A DNA stretch of 32,000 nt, taken from contig NC_013926.1 in assembly GCF_000025665.1 (NCBI RefSeq), positions 930,001 through 962,000 on the forward strand, given 5' to 3'. The notes under the pieces are model-generated. The model made no database searches. It was not told where the DNA came from and worked only from the letters and a program-made list of their open reading frames with translations. This stretch comes from Aciduliprofundum boonei T469 (lineage in GTDB: Archaea; Thermoplasmatota; Thermoplasmata; Thermoplasmatales; Aciduliprofundaceae). Made by a program: the position numbers and the translations under genes. Shown here piece by piece: positions 1 through 32,000 of this stretch (the stretch's first letter is position 1; each line of letters opens with the position of its first letter).

Positions 1-642
1 TGATACCAACACGATACCGATTAGACCTTTTGGAATTTTTATTTTCTCCCTTTCGGTGTATGTGGGCATATCTGGAAGTGCGAAGTAAATATAAGATATG
101 AAAAGCGGAGCAGCCAACCCAAGCGCTATGTAGTACCATCTTGCAGCTTCCACACTTGGTATGAGTGAAAAGTAGACGAAAGCAGCAAGATAAGTTAAAA
201 TACCCGCGGCGGATGGTACTATCCAGTGCCATATGTATGCTTCTTCAAGCAAATCTTTTGGATAGAGCTCTTTCTCGTAAACATTGGAGGCAAAGGTAAA
301 GAGCATGGCTGTGGAGAATATCACTCTTCCCGCAAATATCCAGAGTCCGTTTTTGGCCAGTCCGAATATTACGAATGCTACTCCAATTAAAGCTTCAGTG
401 GTTATCATATAATATTTTGCATTTATTTTCTTATCTGAGAGATGTCCAAGGATTGGAAGAAGAATGGCTGTGAGGAGAGAAGCCCCACTAACTACCGAGC
501 CAACATACATGGGCGAATAGCCAAGGAGAAAGAGATAGGCGTTGAATATTACGAACCCTATTATCCCTGGCTGCGCTATTGCGTAATAAATTATGAGCCG
601 CCTTGCATCCTTTGGTAGGGAATTAAAAGGGGCTATTCTCAC
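1..642 (-). CDS. MFS-type membrane transporter, N-terminal part (gene continues beyond the window start)
   Basis: Not in the ORF track because it is open to the window edge. Manual minus-strand translation from GTG at 642 gives VRIAPFNSLPKDARRLIIYYAIAQPGIIGFVIFNAYLFLLGYSPMYVGSVVSGASLLTAILLPILGHLSDKKINAKYY... This is a series of hydrophobic helices with an MFS motif-A-like loop (GHLSDKKINAK). The frame is open to position 1. GTG 642 is the first start codon after the upstream stop at 667-669. A TATA-like CATATAAATAG lies about 26 nt upstream, so the transcript may be leaderless. Confidence 0.6.
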   Translation of the reverse strand, partial: MRIAPFNSLPKDARRLIIYYAIAQPGIIGFVIFNAYLFLLGYSPMYVGSVVSGASLLTAILLPILGHLSDKKINAKYYMITTEALIGVAFVIFGLAKNGLWIFAGRVIFSTAMLFTFASNVYEKELYPKDLLEEAYIWHWIVPSAAGILTYLAAFVYFSLIPSVEAARWYYIALGLAAPLFISYIYFALPDMPTYTEREKIKIPKGLIGIVLVS

Positions 643-714
643 GCAGGTAAATTCGGATATGCCTATTTATATGTTAATCCTCACTTTTTTATATCCTTTT
701 GTCATTTCCTAAAT

Positions 715-957
715 ATGATTGAGGCAGGTACGCATGAAAAGGGCGATGTTTTTGTGAGCATAGAGGAAGGTAAGAGGGAAGTTATTGTCAAAAGCAAACT
801 CGAGAGGTTGTATGGGGATGCTATTAGAGAAACAGTTGAAGAGGTAACGAGGGGAATAGAAGCAAAGATAGTTGTTGAAGACCTTGGGGCTTTGGACTGG
901 GTTCTCCGTGCCAGGTTAGAGGCAGCCATAAGAAAGTATGGGGGTGAAAAGATATGA
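715..957 (+). CDS. citD: Citrate lyase acyl-carrier (gamma) subunit homolog, short form lacking the canonical prosthetic-group serine
   Basis: The 80-aa protein aligns by eye to E. coli CitD (AGTLESGDV...FGDAIR...DKGALDCILRARLEA versus AGTHEKGDV...YGDAIR...DLGALDWVLRARLEA). It has an ATGA overlap with citE. Lys (AAG 739-741) sits where Ser14 is expected. Confidence 0.8.
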   Translation: MIEAGTHEKGDVFVSIEEGKREVIVKSKLERLYGDAIRETVEEVTRGIEAKIVVEDLGALDWVLRARLEAAIRKYGGEKI

Positions 958-1802
958 AACTTCGAAGAACTCGTTTATATATCCCTGGAAACAATCCACA
1001 TCTTGTTGAAAATGCTGGGTTGTATGGTGCGGATGCTGTCATTCTTGATCTTGAAGATTCTGTGCCAATAACCCAAAAATTTGATGCAAGAATATTGGTG
1101 AAATATTCCCTTCAGAATGTCGATTTTGGAAAGAGCGAGAAATGGGTCAGAATAAATGGAATTGATACTCCATACTGGAAAAAGGACTTAGAGGAGATAT
1201 TGCCATATTGCGATGTTATAAATCTCCCCAAGGTTGAAAGCTTGGAGGATGTCAATGCTGCTGACCAGGAGATGAGTTTGATTGAAGATGATAATGGGTT
1301 AGAGCCAAGAAAGCTCGTGCCTATTATTGAGACTGTCAGGGGATTAAAGAATGCAAGGGACATTGCAACTCATCCTCGTGTTGTCGCTCTTGCTTGGGGT
1401 GGCGAAGATTTAACTGCAGATTTAGGAATACCGAGGAAGAAGGCTTTAATTCTTGATTATGTTCGCGCTGAAATAGTTTTAGCTGCTAAGGCAGAAAAGA
1501 AGCAGGCTTTAGACACTGTATTTAGCAATGTTAAGGACACGGAGGGTTTATTCAACTACGCTCAGCGTGCCAGGTACATGGGATTTGATGGGATAGGTGT
1601 GATTCATCCAAACCAAATTGAAGTAGTGCACAGGGCCTTTAAACCAACGGATGAAGAGATAGAAGAGGCAAGGAGAATAATTGAGGCAGCTAAGGAAGCT
1701 GAGAGGGAAGGTAAAGCTGTGATTTCTCTAAATGGAAGGATGATAGACCCGCCTGTTGTAGAAAGAGCAAGGAAAATTTTGGCTCTTGCGGAGGTGGATT
1801 AA
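954..1802 (+). CDS. citE: Citrate lyase beta subunit / citryl-CoA lyase (HpcH/HpaI aldolase family)
   Basis: 282 aa. The N-terminus RRTRLYIPGNNPHLVENAGLYGADAVILDLEDSV is typical of CitE, and an ...GEDLTADLG... motif is present. The gene is translationally coupled to citD and abuts citF. Confidence 0.88.
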   Translation: MKLRRTRLYIPGNNPHLVENAGLYGADAVILDLEDSVPITQKFDARILVKYSLQNVDFGKSEKWVRINGIDTPYWKKDLEEILPYCDVINLPKVESLEDVNAADQEMSLIEDDNGLEPRKLVPIIETVRGLKNARDIATHPRVVALAWGGEDLTADLGIPRKKALILDYVRAEIVLAAKAEKKQALDTVFSNVKDTEGLFNYAQRARYMGFDGIGVIHPNQIEVVHRAFKPTDEEIEEARRIIEAAKEAEREGKAVISLNGRMIDPPVVERARKILALAEVD

Positions 1803-3338
1803 ATGCCAATAAATGCGGTAGGTCGTGAGGTACCAAGTGAGATAAACGGGCAAAGGTTCAAGCCATTTGCAGGAGATTTGAAAACTCCTCCAGAAGGAAG
1901 GCGTGCAGGTTCTCTTATAAGAATGGCTCCAAGAAGCAGAAGTAAGGTTGTAAATTCATTGGAGGAAGTAATCAAAAAGGTTGGGTTGGAGGATGGAATG
2001 ACCGTGAGCTTCCATCATCACCTTCGCAACGGGGATTTCGTTGTGAATATGGTTATGGAGACAATAAGGAAGATGGGAATAAAGGATATCCGTGTATTTC
2101 CAACTGCGTTATTTCCCGTTCACGAGCCCTTAGTGCCCATGCTCACCGATGGAACCATAAGGAGAATAGAGGGAAGTATGAATGGACCATTGGGTGAGGC
2201 AACAAGCTATGGAGTTATGCGTGAAACAGCAGTGCTTCGCTCCCATAGTGGAAGGGTTCGAGCCGTGGAAAGCGAAGAGGTGCATATTGATGTTGCTTTT
2301 ATAGCCGCTCCTACTGCAGACCCTTACGGAAATTTAAATGGCGTTGATGGTCCTTCTGCCTGTGGACCTTTGGCGTACGGAATGGTGGATGCTTACCATG
2401 CTGATCACACTGTTGCAATAACTGATCATCTCGTACCTTACCCTGCTCATCCAATAAGCATATTCCAGCATCAGATTGATTATGTGGTGCCTGTGGATAG
2501 GATAGGAGACCCGCAGGGAATAATGTCAGGAACTCTGCGCATAACTACATCTCCATCAAGGTTAAAAATTGCAAGATATGCCTTGGAAGTTATAGATAGA
2601 GTGGCTTTGAGAGATGGCTTTTCTTTCCAAGCGGGAGCTGGAGGAATATCTTTGGCAGTTACGAAATTCCTTGGAGATTTGATGCGTAAAAGAGGAATAA
2701 AAGCATCTTTTATCAATGGGGGAGTTACAAAATATGTGGTGGACATGCTCCATGAAGGCCTTGTGGATGTTGTATTTGATGGGCAGGCCTTTGACTTGGA
2801 TGCAGTAAAGTCTCTAAAAGAGGATAAAAACCATATAGAAACTCCACTTGCAATGTATGGTAATCCGTATTCTTCTGGTGGAATAGTGAATATGCTTGAT
2901 GTAGGGGTTCTAGGAGCTACAGAAGTAGACATAGATTTCAATGTGAATGTGAATACCCACAGTGATGGCTTGCTTCTTCACGGCATAGGGGGGCATCAGG
3001 AAGTTGCTGCTGGTTCTGCTTTGACAATAATAACTGTACCATTGTACAGATATCGGGTTCCCGTGATTCGTGAGAGAGTTACCACGGTGACCACTCCTGG
3101 AGAGGTTGTTGATGTGGTGGTAACAGAACATGGCATAGCAATAAATCCAAAAAGAGATGATATAATTGAGGCAATGCGCGGCAGTAAGGTACCTATATGG
3201 GATATCCAAGATCTGCAGAAGAAAGCATATCAAATTTGCGGAAAGCCTCAGGAGCCTAAAACCACAGATGACATAATAGCAGCAATACTCTGGCGTGATG
3301 GCACTATTATCGATGTTGTTTATAAGGTCAAAAAATAA
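1803..3338 (+). CDS. citF: Citrate lyase alpha subunit (citrate CoA-transferase)
   Basis: 511 aa, the length and sequence character of CitF (N-terminal NAVGREVP..., SFHHHLRNGD motif). The start codon directly follows the citE stop (TAAATG). Confidence 0.88.
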   Translation: MPINAVGREVPSEINGQRFKPFAGDLKTPPEGRRAGSLIRMAPRSRSKVVNSLEEVIKKVGLEDGMTVSFHHHLRNGDFVVNMVMETIRKMGIKDIRVFPTALFPVHEPLVPMLTDGTIRRIEGSMNGPLGEATSYGVMRETAVLRSHSGRVRAVESEEVHIDVAFIAAPTADPYGNLNGVDGPSACGPLAYGMVDAYHADHTVAITDHLVPYPAHPISIFQHQIDYVVPVDRIGDPQGIMSGTLRITTSPSRLKIARYALEVIDRVALRDGFSFQAGAGGISLAVTKFLGDLMRKRGIKASFINGGVTKYVVDMLHEGLVDVVFDGQAFDLDAVKSLKEDKNHIETPLAMYGNPYSSGGIVNMLDVGVLGATEVDIDFNVNVNTHSDGLLLHGIGGHQEVAAGSALTIITVPLYRYRVPVIRERVTTVTTPGEVVDVVVTEHGIAINPKRDDIIEAMRGSKVPIWDIQDLQKKAYQICGKPQEPKTTDDIIAAILWRDGTIIDVVYKVKK

Positions 3339-3356
3339 TTTTTAATTTAATTTTTT
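3339..3356 (+). terminator. Oligo-T tract downstream of citF (archaeal-type termination signal); shared convergent zone with the 5S rRNA 3' end
   Basis: The sequence tttttaatttaatttttt lies immediately after the citF stop codon (3336-3338). Confidence 0.35.
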
Positions 3357-3374
3357 AGATAAATTGGATAAGAT

Positions 3375-3496
3375 GGTGACAGCGAACCGTGCTTCCCGGG
3401 AGCTCGCGCATCCCAGTACGCACACGGTACGCGGGCGGGCTTAACTGCCGGGTTCGGAATGAGACCGGGTGTTTCCCCGCCGCTATGACCGTCACC
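3375..3496 (-). rRNA. rrf: 5S ribosomal RNA
   Basis: The reverse complement reads GGTGACGGTCATAGCGGCGGGGAAACACCCGGTCTCATTCCGAACCCGGCAGTTAAGCCCGCCCGCGTACCGTGTGCGTACTGGGATGCGCGAGCTCCCGGGAAGCACGGTTCGCTGTCACC. It is 122 nt, with conserved CCGAAC, AGTTAAGC and GTACTGGG elements and a complementary terminal helix. Confidence 0.9.
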
Positions 3497-3514
3497 AACC
3501 CCTGTATTATGGCT

Positions 3515-3526
3515 GTATATTTAATT
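3515..3526 (-). promoter_or_regulatory. Putative TATA box for the 5S rRNA
   Basis: On the minus strand this reads AATTAAATATAC, centred about 24 nt upstream of the 5S 5' end (3496). Confidence 0.35.
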
Positions 3527-3533
3527 CTTTCGC

Positions 3534-4091
3534 TTAGATTAGCCCTACATTCTCGAGCTCTTTTTTGAGCTTCTTTATTGCTTCTACGATCTCTTCTTTC
3601 TTCTTTGCACCTGTGCACACCACTTTGCCAGATCCAAAGAGAAGGAGCACAACTTTTGGCTCATCAATACGATACACCAATCCTGGGAATTGTTCTGGCT
3701 CGTACTCTACATTTTCCAGTCCGAGGGACATTGCTATATCCGTTAAATTCAGCTCCACTCCCAAATCATACACAGCCACAATGTTCTGCACAACGATTTT
3801 TGGATTGTCATATACTTCAATGCCCGCAGCTTTCAATTTATCCACTAATATTTTTATGGTTTTTTCAACTCTCTCAATATCCTTTGCTCCAGTACAATTA
3901 ACCTTTCCACTTCTGAAAATGAGAACGGCAGTTTTTGGTTCAGGAAGACGGTAAATCAATCCTGGAAACTGTTCTGGTTCGTACTCAGCGCCATCTAATG
4001 CAAGGGCAATCTTGCTTAAATCCAGCTTATCTGCAAGTGAGGTAGAAGCCACTATATTCTCTATTTGCACTTTCTCCATCTCATCCTCCAT
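3534..4091 (-). CDS. tbp: TATA-box binding protein
   Basis: 185 aa with the two TBP direct repeats (IENIVASTSL...EYEPEQFPGLIYRL...LIFRSGKVNCTGAK and VQNIVAVYDL...EYEPEQFPGLVYRI...LLFGSGKVVCTGAK). Confidence 0.95.
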   Translation of the reverse strand: MEDEMEKVQIENIVASTSLADKLDLSKIALALDGAEYEPEQFPGLIYRLPEPKTAVLIFRSGKVNCTGAKDIERVEKTIKILVDKLKAAGIEVYDNPKIVVQNIVAVYDLGVELNLTDIAMSLGLENVEYEPEQFPGLVYRIDEPKVVLLLFGSGKVVCTGAKKKEEIVEAIKKLKKELENVGLI

Positions 4092-4123
4092 TTAAATCAC
4101 CTTTAAATAGGGTTATGGGCAGG

Positions 4124-4134
4124 TTATATATAAA
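4124..4134 (-). promoter_or_regulatory. Putative TATA box of tbp, with a GGTGAT SD-like motif at 4095-4100
   Basis: On the minus strand this reads TTTATATATAA, about 33-43 nt upstream of the tbp ATG. GGTGAT lies a few nt upstream of the ATG. Confidence 0.35.
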
Positions 4135-4246
4135 CACTTCACAAAGCTATGATGTACATCCTTCCCTTTAACTCAATGAGTTTTTTTGGGAGGAAAAGCT
4201 CCTTCTTTCCGGGTAAAGCCGCTTTCTTTCTAAGAAAGGGGCTTAA

Positions 4247-4319
4247 TGCGGGTGCCGGGATTTGAACCCGGGGCAAAGCCGTGGCAGGGCCTCGTGTTAC
4301 CAGGCTACACCACACCCGC
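4247..4319 (-). tRNA. tRNA-Gly (anticodon GCC)
   Basis: The reverse complement GCGGGTGTGGTGTAGCCTGGTAACACGAGGCCCTGCCACGGCTTTGCCCCGGGTTCAAATCCCGGCACCCGCA folds as a cloverleaf. The acceptor stem is GCGGGTG/CACCCGC, the anticodon loop is CTGCCAC, and the T-arm is CCGGG-TTCAAAT-CCCGG. CCA is not encoded. Confidence 0.9.
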
Positions 4320-4341
4320 GCATTTGGGTGATATGATATCC

Positions 4342-4351
4342 AATATATAAG
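4342..4351 (-). promoter_or_regulatory. Putative TATA box for tRNA-Gly
   Basis: On the minus strand this reads CTTATATATT, centred about 27 nt upstream of the tRNA-Gly 5' end. Confidence 0.35.
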
Positions 4352-4356
4352 CGTAG

Positions 4357-4439
4357 CGCCGAGGGGGAGATTTGAACTCCCGAGGGCAGAGCCCAGTGGA
4401 TCTCGAATCCACCGCCTTGCCTGGCTAGGCTACCTCGGC
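4357..4439 (-). tRNA. tRNA-Ser (anticodon CGA), class II with a long variable arm
   Basis: The reverse complement is GCCGAGGTAGCCTAGCCAGGCAAGGCGGTGGATTCGAGATCCACTGGGCTCTGCCCTCGGGAGTTCAAATCTCCCCCTCGGCG. The acceptor stem is GCCGAGG/CCTCGGC, the anticodon loop is TTCGAGA, the variable arm is 14 nt (GGGC/GCCC stem), and the T-loop is TTCAAAT. Confidence 0.88.
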
Positions 4440-4490
4440 TCGCAAAAGGATTGATATTCCGTATTTAGATTTTTCTTCAAATAAAAAATG

Positions 4491-5420
4491 TTAAATTTTT
4501 GCTCTTAGAGACGCTATATCCTTGAGGAGCTCTTCTTTTTGTTTGGTTAGTTCTTTGATTCTTGTATTTAGGAACTTTATTTCACTCTGTAACTCTTCTA
4601 TCTCTTTCTCGAAATCCCTCAGTTTTTTCTCTTTCCTCTTATTTTCTTCCATAAGCCTGTCTATTTCTTTCTTGCTTGCTTGAAGTTTTTCTTCCCTCTC
4701 TACGAGTAGTCTTTGATAACCTGCCAACTCTTTTTCTTTTGTTATTAATTCCTTCTCCCAGTTCTTTAGCTTTTCCTCATACTCTGAATATTGTGCCCTC
4801 TTCTTCACTTCCAACTCATCAAGCTCTTTCAAGAGCAACTCTTTCTTTTTCTCAAGCTCAGCAATCTCCTCTTCTTTGCTTTCTATATTTCTCGCCCTTA
4901 ACTCGAGAGTATTTTTGAGATGCTCTATAGCTTTCTCTCTCTTAGAAAGCTCTACCTCTTCTTTCTTCTTTTCTTCATCCCACTTCTTGCGCTCTTCATC
5001 CCATTTGCTAATAATCTCCATTAAGCTTGATGTTTTATCTTCTACCTTTTTTAGAGAGTTTTTACTTTGCTCAATTAGGTTATTTAGTTCTTTTTCTCTT
5101 TCCTCTAAAGCTTTTTCTTTATCATCAATATTTTTCTCTCTCTCCAGAAGGGTATTTTCCACATCTTTTAATTTATCAATCATTGAATCAATAGTAGATA
5201 TCTTTTCAAACAGTTTTGATATTTTATCTTCCTTCTCCTCTATCTTCTTTTCTCTATCCTCAATTTCTTTATGCTTCTCAATTATCCCATCAATTTTTTC
5301 AAGGGCATCCTCTATTTTTTTATTTAATGTTGAATATTTCTTCATTAGCTCACTTATTTCCCTTTCATTCTCATACTCTGATTTTTTAGACCCACCAAAA
5401 AGCTTGCTCATGGTTTTCAC
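4491..5420 (-). CDS. Lys/Glu-rich coiled-coil protein of unknown function
   Basis: 309 aa, almost entirely heptad-like charged helix (EKEL, KKEEL and REKE runs), with no TM segment or catalytic motif. It has an ATGA overlap with the upstream coiled-coil ORF. Confidence 0.7.
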   Translation of the reverse strand: MKTMSKLFGGSKKSEYENEREISELMKKYSTLNKKIEDALEKIDGIIEKHKEIEDREKKIEEKEDKISKLFEKISTIDSMIDKLKDVENTLLEREKNIDDKEKALEEREKELNNLIEQSKNSLKKVEDKTSSLMEIISKWDEERKKWDEEKKKEEVELSKREKAIEHLKNTLELRARNIESKEEEIAELEKKKELLLKELDELEVKKRAQYSEYEEKLKNWEKELITKEKELAGYQRLLVEREEKLQASKKEIDRLMEENKRKEKKLRDFEKEIEELQSEIKFLNTRIKELTKQKEELLKDIASLRAKI

Positions 5421-5794
5421 CTCCTCAAGCTATCTTCTAATTCTAAGAGCATAAATCTCATCTTAGAAATGTATGCCCTCAAATCTTCTTCAAATGCATC
5501 TAATCTTTTGTCTATATCAGCCAGTTTGTTGAGCTTGCTTAAACTCTTATCTATAGAATCTTCAAGCTTTTTGCTCACATTTTTTGTGCTATCTTCAAAA
5601 TTTGAGATTATTTGAAAAGATGCAGTATTCAATTTTGCAGGCAAGGTATCAAGAATATCCTCTATATCACTTAATGTCTGAACCTTCTTATCTATCTCTT
5701 TCTGTCTTTTTAAAATAATATCCACCTTCTCATTTATTTCGTTAATCTGCTGCTTTAGAGATTCAATTTCTCTGAGTATATCGCTCTTCCCCAT
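5417..5794 (-). CDS. Small coiled-coil protein of unknown function
   Basis: The track ORF 5417..5878 would overlap the asparaginase gene. The internal ATG at 5794 (MGKSDILREIESLKQQINE...) removes that overlap and is preceded by TTTAAAT-type AT-rich sequence. Confidence 0.6.
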   Translation of the reverse strand: MGKSDILREIESLKQQINEINEKVDIILKRQKEIDKKVQTLSDIEDILDTLPAKLNTASFQIISNFEDSTKNVSKKLEDSIDKSLSKLNKLADIDKRLDAFEEDLRAYISKMRFMLLELEDSLRR

Positions 5795-5829
5795 GTTATA
5801 GAGATAGAGTGCAAAGAATTTAAATTTTT

Positions 5830-6654
5830 TCACTCTTTTTTGATCGCATAGGGCATAGTAAGGTTTGATAGTGCACATTCAGATTCTTTATCAATTGCTA
5901 TTATGCCTACGGGTATATCACCGAATCTCTCAAGTTCCTCTTTGCAAATTTCTTCCAATGGCATCTCACCTATTCTGTTGTACACATTTATTGAGAGCAT
6001 TCTCTTTATTATTTCTTCACCTATACCTGTGGCTACTACAGCTCCCTTTTCTCCGCAGTATATGCCAGCACCAGGGATTGGAGAATCACCTACTCTGCCT
6101 CGAAGGGTTAAGCTAGTTCCTCCTGTGGATACTGCAGCAGCAAAATCCCCATTGATTCTAGCTACCGCTCCAACGGTGTCTCCCAAGAATTCAAGGAAAA
6201 ATTCAGGATGATAGTACTCTGGTATTCCCCCATTTTTCAATTTTTTCAATATTCTCTCTCTCTTAGTTCTTGCCTTCTCTGTGGATGGGTCGTAGGATTC
6301 ATACCCCATTTTTCGAGCAAATTCTATTGCCCCATCTCCTGCCAAAATCAAGTGAGGGGATTTGAGCATAACATCCCTTGCAACGAGCACAGGATTCCTA
6401 ACATTTTCTATATTTATCACAGCTCCGAATTTTCCAGGTACCATCACGGCAGCATCCATCTGAATGCTTCCATCCAATCTCATATTGCTTCCTGTACCTG
6501 CATTGAATAAAGGGTCATCTTCCATAAGTACAACCGCTTTTACTACTGCATTAAGTGCATTTTTTTCTTTGAATGCAATATCTGCAAATTCTTCCACTTT
6601 TATTCTCAATTCACTCTTATTTGAGGCACCGCCATGGAGCACAAGAGAATTCAT
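5830..6654 (-). CDS. Isoaspartyl peptidase / L-asparaginase (plant-type, Ntn-hydrolase family)
   Basis: 274 aa with NAGTGS, the autoprocessing-site-like GDTVGAVA (Thr nucleophile), and GGTSLTLRGRVGDSPIPGAG motifs. Confidence 0.85.
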   Translation of the reverse strand: MNSLVLHGGASNKSELRIKVEEFADIAFKEKNALNAVVKAVVLMEDDPLFNAGTGSNMRLDGSIQMDAAVMVPGKFGAVINIENVRNPVLVARDVMLKSPHLILAGDGAIEFARKMGYESYDPSTEKARTKRERILKKLKNGGIPEYYHPEFFLEFLGDTVGAVARINGDFAAAVSTGGTSLTLRGRVGDSPIPGAGIYCGEKGAVVATGIGEEIIKRMLSINVYNRIGEMPLEEICKEELERFGDIPVGIIAIDKESECALSNLTMPYAIKKE

Positions 6655-6847
6655 AGATAGAGAATGTTGAGAATGCTTATAATTTTTATCTTCTCAATGC
6701 CAAATCTTATATCCATAAAATTGTATTATCACTTTTGTATTTATTAACGATATGTGGTGCATTACCTTAATCATTTTACGAATATCGGCTAAAATCCGTT
6801 GAAATATAAAATTTTATGTTTTATTCTTCAACATCTTACAAAAAATC

Positions 6848-6859
6848 TTTATATTAAAA
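6848..6859 (+). promoter_or_regulatory. Putative TATA box of the hdr-like operon; GGAGG SD at 6888-6892
   Basis: tttatattaaaa lies about 40-50 nt upstream of the hdrC ATG, and GGAGG ends 4 nt before the ATG. Confidence 0.35.
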
Positions 6860-6896
6860 GAATCATCGGGGTTCATCTTCCGTTAATGGAGGCTTT

Positions 6897-7301
6897 ATGA
6901 TGAAATACACAATAAAGGAGGATCCTCATAAAAACGAGTTGGTTCAGAAAGTTATGGAAATAAGCGGTGAAAACATTTTCTCCTGCTATCAGTGCGGTCG
7001 GTGTTCATCTGGCTGTCCAATGGCCGAGTTTATGGATGTCTTGCCCAACCAAGTTTTTATGTTCCTGCAGGAAGGGGATGTAGATACCCTATTGAATGCA
7101 AAGACGCCTTGGATCTGTGCTGCCTGTTTTACCTGCACAGTTCGCTGCCCTGTTGGCTTAGATTTGGCGGCTGTGATGGAAGCGATTCGCGAGTTGCAGC
7201 TTAGAAAGAATTACGATTATGTAGATCCATACAAAGTTGAGGATCGTGAAGAATTGCCACCAATCGCTCTGGTGAGTAATTTCAGAAAATTCACGCCTTG
7301 A
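6897..7301 (+). CDS. hdrC: Heterodisulfide reductase subunit C-like (2x[4Fe-4S] helical ferredoxin)
   Basis: 134 aa with CYQCGRCSSGCP and CAACFTCTVRCP motifs, positioned directly before hdrB. Confidence 0.85.
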   Translation: MMKYTIKEDPHKNELVQKVMEISGENIFSCYQCGRCSSGCPMAEFMDVLPNQVFMFLQEGDVDTLLNAKTPWICAACFTCTVRCPVGLDLAAVMEAIRELQLRKNYDYVDPYKVEDREELPPIALVSNFRKFTP

Positions 7302-7310
7302 GGTGAAAGA

Positions 7311-8201
7311 ATGGGAAAGAAAATTATGTTTTATCCGGGATGTACATTAAAGGGAGTGGCAAAGAATTTGGAAGATAGCACTGTTGAAAGTGCAAGAGTT
7401 CTTGGATACGATTTCATAGAACTCCCTGGGTGGACTTGCTGTGGCGCTGTGTATGGACTTGCACAGGATAGTGTTAAATTCACAATTGCCAATGTTCGCA
7501 ATCTTATAAAGGCTCAGAATTATGGGAAAGAGATAGACGATAATCGCTTGGTTGCTGTTTGCTCAATGTGTTACAACAATTTGAGGAGAGCGCACATAGA
7601 TGTGATGAAAAATCGAGATAAGTTAGAAACTCTTGATCTTTTTATGGATGAGGAAGCCAATTATGAAGGAAACATAAATGTTCTCCATTATCTTCAATTT
7701 TTGAAGGATGATGTGGGCTTTGATAAAATTGCAGAGAAGGTTAAAAAGCCGCTGAAGGGCTTGAAGGTTGCACCTTATTATGGATGCTTACTCCTTCGTC
7801 CAGAAGAGATAGCCATAGATGACAGGGAGGATCCTCATATTTTGGAGGATCTCTTGAAAATATTGGGTGCGGAGGTTGTGGATTATCCTCTCAAGAATGA
7901 ATGCTGTGGCTCTTACCATACAGTAGACAAAAAGGAAATTGTTAGTGAGAGAACATATAAGTTGGTAAGTGTTGCGAAGGAGATGGGTGCAGATGTTATA
8001 GCAACCTCCTGCCCATTGTGCTTCTTCAATCTTGATAAGAGGCAGGAGATCGCTAAGAATAAGCATAATGACTTTGAGTATATGCCAATTGTTTATTTCA
8101 CCCAGCTAATGGCCATAGCCTTTGGCTTGACATCGCAGGATGTGCTTCATTTTGATAAACATTATATATCCCCTGAGGAGGTGCTTAAGAAATGGCTATG
8201 A
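7311..8201 (+). CDS. hdrB: Heterodisulfide reductase subunit B-like (two CCG domains)
   Basis: 296 aa. It has two CCG motifs (WTCCGAVYG and NECCGSYH) with flanking Cys (YPGCTLK, YYGCLL, SCPLCFFN). Confidence 0.9.
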   Translation: MGKKIMFYPGCTLKGVAKNLEDSTVESARVLGYDFIELPGWTCCGAVYGLAQDSVKFTIANVRNLIKAQNYGKEIDDNRLVAVCSMCYNNLRRAHIDVMKNRDKLETLDLFMDEEANYEGNINVLHYLQFLKDDVGFDKIAEKVKKPLKGLKVAPYYGCLLLRPEEIAIDDREDPHILEDLLKILGAEVVDYPLKNECCGSYHTVDKKEIVSERTYKLVSVAKEMGADVIATSCPLCFFNLDKRQEIAKNKHNDFEYMPIVYFTQLMAIAFGLTSQDVLHFDKHYISPEEVLKKWL

Positions 8202-11200
8202 AAAGAATTGGTGTATTTATATGCCACTGCGGTCGCAACATTGCGGGTACTGTAGATGTTAAGCGCGTTGCTGAGGAGATAGGAAAAAGAGAGGATGTTG
8301 CTTTTTCAACAACTTATGTTTTTATGTGCTCTCAACCTGGTCAGAAACTCATTGAAGATTCGATTAAGAAATACAATTTAGATGGTGTTGTTGTTGCAAA
8401 CTGTTCTCCCACTTTGCACGAAAGAACAATGCGCAATGCAGCTGCCAGAGCTGGGTTAAATCCCTATCGTGTGGAGATTGCAAATATTAGAGAGTGGGCT
8501 GCTTGGCCTCATGAGGATAATCCTGAAGCTGCTACTCGCAAGGCGATAAGAATTATTAATGCAACTATAGAGAAGTTGAAAGCCAACGCATCTCTGCATC
8601 CCCTTGAGGTTCCTGTTAAGAAGAGGGCCCTAGTCATCGGTGGAGGAGTTGCTGGAATGCAGGCAGCCCTTGATTTGGCGGATGCAGGAATTGAAACCGT
8701 TGTGGTTGAGAGAGAGCCATCTCTCGGGGGAAATATGATAAGATTGAGTGAAACCTTCCCGACCTTGGATTGTCCCCAGTGTATTCTCACGCCTAAGATG
8801 AATGATGTTGGAGGACATCCAAATATCAAGCTTTACACTTATAGTGAAGTTGAAGAGATAGAGGGCTATCTGGGCAATTTCAAGGTAAAGATAAAGAGAA
8901 AATCGCCTTTTATTGACTGGGATAAGTGTACAGGTTGCGGTGAGTGTGCAAAGGTGTGTCCAACAGTTTTGCCTAGCGATTTTGATTTGAAAATGGCTAC
9001 TCGTAAAGCTACCCACATACCCTTTGATCAGGCTGTACCTTTCAAATACACAATTACATACAATGGTGTTCCACCCTGTAATGCTGCTTGCCCCCTGCAT
9101 CTTGATGCCCAGGGTTATGTAGCCGCTGCCAAGGCTGGAAGATTTGACCGCTCAATAGATGTTGTTTGGGAAAAACTTCCATTTGCTGGCATAGCCGGTA
9201 GAATTTGTACACATCCTTGTGAAAGTGCCTGCTCTCGCGGTGATATAGATAAACCAGTTGGTATAAGAGAAATAAAGAGATTCGTTGCAGATTGGGCGGT
9301 GAAGAATAAGAGAAAGTACATTCTCCATGTGAAGGAGGAGAAGGATAAGAGTGTGGCTGTTATAGGTGCAGGTGCTGCGGGTCTTATGGCTGCACATGAC
9401 TTGAGAGAGATGGGCTATAAAGTTACCGTTTACGATAAATTGCCCGTGGTTGGTGGTATGCTTGCAGTTGGAATCCCGCCATATCGCTTACCTCAGGAGG
9501 TTATAGATTACGAGGTTCAGCCATTAATTGATGCGGGTGTGGAATTCGTATTAAATTACGAAGTTAACGAGAAGAATTTTGAAGAGATAAGAAAGAAGCA
9601 TGATGCCGTTATAATAGCTATAGGTACTCATAAAGAGAGACACCTTGGCATTCCCGGCGAGGAGAAAGCAATGCATGCGTTAGAACTTTTGAGAAAGGTA
9701 AATCTGGGAGAGGAAGTTGATCTCAAAGGTAAGAAAGTTGTGGTTATTGGAGGAGGCAATAGCGCCGTTGATGCTTCTCGCACTGCTTTGAGGCTTGGTG
9801 CTGATGTTACCATAGCATATAGGAGAACTCGCACAGAGATGCCTGCCATACCTGAGGAGATTGTGGATGCTGAGGAAGAGGGCGTGAAGTTCAAGTTCCT
9901 CGTATCGCCAGCTGAAATTTTGGATGGCAAGATAAAACTTGAAAAGATGAAGCTCGGAGAGAAAGATGCCAGTGGAAGAAGAAAGCCCATTCCCACGGGT
10001 GAGTATGAGTTGATGGATGCTGATGTAGTTGTACTTGCAGTTGGTGAACTTCCAGATGCTTCTTGGGCGGAGAAGTTGGGTATTGAAGTTGATAGGAATA
10101 GGATAAAGACCAATAAATTTATGCAAACATCTATAGAGAATGTATTTGCTGCAGGAGATGCTGTAACAGGAGCTTGGGACTGGGTACATGCAGCCGCTTA
10201 CGGTAGATGGGCAGCGAAGAATGTGGCACATTATCTTGAAGGAGAGGATATGGAAGAAGTTAAAATTGAAATGTCCTCCAGTTTGAAAGGATATAGGGAG
10301 TTGGCTTATCCTGCTCCAAGGCATGAGACAAAGAAGCTTGATATGGAGGAAAGAAAGAGCACATTTAAAGAATTCAATCTTGGATATGCAGATGAGGATG
10401 TTGTAGATGAGGCAAAGCGCTGTCTTGGGTGCGGTGGTTGTGCCAAGTGTGGTCTATGCGTAGAAGTTTGCGAAGCAAAGGCAATTGATTTACATATGCA
10501 AGATTGGTATGTTGAGGAGGAAGTTGGAGCAATAATAGTTGCCACTGGCTACGAGGTTATGCCTGCAGAGGCGTTTCCAGAACTTGGTGGGAAGTATCCA
10601 GATGTTATAACTTCTCTGCAGTTTGAAAGATTATTGGCTCCATCAGGGCCTACTGAGGGAATTCCCAGGAGGCCATCCGATGGGAAGATTCCAAAGAGCA
10701 TCGCGTTGGTGCACTGTGTTGGTTCAAGAGATCCCCAGAATGGCGTGCCCTATTGCTCAAGGATATGCTGTATGTACACCATAAAGCAGGGTATGCTGGT
10801 TAAGCATGCTATGCCCGATGTGGCAGTTTATGATTTCTACATTGACATTCGCTCTAATGGAAAGGGCTATGAGGAATTCTATCATCGTGCCAAGGAAGAG
10901 TACGGGGTGAATTTCATTCGTGGCAAAGTTTCCAAGGTGTACAAGGTTGGAGATAAGTACAGGGTACAGGGGGTTGATACCCTTACCGGAAGGATAATAG
11001 AAGTTGATGTTGATATGGTTATTCTTGCAACAGCTGCAAAAGGCTCATCAGGAGTGAAAGAGTTAGCAAAGAAATTGCGTATTCCTTACGATGAATGGGG
11101 CTGGTTAAAAGAGACTCATCTCAAACTCAAGCCATTGGAGACTCCAGTGGGCGGTGTATTCATAGCCGGTGCTGCCCAGTTTATAAAGGATATTACAGAT

Positions 11201-11509
11201 AGCGTGTCTCAGGGAAGTGGTGCAGCCGCCAAGGCTATGGCTCTCCTTTCCAAGCCTGAATTGGAGAAGGAGCCACTATTGGCAAGGGTGGATACTGAGA
11301 TATGTGCCGGCTGCGGTCGCTGTAAAGATCAGTGCGCCTATGGCGCGATAACTATAGATCCTGTGAGGCATGTTGCTATGGTAAATGAAGCACTGTGCGA
11401 AGGATGTGGTGCTTGCAGCGCAAACTGCCCAACCACTGCAATTCAAGTTGTGAATTTCAAGAAGGGTCAAGTTATTCGCGCTGTGGATGTGCTTGCGGAG
11501 GTGTTCTAA
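8192..11509 (+). CDS. hdrA: HdrA-like flavoprotein with a nested GltD/NfnB-like NAD(P)H-oxidoreductase module ('HdrL-like')
   Basis: 1105 aa. The HdrA N-domain (IGVFICHCGRNIAG, ANCSP) and FAD motif (ALVIGGGVAGMQAALDLA) are present, and the first half of the inserted ferredoxin is CTGCGECAKVCP. Residues about 288-690 carry GltD/NfnB motifs: PPCNAACP...GRICTHPCESAC, VAVIGAGAAGLMAAHDL, GKKVVVIGGGNSAVDASRTA and VFAAGD. The protein then resumes HdrA (CLGCGGCAKCGLCVEVC, ATGYE, VGGVFIAGAAQ) and ends with a C-terminal 2x[4Fe-4S] ferredoxin. An alternative start at 8198 gives an ATGA overlap with hdrB. Confidence 0.88.
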   Translation: MAMKRIGVFICHCGRNIAGTVDVKRVAEEIGKREDVAFSTTYVFMCSQPGQKLIEDSIKKYNLDGVVVANCSPTLHERTMRNAAARAGLNPYRVEIANIREWAAWPHEDNPEAATRKAIRIINATIEKLKANASLHPLEVPVKKRALVIGGGVAGMQAALDLADAGIETVVVEREPSLGGNMIRLSETFPTLDCPQCILTPKMNDVGGHPNIKLYTYSEVEEIEGYLGNFKVKIKRKSPFIDWDKCTGCGECAKVCPTVLPSDFDLKMATRKATHIPFDQAVPFKYTITYNGVPPCNAACPLHLDAQGYVAAAKAGRFDRSIDVVWEKLPFAGIAGRICTHPCESACSRGDIDKPVGIREIKRFVADWAVKNKRKYILHVKEEKDKSVAVIGAGAAGLMAAHDLREMGYKVTVYDKLPVVGGMLAVGIPPYRLPQEVIDYEVQPLIDAGVEFVLNYEVNEKNFEEIRKKHDAVIIAIGTHKERHLGIPGEEKAMHALELLRKVNLGEEVDLKGKKVVVIGGGNSAVDASRTALRLGADVTIAYRRTRTEMPAIPEEIVDAEEEGVKFKFLVSPAEILDGKIKLEKMKLGEKDASGRRKPIPTGEYELMDADVVVLAVGELPDASWAEKLGIEVDRNRIKTNKFMQTSIENVFAAGDAVTGAWDWVHAAAYGRWAAKNVAHYLEGEDMEEVKIEMSSSLKGYRELAYPAPRHETKKLDMEERKSTFKEFNLGYADEDVVDEAKRCLGCGGCAKCGLCVEVCEAKAIDLHMQDWYVEEEVGAIIVATGYEVMPAEAFPELGGKYPDVITSLQFERLLAPSGPTEGIPRRPSDGKIPKSIALVHCVGSRDPQNGVPYCSRICCMYTIKQGMLVKHAMPDVAVYDFYIDIRSNGKGYEEFYHRAKEEYGVNFIRGKVSKVYKVGDKYRVQGVDTLTGRIIEVDVDMVILATAAKGSSGVKELAKKLRIPYDEWGWLKETHLKLKPLETPVGGVFIAGAAQFIKDITDSVSQGSGAAAKAMALLSKPELEKEPLLARVDTEICAGCGRCKDQCAYGAITIDPVRHVAMVNEALCEGCGACSANCPTTAIQVVNFKKGQVIRAVDVLAEVF

Positions 11510-14056
11510 ATGGGAAAGGTACTCATATATGGACTCAGCCTTGCATCTTATCGTGCTGCTGCCAATTTCGCTCGGGCAGGGCACAAAGTAATATTGCTAA
11601 ATCGTGGAGAGTTTATATGGCACAAATTTACCCAGATGCAGTGGCAGAATCCCCGTGACATAATAAATGGATATTCTAAAGGCATCTTGCTTAATGTTGC
11701 AAATATGACAGGAAATATAGAGGTTTATCATAACTCTGAGTTACTGGGGGTGGAAGGAGGCCCTGGAAATTTTAAGGCGAGATTTAAGCACAGGCCACAG
11801 AGTGTAAATGAGTTCAAATGTATAGGTTGTGATTTATGCCATGAGAAATGTGATGTCAAGTTCATTCCTATGCCCCTTGGTCCAGGAATGAGAATAATCA
11901 AGAATGCAGAAGAGTGTTTGGATGTGTGTCCAGTAAAAGCCATTCAAATTCCTAAAGAAGAAGAGAAAGAGGAGAAAGTGGATGCTGTTATACTCTCTCC
12001 AGAATACGAGCCTGAGGATATAAAGAAATATGTTGGGGATAAGAAGTTCACCATGCCTTTCAGAGATTTTGCCTTCATGTTCAGGGGTAAGGGTGTAGAA
12101 AAGCAGTTCTTGAAGAGAGAAGACGGCAAAACTCCAGAATCTCTTGGATTTTTCATACCCGCAGGATTTGAAGGATACCTCGGCTCTTATGAGGAGCATG
12201 TGATAGTATTCCGAGAGGCATTGAACATGAAGGAGATGGACCCAAGTTTGGATGTTCACATATTCATGAAAGAAGTCCGTCTTTACGGCCATAATCAGAT
12301 GGCTTTATACGATAAAGCGATAGAAAAGGGAATAAATGTGCATATTATAGATGAATTGAACATAGAGGAGAAGGACGATTATCTTGTGGTGAATGATGTT
12401 AATATAGATTTGCTCGTTGTTATGCCTGGTCAAAAGATACCTGAGGATTGGAAGAATCTTGCTCAGAATCTTGGTTTAGAGACAGAGCATGGATTTGCAG
12501 TTACTAAGCCATTCACATTTGAAACCACGAAAGATGGAATATTTGCCATTGGTGAGTTTGTGAAGCCCGTTGGTAGTGCCGAAGCCATATACCAAGGCAC
12601 AGCAATAGTGCCTCAGGCAGAGAAGTATCTCAAACCGCCAGAGGAGCCACCGAAGAGAGAAGAAGTTGAATGGCTCCGTGATGATTTCAATCCAAAGGTT
12701 GGAGTGTTCATGTGCAGGTGCGCTCTTGGAAATCTAAATCCAAAAGTGGATGCAGATTATGTCATAGAAAAAGATTATCTTTGCTTGCATCCAGAGGATA
12801 TTGTAAAAGAAATAAAAGAGAAGGGCATAAATCGTGTTGTGTTTGCTGCATGTAGCCCTGCTTTGAGAGGTGCTATGTTAGAAATGGTTGCTTCTCAGGC
12901 AGGTATTCATCCCTCGTATGTAGAGCTTGTACAACTCAGGGAATATGTATCTAGGGTTGGAGGAGATGATAGAAAAGCAAGTGCAATGATCAATGGCGCA
13001 GTGGCTAAATCTAAAGCAAGTTATTTTGTGGATATACCAACGAGTGCCGTAACCAAGGGAGTTGCCATAATAGGAGGAGGACTTGCATCTCTAATTGCGG
13101 CAGATTATCTAGCTGAGAAAGTTCCTCTCGTTTATATCATAACTAAAGAGTTTGATACACCTCATAATGCTACGGGTGTGAAGGGTAATGTTCTCCATAT
13201 AAGCGATGATGAGTTGAACTCTTGGTACAATTCTCTTAAAGATAGGGTTCTTAAGAGAGCCAAGTGGATAAAGGAGGATGTAGAGAGTATTGATGGATAC
13301 CTCGGCAATTTCGTACTTAAGGCGGGAGAGGAAGAAATAAAGGCAGGAGTGCTAATAATAGCCACAGGTGGAGATGTTGTAGAAGGAGGAGAGCATATAA
13401 CCTCCCGTATGGAAGGGAATACCCTCCACTCATCTCTTGCCTCTCTTTATGCAAAGAGGAAAGGTGTCTCCGGAACATATGATTTAATGAAATCCTACTC
13501 CTTGCTTGATGTTGAGCCCCCAGAGGCAAAGCGTGGTGAGGGAGAGCCGATAGCATATGTGAAACCAAGGGAGATTAACAAGAAGATTGCAGAGATGCTG
13601 GGCATGAGGATAGATAAGGAGGGATTCTTGTTCTTTGCTGAAGAGCCCAGGGAATGGGTTGAGCGTGTTGGCATACAGTTTACACTTCTTGAAGATGCCT
13701 TTGGAGGAATTTTTGTAGCTGGACTTGCCCATAGGCCAATGAGCATTGAGGAAGAGGTTGAAGAGGCAGGTTTTGCAGCTCAAAGCGCTATTTATTTAAT
13801 GAATGATAGGCCATCTCCAGCAGGAAAGTTTGTAAGCGTGACGAATCCCAGGAGATGCGCTGGATGTGGAATATGCGTAGATGCCTGTTTTGCAGGCGCA
13901 AGGTATATTGATGAGGAGGATCATATTGCCAAGGTCAGAACCGAGCTTTGCGTGGGCTGTGCTGCATGTGCAAATGCATGCCCAAGCGGGGCTGCGGTTG
14001 TCATGCCGTATAATCCAAATGGAGTGTTTAAAATGTTAAAGGAGGTAGTAAAATGA
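11510..14056 (+). CDS. Tandem, partly degenerate HdrA-like protein (two HdrA cores in one chain)
   Basis: 848 aa. Residues 1 to about 375 parallel the HdrA core (GNIEVYHNSELLGVEGGPGNFKARFK...CIGCDLCHEKC versus PNIKLYTYSEVEEIEGYLGNFKVKIK...CTGCGECAKVC), but the dinucleotide motif is degenerate (IYGLSLASY). Residues from about 395 onward carry an HdrA N-domain-like segment (VGVFMCRCALGNL, FAACSP), an intact GVAIIGGGLASLIAADYL, and a C-terminal CAGCGICVDAC...CVGCAACANACP. Confidence 0.75.
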   Translation: MGKVLIYGLSLASYRAAANFARAGHKVILLNRGEFIWHKFTQMQWQNPRDIINGYSKGILLNVANMTGNIEVYHNSELLGVEGGPGNFKARFKHRPQSVNEFKCIGCDLCHEKCDVKFIPMPLGPGMRIIKNAEECLDVCPVKAIQIPKEEEKEEKVDAVILSPEYEPEDIKKYVGDKKFTMPFRDFAFMFRGKGVEKQFLKREDGKTPESLGFFIPAGFEGYLGSYEEHVIVFREALNMKEMDPSLDVHIFMKEVRLYGHNQMALYDKAIEKGINVHIIDELNIEEKDDYLVVNDVNIDLLVVMPGQKIPEDWKNLAQNLGLETEHGFAVTKPFTFETTKDGIFAIGEFVKPVGSAEAIYQGTAIVPQAEKYLKPPEEPPKREEVEWLRDDFNPKVGVFMCRCALGNLNPKVDADYVIEKDYLCLHPEDIVKEIKEKGINRVVFAACSPALRGAMLEMVASQAGIHPSYVELVQLREYVSRVGGDDRKASAMINGAVAKSKASYFVDIPTSAVTKGVAIIGGGLASLIAADYLAEKVPLVYIITKEFDTPHNATGVKGNVLHISDDELNSWYNSLKDRVLKRAKWIKEDVESIDGYLGNFVLKAGEEEIKAGVLIIATGGDVVEGGEHITSRMEGNTLHSSLASLYAKRKGVSGTYDLMKSYSLLDVEPPEAKRGEGEPIAYVKPREINKKIAEMLGMRIDKEGFLFFAEEPREWVERVGIQFTLLEDAFGGIFVAGLAHRPMSIEEEVEEAGFAAQSAIYLMNDRPSPAGKFVSVTNPRRCAGCGICVDACFAGARYIDEEDHIAKVRTELCVGCAACANACPSGAAVVMPYNPNGVFKMLKEVVK

Positions 14057-14499
14057 GTGAAGAAAAATTTGAACCAGTGATTGTAGGATTCTTCTGTAAC
14101 TGGTGTACATCCGCAGCTGCGGATCTAGCAGGTACTTCTAGATTGCATTATCCAGCGAATATAAGACCAATAAGGGTGATGTGCTCCTCGACCGTTGACC
14201 CTGTGTATCTGGTGAGGGCTTTACAGGAGGGTGCTGATGCCACTATACTCGGTGGTTGCCATCCTGGAGATTGCCACTACATAACTGGTAATTACAAAGC
14301 AAGGAGGAGAGTTGCAATAGTGAAAACCGTTCTAAAATCTCTGGGATTTGATGATACAAGGGTTCTTCTAGAGTGGATATCTGGAAGCGAGGGTCCCAAG
14401 TTTGCGAGGGTTATGAATGAATACACAGATTATATAAAGAAGAGGGGCCCCTCGGACTTCAAGTACCTTGATTCTCTTGGAGGTGAAGAAATTGAATGA
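14053..14499 (+). CDS. mvhD: MvhD-like protein (methyl-viologen-reducing hydrogenase delta subunit family, [2Fe-2S])
   Basis: 148 aa with VGFFCNWCTSAAADLAG, IRVMCSS and GGCHPGDCHY motifs. It has an ATGA overlap with the preceding gene. Confidence 0.9.
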   Translation: MSEEKFEPVIVGFFCNWCTSAAADLAGTSRLHYPANIRPIRVMCSSTVDPVYLVRALQEGADATILGGCHPGDCHYITGNYKARRRVAIVKTVLKSLGFDDTRVLLEWISGSEGPKFARVMNEYTDYIKKRGPSDFKYLDSLGGEEIE

Positions 14500-14506
14500 G
14501 AATGAA

Positions 14507-15559
14507 ATGCTTAAAAAATTCATAAAGGACGCTTTTGATAAGGGTCTAATTGAAGCTGTTATGGCTCCTTCTGCCACAAAAGATTCGTACAGTTATGCTT
14601 TAATAACCAAGAAGGAAGATGTTGATAAATTAACGCCCATAGCTCCTGTAATGCAGTGGAGTGGGGCTGATATGATTCGCAGAATTACAAGATTGAAGAA
14701 ATCTGAGAGGAAATTGCTTGCAATTTTAAGACCTTGTGAGTCTAGAACCTATAAGGAACTCGTTAAGTTCAATCAGATAAATCCTGAGAACATAATAGTT
14801 TTGACTTATGATTGCCCTGGCACCGTTCATGCTAGAAATTTCAAGTATGAGCCCATGACTTCAGAAAAGCTTATTGAAGAGATGAAGAATGGAAATATAA
14901 GTAGCAAGATTCGCGAGTCTTGTAAAGTTTGCGAGTATCCTACACCAATTAAAGGAGTTGGAGACATAGGATTGGGTATTGTGAATACCGATGAACCTGT
15001 GTTTTTCTCTCTCAGTGAGAACGGCAAGGAGTTCTTGGCAAATATGGGCATACAGGAGGGAGAGAGGGATGATACTCAGTGGGTCAAGATACACAGGGAG
15101 AACAGGGAGAAATGGTTAAAAGAGGAGCGCATTACAGGAGGTCGCAAAGGTTTAGAAGATTTCTTATCTTCTTGCTTGAATTGTCATAACTGCAAAGATA
15201 TGTGTCCAATATGCTTCTGTAAAGAATGTTTCTTCGAGGATCACAGCGTTTTCGATTATGAATCAAATAAGTTTTACAACTGGGCCGATGATAAGGATGG
15301 TATAAGACTGCCCACGGATAAATCTCTCTTCCACATTGGAAGGTTAATACACATGGGTACATCCTGCGTTGGTTGTGGTCTTTGTCAGCAGGCATGTCCT
15401 ATGGATATTCCATTATACAGGCTATTTGGAATAGTTGGCAATGATCTCCAGAAAGTGTTTAACTATAAACCTGGCGTTAATGATGATCTTCCTCCAGTTA
15501 TGGAATTCCGTGAGGATGAATTGCATGAGTTTGAAGGCCTCTTTGGGGGTGAGGAGTAA
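14507..15559 (+). CDS. Fe-S oxidoreductase subunit, AsrA / sulfhydrogenase-beta (HydB) / FrhB-like
   Basis: About 350 aa with CLNCHNCKDMCPICFCKEC and CVGCGLCQQACPMDIP motifs, the pattern seen in AsrA/HydB-type proteins. The start is uncertain: ATG 14507, or TTG 14492 six nt after GGAGGTG. The track start at 14468 overlaps mvhD. Confidence 0.65.
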   Translation: MLKKFIKDAFDKGLIEAVMAPSATKDSYSYALITKKEDVDKLTPIAPVMQWSGADMIRRITRLKKSERKLLAILRPCESRTYKELVKFNQINPENIIVLTYDCPGTVHARNFKYEPMTSEKLIEEMKNGNISSKIRESCKVCEYPTPIKGVGDIGLGIVNTDEPVFFSLSENGKEFLANMGIQEGERDDTQWVKIHRENREKWLKEERITGGRKGLEDFLSSCLNCHNCKDMCPICFCKECFFEDHSVFDYESNKFYNWADDKDGIRLPTDKSLFHIGRLIHMGTSCVGCGLCQQACPMDIPLYRLFGIVGNDLQKVFNYKPGVNDDLPPVMEFREDELHEFEGLFGGEE

Positions 15560-16380
15560 TGGGTAAGAAGGTTGAGATATTGGATGTGGATAGCAAGCAA
15601 ATAATGGATGATATAAGGAAAGCGGCCTCACCACCTGAGGAAGTGGAACACTGGGTTACTATATATGTTATGGGAAAACCGTATAGGGTTCCTGCAGGTT
15701 TGACTATAATGAAGGCCTTAGAATATGCAGGTTATCGCTTTATTAGAAGTTCTGGATGTCGTGCTGGATTCTGCGGTGCCTGCGCAACAGTTTATAGGAA
15801 AAAGGGAGAGTATAGGTTTAGAACTGCCTTGGCTTGTCAGACTACAGTAGAAGACGAGATGTACCTTGCTCAGATTCCTTTTGTGCCTGCAAACAAGGCG
15901 AAATATAATATAGATGAGATTGAACCAGGACCAACTACACTCTTGGAATATTATCCTGAAATTGCTCGCTGTGTATCCTGCAACACATGTACCAAGGCCT
16001 GCCCCCAAGAGCTGGATGTTATGTACTATATCCAGTATGGTATCCGTGGCGATATTGCCAAGGTTGCTGAGCTGAGCTTTGACTGTATTCAGTGTGGTTT
16101 GTGTACATTGAGATGTCCTGCCGAGATTCAGCACTATCATATGGCCCAGCTAGCAAGGAGATTATACGGCAAGTACTATCAGCCTAAGAGTCCATGGCTA
16201 AAGAGAAGGCTCAAGGAGATCGATAGTGGAATGTATGAGAAAGCTTATGAGAATATCAAGAAGTTGAGGGAAGATCCAGAGGCAATTAAGGCCCTGTATT
16301 ACAAGATTCTCAACGAAGGAAGGGAGAGGGAAGAGAAGTTGATTGAAGATCCCTTGGATTTTATTAAAGGAGAGGATTAA
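15559..16380 (+). CDS. SdhB/FrdB-like iron-sulfur protein (plant-type [2Fe-2S] plus 2x[4Fe-4S] helical ferredoxin)
   Basis: 273 aa with the [2Fe-2S] motif GCRAGFCGACATV...ACQ, followed by CVSCNTCTKACP and CIQCGLCTLRCP. It shares one nt (TAATG) with the upstream gene. Confidence 0.7.
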   Translation: MGKKVEILDVDSKQIMDDIRKAASPPEEVEHWVTIYVMGKPYRVPAGLTIMKALEYAGYRFIRSSGCRAGFCGACATVYRKKGEYRFRTALACQTTVEDEMYLAQIPFVPANKAKYNIDEIEPGPTTLLEYYPEIARCVSCNTCTKACPQELDVMYYIQYGIRGDIAKVAELSFDCIQCGLCTLRCPAEIQHYHMAQLARRLYGKYYQPKSPWLKRRLKEIDSGMYEKAYENIKKLREDPEAIKALYYKILNEGREREEKLIEDPLDFIKGED

Positions 16381-16381
16381 A

Positions 16382-18079
16382 ATGACCCTGAAGCTTATTA
16401 GAGGATACCCTGAATATATGCGTGAAAGTATTGAAATGGTTGAGAAAACTAGAGATCAAAGGATAAAGGAAAAGGAGAAGGAGAAGGAACTAGCACTCTC
16501 TGCAGAGGAAAGAAGAGAGGTTCTAAACAAGTTTCACCCAGATTACGCCCCCGGTGGAAAGAGGGAGCTGAAGGTAGGTGTAAATAAAGGAGAGATAGTG
16601 CCCAATGAAGTTGCAGACATTCTTGAGGCATGGCCTGCTTTAGATCCAGATGAGGTTGATTTGAACGATATCGATTATGATGTTGATATCCTTATAATAG
16701 GTGGTGGCGGCGCTGGAACTGTAGCTGCTCTCTGGGCTAACAACGAAGGGATATCTGCTGAAAACATACTTATAGCAACGAAGTTGAGGCATGGTGATGC
16801 CAATTCAATGATGGCTCAGGGTGGTATACAGGCTGCGGATAGGCCTTGGGATTCGCCCATTATTCATTACCTTGATGTTCTCGGCGGAGGTCACTTTGCT
16901 AACAAGCATGAGCTGGTTAAGGCGCTTACGGAAGATGCTCCAAAGATAATAAAATGGCATGAAGACTTAGGAGTGATGTATGATAAGGATGAGAAAGGTA
17001 ACTTCATTGAGCGCTGGGGTGGCGGAACCTCAAGAAAGAGATTACACTCTGCTAAAGATTATACAGGAATGGAGATTATGCGTGTTATAAGAGATGAAGC
17101 GAGAAACAGGGAAATACCAGTTTTAGAATTCAGTCCTGCTGTTGAGTTAATAACAACGGAAGATGGAGAGATTGGAGGAGCTATACTTTGGAATATGGAA
17201 ACCAAGGAGTACTATGTTGTGAGGGCTAAAGCAACGGTCCTAGCTACAGGTGGCTGGGGTAGATTGCATATCAGGGGATTCCCAACCACTAACCACTATG
17301 GCGCTACAGCGGATGGCTTGGTTATGGCCTATCGCGCTGGGGCGAGATTGAGAGATTTGGAATCTGTACAGTACCATCCTACCGGAGCTGCCTATCCTGA
17401 GCAGATTGTAGGATTGCTCATAACTGAAAAGGTTAGGGCCATGGGTGCTACCCCCGTGAATAAATACGGCGAAAGATTTGTATTCCCACTAGAGCCCAGA
17501 GATGTAGAGGCAGCAATGTTCATTAGAGAATGCTTTGGCAAAGGTAACTGCGTGCAAACTCCTACTGGAATGCGCGGAATATGGCTTGACTCGCCTATGA
17601 TTGAAGAATTGCAAGGAGAAGGGGCTATAAGAAAGAATTTAGATGCTATGTACCGTATGTACAAGAGATTCGGAATAGATATGACTAAGGATCCAATATT
17701 GGTGTTCCCAACTCTGCACTATCAGAACGGAGGAGTTGAAATCAACGCGGATGCTCAGGTCCTTAAGGGCGATGGTACGCCATATCCAAGATTCTTTGCA
17801 GGTGGAGAAGTTGAGGGTGGAGTGCATGGAAAGAACCGCCTTATGGGTAATTCGCTCTTGGATTACAATGTGTTTGGTAGGAGAGCAGGAATCTCTGCTG
17901 CAAAGGTTGCTCGTAACTCTGGTAAGCCTGGAAAGCTGAGTTTGAGGCATGTGAAGATATACTCGGAAGAAGTAAAGAAGATAAACGTGCCATTGTCGAG
18001 AAGGTCTCCTATCCTTCTTCCCGATTATAGGGGAAAGAGAGTGTTGGCCAGGAAGATAGATCTTCCTGTATTACAATGA
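16382..18079 (+). CDS. Fumarate reductase / succinate dehydrogenase-family flavoprotein (soluble TfrA-like), with an N-terminal extension of about 100 aa
   Basis: Start set at ATG 16382, just after the upstream stop and a GGAGAGG SD. Motifs present are ILIIGGGGAG, QYHPTG, ITEKVRAMG (catalytic Arg), HYQNGGVEI and GGEVEGGVHGKNRLMGNSLLD. Asn sits at the position of the covalent-FAD His (ANSMMAQGG). Confidence 0.85.
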   Translation: MTLKLIRGYPEYMRESIEMVEKTRDQRIKEKEKEKELALSAEERREVLNKFHPDYAPGGKRELKVGVNKGEIVPNEVADILEAWPALDPDEVDLNDIDYDVDILIIGGGGAGTVAALWANNEGISAENILIATKLRHGDANSMMAQGGIQAADRPWDSPIIHYLDVLGGGHFANKHELVKALTEDAPKIIKWHEDLGVMYDKDEKGNFIERWGGGTSRKRLHSAKDYTGMEIMRVIRDEARNREIPVLEFSPAVELITTEDGEIGGAILWNMETKEYYVVRAKATVLATGGWGRLHIRGFPTTNHYGATADGLVMAYRAGARLRDLESVQYHPTGAAYPEQIVGLLITEKVRAMGATPVNKYGERFVFPLEPRDVEAAMFIRECFGKGNCVQTPTGMRGIWLDSPMIEELQGEGAIRKNLDAMYRMYKRFGIDMTKDPILVFPTLHYQNGGVEINADAQVLKGDGTPYPRFFAGGEVEGGVHGKNRLMGNSLLDYNVFGRRAGISAAKVARNSGKPGKLSLRHVKIYSEEVKKINVPLSRRSPILLPDYRGKRVLARKIDLPVLQ

Positions 18080-18089
18080 GGTGCTTAGA

Positions 18090-18863
18090 ATGAGAATAAT
18101 GTTACATGGTTGGGATACCTCCCATAGATTGGGCGTACCTGAAATCTGCGATTCAATGACCTCAATAGTCAAGAAGATGGGGCATGAGTATGTCCCCAAT
18201 GAAAGTAAGGTTATCTGCGCAGAAGCTATAGGTTTTTTGGGCTATGATAACCTAACTGATGATTTTGCAAAAGCAACAGTCAAAGAGATTGAAGAGAAGG
18301 TAAGCAAATATGACATAGACATGATTCTCACTGCTTATGCAGCACCATATGCTGCATGGAGCAAAGAGCGTGAGGGTTTCCTCGTTAAAAGGGGCTATGA
18401 ACTTCCAGTGCCAATTGAGCATATTGCCACCTTCTTATATAAGAATCTGGATAAGTTAAAATTCAAAGAGCTTGATATGGCAGTGCTAATGCATGATGGA
18501 TGCACTCTAGGGCGCAAGATGCGTGTTGCTGAGGAGCCAAGGAAGGTACTTGAGAAGATTCCCAAGTTGAAGTATGTGAATTTTGACCATCCTGAGTTGT
18601 ATGTGAAAGAGAGAGAGCTTAAGCCATGGGATATATCCGCTTGTCCCGGTGGCTGGTTAGATTTTACCCTGCCAGAATTAATGCCCTATGTAGCTAGCAA
18701 TGTCATTCGGGAGTACGCTTTGCCGAGAGAAGTGGATGTCATTGTTACCACCTGTGGAAATGGATACCATGCCTTCAAAGCGGGAATAAAGCATGGGGAA
18801 TTTGACATCAAAGCTATGGCTTATCCAATGCTCATAGATATGGCTCTGGAGGGGGTGCAGTAA
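18090..18863 (+). CDS. Degenerate CCG-domain protein (LutA/HdrB/GlpC-like)
   Basis: By-eye alignment to LutA/YkgE: HDGCTLGRKMRVAEEPRKVLEKI aligns with HPSCSLARKLGVKDEPLTLLKNV, ACPGGW with TCCGFGG, and TTCGNGYH with VSCLLNISG. The N-terminal CCG repeat has lost its cysteines. ATG 18090 lies 6 nt after GAGGTG; the track start is GTG 18081. Confidence 0.6.
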   Translation: MRIMLHGWDTSHRLGVPEICDSMTSIVKKMGHEYVPNESKVICAEAIGFLGYDNLTDDFAKATVKEIEEKVSKYDIDMILTAYAAPYAAWSKEREGFLVKRGYELPVPIEHIATFLYKNLDKLKFKELDMAVLMHDGCTLGRKMRVAEEPRKVLEKIPKLKYVNFDHPELYVKERELKPWDISACPGGWLDFTLPELMPYVASNVIREYALPREVDVIVTTCGNGYHAFKAGIKHGEFDIKAMAYPMLIDMALEGVQ

Positions 18864-20144
18864 ATGATAGATGATGTGGTTAAAGAATACACAGAAAGGA
18901 TCATTGAGTATGGAGCGAAGAGCGAGAAAGTTCGTATTGCTTTATCCAGAGCAATTAAGGCTTTTGAGAACAATCGCAGAAATGCCTTGGGTATGTTTCC
19001 TCAAAGTATCGATACTGCTAAAGAAGTACGCAAGATTAAAGAGTACAGTATAGAGCATATGGATGAGTTGATAAAGAAGGCATGTGAGAGTATTGAGAGA
19101 AATCACGGGCATTGCTACTATGCTAAAACTAAGGAAGAGGCGTTGCAGATATTCAAAGATCTTGTTGGCAGTGGAAAATTAATAGTTAAGAGCAAGAGTC
19201 TTACCAGCGAGGAGATTCATCTTCGCGAATTCTTAGAGGAGTTGGGAAACGAAGTTTATGAAACTGATTTAGGTGAGTTCATTGTTCAGCTTATGGGCAC
19301 TAGACCCACTCATATCCTTGCACCTGCTATAAATGTTCCTAGGGAGGATGTAGCTAAAGTGCTTAGTAAGTTTATGAAGGAGAAGGGTATAATAGAAGAA
19401 GATTTAGATGAGCAGGATATACCAAAAATGGTTGAAACTGTGCGTAAGTTTCTGAGAGATAAGTATTTCAAGGCAGATATTGGAATTAATGGGGCGAATG
19501 CCCTAGCTGCAGATACTGGCACGATGTTTATCATTGAAAATGAGGGTAATGCTCGTCTTAGCATAGGTGCTCCTCCCGTTCAAATAGCTATAGTGGGTGT
19601 CGAGAAAATCGTGCCCACCATAGAGGATGCGTTTAAAGTTACGGAAGTTACATGGAGGTATGCCAATTACACAGTACCTGCCTATGTAAACTTAATATCT
19701 GGCCCTAGTAAAACAGGAGATATTGAGAAGGTCATAACTTACGGGGCTCATGGACCTAAAGAGTTGCATGTAATTTTGCTAGATAATGGTCGCACGAAGA
19801 TGCACGAATCTGGATACAATGAAGCATTGTACTGCTTGCGCTGTGGTACCTGCCTCTATGAGTGTCCAATTTATGCCGTAACCGCGGGATTCTTTGGACA
19901 GCAGTACATGGGTGGCATAGGAGCGATATGGGATGCCTTCACAACCGTGGGCTTGGAAAAAGCAAGTCCAATTGCCTATACTTGTGTGCGCTGCGGAAAG
20001 TGCAAGGTAATGTGTCCTCTCAATATTGATATTCCAGATATGATTGCAAAGCTTCGTAACGATGCTCGCAAGCAGGGTTATGTGCCAAAGGTTGTTAGGG
20101 ATTTTGCTAAGGATATTGAAGAGTTTGTAAAGGAGCAAAAGTGA
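18864..20144 (+). CDS. LutB-like protein (LUD/DUF162 domain plus 2x[4Fe-4S])
   Basis: 426 aa. The N-terminal LUD-like region is followed by CLRCGTCLYECPIY and CVRCGKCKVMCPLNIDIP, and the start abuts the upstream stop (TAAATG). No lutC-like gene follows. Confidence 0.78.
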   Translation: MIDDVVKEYTERIIEYGAKSEKVRIALSRAIKAFENNRRNALGMFPQSIDTAKEVRKIKEYSIEHMDELIKKACESIERNHGHCYYAKTKEEALQIFKDLVGSGKLIVKSKSLTSEEIHLREFLEELGNEVYETDLGEFIVQLMGTRPTHILAPAINVPREDVAKVLSKFMKEKGIIEEDLDEQDIPKMVETVRKFLRDKYFKADIGINGANALAADTGTMFIIENEGNARLSIGAPPVQIAIVGVEKIVPTIEDAFKVTEVTWRYANYTVPAYVNLISGPSKTGDIEKVITYGAHGPKELHVILLDNGRTKMHESGYNEALYCLRCGTCLYECPIYAVTAGFFGQQYMGGIGAIWDAFTTVGLEKASPIAYTCVRCGKCKVMCPLNIDIPDMIAKLRNDARKQGYVPKVVRDFAKDIEEFVKEQK

Positions 20145-20191
20145 GGCGGAAAGTATAAGGTTGATTAAAACATGCGAGTATCGGTGATAAA

Positions 20192-21493
20192 ATGGGCAAC
20201 GATATTGGAGAAAAGGCAAAAAAAATGCACGAGTTCTACCGAGGCAAGATTCAAACTTTACCTAAAGTCCCTATCAAGGGCAGGGACGATTTAAGCATTT
20301 GGTACACTCCGGGAGTTGCTGAGCCCTGCAAAGAAATAAAAGAAGATCCCGAAAAGGTTTATACTTATACAAATAAGGGAAACACTGTTGCAGTTATAAG
20401 CGATGCAACACGCATACTTGGACTTGGGGATATAGGACCCCTTGCTGGATTGCCTGTTATGGAAGGTAAATCTCTACTGTTCAAGCATTTTGGAGGCGTG
20501 GATGCTGTACCAATTATGATCGATTCTAAAAATCCAGATAAGTTCATAGAGGTTGTGAAATTAATTGCTCCCACTTTTGGCGGCATAAACCTTGAGGATA
20601 TATCTTCCCCAAAATGCTTCTATATTCTTGATAGATTACGTAAGGAACTAGATATCCCTGTTTGGCACGATGATCAGCAGGGTACTGCCACGGTGGTACT
20701 TGCAGCAGTTTTAAATGCTCTTAAGATAGTAGGTAAGAAGTTGGAAGATGTGGTTATTGCATCTTTTGGAGCGGGTGCTGCAGGTTTTGCAGTATTAAAG
20801 CTATTAGTTGAGGCTGGTGCAGATCCCGGGAATATAAGAGTTGTGGAAATGGTAAATCGTGAGCCCACAGTGCTTCACCAGCATATGGATTTAGCTAGGC
20901 TCTTTCCATATAGGGGTTGTTTATTGCGGAAGACAAACAGAGACAATGTTATGGGCGGTCCAGATGAGGCTCTTAAAGATGCGGATATAATGATATCGTT
21001 TACTCGTCCTGGGCCAGGAGTGATAAAAAAAGAGTGGATTGCCAAGATGAATGATGATGCTATAGTGTTCCCTCTCGCCAATCCTGTGCCAGAAATATGG
21101 CCCGATGAGGCCAAAGAGGCAGGCGCTAGAATAGTGGGTACAGGGCGCTCGGACTTTCCAAATCAGATCAATAATTCCCTTGGATTTCCGGGTATATTTA
21201 GAGGTGCATTGGATGTGCGAGCCACCACAATAACTGATGGTATGGCCGTGGCAGCTGCACATGAGCTTGCTAAGGTTGGAGAAGAAGAGGGATTGAGTGA
21301 AGATAAGATCTTACCATCTATGGATGATTGGGATGTGTTTGCCAGAGAGGCTGCTACTGTGGCTGTTGCAGCATTGGAGGAGGGAGTTGGCAGGAAATAT
21401 ACCACATGGGATGAGGAGTATGAGTATGCAAGGGGATTGATTGAAAAGTCCCGCAACAGTTTAAAAGTCCTAATGGATAAAAAACTGATATGA
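20192..21493 (+). CDS. NAD(P)-dependent malic enzyme (oxaloacetate-decarboxylating malate dehydrogenase)
   Basis: 433 aa with WYTPGVAEPC, ISDATRILGLGDIGPLAGLPVMEGKSLLFK, GGINLEDISSPKCF and HDDQQGTA motifs. A GGTGAT SD lies 3 nt upstream. Confidence 0.9.
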   Translation: MGNDIGEKAKKMHEFYRGKIQTLPKVPIKGRDDLSIWYTPGVAEPCKEIKEDPEKVYTYTNKGNTVAVISDATRILGLGDIGPLAGLPVMEGKSLLFKHFGGVDAVPIMIDSKNPDKFIEVVKLIAPTFGGINLEDISSPKCFYILDRLRKELDIPVWHDDQQGTATVVLAAVLNALKIVGKKLEDVVIASFGAGAAGFAVLKLLVEAGADPGNIRVVEMVNREPTVLHQHMDLARLFPYRGCLLRKTNRDNVMGGPDEALKDADIMISFTRPGPGVIKKEWIAKMNDDAIVFPLANPVPEIWPDEAKEAGARIVGTGRSDFPNQINNSLGFPGIFRGALDVRATTITDGMAVAAAHELAKVGEEEGLSEDKILPSMDDWDVFAREAATVAVAALEEGVGRKYTTWDEEYEYARGLIEKSRNSLKVLMDKKLI

Positions 21494-21507
21494 AGGAGGA
21501 ATGAAAA

Positions 21508-22614
21508 ATGAATCTGTACGAATATCAAGGAAAAGCACTCTTTAGAAAATTTGGAGTGCCAACGCCTGAGGGCTATGTAGCCTTCAAGCCAGAGGATATC
21601 AAAGAGTTTGAGGGAGAAAGAGTGATAAAAGCGCAAGTTCTGACAGGCGGCAGGGGCAAGAGTGGAGGCGTGAAGTTTGCCTCCAGTTTAGAAGAGGCTC
21701 GAGAGCTTGCTCGACAGATACTTGCCATGGAGATCAAGGGCCACAAAGTACACGCAGTTCTCGTGGAGGAGAAGTTGAAGATTGAGAAAGAGTTCTATGT
21801 TAGTATATTGATAGATAGAAGTACTAGAAGCCCGCTCATAATGGCATCTCCTGAGGGAGGTGTAGAGATAGAGAGTGTACCTGATGAGAAGATTTACAAG
21901 TTCGTTGTAAATCCTGAGATTGGTGTACAGCCATTTGTGGGTAGATTGCTCTCTAAGAAAATGGGCTTTACTGGAGATCTGGCCAAGCAATTCACCAAGA
22001 TTCTAATGAATCTCTACCACATGTTCCGCGAGTACGATGCAGAGCTGGTTGAAATCAATCCCCTCGTTCTGAGCGAGGGAAAGTTAATTGCTGCGGACTC
22101 TAAGGTGGTAATAGATACAGACTCCCTATACAGGCACAAGGACCTTGAGGAGAACGCAGAGGAGAAAACTCCGCTGGAATTAGAGGCAAACAAAGCGGGA
22201 TATGCTTTCGTTGAATTAGATGGTAATGTGGGAGTCATAGCCAACGGTGCAGGATTAACCATGGCCACGCTGGATACTTTGCTTTTATATGGGCTGAAGC
22301 CCAGAAACTTCTTGGATTTGGGCGGCACAGATAGCGTGGATATAACAAAGAACGCTTTCACTTATGTGCTTAAAGCAAATCCTGATGCGATTCTAGTTAA
22401 CATATTCGGTGGCGTTACGAAATGCGACACCGTTGCACAGGGTATAATAGCGGCTAAAGATGCTTTCAATATCAACTTGCCCATAGTTGTGCGCTTGAGC
22501 GGCGTGCATGAAGAAGAAGGCCGCAAGATGCTTGAAGAAAAGGGCATACATGCATTTGCAGATATGCGCCATGCTATTGAGAAGCTTAAATCTATTATGG
22601 AGGGATCGCAATGA
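21508..22614 (+). CDS. sucC: Succinyl-CoA synthetase (ADP-forming) beta subunit
   Basis: 368 aa. It starts MNLYEYQGKALFRKFGVPTP, has an ATP-grasp pattern (GGRGKSGGVKF), and an AGGAGG SD lies upstream. Confidence 0.9.
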   Translation: MNLYEYQGKALFRKFGVPTPEGYVAFKPEDIKEFEGERVIKAQVLTGGRGKSGGVKFASSLEEARELARQILAMEIKGHKVHAVLVEEKLKIEKEFYVSILIDRSTRSPLIMASPEGGVEIESVPDEKIYKFVVNPEIGVQPFVGRLLSKKMGFTGDLAKQFTKILMNLYHMFREYDAELVEINPLVLSEGKLIAADSKVVIDTDSLYRHKDLEENAEEKTPLELEANKAGYAFVELDGNVGVIANGAGLTMATLDTLLLYGLKPRNFLDLGGTDSVDITKNAFTYVLKANPDAILVNIFGGVTKCDTVAQGIIAAKDAFNINLPIVVRLSGVHEEEGRKMLEEKGIHAFADMRHAIEKLKSIMEGSQ

Positions 22615-23477
22615 GCGTTATAATTGATGAAAATACGAAAATAATCGTTCAGGGTATAACCGGACATCAGGGCTCGTTCCACAGCGGTGAGATGATTAAG
22701 TTCGGTGCAAAGGTTGTAGCAGGCGTAACTCCTGGAAAAGGGGGTATGAAGGTTCACAATGTTCCTGTTTATGATACTGTTGAAGAGACATTGGTGCATG
22801 AGCCTGAAGCAACAATGATCACTGTGCCTGCACCTTTTGTGAAAGACGCTGCATTTGAAGCCATGTACAATGGAATACGAGTTGTGTATATTCTCACTGA
22901 GAAAGTACCTCTTCATGATGCTTTAGATATCGTTACCTATGCGAGAAGCCACGGACATATGGTCATTGGCCCAAACGGCCCGGGGATAACCGTGCCGGGA
23001 AAGACAAAGATGGGCATAATGCCAAACCACATATTCAAGAAGGGCACCGTGGCTGTAGCGTCTCGCAGTGGAACATTGACCTATGAGATCGTGAATGCTC
23101 TCACCCTCAACGGCTATGGGCAAAGTACTGTTATTGGCTTAGGTGGTGATAGAATTACCGGGCTGAATTTTGTGGATATCCTGGAACTATTTGAAAAGGA
23201 TGAAGATACAGAGGCTATAGTGCTCGTAGGAGAGATAGGAGGCACTGCGGAAGAGGAAGCAGCCGAATACATAAAGAAGAATGTAAGCAAACCCGTGGTC
23301 GCTTACATAGCAGGCCGCTCTGCACCTCCTGGCAAGAGAATGGGGCATGCGGGTGCTATAATTACAAGAGGAAAGGGTACTGCAGAGAGCAAGATAAAGG
23401 CGTTTAACGAGGCGGGAGTTCCCGTGGCCGAGTTCCCTTGGGAGATACCTCAAGCTTTAAAGAAAGTTTACAAATAA
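22611..23477 (+). CDS. sucD: Succinyl-CoA synthetase alpha subunit
   Basis: 288 aa with [23 protein letters not shown] and the phospho-histidine loop MGHAGAII. It has an ATGA overlap with sucC. Confidence 0.92.
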
Positions 23478-23492
23478 TTTTTCTTTATTTTT
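23478..23492 (+). terminator. Oligo-T tract after sucD (likely end of the long plus-strand unit)
   Basis: tttttctttattttt lies immediately after the sucD stop, followed by AT-rich promoter-like sequence. Confidence 0.35.
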
Positions 23493-23528
23493 GGAAAATT
23501 TTTTTATACGATATTTTATATGGTTTAA

Positions 23529-25121
23529 ATGGAGAGGGCTAGAATGAGATTTAGATTTTCGGGCATAGCTTTTGCCCTGTTGGTTACCCTGCTATTTTTA
23601 CAAGGGGCCGTACAGGGAGGAGGGTCTATTATGGGAGATTCGAATGTGGAAGTGTTGAGCGGCACTATGATTTACTCTACTTCTCACACAGTGGATCGTA
23701 TTGCGGTATATGGCAATACAGCAGCGTGGGTTGAGTGGAATCCAGATAATCCTGATATCAAAGGCTATAAGGATGGAAGTATAGTGACATTTGCAAGCAG
23801 TGCTGACATAGAGAGAAGGGTATCCGTTGGAGACATTGTTGTATGGGAAGACTATGCACCAGGTGTAGATAGTGGAAATATAATGTCTTCTGAGGGATTA
23901 GTGTATTCAGGAAATAGCCCACAATATCCAGATGTCTACGGGTACAATGTCGTGTTTGTGGATAATGGAAAAATAATGGCGAAAATTGATGGAAATTTGA
24001 AAGTTATTGACGATATGGGCAGGGATTATATAGAGCCCAGAATATCCTCTAACTACATAGTGTATGGAAACTATATCTACAAGATCAGCACGGGACAAAA
24101 ATGGACTTTTGATCATAGTAATAAATTTATACGTATGGGCTCGGATGTATCTGGTGATTGGGTAATTGCATTTGGCAGAAACAATTTTGGAAATAGCATA
24201 TATATAGATGCTTTCAACTTGTATAACGGTGCCTATTTTAGAGTGTGGTATCAATATGTCGGACAATACACATACTTTGATTCTGTGGGCATTGATGGAA
24301 ACTTGATTTACTGGAGCTGTGATGGTATTGGGTATGTGTATGACTTGGTAAGCATGAAGCTCACAAGCTATTCAGTCGGTGAGGGTTCCTTGGATTCTCT
24401 GGTGATTGGCGGAGGAAAGATGCTCTGGGGCATTGTGAAAGATGATGGCTCCTACGAGATTTATATGGGAGATGCACCCAGCACACCGCAAAATTACATA
24501 GAAGTCACACTATTTAACAGTGGAGGAATTGATGCGAGCATTGTAACTCTATTGATAAAAGATTCAAACGGAAATATGCTAGGTTATGATGCCAATTACA
24601 AGCATTATAAGAGTATACCCAACGCTGTGATACTCATAGAAGGTGGTACTTACTCTTACCGCCTGTTTGGCTCTGGCTATACCTATTCTGTTATTGGCTC
24701 CGATGGTGGAAAGTACAGCTTGAAGATAAGGCATTTTGGAAATGCGAGAGCTTTTGAGCTGGATGTAGAAGCCCTGAATATAACGATATCTAAGAACGAA
24801 GTGCATCAATACATAGTGGATTGGGGTAAGCTAGCAGATAAGGTTAAGGGTGCAGTGCAGGTGAGCATTGATAAGGATGGAGATGGAACTTTTGAGAGTA
24901 ATTTCAAGCTCTCCACAGGAACAATAACAGATACGCTCTTTGGCTCAGGAGGCAATAACGGAAACAGCAACGGAGGAAATGGCGGAAGCGGAACTACAGA
25001 AAGCTCAGAACCTTTCGAGCTCAGTTTCAACATTGGAGGAACTCTGTGCCTAGCCATGGGTGCTTTAATATTCCTAGTTTTCATTGCATTAATAGTGCGC
25101 TTGGCAAGGAGAAGGAGATAA
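23529..25121 (+). CDS. Secreted or cell-surface protein: signal peptide, beta-propeller-like repeats, Gly/Asn/Ser linker, C-terminal TM anchor
   Basis: The N-terminus MRFRFSGIAFALLVTLLFLQGAVQG looks like a signal peptide. Hydrophobic-aromatic blades recur (IAVYGNTAAWVEW, VGDIVVWEDY, NYIVYGNYIY, GDWVIAFG, GNLIYWS, GKMLWG). The GSGGNNGNSNGGNGGSG linker is followed by LCLAMGALIFLVFIALIV plus RLARRRR. The true start may be ATG 23544, which would be leaderless about 26 nt after the TATA-like atattttatatgg. Confidence 0.7.
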   Translation: MERARMRFRFSGIAFALLVTLLFLQGAVQGGGSIMGDSNVEVLSGTMIYSTSHTVDRIAVYGNTAAWVEWNPDNPDIKGYKDGSIVTFASSADIERRVSVGDIVVWEDYAPGVDSGNIMSSEGLVYSGNSPQYPDVYGYNVVFVDNGKIMAKIDGNLKVIDDMGRDYIEPRISSNYIVYGNYIYKISTGQKWTFDHSNKFIRMGSDVSGDWVIAFGRNNFGNSIYIDAFNLYNGAYFRVWYQYVGQYTYFDSVGIDGNLIYWSCDGIGYVYDLVSMKLTSYSVGEGSLDSLVIGGGKMLWGIVKDDGSYEIYMGDAPSTPQNYIEVTLFNSGGIDASIVTLLIKDSNGNMLGYDANYKHYKSIPNAVILIEGGTYSYRLFGSGYTYSVIGSDGGKYSLKIRHFGNARAFELDVEALNITISKNEVHQYIVDWGKLADKVKGAVQVSIDKDGDGTFESNFKLSTGTITDTLFGSGGNNGNSNGGNGGSGTTESSEPFELSFNIGGTLCLAMGALIFLVFIALIVRLARRRR

Positions 25122-25186
25122 CTCCTTTCCCATTTTTTTGATGATAGCATTAATGTACGAGTAAACGATTTGTAATAGAGATCACA

Positions 25187-25681
25187 ATGAATCTTTGGAA
25201 TTTAGAGATAAAGTACAAACCTATCGGAATAGTTCATTCTCCATTTAAAGAACCCAAGGGTGTGCCGATACAGCCAGAGGTAGCCAAAGGTATTAAAGGA
25301 ACAGTTGAAATCTTTTCTGAATATGAAGATGGGCTTAAAGATATTGAGGGTTTTTCACATATAATTATAATATCTCACTTTCATTTGGCTAAGGGCTTTA
25401 AATTGGTAGTCGTCCCATACATGGATAAAGAGAGCCATGGGGTTTTTGCTACCCGTGCTCCTGCAAGGCCAAATCCTTTAGGCATGTCTATTGTTAAGCT
25501 TGTAGGTAGGAAAGGAAATGTGCTCTACATTGAAGATGTAGATATTGTGGATGGCACTCCCGTGTTAGATATAAAACCCTATGTGCCCCAATTTGATGTC
25601 AGACCTGCTTACAAGATCGGATGGCTTGAGAAGAATATATATAAGCTGCCAGAAAAGAGAGATGATGGTAGATTTTCCTGA
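25187..25681 (+). CDS. TsaA/YaeB (TrmO) family SAM-dependent methyltransferase
   Basis: 164 aa with PIGIVHSPF, GFSHIIIISHFH, RAPARPNPLGMS and DGTPVLDIKPYVP motifs typical of the family. Confidence 0.8.
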   Translation: MNLWNLEIKYKPIGIVHSPFKEPKGVPIQPEVAKGIKGTVEIFSEYEDGLKDIEGFSHIIIISHFHLAKGFKLVVVPYMDKESHGVFATRAPARPNPLGMSIVKLVGRKGNVLYIEDVDIVDGTPVLDIKPYVPQFDVRPAYKIGWLEKNIYKLPEKRDDGRFS

Positions 25682-25737
25682 TGTCTTTTCCTACTTTCGC
25701 AATATCTTTTTAATCTTGTAAGCCATGCCTATAGAAG

Positions 25738-26598
25738 GTGATTGAGATGATTGATGAAATTGTTGAAGCCATAAGGAGGGCTGAGACAGAGCTTTCAGAA
25801 GACACAGTGCAAGCCCTCAAAAGGGCATATGAAAAAGAGACAAACGAGATGGCAAGGACCCAGCTCAAGGCCATAATTGAGAATTTTACAGTGGCAAAAA
25901 AAGGTTCTTTGCCAATGTGCCAAGATACAGGATTGCAGACATTCTTTATAGATATGGGCTACGATTTTCCATATCGTGCAGAATTGAAGAATGCGATAAC
26001 TGAGGCGGTTAGAAAAGCTACGAAGGAGATTCCTCTCAGACCAAATGCAGTGCATCCATTCCTGCACAAGAATTCTGGAGATAATACGGGGAGATTTGTG
26101 CCTTACATACACTGGGAATTGAGAGAGGGGGATGATGCAATTATCCATGTCATACCCAAGGGCGGTGGGAGTGAGAATATGAGCGGTCTTTACATGCTTC
26201 CTCCGGGCGTTGGAATAAAAGGAATAAAGAAGACGGTTATAGAGCATATATTCAAATCTGGTGGCAAGCCATGCCCACCTACAATAATAGGTGTGGGAAT
26301 AGGCGGAGGTGCAGATCTCGCTCTAACGCTTGCTAAGAAAGCTGCAATACTTAGGCCCATAGGCTCAAGACACGAGGAAGAGTTTGTGGCACAGCTTGAG
26401 GATGAACTATATGAGATGGCAAATAAACTTGGCATAGGGCCAATGGGTCTTGGAGGAGATACCACAGTGCTGGATGTACATGTGGAGTATGCGCACAGAC
26501 ATCCTGCAACCTTGCCTCTTGGAATTGTAACGCAATGCTGGGCTAACAGGAAGAGAAAGGTGCTTATTGATGCTAATGGCAAGGTGGAGGTGATCTAA
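25738..26598 (+). CDS. Class I (Fe-S) fumarate hydratase / tartrate-type hydro-lyase, alpha (N-terminal domain) subunit
   Basis: 286 aa with LPMCQDTG and KGGGSENMS motifs. The likely true start is ATG 25747, 6 nt after AAGGTG. Confidence 0.85.
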   Translation: MIEMIDEIVEAIRRAETELSEDTVQALKRAYEKETNEMARTQLKAIIENFTVAKKGSLPMCQDTGLQTFFIDMGYDFPYRAELKNAITEAVRKATKEIPLRPNAVHPFLHKNSGDNTGRFVPYIHWELREGDDAIIHVIPKGGGSENMSGLYMLPPGVGIKGIKKTVIEHIFKSGGKPCPPTIIGVGIGGGADLALTLAKKAAILRPIGSRHEEEFVAQLEDELYEMANKLGIGPMGLGGDTTVLDVHVEYAHRHPATLPLGIVTQCWANRKRKVLIDANGKVEVI

Positions 26599-27183
26599 AT
26601 GGAGTATCACGAAAAAACGCCTATAATGGATGCAAGGAAATACAAACTTGGCGATGTAATCTATGTCACTGGCGAGATTGTTCTTGCGAGGGATGAAGCT
26701 CATAAGAAACTGTTAGAAGAGGGTGCACCTTTAGATCTAAAAGGTTCGGTTATTTACCATTGTGGCCCTGTGGTGACAAAGAAGAATGGTGAATGGAAAG
26801 TTGTGGCTGCAGGACCTACCACGAGTATAAGGATGGAGATCTTCGAGGATGAATTCATTGCAAAGTTCCATCCTGGAATCATAGTAGGCAAGGGTGGAAT
26901 GGGCGAAAGAACACTCAAAGCTCTTAAAGAGCATGGGGCCGTGTATGCTGCGTACACAGGTGGCTGTGGTGCTCTTGCAGCTGAGAGAATAAAAGGAGTT
27001 AAAGAAGTGCATTTCCTTGATGAACTTGGTATACCTGAGGCAGTGTGGGTATTCAAAGTTGAAGAGTTCGGCCCGTTGGTTGTGACTATGGATGCACACG
27101 GAAATAGTTATTACGATAATGTGGACGAAGAGGCAAAGAAGAATTTGGACGCACTTTTGAAGAAGATTGAAAGTGAGAGTTAA
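26599..27183 (+). CDS. Class I fumarate hydratase / hydro-lyase beta (C-terminal domain) subunit
   Basis: 194 aa with GDVIYVTGEIVLARDEAHKKL, YHCGPV, AGPTTSIRME and GKGGMG motifs. The start abuts the alpha-subunit stop. Confidence 0.85.
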   Translation: MEYHEKTPIMDARKYKLGDVIYVTGEIVLARDEAHKKLLEEGAPLDLKGSVIYHCGPVVTKKNGEWKVVAAGPTTSIRMEIFEDEFIAKFHPGIIVGKGGMGERTLKALKEHGAVYAAYTGGCGALAAERIKGVKEVHFLDELGIPEAVWVFKVEEFGPLVVTMDAHGNSYYDNVDEEAKKNLDALLKKIESES

Positions 27184-27190
27184 TTTTTCT

Positions 27191-27212
27191 ATTATTTTTA
27201 AATTATTTTTAA
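27191..27212. repeat. Perfect tandem duplication of an 11-bp AT-rich unit (attatttttaa x2) in the convergent intergenic region; probable termination zone
   Basis: Read directly: 27191-27201 is identical to 27202-27212. It lies between the fumarase beta stop (27183) and the MFS stop (27235). Confidence 0.5.
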
Positions 27213-27234
27213 ATAAGGAATGAATAGAATATGT

Positions 27235-28662
27235 TTACTTTTTCCCGTTTTTCTTTTTAAACACTTCCAATATCCACAACGACAATATAGTGAGTCCCAA
27301 AAACACAACAGCGGAACCTGTGAATAAATAGGTGTATGCATCGTTGGTTGGAATTCGCATAGAATACGGGGGAATGGGCAGTCTTATGATGGTATAGTAA
27401 GTGTTCATAACAGTACCTGCTATGGCTGGACCCCAGGTAGCTCCAAAGTTTCTGAACAGGCTGTTTGCACCAGTGGCAACTCCCATTTTTCTGCGTTCAA
27501 CGCTGAATATAAGCACATTTATGAGCGAGACATTCATTAGAACAATACCCACGCTGACAAAAACGGTCATGGCGACAAATTCCCAGAGCGATGAGTTAGT
27601 GGCGTATTTTGCCATAGCCAGAAGACCAATAAACGCCATTGTTGCACCCAATACCGCAAAGAACTTCACGCCTGTTTTTGGCATCAACTTACCTGCAACA
27701 GGTGCAATTATAAGCATAACCACGGCGGTAGGTATCATAAGCAAACCTGTCTCGAGCACGGTTTTTCCAAATCCATATGGTGTAGGCATCTGGAAAAGGT
27801 AGGTGTCTGCTTGGCTCATCATTTGCATTCCAAATGCTGCAAGCATTATTCCAAAATTTGCTATAATTGGATTTCTGGAGGATATCACATCTATGGGAAT
27901 AAGTGGGTTTGGCTCTCTCTTTTCGATAAGCAATAGTATCAAAAATGAGATTGCGGAGATACCAAATAGGGATAGAGTTTGACTATTAAACCAGCCAAAT
28001 GTAGGGGCGCGGGTTACAGCTACCAATGCAGGAACTACGAATGAAATTAGTGCAAGCGTTCCTTTCCAATCAAACTCGGTTGGTGTGATATACCTACTCT
28101 CCCTTATAACCAGATAAGAAATTACAAGCATTAAAAAAGCAAATGGTGCAATACTATGGTATGTCCACCTCCATCCATAATTTTGTGATATATATGCACC
28201 AAGGGGCAACGCAATTACCATACCAACAGCGAACATTGCGCTTATTAATCCCTGAACCTGTGGTACCAGTTTTGGTGGGAACTCTTCACGAACTAATGAA
28301 AAGCCTAGGGGAAATATGGCCATACCTACTCCTTGTAATGCTCTGAAAAACAGGAGCCACTGATATGTTGGTGCGAATCCATTTAAGGTTACGCCCGTTG
28401 TATAGAATATTAAGGCAATTAAAAACATCTTCTTTTTACCGAACATATCTCCGAGCTTGCCCATGATTGCAACGCTTACGGTGCCTACAAGAAGATAAAT
28501 GGATAGTATCCAGCTTGCATCGCTGGGCGTTATATTAAAATCCTTTTGGATTGTTGGAAGCGATGGAATGAGCACTGCCTCGGTGTACATCACAATAAGG
28601 GGCAGAAATACGAAGATTGCAGCCGCCTTCTTTGCGTATTTCAAGTCATAAATTTCTTCCAT
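27235..28662 (-). CDS. MFS transporter, DHA2 (EmrB/QacA-like, about 14 TMS) family
   Basis: Multiple hydrophobic helices and the motif A GKLGDMFGKKKM. Start set at ATG 28662 (MEEIYDLKYAKK...), preceded by a GGTGA SD. The track start at 28725 adds 21 atypical residues. Confidence 0.8.
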   Translation of the reverse strand: MEEIYDLKYAKKAAAIFVFLPLIVMYTEAVLIPSLPTIQKDFNITPSDASWILSIYLLVGTVSVAIMGKLGDMFGKKKMFLIALIFYTTGVTLNGFAPTYQWLLFFRALQGVGMAIFPLGFSLVREEFPPKLVPQVQGLISAMFAVGMVIALPLGAYISQNYGWRWTYHSIAPFAFLMLVISYLVIRESRYITPTEFDWKGTLALISFVVPALVAVTRAPTFGWFNSQTLSLFGISAISFLILLLIEKREPNPLIPIDVISSRNPIIANFGIMLAAFGMQMMSQADTYLFQMPTPYGFGKTVLETGLLMIPTAVVMLIIAPVAGKLMPKTGVKFFAVLGATMAFIGLLAMAKYATNSSLWEFVAMTVFVSVGIVLMNVSLINVLIFSVERRKMGVATGANSLFRNFGATWGPAIAGTVMNTYYTIIRLPIPPYSMRIPTNDAYTYLFTGSAVVFLGLTILSLWILEVFKKKNGKK

Positions 28663-28850
28663 GCAATCACCGCTTACTCTTTTGGTGAAAGAAAAGGTAA
28701 TAAATAAAGTTGTATCATTTCTCACAAATCATATTAAAGTATGCTTCTGATAAAATTAAAATCATATTTACAAATGAAATGTAATGAAAATAGTTAAAAT
28801 CCAAACGGCTTTATTATAAGAAAGTGGGGGCACTGGGTCTAACATGTGCA

Positions 28851-29813
28851 TCACCCACTAGCTTCACCTCCTTTGTTTTTAGTTTTCTCTTTCACCTTCT
28901 TATATTCATCTCTAACAAAATCCAGATCATACTCTGCATAGTATTTTCGGGTAGTCTCTAAATCATGGTGCCCCACTTGGCGAGCCACCGCTTCAATTCT
29001 TGCCCTAGCCTTGACCCACTGACGGATATAAGTATGTCTAAACTTGTGAAGACCAAATGATTTTTGAAGCTCAGGATCGTGCTTCTCAAGGTATTTGTAA
29101 ATGCGATTGTAAATTGTTCTTGCTCTTTTATCCAATGGTTCAATTACCCCATTCTTCTTTCGCTTGAAAAAGAGCGAGTTAAGTGTGTTCTCACCCATTA
29201 CCTTACGATACTCCATATATTTGTCATAGACCTCTTTGTACCTCTGCAGGATCTCTTTAAGTTCCTTGGGCATCATAACAGTACGAGCTATGCCTTGCTT
29301 TGCTACATCCTCCCTTATGGATATTTCCTCGCTATCAAAATCTATATCTTCCCATGTAAGTCCACCCGCCTCAGCGGATCTCATTCCAGTGTAGGCAAGT
29401 ATCCAGATGTAAACCTTGTTCTGGAAACTGATAATATCATTCTCTGAGAATAGATTTAGGAGTTTTTCTAGCTCCTCATCCTTATAGTACTTGTGAAGTT
29501 TCTTAACTCTCTTAGGTGTATTTAGCTTCATATAATAGGTGTTTGGATTTCTGCAAAATTCTAGAAATCGTACAACATCTCCATATGTTCTGCTTATGTA
29601 ATTTTGATCATACCCTTTTCTCCTCATCCACACAAGGAATCTTAGAAGATCCTCTTCAGTAAGCACTTGAGGATCTGGAAGCGGTGTTTTATTTTCCTCC
29701 TTCCAGAAATTTTCAAAGAGTTTAAGCCTCTTTTTATAGGTTCTTAGGGTTTCAGGATCTCTGGCAGCATCCATCTTGAGAAAAAACTTATCCTTCCAAT
29801 TTTCCCACATCAT
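28851..29813 (-). CDS. Tyrosine recombinase / phage-type integrase (intact, not split)
   Basis: The catalytic pattern is present: YTGMRSAE (Arg), HKFRHTY (H-x-x-R), GHHDLETTRKYY (His...Tyr). Start set at ATG 29813 (MMWENWK...), 7 nt after GGAGGTG and just past the upstream stop. Confidence 0.85.
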   Translation of the reverse strand: MMWENWKDKFFLKMDAARDPETLRTYKKRLKLFENFWKEENKTPLPDPQVLTEEDLLRFLVWMRRKGYDQNYISRTYGDVVRFLEFCRNPNTYYMKLNTPKRVKKLHKYYKDEELEKLLNLFSENDIISFQNKVYIWILAYTGMRSAEAGGLTWEDIDFDSEEISIREDVAKQGIARTVMMPKELKEILQRYKEVYDKYMEYRKVMGENTLNSLFFKRKKNGVIEPLDKRARTIYNRIYKYLEKHDPELQKSFGLHKFRHTYIRQWVKARARIEAVARQVGHHDLETTRKYYAEYDLDFVRDEYKKVKEKTKNKGGEASG

Positions 29814-29817
29814 AAGT

Positions 29818-30042
29818 CTACACCTCCATTGCCTCGGTATATACGGTTTTCTTTCCATTGATGTAACCTCTTTTCTTATTGATCTTCTCCCATATTTCGG
29901 GGTGATGATACCTGAGGTGATTTCTTCGCTCTGAAGAATGCACTATTTCTCCGCAATAAACGCATCTATAGTACTTTCCAGAGCGGTCTAGATAGTACGG
30001 GTAGAAGTGAGCCCACAATTCACTTCTTTTCCCAACACTCAT
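29818..30042 (-). CDS. Small C2H2 / BED-like zinc-finger protein
   Basis: 74 aa. SELWAHF...YRCVYCGEIVHSSERRNHLRYHH contains C-x2-C-x11-H-x3-H preceded by W/F aromatics. It lies immediately upstream of the integrase. Confidence 0.6.
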   Translation of the reverse strand: MSVGKRSELWAHFYPYYLDRSGKYYRCVYCGEIVHSSERRNHLRYHHPEIWEKINKKRGYINGKKTVYTEAMEV

Positions 30043-30179
30043 TTTAAAGCCTCCTCAGGCTGATATGAATATAATCTTCTCTTCTCCATAAATCCCACTT
30101 TACCTATGCTCCAAAATCGCTTGGTTTCGTAGAGATTTATTAATTCTTCATACATTCGAACCCTAGATATCAGTCTCAT
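30039..30179 (-). CDS. Putative 46-aa ORF, translationally coupled to the zinc-finger gene
   Basis: Not in the track because it is under 60 aa. Manual translation gives MRLISRVRMYEELINLYETKRFWSIGKVGFMEKRRLYSYQPEEALK. An AGGTGA SD lies 6 nt upstream, and there is an ATGA overlap with the downstream gene. Confidence 0.35.
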   Translation of the reverse strand: MRLISRVRMYEELINLYETKRFWSIGKVGFMEKRRLYSYQPEEALK

Positions 30180-30358
30180 CACACTCACCTTTCACTAATG
30201 ACATGTGAAAAGTAATATATAAACTTTTTTCAAAAGTCAAAAGTGAAATTAGAAAATATATTTATAAAAGGTGCTATATTCTAAAAGATAGCATTTTCCC
30301 ATGAGAATTGACATTTTGAATAGAAAAAGTTATATATTTCAAAAGTCTTATTTGACAT

Positions 30359-30919
30359 GTGGAAAAAGATAGTATTTGGAAAAAGAAGAACATCGTTCCC
30401 CTGTTAACCAGCCTTTTAGATGGAAAGAAGAAAATGAGCGAATTACTGAAGGTGATTCCCAACTACATGACTATAAAAGCTTACATTTCTGAACTTGAAG
30501 AAAAAGGATATGTAAAAACTCAAGAAAAGTTTGAAGGAAGAAAAGTTATTTATGTTGAGCTCACAGAGAAGGGGAGGGCTGTAGCAGAGAAATTGAAAGA
30601 AGCTGAGGAAGTTATCACAATGACCCCAGAAGAGCTAGAGGCCCAGAGAAAGAGAATCCACTGGATTGTGGACATAAACACCTATGCTGACCATATAACC
30701 GCTTATGATATCCACGATGGAAAGAAAGAAACTTTTAACATCTGGCTCAAGCCAAATGGGAAGTATTTGCTTCTCTATTGCGACCGTTGCCATTCTTATG
30801 ATTGCTACCATATTGATTGGGCCGTGCACGATCCTGTGATAGGCCCAGAGCTCAAGGAAATTGCAGATGAGAAAGGTCTCAAAATCAAATATCTGGAAGA
30901 TGAGAATGAGGAAGAATGA
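30359..30919 (+). CDS. Winged-helix DNA-binding protein with a C-terminal Cys/His (SWIM-like CxxC...CxH) motif
   Basis: The 186-aa protein has an N-terminal half (LLDGKKKMSELLKVIPNYMTIKAYISELEEKGYVKTQEKFEGRKVIYVELTEKG) that looks like a MarR/ArsR-type wHTH. The C-terminus has YCDRCHSYDCYHIDWAV. The GTG start lies about 26 nt after the TATA-like ttatatat, so the transcript may be leaderless. Confidence 0.6.
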   Translation: MEKDSIWKKKNIVPLLTSLLDGKKKMSELLKVIPNYMTIKAYISELEEKGYVKTQEKFEGRKVIYVELTEKGRAVAEKLKEAEEVITMTPEELEAQRKRIHWIVDINTYADHITAYDIHDGKKETFNIWLKPNGKYLLLYCDRCHSYDCYHIDWAVHDPVIGPELKEIADEKGLKIKYLEDENEEE

Positions 30920-31095
30920 ACATTAAAGCTCTTATCCTCTTTGTTGCTTTATTTCTTCTCTTTCACTCTTTCGCAGCTTGCCTTTTTTGGCTCTGGACAA
31001 ATGGGTTTGAAGAGGGATTACAATATGGCATTGCAGTACTTCTCGGATTCTGGCTATTTTATGGCTGGATACTCATCCTTGCAGTCAAATCTTGA
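30916..31095 (+). CDS. Putative 59-aa two-TM membrane protein
   Basis: Not in the track. Manual translation gives MNIKALILFVALFLLFHSFAACLFWLWTNGFEEGLQYGIAVLLGFWLFYGWILILAVKS, which contains two clear hydrophobic helices. It has an ATGA overlap with the upstream stop. It is preferred over the overlapping 65-aa track ORF 30941..31138. Confidence 0.45.
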   Translation: MNIKALILFVALFLLFHSFAACLFWLWTNGFEEGLQYGIAVLLGFWLFYGWILILAVKS

Positions 31096-31155
31096 GTTAT
31101 CCATTCTCTCACACACCCCGAAAAACATTAATATTTAGAATAGATATTATTACCT

Positions 31156-31701
31156 ATGAGTAATAAACTTCATGAAGAGGTTAAAAAATATATAATTGCA
31201 GTGTTGAGACATTATGGTTTTAATGCCCAAATAATAGATTGGGAAATAGATAATCAGCAAAAAATTATTTGCGCTGGTAAGTGCGAGCTTGAGAATCTCT
31301 GTAATGATTATGATATAGAAATTGTGATAGATGAAACTGCGGATATAGAGGGAGATATTGAGATACTCTCTGAAACTCAATCTGATTTAAAGTTTATAAT
31401 TTCTCCAGAGTACAACGAATCTATTTCATTACCAGAGGATATTTATGGAGTACGACCTGAGTCCTTTGAGAATATACTCCGCAGCATTCTAAAAATACCC
31501 GAAAATTACGCACCATACACAAATCCAAAGTTAACTAGAGAAATTATAAGAAAATATGGAGAAGAAATTCTATATGAAATTGGAAGAAACCCGCAAGAGA
31601 TAATGAACACCCCTGAATTCGAGGGTATAGTTACAGAACTTTTAAAAATATACAAAGATACAGATGAATCATTAGCCATAAAATGGCTAAACAAGATCTG
31701 A
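31156..31701 (+). CDS. Hypothetical acidic protein (element-borne)
   Basis: 181-aa ORF with no recognisable motif, co-oriented and overlapping with the next ORF. Confidence 0.55.
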   Translation: MSNKLHEEVKKYIIAVLRHYGFNAQIIDWEIDNQQKIICAGKCELENLCNDYDIEIVIDETADIEGDIEILSETQSDLKFIISPEYNESISLPEDIYGVRPESFENILRSILKIPENYAPYTNPKLTREIIRKYGEEILYEIGRNPQEIMNTPEFEGIVTELLKIYKDTDESLAIKWLNKI

Positions 31702-32000
31702 AAGATATTCTAAAAAAGAGATATGAGATGCCAGATGAGGAGTGGGATAAAATTTTAGATGATATAGAGAACTTTAAAAAAGATATGGAAAAAGAAGGAT
31801 TTCCTCACTTTGTAGATAAAGCAGCAGAAATACTGCTAAGAATTTATTCGACTAATAAGATATTAATTAGAGATATTTCTATTCCTGCTCATACTCCTGA
31901 AAATCAGAATATATCACCAATATTAGCCGTATTATTCAAGCTTGGATATATCAAGGAGGTAGAAAGTAAAAGGTATCACACACAAAGAAGATATCTATTT
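31683..32000 (+). CDS. Hypothetical protein, N-terminal part (open to the window end)
   Basis: Manual translation from ATG 31683 gives MAKQDLKDILKKRYEMPDEEWDKILDDIENFKKDMEKEGFPHFVDKAAEILLRIYSTNKILIRDISIPAHTPENQNISPILAVLFKLGYIKEVESKRYHTQRRYLF. There is no stop before 32000, and it overlaps the previous gene by 19 nt. Confidence 0.5.
   Translation, partial: MAKQDLKDILKKRYEMPDEEWDKILDDIENFKKDMEKEGFPHFVDKAAEILLRIYSTNKILIRDISIPAHTPENQNISPILAVLFKLGYIKEVESKRYHTQRRYLF

Follow-up and report, generated by a model that had tools for sequence, protein, structure and literature searches.

A TfrA-like flavoprotein in an Hdr-type operon of Aciduliprofundum boonei: a candidate soluble, possibly electron-bifurcating fumarate reductase

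Fumarate reduction linked to Hdr proteins has already been proposed, independently, for Endoriftia (Flx-Hdr-Tfr), where co-expression of flxABCD-hdrABC-tfrAB-korABCD was shown. The idea that electrons from NADH are bifurcated to fumarate and ferredoxin has been published for Endoriftia/Thioflavicoccus. A soluble five-subunit NADH-dependent fumarate reductase was purified from Hydrogenobacter thermophilus (Miura 2008). Here we describe a compact unit in A. boonei T469 in which Hdr genes stand alongside those for a TfrA-like flavoprotein and an SdhB-like iron-sulfur protein, as the initial annotation of this DNA had recognized; like that annotation, we know of no characterised complex with this composition. 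The whole stretch analysed, hereafter the window, comprises 32,000 nt, and domain content was assigned by Pfam and NCBIfam profile matches.

Organization of the transcription unit

Ten tightly packed ORFs (g1 to g10) occupy positions 6897-20144 of the + strand (Table 1). The gaps at the successive junctions are +9, -10, 0, -4, about -8, -1, +1, +10 and 0 nt, with ATGA, TAATG and TAAATG overlaps, and GGAGGT-type ribosome-binding sites precede nearly every gene, in agreement with the co-oriented, overlapping or abutting genes annotated earlier. The likely starts were corrected to TTG 14492 (or ATG 14507) for g6, ATG 16382 for g8 and ATG 18090 for g9. The intergenic region 5' of g1 (242 nt, 73% A+T) contains a candidate TATA box. 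The ten-gene boundary initially drawn at 20144 is too short: the 47-nt gap between g10 and the malic enzyme gene lacks an oligo-T tract in a T-run scan, and the unit probably comprises about 13 genes (6897-23477), in which g1 to g10 are followed by malic enzyme, sucC and sucD. Five independent assemblies keep the gene order, with amino-acid identities of 69-96%, so the arrangement is not due to chance.

No hydrophobic segment was found in any of the ten products (maximum Kyte-Doolittle 19-residue mean ≤1.66), all of which are predicted to be soluble. Domain searches detected no hydrogenase, formate dehydrogenase (Fdh) or membrane anchor encoded anywhere in the window; both results agree with the earlier reading. 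The position of the malic enzyme gene is kept in loci L001, L002, L004 and L086. An asparaginase gene neighbours the operon, and the operon of a sibling lineage is flanked by large secreted proteases and asparaginase.

Table 1. Positions of the features discussed in the text, numbered from the first nucleotide of the window
Feature	Position	Strand	Length	Basis
Citrate lyase citD/citE/citF	715..3338	+		Pfam ACP (MdcD-type), HpcH_HpaI, CitF (E = 3e-160)
Candidate archaeal TATA box, CTTTATATT	6853..6861	+		Direct sequence reading
g1, HdrC-like subunit, 2x[4Fe-4S]	6897..7301	+	134 aa	Pfam Fer4_8/17
g2, HdrB-like CCG protein	7311..8201	+	296 aa	Pfam CCG x2
g3, 'type III' HdrA	8192..11509	+	1105 aa	HdrA core plus GltD/NfnB-like unit; structure-sequence alignments and Pfam
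GltD/NfnB-like insert in g3 (about aa 291-752)	9062..10447	+		Alignment of g3 with the L086 HdrA
g4, divergent second HdrA, 'type II'-like	11510..14056	+	848 aa	Matches to solved HdrA
g5, MvhD/FlxD-type [2Fe-2S] adaptor	14053..14499	+	148 aa	Pfam FlpD, E = 7e-49
g6, FlxC/FdhB-like Fe-S protein	14492..15559	+	355 aa	From TTG 14492; alternative ATG 14507
g7, SdhB/TfrB-N-like Fe-S subunit	15559..16380	+	273 aa	Pfam Fer2_4 and Fer4
g8, TfrA-like fumarate reductase flavoprotein	16382..18079	+	565 aa	FAD_binding_2; NCBIfam, SdhA alignments
g9, degenerate CCG-domain (LutA-like) protein	18090..18863	+	257 aa	Weak Pfam CCG match
g10, LutB/LdhH-N-like protein	18864..20144	+	426 aa	LUD domain and 2x[4Fe-4S]; Pfam LUD_dom, E = 7e-53
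NAD(P)-dependent malic enzyme, inferred same unit	20192..21493	+		Pfam malic and Malic_M
Succinyl-CoA synthetase beta (sucC)	21508-22614	+		Pfam ATP-grasp_2, Ligase_CoA, CoA_binding across pair 21508..23477
Succinyl-CoA synthetase alpha (sucD)	22611-23477	+		As for sucC
Probable archaeal terminator of the 13-gene unit	23478..23505	+		Inferred; first intergenic oligo-T tract 3' of g1 (T-run scan)
Class I fumarate hydratase alpha	25738-26598	+		Pfam Fumerase (E = 6e-100), Fumerase_C across both subunits
Class I fumarate hydratase beta	26599-27183	+		As for alpha

Subunits and cofactor motifs

The HdrABC-like set, the MvhD protein and the second HdrA reported earlier are borne out by the profile matches. 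The best NCBIfam matches of g1 are QmoC, HdrC and TIGR03290, all under cut-off, and its eight cysteines form two CxxCxxCxxxC motifs. g2 scores 170 bits with TIGR03288 HdrB (cut-off 345) and nearly the same (159 bits) with the MFR model of SdhE, the CCG partner of SdhAB. It retains all 10 HdrB cysteines in two complete motifs (C11, C43-C44, C84, C87; C159, C198-C199, C234, C237), the predicted ligands of two non-cubane [4Fe-4S] clusters.

Residues 4-289 and 749-1099 of g3 align to residues 4-289 and 300-650 of solved HdrA (634 bits), and by this alignment the core is a canonical HdrA. The intervening residues 293-750 align to NfnB/GltD structures (Pfam Fer4_20 and Pyr_redox_2 at 294-668) and constitute a complete FAD- and NAD(P)-binding unit placed within the inserted-ferredoxin domain; the 'type III' HdrA class has been described (PMC12054007). 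The NAD(P) site reads GGGNSAVD...AYRRTRTEMPA, and its YRR motif suggests a preference for NADPH. The HdrA of the sibling lineage (L086; 668 aa) lacks the insert but is otherwise 85% identical to g3. The second HdrA, g4, consists of a degenerate N-terminal half, an HdrA N-domain, a Rossmann fold and a C-terminal ferredoxin domain. Three of its stretches match solved HdrA, and with about 25% identity the protein is collinear with fused HdrAs of 1000-1100 aa found at other loci. With 18 cysteines, it has no equivalents of g3 C194/C197 and C842-C860, several cluster ligands are missing, and no other gene of the operon evolves as fast (69-77% identity).

The adaptor g5 matches VhuD and the HdrA2 C-terminus in NCBIfam. 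g6, with 15 conserved cysteines, had been taken for an AsrA/HydB-like protein. This assignment was rejected in favour of FlxC/FdhB on the basis of its match to FdhB of Hdr-Fdh complexes (9t1s_M; 8e-28 with the single sequence, 9e-56 over the full length with the family profile) and its location, which corresponds to that of FlxC in FlxD-FlxC-FlxB-FlxA loci.

The Cys pattern and Pfam domains of g7 confirm the SdhB-like protein described previously, with motifs for one [2Fe-2S] and two full [4Fe-4S] clusters and no 3Fe motif. It matches positions 19-83 of the TfrB profile, consecutive parts of which are covered by g7, g10 and g2/g9. The flavoprotein g8 has a conserved 100-aa N-terminal extension and lacks the SdhA-type C-terminal domain. 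TfrA is its best NCBIfam match (307 bits; cut-off 718), ahead of SdhA/FrdA (269) and NadB (240). When clustered at 50%, the family leaves a single full-length representative, at 781 bits against 481 for the next, and by these matches the family is tight, uncurated and TfrA-like. The fumarate-site motifs already noted (H332-P-T, T348-E-K-V-R352, H446-Y-Q-N-G-G, N485-R486-L) are all invariant in 16 diverse homologues, as is the proton donor R373, which was absent from the initial list; the invariant catalytic residues are thus H332, T348, E349, R352, R373, H446 and R486. Asn141 stands at the position of the covalent-FAD His in the SdhA alignment, and established work on FrdA/SdhA mutants indicates that loss of this His favours fumarate reduction over succinate oxidation. 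A Foldseek search with the AF2 model returned only complex II/FRD folds or flavocytochrome c3 among the top 50 matches. Fumarate is the likely substrate of g8 in view of the catalytic residues, the Asn at the covalent-FAD position, and the nearby fumarase, SucCD, malic enzyme and citrate lyase genes.

The CCG and LutB-like proteins that had been placed at the end of the unit are present as g9 and g10. g9 matches profile positions 278-416 of TfrB and 482-636 of LdhH, and contains only five cysteines (15, 38, 133, 180 and 217 in the 252-aa translation from nt 18105), with neither a CC pair nor a CxxC. g10 scores 344 bits with TIGR00273 LutB (cut-off 445) and 345 bits with LdhH, and homologues of about 60% identity are widespread in Chloroflexota. 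Elsewhere, LutAB-like pairs of this kind form an isolated two-gene module with neither Hdr nor Frd genes beside it.

Spread and modularity of related loci

The g8 family is found in at least 600 species, and synteny was counted in the 80 best loci among these hits. Because the loci were chosen through the flavoprotein, the counts give the share of flavoprotein loci and not of all Hdr clusters. The flavoprotein adjoins an SdhB-like gene in 75 of the 80, and HdrB-SdhB'-flavoprotein are contiguous in 40 of the 64 with enough upstream sequence; here, unlike in many other loci, four genes separate HdrCB (g1-g2) from g7-g8. Where at least 7 kb of upstream sequence is available (49 loci), HdrA is present in 40, MvhD in 38, MvhAG in 23 and a FlxC-like gene in 11. 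Ferredoxin-dependent KorABG accompanies 37 of the 80. The loci belong to archaea (Asgard, Thermoplasmata, Theionarchaea, Methanofastidiosum, Thermococci, Culexarchaeia) and bacteria (Bipolaricaulota, WOR-3, Thermotogae, Clostridia, Chloroflexi). Hdr-Frd linkage recurs in dozens of species of many phyla, a far stronger association than could be known when the initial annotation proposed a check of the gene order.

In these loci a core of HdrA/HdrC/HdrB/SdhB'/flavoprotein is joined to exchangeable input modules, namely MvhAGD hydrogenase, FlxABCD, an HdrA-MvhD fusion or, in A. boonei, an HdrA that carries a GltD/NfnB insert. All the swapped modules are, judged by gene content, donor modules: MvhAG, or FlxB (Fer4_22) together with FlxA (FAD_binding_6/NAD_binding_1/DHODB_Fe-S). 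Aerophobetes (L009) and WOR-3 (L073) show the A. boonei combination of GltD-inserted HdrA, MvhD and a FlxC-like protein, again with FlxAB missing. L019 and L033 contain only an HdrA-MvhD fusion, HdrCB and SdhB'-flavoprotein, beside KorABG.

Candidate electron routes and comparison with known systems

An Hdr-wired fumarate reductase is the probable identity of the encoded system, and its energy-coupled (bifurcating) operation stands at about an even chance. The best explanation of the whole, held at somewhat less than that, is an Hdr-type complex, probably bifurcating, whose exergonic acceptor is fumarate in place of the heterodisulfide. The operon product would be one soluble multi-subunit flavin/iron-sulfur complex, with the degenerate g4 as second protomer of an HdrA heterodimer. 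Electrons would start at the bifurcating FAD of g3 and pass through HdrC (g1) to the two non-cubane clusters of HdrB (g2), which would hand them over to the [2Fe-2S] and two [4Fe-4S] clusters of g7 and finally to the non-covalent FAD of g8, where fumarate would be reduced to succinate. The energy released (fumarate at about +30 mV) would drive simultaneous uphill transfer from the same HdrA FAD. NAD(P)H would be oxidised at the GltD/NfnB module of g3, acting as a functional substitute for the FlxA/FlxB or MvhA/MvhG of sister clusters, with relay through g6 and g5. Ferredoxin would be the low-potential product, in the reaction 2 NAD(P)H + fumarate + 2 Fd(ox) -> 2 NAD(P)+ + succinate + 2 Fd(red), which is net exergonic with the donor at -320 mV and acceptors at +33 mV and about -450 mV. 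The C4 acids would derive from class I fumarase, as the supplier of fumarate, malic enzyme, citrate lyase, as an oxaloacetate source, and asparaginase; SucCD would handle succinate/succinyl-CoA.

This NAD(P)H-donor/ferredoxin-acceptor topology is the most likely one for such a complex, though a tentative assignment. The module first read as the entry of NAD(P)H is present, but its donor role is not secure. Its insertion point is the arm with which canonical HdrA reduces ferredoxin, so NAD(P)+ could be an acceptor, or NAD(P)H could just take the place of ferredoxin. Moreover, the sibling lineage retains the entire operon with its GltD-less HdrA and no hydrogenase, FlxAB or Fdh in that operon, so NAD(P)H cannot be the sole possible donor.

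Such a donor could be a 2-hydroxyacid: g9-g10 would oxidise lactate or malate (about -190 and -170 mV) and feed HdrA via g6 and MvhD, the downhill electron would go to fumarate, and the GltD module on the ferredoxin arm would reduce NAD(P)+, GltD-less siblings reducing ferredoxin instead. The location of GltD agrees with this route, as do the translational coupling of g9-g10 to g8, their retention in every member of the sub-lineage, including the sibling that has no other recognisable donor module, and the LdhH/LutB score of g10 (345 bits to L-lactate dehydrogenase models). The potentials also fit, the mean of +30 and -320 mV (-145 mV) being above -190 mV. We nevertheless consider it unlikely, since among the 80 loci the pair is confined to one lineage and elsewhere stands alone, g9 has lost the cluster-binding cysteines, LutC is missing and g10 falls under the curated LutB cut-off; nor do we know of any Lut enzyme that docks to MvhD or FlxC.

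A non-bifurcating soluble reductase, in which NAD(P)H (or reduced ferredoxin) serves fumarate, GltD delivers to FrdA' and the Hdr parts are an Fe-S wire, has a comparably small chance. The Hydrogenobacter enzyme is a biochemical precedent, and its additional subunits are reportedly GltD-, HdrB- and HdrC-like. The L019 and L033 variants could do no more than deliver the electrons of KOR-derived reduced ferredoxin to fumarate. Against this reading, the g3 core has all features of the bifurcating-flavin site, the unit keeps MvhD, a FlxC-like protein and a second HdrA, a costly outlay for a mere wire, and many sister clusters carry a complete MvhAGD-HdrABC bifurcation set (MvhAG in 23 of 49).

The closed thiol/disulfide loop of the initial annotation, in which HdrABC would reduce a (hetero)disulfide and Tfr-like g7, g8 and a CCG protein would re-oxidise the thiols with fumarate, is weaker still and improbable. 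Such loops are also assumed in some Asgard MAG papers, thiol:fumarate reductase with Hdr-Mvh cycling of CoM/CoB was proposed for Sifarchaeia, and a DsrC-like carrier is mentioned for Endoriftia; TfrA is the best-scoring curated family for g8, and the HdrB active-site cysteines of g2 are intact. However, two CCG catalytic sites are needed, and most loci have one HdrB, immediately 5' of SdhB'. The second CCG protein here, g9, has too few cysteines and belongs to an independent LutAB-like module. The TfrA/TfrB equivalog cut-offs are all missed by wide margins, no TfrB-type fusion is present, and many carriers, e.g. Culexarchaeia, lack CoM/CoB synthesis.

Reverse operation is less probable again. 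Reduced ferredoxin from 2-oxoglutarate:ferredoxin oxidoreductase would make the oxidation of succinate to fumarate feasible through confurcation. The product, NAD(P)H or, in Mvh-type clusters, H2, would form as glutamate/peptides are broken down through succinate, fumarate, malate and pyruvate. The pathway has been drawn in this direction for Culexarchaeia; the SucCD, fumarase and malic enzyme neighbours, the linkage to KorABG (37 of 80) and the proteases and asparaginase around the sibling operon suit it. Yet Asn replaces the covalent-FAD His in all g8 family members, a loss that abolishes succinate oxidation in known SdhA/FrdA enzymes, and under standard conditions each succinate oxidised would cost about +35 kJ. 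Finally, that g8 is an L-aspartate oxidase-like enzyme or reduces another enoate is very improbable: TfrA outscores the NadB models by only 50-70 bits, every curated cut-off is missed, the SdhA C-terminal domain is lacking and asparaginase lies next door, but NadB has no counterpart of the obligate SdhB-like partner (75 of 80 loci), the dicarboxylate-binding and proton-shuttle residues are all invariant, the top 50 structural matches are all complex II/FRD or flavocytochrome c3, and fumarase, SucCD and KOR recur as neighbours.

In the favoured fumarate-driven Hdr complex, the non-cubane clusters of HdrB, which form the substrate site in methanogens, would act purely as a relay to another protein; this role is our proposal. 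Electron transfer from CCG to SdhB has a precedent in TfrB, in which SdhB-like and CCG domains are naturally fused. By its synteny, the supercluster of the initial annotation is no one-off but the local form of a modular system shared by many archaeal and bacterial phyla, and it may account for the substrate that "Hdr" enzymes reduce in organisms other than methanogens.

Operon layout and surroundings

The ten co-oriented genes described in the initial annotation between 6897 and 20144 are present on the forward strand, and that observation is confirmed. They are referred to here as g1–g10 and encode, in order, an HdrC-like protein, an HdrB-like protein, an HdrA with an inserted NfnB/GltD-like unit, a second HdrA (HdrA'), MvhD, an FlxC/FdhB-like protein, an SdhB-like protein, a flavoprotein, a CCG-domain protein and a LUD protein. 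The genes overlap or abut as had been claimed, with gaps of +9, −10, 0, −4, about −8, −1, +1, +10 and 0 nt that include ATGA, TAATG and TAAATG junctions, and a Shine-Dalgarno (SD) sequence of the GGAGGT type lies ahead of nearly all ten starts. Pfam and NCBIfam profiles back the domain content first assigned to g1–g10, except for the label of g6. No hydrophobic stretch occurs in any of the ten products, and the whole window has no gene for a hydrogenase, a formate dehydrogenase or a membrane anchor, in agreement with the first reading. The unit had been taken to end with g10; instead, genes for malic enzyme, SucC and SucD continue beyond it with gaps of 47, 14 and −4 nt. Downstream of g1, this strand has no intergenic oligo-T tract until after sucD, and g1 through SucD would therefore form a transcription unit of 13 genes.

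A complete citrate lyase set (citDEF), an asparaginase gene and the genes of a class I fumarase are also located in the window; citrate lyase, asparaginase, fumarase and malic enzyme suggest that citrate and Asn/Asp are channelled to C4 acids ending as succinate. The presence of a TBP gene identifies the host as an archaeon, and genes for tRNA-Gly(GCC) and tRNA-Ser(CGA) adjoin it. The gene of a 530-aa protein keeps sucD apart from trmO and the fumarase genes. Probably exposed at the cell surface, this protein has no Pfam match; its N-terminus resembles a signal segment, a Gly/Asn/Ser-rich linker is present, and its C-terminus is a hydrophobic anchor with RRRR at the end. Downstream of the fumarase are an MFS transporter gene and a tyrosine-integrase gene, after which a stretch of low GC content (32–36%) extends toward the window end.

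Coordinates of the features in and around the operon (window positions)
Feature	Position	Strand	Remark
citDEF	715–3338	+	complete citrate lyase set
citD	715–957	+	acyl carrier
citE	954–1802	+	
citF	1803–3338	+	
TBP gene	3534–4091	-	
tRNA-Gly(GCC) and tRNA-Ser(CGA)	4247–4439	-	
Asparaginase	5830–6654	-	
g6 start	TTG 14492 (or ATG 14507)	+	SD spacing and gene calls of a 96% identical contig
g8 start	ATG 16382	+	SD spacing and gene calls of a 96% identical contig
g9 start	ATG 18090	+	SD spacing and gene calls of a 96% identical contig
Malic enzyme	20192–21493	+	gap to g10 47 nt
SucC and SucD	21508–23477	+	
Oligo-T tract	23478–23505	+	first intergenic tract
530-aa protein	23529–25121	+	
Class I fumarase alpha/beta	25738–27183		
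MFS transporter	27235–28725	-	
Tyrosine integrase	28851–29858	-	

Proteins encoded by the operon

The g1 product is an HdrC-like protein with two [4Fe-4S] clusters, and g2 keeps all ten HdrB cysteines in two complete CX(31–39)CCX(35–36)CXXC motifs. The scores of g2 on HdrB and SdhE models are nearly equal (159 bits on the SdhE model), and because it reaches 170 bits on TIGR03288, below the cut-off of 345, it is not an HdrB equivalog. Residues 4–289 and 749–1099 of g3 (1105 aa) align to residues 4–289 and 300–650 of solved HdrA with 634 bits, and this core includes, end to end, the N-terminal four-cysteine domain, the TrxR-like FAD domain, and the inserted and C-terminal ferredoxin domains. Its score of 774 against NCBIfam HdrA equivalog cut-offs of 1100 is a consequence of the insert and of divergence. 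The insert, residues 293–750, constitutes a complete NfnB/GltD unit placed between HdrA positions 289 and 300 that aligns to residues 50–473 of NfnB (5jca_L). With Fer4_20 and two Rossmann folds within the inserted ferredoxin domain, g3 is a type III HdrA, a form that is not rare: more than 100 clusters at 40–60% identity were found in WOR-3, TA06, Stahlbacteria, Thermoplasmatota, Desulfobacterota, Anaerolineae and others. Type III (GltD-inserted) HdrA was defined in methane-metabolising archaea from nine sequences, none of them linked to a fumarate reductase, and its GltD insert sits on the arm that reduces ferredoxin in canonical HdrA (PMC12054007). An NfnA/PyrK-like gene ([2Fe-2S] plus FAD, NAD-binding), the partner in NfnAB transhydrogenase, is absent from the window.

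The second HdrA, g4 (848 aa), is degenerate and lacks several Fe-S cluster ligands. Other loci encode fused type II HdrAs of 1000–1100 aa, with which it is collinear (about 25% identity). It evolves fast, with 69–77% identity among close relatives compared with 92–93% for g3, g8 and g10. It would represent the second protomer of an HdrA heterodimer.

Pfam identifies g5 as FlpD/MvhD. The following gene, g6, had been labelled AsrA/HydB-like and is FlxC/FdhB-like instead: it is a full-length homologue of FdhB, the MvhD-docking subunit of structurally solved Hdr-Fdh complexes (profile E = 9e-56), and is 21–35% identical to genes in the FlxC position of Flx-type loci. In sister loci, the g6 homologue is followed by a Fer4_22 protein, the AsrA/HydB-like protein of these loci, which is FlxB, and then by a protein with FAD_binding_6, NAD_binding_1 and DHODB_Fe-S domains. 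This FlxD-FlxC-FlxB-FlxA order, with FlxB and FlxA after the g6 homologue at loci L018, L030 and L047, assigns g5–g6 as FlxD-FlxC. Both FlxA (FAD/NAD-binding plus [2Fe-2S]) and FlxB (Fer4_22) are absent from the window.

The flavoprotein g8 belongs to a very tight family, with 60–77% identity across domains of life; the 100-aa extension at the N-terminus and the short tail at the C-terminus are both conserved. An exact match to the g8 sequence was not found, and a 96% homologue stood in for it. A library of 1.84 billion proteins clustered at 50% holds one full-length representative of this family (781 bits), and the next relatives score at most 481 bits. Among NCBIfam models TfrA ranks best (306.7 bits; NF004900, cut-off 718), followed by SdhA/FrdA (269) and NadB (240). 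Only positions 6–425 of the 546 in the TfrA profile are matched, from which it follows that the SdhA-type C-terminal domain is missing; g8 is not an equivalog of full-length TfrA, which includes that domain. The family placement is based on HMM labelling of representatives: nine of ten near representatives also score best, below threshold, on TfrA, the tenth (408 aa) matches NadB only, and sister representatives reach 286–350 bits on the TfrA model. An assignment as L-aspartate oxidase was rejected, given the ranking of TfrA over NadB in g8 and in nine of these ten, the obligate SdhB-like partner and a gene context that does not suit it. In place of the missing domain, residues 1–100 (16382–16680) form a conserved helical extension (pLDDT about 72–93) that is partly common to sister clades at 39–47% identity; one g8-related representative of 727 aa (P0242) has a further 228-aa N-terminal fusion.

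The retention of the fumarate-binding residues, noted from the start, holds. H332, T348, E349, R352, H446 and R486 map to the catalytic residues of solved SdhA and are invariant in 16 homologues, and R373 (in PRDVEAA), the counterpart of the proton-donor Arg, is invariant in the family alignment. By its dicarboxylate-binding and proton-shuttle residues and its FAD-binding fold, g8 is of the SdhA/FrdA type. The histidine that attaches FAD covalently (8α-N3-histidyl) is replaced by an invariant Asn141 (…DANSMMAQGG). Mutant work on FrdA and SdhA indicates that the absence of this histidine is compatible with fumarate reduction, although not with succinate oxidation. A Foldseek search with the AF2 model of g8, which is of moderate confidence (pLDDT 74), returned complex II/FRD or flavocytochrome c3 folds as all of its top 50 matches, a result that does not discriminate sub-families.

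The SdhB-like partner, g7, carries a Cx4CxxC...C [2Fe-2S] motif and two complete CxxCxxCxxxC motifs. TfrB unites [2Fe-2S], two [4Fe-4S] and two CCG in one chain; here this architecture is split, and the TfrB profile (NF004898, cut-off 385) gives 38, 44, 34 and 33 bits for g7, g9, g10 and g2, each on a different segment.

According to NCBIfam, g9 and g10 together resemble a split and permuted LdhH/LutAB. A LUD domain and two [4Fe-4S] make g10 LutB/LdhH-N-like, with 344 bits on TIGR00273 LutB (cut-off 444.8). With only five Cys, none of them in a CC pair or a CxxC motif, g9 was rejected as a TfrB-like thiol-oxidising CCG site. Neither LutC nor a second LUD protein was found within the window, and the pair does not constitute a LutABC or LldEFG system, as g10 is below the LutB cut-off, the CCG motifs of g9 are not intact and LutC is missing. 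A search of PDB sequences returned nothing useful for g9, and matches for g10 only through its HdrC-like Fe-S part and a LUD-domain hypothetical protein. Among the best 80 loci, the g9-g10 pair is confined to the window's lineage; homologous pairs stand alone in other genomes, with no Hdr or Frd neighbours (L084, 9241–11275; L085, 6967–9191). Both consist of a degenerate CCG protein and a LUD/Fe-S protein without LutC; the former adjoins a CitMHS/Na-sulfate-type carboxylate transporter and the latter lies in a Dehalococcoidia contig.

Distribution of the cluster and fumarate as candidate acceptor

The gene order of the operon, whose recurrence elsewhere had been proposed as a check, is kept in five independent assemblies (L001, L002, L004, L086 and L087) at 69–96% amino-acid identity per gene, and a Thermoplasmata MAG record at 95% identity has the same order. 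The core linkage extends to many phyla. A degenerate pattern from aligned flavoprotein homologues, scanned over one genome per species, gave at least 600 stretches, 599 of those listed being confirmed. The 80 best of these at least 600 loci, selected through the flavoprotein, were examined, and each of their ORFs received its label from a BLASTP comparison with proteins of the window and some reference sequences. Archaeal sources comprise Thermoplasmata, several Asgard lineages, Theionarchaea, Methanofastidiosum, Thermococci, Culexarchaeia, Bathyarchaeia and other Thermoproteota, and bacterial sources Bipolaricaulota/Acetothermia, WOR-3, Thermotogae, Clostridia, Chloroflexi, Aerophobetes, Stahlbacteria and Spirochaetota.

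The flavoprotein gene adjoins an SdhB-like gene at 75 of the best 80 loci, and HdrB, SdhB' (the g7 homologue) and flavoprotein are contiguous at 40 of the 64 that have at least 2.5 kb of upstream sequence. Where at least 7 kb are available (49 loci), HdrA and HdrB were each found at 40, MvhD at 38, MvhA plus MvhG at 23, a g6 homologue at 11 and a GltD-type insert at five. KorA (37/80), fumarase (15/80), SucC (9/80) and malic enzyme (8/80) are further neighbours. The window is therefore one variant of a modular, widely distributed gene cluster, in which HdrA, HdrC, HdrB, the SdhB-like protein and the TfrA-like flavoprotein form a constant core and the input module varies.

The commonest input module in the best 80 is the MvhD-MvhG-MvhA hydrogenase. 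An "orphan" MvhADG-HdrABC cluster runs directly into the SdhB-like/flavoprotein pair at L003, L005, L010, L012–L014, L016, L021 and others, in many Asgard, Thermoplasmata, Theionarchaea-related and Bipolaricaulota genomes, and is often flanked by korABG, fumAB and malic enzyme. FlxABCD is the input in Heimdallarchaeota, Clostridia, Chloroflexi and a Korarchaeia-like MAG. At L019, L020, L033 and L067, an HdrA-MvhD fusion (about 800–845 aa) with HdrCB and the SdhB'/flavoprotein pair lies beside KorABG, and no separate donor module is recognisable; L020 additionally encodes a 648-aa protein with four CCG domains. The combination of GltD-inserted HdrA, MvhD and an FlxC-like protein without FlxAB is shared by the window, L001, L004, L009 (Aerophobetes) and L073 (WOR-3). 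GltD-containing proteins of 1025–1036 aa near some WOR-3/Stahlbacteria loci were not counted as linked, as they are several kb away and often on the opposite strand.

A sibling vent lineage (L086/L087) has an operon identical to that of the window, except that its HdrA (10001–12007) is a 668-aa protein without the GltD/NfnB insert. This HdrA is 85% identical to g3 over aligned residues (69–93% for the other operon genes), and where g3 carries the insert, inside the inserted ferredoxin domain, it has a linker of some 25 aa that the insert replaces. Because the g3 core is nearer to type III HdrAs of other phyla (60–68% identity) than to type I HdrAs (about 55%), and because the GltD-less forms nest, by identity, among GltD-bearing close relatives, the data suggest loss of GltD in the sibling lineage as the simpler reading. 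Immediately upstream of its asparaginase/Hdr-Frd operon, L086 encodes two very large secreted cysteine peptidases (1–5940) of families C11 and C25 with about 1600 aa apiece, as would suit a proteolytic lifestyle.

The most economical reading of these gene sets is an Hdr-type flavin-based bifurcation whose exergonic acceptor would be fumarate in place of the heterodisulfide. We infer a complex in which HdrB hands electrons over to SdhB', the path leading from HdrA-FAD through HdrC and the HdrB clusters to the SdhB' clusters, the g8 FAD and fumarate. TfrB, one chain with both cluster types, is a precedent for electron transfer between CCG-domain and SdhB-type clusters, and in profile comparison g7, g10 and g2/g9 map onto its successive segments; SdhABE enzymes are a second precedent. 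In the window, the GltD unit may stand in for FlxAB as pyridine-nucleotide dehydrogenase, since the combination of GltD-HdrA and FlxC/FlxD minus FlxAB recurs, and its YRR motif suggests a preference for NADPH. Summed up, the reaction would read 2 NAD(P)H + fumarate + 2 Fd(ox) → 2 NAD(P)+ + succinate + 2 Fd(red). With potentials of −320, +33 and about −450 mV, it is exergonic by roughly 35 kJ. The frequent KorABG neighbours would fit a ferredoxin link in either direction.

The position of the GltD unit on the ferredoxin arm of HdrA means that NAD(P)+ could be the low-potential acceptor instead of NAD(P)H the donor. A thermodynamically neat rival has a 2-hydroxy acid, lactate or malate (about −190/−170 mV), as the donor, oxidised by the LutAB-like pair and bifurcated to fumarate and NAD(P)+. 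The sibling operon speaks for it, as it keeps this pair yet encodes no hydrogenase, FlxAB, Fdh or pyridine-nucleotide module. The donor of that operon must be ferredoxin, something that g6 binds, a partner from another place in the genome, or the 2-hydroxy acid that the LutAB-like pair would oxidise. A plain NAD(P)H:fumarate reductase that does not bifurcate is possible as well, with the five-subunit soluble NADH-dependent Hydrogenobacter enzyme (Miura et al. 2008) as precedent. The closed thiol/disulfide loop is weak, as most loci have only one HdrB and the window's second CCG protein, g9, lacks the ligands. The initial interpretation, an Hdr/Tfr-like fumarate-reducing unit with either NAD(P)H entry or such a loop, is hence partly supported: the genes and their conserved linkage bear it out, the loop does not hold up well and the NAD(P)H donor is contested.

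With fumarate as the exergonic acceptor, the proposal reaches beyond the window. Tentatively, a large proportion of the "orphan" HdrABC-MvhADG/Flx/HdrA2 complexes in archaea and bacteria that are not methanogens may have fumarate as their physiological high-potential acceptor, reached through a dedicated SdhB'/TfrA-like pair that docks on HdrB/HdrC; the lineages concerned would be Asgard, Thermoplasmata, Theionarchaea, Culexarchaeia, Bipolaricaulota, WOR-3, Thermotogae, Chloroflexi and others. If true, a bifurcating fumarate reductase that needs no quinone would conserve energy in lineages throughout the prokaryotes, with donor modules plugged in as required, and its reduced ferredoxin would feed 2-oxoglutarate synthase or energy-converting hydrogenases.

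No characterised complex of this composition was found in the literature searched, where a direct search for bifurcating fumarate reductases gave no match and broader ones yielded only the Endoriftia proposal and MAG-level annotations. The concept had already been proposed: flxABCD-hdrABC, interspersed with tfrAB and korABCD in Endoriftia/Thioflavicoccus, was suggested to bifurcate from NADH to fumarate and ferredoxin (Rubin-Blum et al. 2019; Mitchell et al. 2024). In these studies, the Hdr-Flx, acl and kor genes were co-expressed, with tfrAB outside the shared differential-expression pattern. Many genome papers on uncultured anaerobes report HdrABC-MvhADG with an unclear disulfide substrate because CoM/CoB synthesis is missing. 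The Culexarchaeia MAG paper treats Hdr-Mvh and TfrA/Frd apart and, with CoM/CoB synthesis missing, calls the disulfide substrate unknown; the Culexarchaeia locus L023 reads HdrC-HdrB-SdhB'-flavoprotein. No FRD is annotated in the Acetothermia paper, and the full cluster is present at the Acetothermia loci L010 and L014. The WOR-3 MAG paper treats Hdr-Mvh and TfrA/Frd separately or misses Frd, and the Sifarchaeia MAG paper assumes a CoM/CoB loop.

The question of what Hdr reduces in many non-methanogens could find its answer in this system, which had been hypothesised in kind before; in a large subset, synteny suggests fumarate, a testable proposal. If this is confirmed, flavin-based electron bifurcation would gain a new enzyme class, energy conservation from fumarate reduction without quinones would have an explanation, and so would the origin of ferredoxin for 2-oxoglutarate synthesis in incomplete reductive TCA branches, including those of Asgard archaea. 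The main value lies in the predicted pan-phylum linkage of Hdr and fumarate reductase and not in the uniqueness of the window, which adds a fourth input variant (GltD-inserted HdrA with FlxC/FlxD, without FlxAB) and a close relative operon without the insert. Together they are a natural ± GltD pair for probing the third arm of the bifurcation.

Comparison with known systems

The window system shares with TfrAB of Methanothermobacter its solubility, an SdhA/FrdA-type flavoprotein, an SdhB-like protein with [2Fe-2S] and two [4Fe-4S], and CCG clusters at electron entry. By contrast, g8 has the conserved 100-aa N-terminal extension and no C-terminal domain, the functions fused in TfrB are divided between g7 and HdrB/HdrC, and the system is linked to HdrA, MvhD and donor modules. 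Dependence on CoM/CoB is unlikely in most carriers of the cluster.

Like MvhAGD-HdrABC of methanogens, also in its Fdh- or F420-linked forms, the window system comprises the HdrA core, HdrC, a two-CCG HdrB and MvhD, with g6 resembling FdhB; sister clusters possess MvhAG itself (MvhA plus MvhG at 23 of 49 loci). It differs in the lack of hydrogenase or Fdh, the GltD insert in HdrA, the second, degenerate HdrA, and scores below all NCBIfam Hdr equivalog cut-offs. With its attached SdhB'/FrdA' pair, the system presumably uses fumarate as acceptor instead of CoM-S-S-CoB.

FlxABCD-HdrABC, including the proposed Flx-Hdr-TfrAB-KorABCD assembly of Endoriftia, follows the logic presumed for the window system, a pyridine-nucleotide input to an Hdr bifurcating core, and g6 and g5 reproduce the adjacency of FlxC and FlxD. 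The sinks of the Endoriftia/Thioflavicoccus assembly would likewise be a fumarate reductase, together with a ferredoxin-dependent 2-oxoglutarate enzyme. FlxA and FlxB are missing from the window, where the GltD/NfnB unit inside HdrA takes their place; unlike in Endoriftia, the host is archaeal, HdrA' and the LutAB-like pair are additional, and no KOR is encoded in the window. In architecture, g3 is identical to the type III HdrA of PMC12054007, with GltD between the halves of the inserted ferredoxin domain, and differs in being part of a fumarate-reductase operon.

FrdABCDE of Hydrogenobacter thermophilus is also a soluble multi-subunit pyridine-nucleotide-dependent fumarate reductase of a reductive TCA branch. 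It reportedly has GltD-like and HdrB/HdrC-like subunits. It is said to lack HdrA, MvhD and FlxC and to be encoded by scattered genes, and is not reported to bifurcate.

In type E SQR and MFR (SdhABE), SdhAB is also partnered with a two-CCG-domain protein, as reflected by the 159 bits of g2 on MFR SdhE. As reported for type E SdhB, g7 carries two [4Fe-4S] motifs, the second replacing the 3Fe motif. The window system differs in showing no sign of quinone or membrane association, in its non-covalent FAD and in its link to HdrA. Finally, g10 is the counterpart of LutB/LdhH-N and g9 a LutA/LdhH-C-like CCG protein, as in LutABC, LldEFG and LdhH; LutC is lacking, the gene order is permuted, the Cys ligands of g9 are lost and both proteins score below curated cut-offs. 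Because none of g8, g7, g2, g3, g9 and g10 reaches a curated NCBIfam cut-off, the system is not filed as TfrAB, HdrABC, Flx or Lut; judged from its domains and motifs, it is predicted to work like a hybrid of all four.

Follow-up and report, generated by a model that had tools for sequence, protein, structure and literature searches.

Gene content of the operon

The window considered here is the whole analysed stretch of 32,000 nucleotides from Aciduliprofundum boonei T469, and it carries an Hdr-type operon whose genes all lie on the + strand. Its hdrC-like gene (6897..7301) encodes a 134-aa protein with two [4Fe-4S] clusters (Pfam Fer4_8/Fer4_17), which matches the NCBIfam HdrC and QmoC N-terminal families below their cut-offs and is kept upstream of hdrB-hdrA in both DHVE2 and bacterial loci. 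The hdrB gene (7311..8201) overlaps the start of hdrA by 10 nt and codes for 296 aa with two CCG domains (Pfam CCG, E 1.7e-21); the product scores 170 bits against TIGR03288 HdrB and 159 bits against MFR SdhE, both under cut-off. The hdrA gene itself (8192..11509) encodes a 1105-aa ‘type III’ protein with a nested GltD/NfnL-like module, as recognised from the ORF, Pfam, PDB sequences, a plain orthologue and an AlphaFold2 model. It is followed by hdrA2 (11510..14056), the most variable gene of the operon, which encodes an 848-aa second HdrA-like protein identified by alignment to HdrA and by a C-terminal Fer4 domain; an N-terminal extension of about 390 aa precedes the HdrA-like part, where aa 394-547 correspond to HdrA 3-182. 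Next comes mvhD (14053..14499), coding for a 148-aa [2Fe-2S] electron-transfer protein (Pfam FlpD, E 6.6e-49). The order hdrC-hdrB-hdrA-hdrA2-mvhD bears out the initial annotation, which had placed hdrA in an operon with HdrBC and MvhD.

Three more genes complete the set. The 363-aa Fe-S protein encoded at 14468..15559 resembles the C-terminal part of FdhB/FrhB (PDB FdhB 9t1s_M, E 5e-28), its homologues in loci L020-L022 giving faint or weak FrhB_FdhB_C matches. According to family searches, the 273-aa product of 15559..16380 is similar to SdhB/FrdB and to the N-terminal part of TfrB, with one [2Fe-2S] and two [4Fe-4S] clusters. The third product (16343..18079), 578 aa long, is a TfrA/SdhA-type flavoprotein of the kind found in fumarate reductase and succinate dehydrogenase (Pfam FAD_binding_2, E 1.9e-69), which reaches 307 bits against NCBIfam TfrA, where the cut-off is 718; the TfrB-like matches are weak. 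Genes of malic enzyme, sucCD and fumarase are found 3' of the operon, which gives it a C4-dicarboxylate setting, and the core gene set also flanks the bacterial homologues. Neither an NfnA/NfnS-like partner ([2Fe-2S] and FAD, NAD-binding) nor BfuB/BfuC (NuoF/NuoE-like) genes are present among the ORFs of the window. To judge by titles and abstracts, none of the publications found on Hdr in Aciduliprofundum or DHVE2 addresses this operon, and we know of no thiol/disulfide substrate of HdrBC in DHVE2.

The HdrA host fold

The reading frame of hdrA is unbroken from 8192 to 11509. Alignment with 5odc_A assigns aa 1-256 (8192..8959) to the HdrA N-terminal domain, the first half of the thioredoxin-reductase fold and ferredoxin motif 1, whose cysteines C246, C249, C252 and C256 lie in CTGCGECAKVCP (aa 246-257). 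Motif 2 of the inserted ferredoxin domain is found only much further along the chain, as C750, C753, C756 and C760 (10439..10471), aligned to C293, C296, C299 and C303 of 5odc_A. The second half of the thioredoxin-reductase fold and the C-terminal ferredoxin domain occupy aa 781-1105 (10532..11509), aligned to HdrA residues of about 330-650. The same picture emerges from the PDB sequence search, in which aa 4-289 match 5odc_A 4-289 and aa 749-1099 match HdrA residues of about 300-650. The HdrA core is thus complete, with the N-terminal Cys domain, the FAD domain of thioredoxin-reductase fold and the C-terminal ferredoxin domain with two [4Fe-4S] clusters, and its Cys and FAD motifs are invariant in 52 homologues.

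Plain (type I) HdrA proteins of DHVE2 are 82-92% identical to aa 1-256 and 83-92% identical to aa 781-1105. A plain orthologue of 668 aa from the same locus (P0017) shows 83% identity to aa 1-291 and 90% to aa 753-1105, with 24 residues in the place of aa 292-752; once the insert is removed the type I domain pattern is left, with flanks 83-90% identical to that orthologue. The single-chain AlphaFold2 model of the 1105-aa protein has a pLDDT of 88.8 and a pTM of 0.78, and its two flanks together superpose on the whole HdrA chains 8rvu_A, 5odc_A and 7bkb_A with target-normalised TM-scores of 0.90-0.93. The two flanks jointly rebuild a single HdrA fold, and the insert is a domain within a domain, neither an end-to-end fusion nor a chimera. 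Both points had been claimed in the initial annotation, and they are upheld by the PDB alignments, the plain orthologue and the model, the nesting also by the homologues. The host part is an ordinary HdrA of the electron-bifurcating type.

The nested module and its circular permutation

The insert lies inside the inserted ferredoxin domain, between motif 1 (C246-C256) and motif 2 (C750-C760). The stretch that is missing from the plain form, as delimited by PDB phmmer searches and the plain orthologue, is aa 292-752 (9065..10447); it contains the module proper (about aa 292-749) and C750, which by alignment to solved HdrA is the first Cys of HdrA ferredoxin motif 2. The region first proposed (9053-10261, aa 288-690) covers the core of the module and stops short of its C-terminal end. 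A wider form-specific block, aa 257-780 (8960..10531), delimited by identity to type I proteins, includes the remainder of the inserted ferredoxin domain as well. The GC content of the insert (0.448) is near that of its flanks (0.432 and 0.470), so there is no compositional sign of recent foreign origin.

The middle part of the protein is indeed GltD/NfnB-like, as was suspected. Pfam recognises Fer4_20 at aa 294-373 (E 3.7e-19) and Pyr_redox_2 at aa 387-668 (E 1.8e-53), and in the PDB sequence search with HdrA aa 294-685 match NfnL 5jca_L 50-473 (E 5e-86), GltD being matched too. All the motifs quoted earlier are present where they had been reported: PPCNAACP at aa 294-301, CTHPCESAC at aa 339-347, the FAD-binding GxGxxG motif VAVIGAGAAGL at aa 388-398 (9353..9385), VVVIGGGNSAVD at aa 516-527, VFAAGD at aa 651-656 and CLGCGGCAKCGLCVEVC at aa 744-760. 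The last of these had been read as the point where HdrA resumes, which holds from C750 onward; C744 and C747 belong to the module. The NADPH-binding Rossmann motif, recognised by its invariance in homologues, is composed of GGGNSA (GxGxxA, aa 520-525) and Y543-R544-R545 (9737..9832), and both elements are also found in the NADPH-binding NfnL, StnC and NfnA(Bfu). The cluster-ligand region (9071..9283; Fer4_20 and StnC alignment) comprises C296, C300, C339, C343, C347 and K362, equivalent to C104, C108, C147, C151, C155 and K170 of StnC, and R432 aligns to StnC R239. All 15 Cys of the two ferredoxin-like units, K362, R432, GxGxxA and Y543-R544-R545 are invariant in the 52 homologues.

The order of these elements is not that of NfnB/NfnL, in which an N-terminal RCxxC-x6-CxxxCP precedes the FAD and NADPH domains. 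While module residues 3-394 match NfnL 50-473, residues 422-456 match NfnL 11-45. This second segment, aa 715-747 of HdrA (10334..10432), ends in RC744-LG-C747 and corresponds, besides NfnL 11-45, to T. maritima NfnB 10-46, GltD 22-53, NfnA(Bfu) 553-595 and StnC residues of about 535-566. When the module is re-ordered, a single continuous alignment to NfnL 11-473 is obtained and the score rises from 298 to 313 bits; the scores for T. maritima NfnB and GltD rise likewise, from 254 to 273 and from 191 to 212 bits. At the level of sequence the module represents a circular permutation of NfnB/GltD with the RCxxC half-motif (C744, C747) at the C-terminal end of the insert. The chain comes in behind the second Cys of the first cluster motif of the module, ahead of the third, and runs to the end of the nucleotide domains, from which a linker leads back to the NfnB ‘N-terminal’ helix and RCxxC, to exit directly into the second ferredoxin motif of HdrA. 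C747 of the module and C750 of HdrA are spaced three residues.

No such re-ordering is needed with StnC and NfnA(Bfu). The module is colinear with 9bov_A 102-567 and 8oh5_C 102-566, with PCxxxCP first, EAxRCxxC last, a 3Cys+Lys ligand set and the NADPH motifs, and its best phmmer matches in the PDB are NfnA(Bfu) 9n5u_A (6e-108) and 9bov_A (9e-105), ahead of StnC 8oh5_C (6e-92) and NfnL 5jca_L (1e-87). The non-Cys ligand position is occupied by K362, invariant in 52 sequences, where the proximal cluster of NfnB/NfnL has Glu. K170 of StnC is an essential Lys ligand of cluster C7, its counterpart in NfnB being Glu, and the StnC/NfnA FAD was experimentally found to be non-bifurcating (PMC10482914, PMC12018979). 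Sequence comparison therefore points to the non-bifurcating NADPH-entry domain of StnC/NfnA(Bfu) as the closest relative of the module. Proteins of 489-1504 aa contain the entire module in the same linear order.

Plain and nested forms at one locus

Plain and nested HdrA are alternative states at one syntenic locus, both within DHVE2 and within at least one lineage of bacteria. The operon carries the nested form in 6 of 14 DHVE2 species and the plain 668-aa form in the other 8, and full-length type III homologues are common in bacteria. Identity between the nested protein and DHVE2 type I HdrA, elsewhere 82-92%, drops to 43% at aa 257-291 and to 47% at aa 753-780; in the bacterial pair L020/L022 the HdrA flanks are 93% identical and the junction segments 54%. 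It was considered whether the plain form is simply a nested form with the module excised, and this was rejected, as the junctions are only 43-47% identical between the forms. The 22-aa Lys-rich loop of the plain form is common to plain relatives outside DHVE2.

In neighbour-joining trees of MAG-derived protein sequences the junction segments group by form, with bootstrap values of 100% for type III and 98% for type I; on their 63 columns, however, a single clade of all nested forms receives only 11%. The nested forms are monophyletic (100%) in the tree of the HdrA N-terminal core. The neighbour-gene tree joins instead the window with the plain locus L014 (97%), L003 with the plain locus L013 (99%) and L001 with three plain loci (100%). 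Since the N-terminal core groups by form and the neighbouring genes do not, exchange by homologous recombination within DHVE2 is indicated. Sharp breakpoints did not show in a sliding DNA comparison of the window with related loci, as all of these are only 70-90% identical at that level, and protein trees were used for this reason. When the window was searched by tblastn with the block of the plain form, the resident gene was matched and no silent copy of the alternative, flanking repeats amounted to short matches at chance level, and no donor of the DHVE2 module appeared among the matches listed, where the best module from outside DHVE2 is about 51% identical.

It may tentatively be proposed, at somewhat less than even odds, that the two forms are a long-lived dimorphism which homologous recombination preserves, or repeatedly restores, in several vent lineages that are not related to one another (DHVE2 archaea and WOR-3-like bacteria). 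In natural populations the swap of a central block of about 520 aa (aa 257-780) would then toggle the partner of the low-potential arm of an Hdr/fumarate-reductase-like complex between ferredoxin and NADPH. Plain HdrA at the same locus in sister species may possibly be the new element. The window and L014, and likewise L020 and L022, are natural pairs from closely related organisms whose difference is the presence or absence of the module, and they would allow an NADPH arm to be set against a ferredoxin arm while the rest of the complex stays highly similar; if the proposal is true, nature has performed a module-swap experiment on an electron-bifurcating enzyme.

Possible function and alternative explanations

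HdrA is one of the few known scaffolds for flavin-based electron bifurcation, and its possible donors and acceptors are an active question. Given that cofactor ligands and nucleotide motifs do not vary among the 52 homologues, the module is most naturally taken for a built-in pyridine-nucleotide port, most likely an NADPH port, although the direction of electron flow is not readable from sequence. The module of about 460 aa would hold an FAD of its own, a site for NADPH and a pair of [4Fe-4S] clusters, with ligands presumably assigned as in DPD/NfnB. Electrons from NADPH, the probable donor, would be accepted by the module FAD and passed to a proximal cluster (C300, C339, C343, K362), then to a distal one (C744, C747, C296, C347), from there to the two clusters of the inserted ferredoxin domain and finally to the HdrA FAD; that the module clusters adjoin the ferredoxin clusters is suggested by the C747/C750 spacing and by homology. 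The module FAD would act, as its homologues in StnC/NfnA(Bfu) do, as a non-bifurcating converter of two-electron to one-electron transfer. HdrBC with the co-encoded fumarate-reductase-like flavoprotein would provide the high-potential outlet, fumarate being the candidate acceptor on gene order and sub-threshold family matches, and any low-potential electron would leave via the MvhD/HdrA2/FdhB-like proteins toward ferredoxin. The outcome would be a soluble NADPH:fumarate system, possibly coupled to ferredoxin. The explanation as a whole, namely a type III HdrA with a permuted NADPH module, NADPH as donor, an Hdr/fumarate-reductase-like complex and forms spread by recombination, is given a probability of about 0.7.

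NADPH is not the sole possible donor, because in plain-form species this operon does without the module. Moreover, the module would sit on the arm by which plain HdrA reduces ferredoxin, its low-potential exit, and NADP+ could equally be the acceptor. The module would then replace ferredoxin on this arm: electrons entering through the MvhD/HdrA2/FdhB-like proteins would be bifurcated at the HdrA FAD, the low-potential electron would end in NADPH, and where the nested form takes the place of the plain one, NADPH would be produced instead of reduced ferredoxin. Such an arrangement agrees with the position of the module in the very domain through which, in published HdrA structures, ferredoxin or polyferredoxin is reduced, and with the principle that GltD-type modules are reversible; some other donor route must exist in any case, as the plain form works in the same operon. 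It is also remarked in a passage of PMC12054007 that the GltD domain would block the access of ferredoxin. We nevertheless regard NADP+ as an unlikely acceptor, since NADPH feeds the module in every characterised relative (GltD, StnC, NfnA-Bfu) and the energy of a ferredoxin-level electron would be wasted on NADP+. That the nucleotide is NADH is less likely again. NADH was favoured for type III sequences on a GXGXXG argument in a passage of PMC12054007, but GxGxxG is here the FAD site, and the second Rossmann motif, both here and in each of the 52 aligned homologues, is GGGNSA (GxGxxA) followed by Y-R-R, as in the NADPH-binding NfnL, StnC and NfnA.

The nested FAD might also be a second bifurcating flavin, like that of NfnB in NfnAB/NfnSL, so that bifurcation would take place at two sites in one protein. 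A passage of PMC9012536 makes this suggestion for the ANME-1 HdrA-NfnB, and it would suit the 37-40% identity and rmsd of 2.3 A to bifurcating NfnL/NfnB and the invariance of R432, the equivalent of the Arg that contacts N5 in NfnB. That Arg is however present in StnC too, where it makes no N5 contact; the scores and colinearity are better with the non-bifurcating StnC/NfnA(Bfu), K362 stands where NfnB has Glu, and the ORFs of the window include no NfnA/NfnS-like [2Fe-2S]-FAD partner for the high-potential branch, all of which makes a second bifurcating flavin very improbable. An assembly chimera of hdrA and gltD/nfnB, or a decaying fusion, is refuted for practical purposes: nothing in its support was found, the same architecture with the same neighbours occurs on contigs of 6 independent DHVE2 MAGs, dozens of 90%-identity protein clusters among the best 120 matches are full-length with a residue-exact insertion point, and to these are added the invariant ligands, the unbroken frame and the confident single-chain model.

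Comparison with known systems

The preferred reading, HdrA with a built-in NADPH port, concerns an architecture that has already been published, and the A. boonei protein is a further case of it. In passages of Chadwick et al. 2022 (PMC9012536) an NfnB-like insertion of about 500 aa is described that splits the inserted ferredoxin domain in HdrA9-11 of ANME-1, and ‘type III HdrA’ was defined in 2025 with the hypothesis of an NAD(P)H port and structure predictions (PMC12054007), NADH rather than NADPH being deduced there. According to these passages, the type III HdrA proteins of ANME-1 and Bathyarchaeota (HdrA9/10/11, ‘HdrA-NfnB’) share with the present one a GltD/NfnB-like domain of about 460-500 aa in the inserted ferredoxin domain, the proposed port, an otherwise type I pattern and location in hdr gene clusters. 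Unlike them, our protein belongs to a DHVE2 (Thermoplasmata) archaeon that does not metabolise methane, and its operon encodes a fumarate-reductase-like flavoprotein where the published passages have methanogenesis-linked partners. None of the passages from the two papers was found to mention the permutation, the Lys ligand, the GxGxxA/YRR NADPH signature, the broad occurrence in bacteria or the plain/nested dimorphism. It can be said that the type III design extends beyond methane-metabolising archaea, as many bacteria and heterotrophic archaea of vents have it too.

The NADPH module is the same permuted, insertable unit as in the structurally solved StnC/NfnA, which leads to a concrete prediction of ligands, nucleotide specificity and a non-bifurcating role. 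The Bfu-type proteins (8oh5, 9bov, 9n5u) have in common with it the order PCxxxCP, nucleotide domains, EAxRCxxC, the Lys ligand and the NADPH motifs; in them the module is likewise inserted in a larger Fe-S host, and they are the best sequence and structure matches to the insert. Their host, a subunit that resembles NuoG/[FeFe]-hydrogenase, supplies electrons to an FMN ‘flavobicluster’ at which bifurcation occurs, whereas here it is HdrA with its own bifurcating-type FAD, and the identity between the modules is only 37-41%. With NfnB/NfnL and GltD the module has the fold in common, at a TM-score to target of 0.77-0.79 and an rmsd of 2.3 A, and likewise the FAD and NADPH motifs and the two [4Fe-4S] clusters; it differs from them in being permuted, in having Lys instead of Glu as ligand, in the absence of an NfnA/NfnS partner from the window and in not being a free subunit.

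HdrL proteins had been mentioned in the initial annotation as large HdrA proteins fused to GltD-like domains. HdrL of Desulfobacterium autotrophicum is a hybrid of HdrA and glutamate synthase followed by mvhD (PMC2702500). The bacterial HdrL-like homologues of 1440-1690 aa retrieved in this analysis are not end-to-end fusions: HdrA-like segments enclose the module on both sides, at a site equivalent to that found here. These homologues have an extra HdrA-like unit, lack part of the HdrA N-terminal domain and are 37-45% identical to the query flanks, in contrast to the 1105-aa protein with its single HdrA unit and with mvhD only after hdrA2. A functional parallel is offered by the ‘succinate operon’ of Pseudoclostridium thermosuccinogenes, for whose FlxABCD-HdrABC complex bifurcation from NADH to ferredoxin and fumarate was proposed (PMC7282089). 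There, as in A. boonei, an hdrABC/mvhD-type complex is encoded together with fumarase and a soluble fumarate reductase, the latter in our case a predicted fumarate-reductase-like protein. The entry of the pyridine nucleotide is predicted for both systems, through the separate subunit FlxA in P. thermosuccinogenes and through a module nested in HdrA itself in A. boonei.

Domain architecture of the nested HdrA

The hdrA gene (window 8192-11509, plus strand) is an uninterrupted reading frame of 1105 codons, and all motifs quoted in the initial annotation were located at the residues given there. In Pfam the product matches Fer4_20 (aa 294-373) and Pyr_redox_2 (aa 387-668), with HdrA-type FAD and Fer4 matches on both sides, and the best NCBIfam models are HdrA/HdrA2 on the flanks and GltD-family in the middle. 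Sequence search of the PDB aligned aa 4-289 with residues 4-289 of HdrA (5odc_A) and aa 749-1099 with HdrA residues ~300-650; the middle was aligned with NfnA(Bfu) (aa 293-696), NfnL/NfnB (aa 294-685) and GltD (aa 291-684). A plain HdrA of 668 aa (P0017) matches the query at 83% over aa 1-291 and 90% over aa 753-1105, with 24 residues in place of the query's 461. In a confident AlphaFold2 model (52 homologues as input, pLDDT 88.8, pTM 0.78) the two flanks jointly superpose on entire HdrA chains with a TM-score of 0.90-0.93, and the middle superposes on NfnL with a TM-score of 0.77-0.79 and an rmsd of 2.3 A (both scores normalised to the target).

The Pfam, NCBIfam, PDB, P0017 and AlphaFold2 results therefore confirm what was first noticed, a GltD/NfnB-like domain inside the inserted ferredoxin domain, together with its reading as a domain within a domain: the scans assign the middle to the GltD family and the flanks to HdrA, and the flanks rebuild a single HdrA fold. 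End-to-end fusion and chimera are ruled out by the joint match of the flanks to whole HdrA and by the existence of P0017, which lacks the middle.

Circular permutation and cluster ligands

The C-terminal end of the insert (aa 715-747, KLDMEERKSTFKEFNLGYADEDVVDEAKRCLGC) aligns to the N-terminus of the stand-alone enzymes (T. maritima NfnB 10-46, P. furiosus NfnL 11-45, GltD 22-53), and the first residues of the insert (PPC296NAAC300P) match NfnL from residue 50 onward. When the pieces were re-joined in the NfnB order and realigned to the three enzymes, the module formed a single-stretch alignment (NfnL 11-473, T. maritima NfnB 9-462, GltD 19-471), with scores higher than in the native order. 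Judged by these alignments, the nested module is circularly permuted relative to NfnB/GltD. Its best PDB matches are NfnA(Bfu) and StnC, to which it aligns colinearly, with E values of 6e-108 to 6e-92 versus 1e-87 for NfnL. Two free-standing GltD/NfnL-like proteins, P0307 (494 aa) and P0316 (489 aa), are already permuted, with their N-termini at PCxxxCP or no more than ~20 residues from it and their C-termini no more than ~20 residues from RCxxC, so the permuted unit also occurs on its own, without a host. The entire module was found colinearly, at many positions, in proteins of 489-1504 aa; it is a widely reused, insertable unit.

All six cysteines of CLGCGGCAKCGLCVEVC had initially been assigned to the resuming HdrA motif. 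This holds for C750, C753, C756 and C760, which form the second ferredoxin motif of HdrA and align to C293, C296, C299 and C303 of 5odc, but C744 and C747 belong to the module, where by alignment they complete its first cluster motif with C296 and C300. Fifteen cysteines and K362, all invariant among 52 homologues, fit four clusters exactly. In total, a nested HdrA is predicted to contain two FAD and eight [4Fe-4S], and the plain form one and six. By analogy with DPD/NfnB, the ligands of the distal cluster are presumably C744, C747, C296 and C347, and we take those of the proximal one to be C300, C339, C343 and K362. Because C747 and C750 are only three residues apart, the distal cluster of the module should adjoin a ferredoxin cluster of HdrA.

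Predicted nucleotide specificity and proposed electron path

K362 aligns with K170 of StnC. This lysine, a ligand of cluster C7, is indispensable in StnC and is retained in NfnA(Bfu) (PMC10482914, PMC12018979), whereas Glu takes its place in the bifurcating NfnB/NfnL. By structure and mutagenesis, the FAD of the NfnL-like domain in StnC and NfnA is a non-bifurcating, NADPH-oxidising entry point (PMC10482914, PMC12018979). The second Rossmann motif of the module, GGGNSA (GxGxxA), is followed by Y543-R544-R545; both are invariant in the family (query and 51 homologues) and identical to those of the NADPH-binding NfnL, StnC and NfnA, and for this reason the module is predicted to use, as is likely, NADPH and not NADH. 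In PMC12054007, NADH use of the related type III HdrA was inferred from a GXGXXG motif in that paper's own sequences; in the query, however, GxGxxG is the FAD site, and the nucleotide site (window 9737-9832) carries GxGxxA and Y-R-R. No NfnA/NfnS-type partner gene is encoded in the 32,000-nt window.

The protein combines an entire HdrA with a module of NADPH site, FAD and two [4Fe-4S] clusters that is intact and conserved and is wired in series to the inserted ferredoxin domain; the initial interpretation of the module as a pyridine-nucleotide port is supported as the probable one. NADPH would reduce the FAD of the module, from which single electrons would travel first along the two clusters of the module, then along the two of the inserted ferredoxin domain, and on to the FAD of HdrA. 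The high-potential branch would run via HdrC and HdrB and end at the SdhAB-like enzyme (fumarate) or at some disulfide, and the low-potential branch, if any, would leave via MvhD/HdrA2/FdhB-like proteins towards ferredoxin. The main rival is that the port runs in reverse, with NADP+ as an acceptor replacing ferredoxin. It is less likely that the FAD of the module is a second bifurcating flavin, as the StnC-type features of the module count against it.

Nested and plain forms of the locus

A TBP gene in the window marks its source as an archaeon, which belongs to the DHVE2/Aciduliprofundum group of Thermoplasmata. Among the GTDB species representatives of DHVE2, the nested form occurs in six species (L001-L007 and L017, two split over contigs) and the plain 668-aa HdrA in eight (L008-L015), all in one syntenic operon. 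The two forms are 82-92% identical outside aa 257-780, and the junction segments within this block only 43-47%. HdrA flanks of all DHVE2 loci, irrespective of form, make up one clade (100%). In trees of neighbouring genes (1795 aa), nested loci are joined to plain ones (the window locus with L014, 97%; L003 with L013, 99%; L001 with L008/L010/L011, 100%), whereas the HdrA N-core (aa 1-245) brings all nested loci together (100%); this discord indicates that homologous recombination has carried the nested form, over a stretch from about the 5' end of hdrA through the whole block, between lineages of DHVE2. In the tree of the HdrA C-core the nested loci were not grouped (0%).

The plain form has a Lys-rich loop of 22 aa at the very spot of the module, where it separates Cys1 from Cys2 in the second inserted-ferredoxin motif; its nearest plain relatives outside DHVE2 share this loop. 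Such a conserved loop of 22-25 aa is found in P0017, P0025, P0038 and P0121-P0127, as against 2-8 residues in other HdrAs.

The same dimorphism of hdrA is present in an Rnf-bearing bacterial lineage, where L020 (nested P0007, hdrA 10001-13378) and L022 (plain P0123, 10001-12025) are syntenic over >20 kb. Between the two loci, identity is 93% for the HdrA flanks and 86-94% for the other operon proteins, with junction segments at only 54% and DNA homology lost at ~aa 211-792 of the nested protein. Further pairs of this kind are P0125/P0010 (94%) and P0126/P0008 (87%). The dimorphism may be a polymorphism of long standing, or the central block may have been transferred repeatedly; it provides natural matched pairs for experiment, and the dimorphic locus may be the new element here.

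Operon and surrounding genes

As initially annotated, the nested archaeal HdrA lies in an operon with HdrBC and MvhD. The operon also encodes another HdrA and a flavoprotein resembling fumarate reductase: the order is hdrC-hdrB-hdrA-hdrA2-mvhD, an FdhB-C-like Fe-S protein, an SdhB-like protein and a TfrA/SdhA-like flavoprotein. Citrate lyase and asparaginase genes lie upstream, and on the 3' side follow a LutA-like (CCG)/LutB-like (LUD and Fer4) pair (window 18081-20144), malic enzyme, sucCD, a 530-aa reading frame (window 23529-25121) without a match in Pfam or NCBIfam, a TrmO-like gene and fumarase. The core set hdrC-hdrB-hdrA ... hdrA2-mvhD-FdhB-like recurs around bacterial homologues, and L020 and L022 also have SdhB-like, SdhA-like, asparagine/citrate-related and Rnf genes.

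Of all the operon genes, hdrA2 (window 11510-14056) varies by far the most, with 67-77% amino-acid identity among DHVE2 loci (neighbours mostly 80-98%) and only 38% between L020 and L022 (other operon proteins 86-94%), and seems to be another component that can be swapped. The LutA/LutB-like pair was found in 5/5 nested-form DHVE2 loci with data versus 3/8 plain-form loci, an association which may be simple phylogeny. A tyrosine recombinase/integrase gene (window 28851-29858, minus strand) is followed to the window end by a low-GC stretch (0.32-0.39; 28851-32000 with the integrase) with small HTH and unknown reading frames, and together these may be an integrated element. In the region 4247-5878 of the window, the minus-strand genes of tRNA-Gly(GCC) and tRNA-Ser(CGA) adjoin two low-GC coiled-coil (SMC/Rad50-like) reading frames, the local GC being 0.32.

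Comparison with known systems

The nested architecture is already published and common among homologues, so the query locus adds a further member. Chadwick et al. 2022 described, in HdrA9-11 of ANME-1, an inserted ferredoxin domain that is interrupted by a ~500-aa NfnB-like insertion, and suggested NADPH coupling (PMC9012536). 'Type III HdrA' was named in 2025 from nine sequences of ANME-1 and Bathyarchaeota with predicted structures; its GltD domain was proposed to block ferredoxin access and admit NAD(P)H (PMC12054007). HdrL was described in 2009 (PMC2702500), and HdrL-like proteins of 1440-1690 aa carry the module at a site equivalent to that of the query. Among the best 120 matches listed, the ~1100-aa form occurs in many 90%-identity clusters of bacteria (WOR-3, TA06, Stahlbacteria and others) and archaea (DHVE2, Thorarchaeota), with the insertion point conserved to the residue. 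Four HdrA relatives of ~1085-1092 aa (P0130, P0135, P0136 from Nezhaarchaeota, and P0139) have no Fer4_20 and show extra Pyr_redox-type matches; they may be a different kind of HdrA expansion.

The present locus is of interest for the permutation of its module and the assignment of that module to the StnC type, for the likely specificity for NADPH, for the dimorphism and for the fumarate-reductase-type context. The last is comparable to the 'succinate operon' of P. thermosuccinogenes (fumarase, Flx-Hdr, fumarate reductase), for which a bifurcating NADH:fumarate/ferredoxin system has been proposed (PMC7282089).
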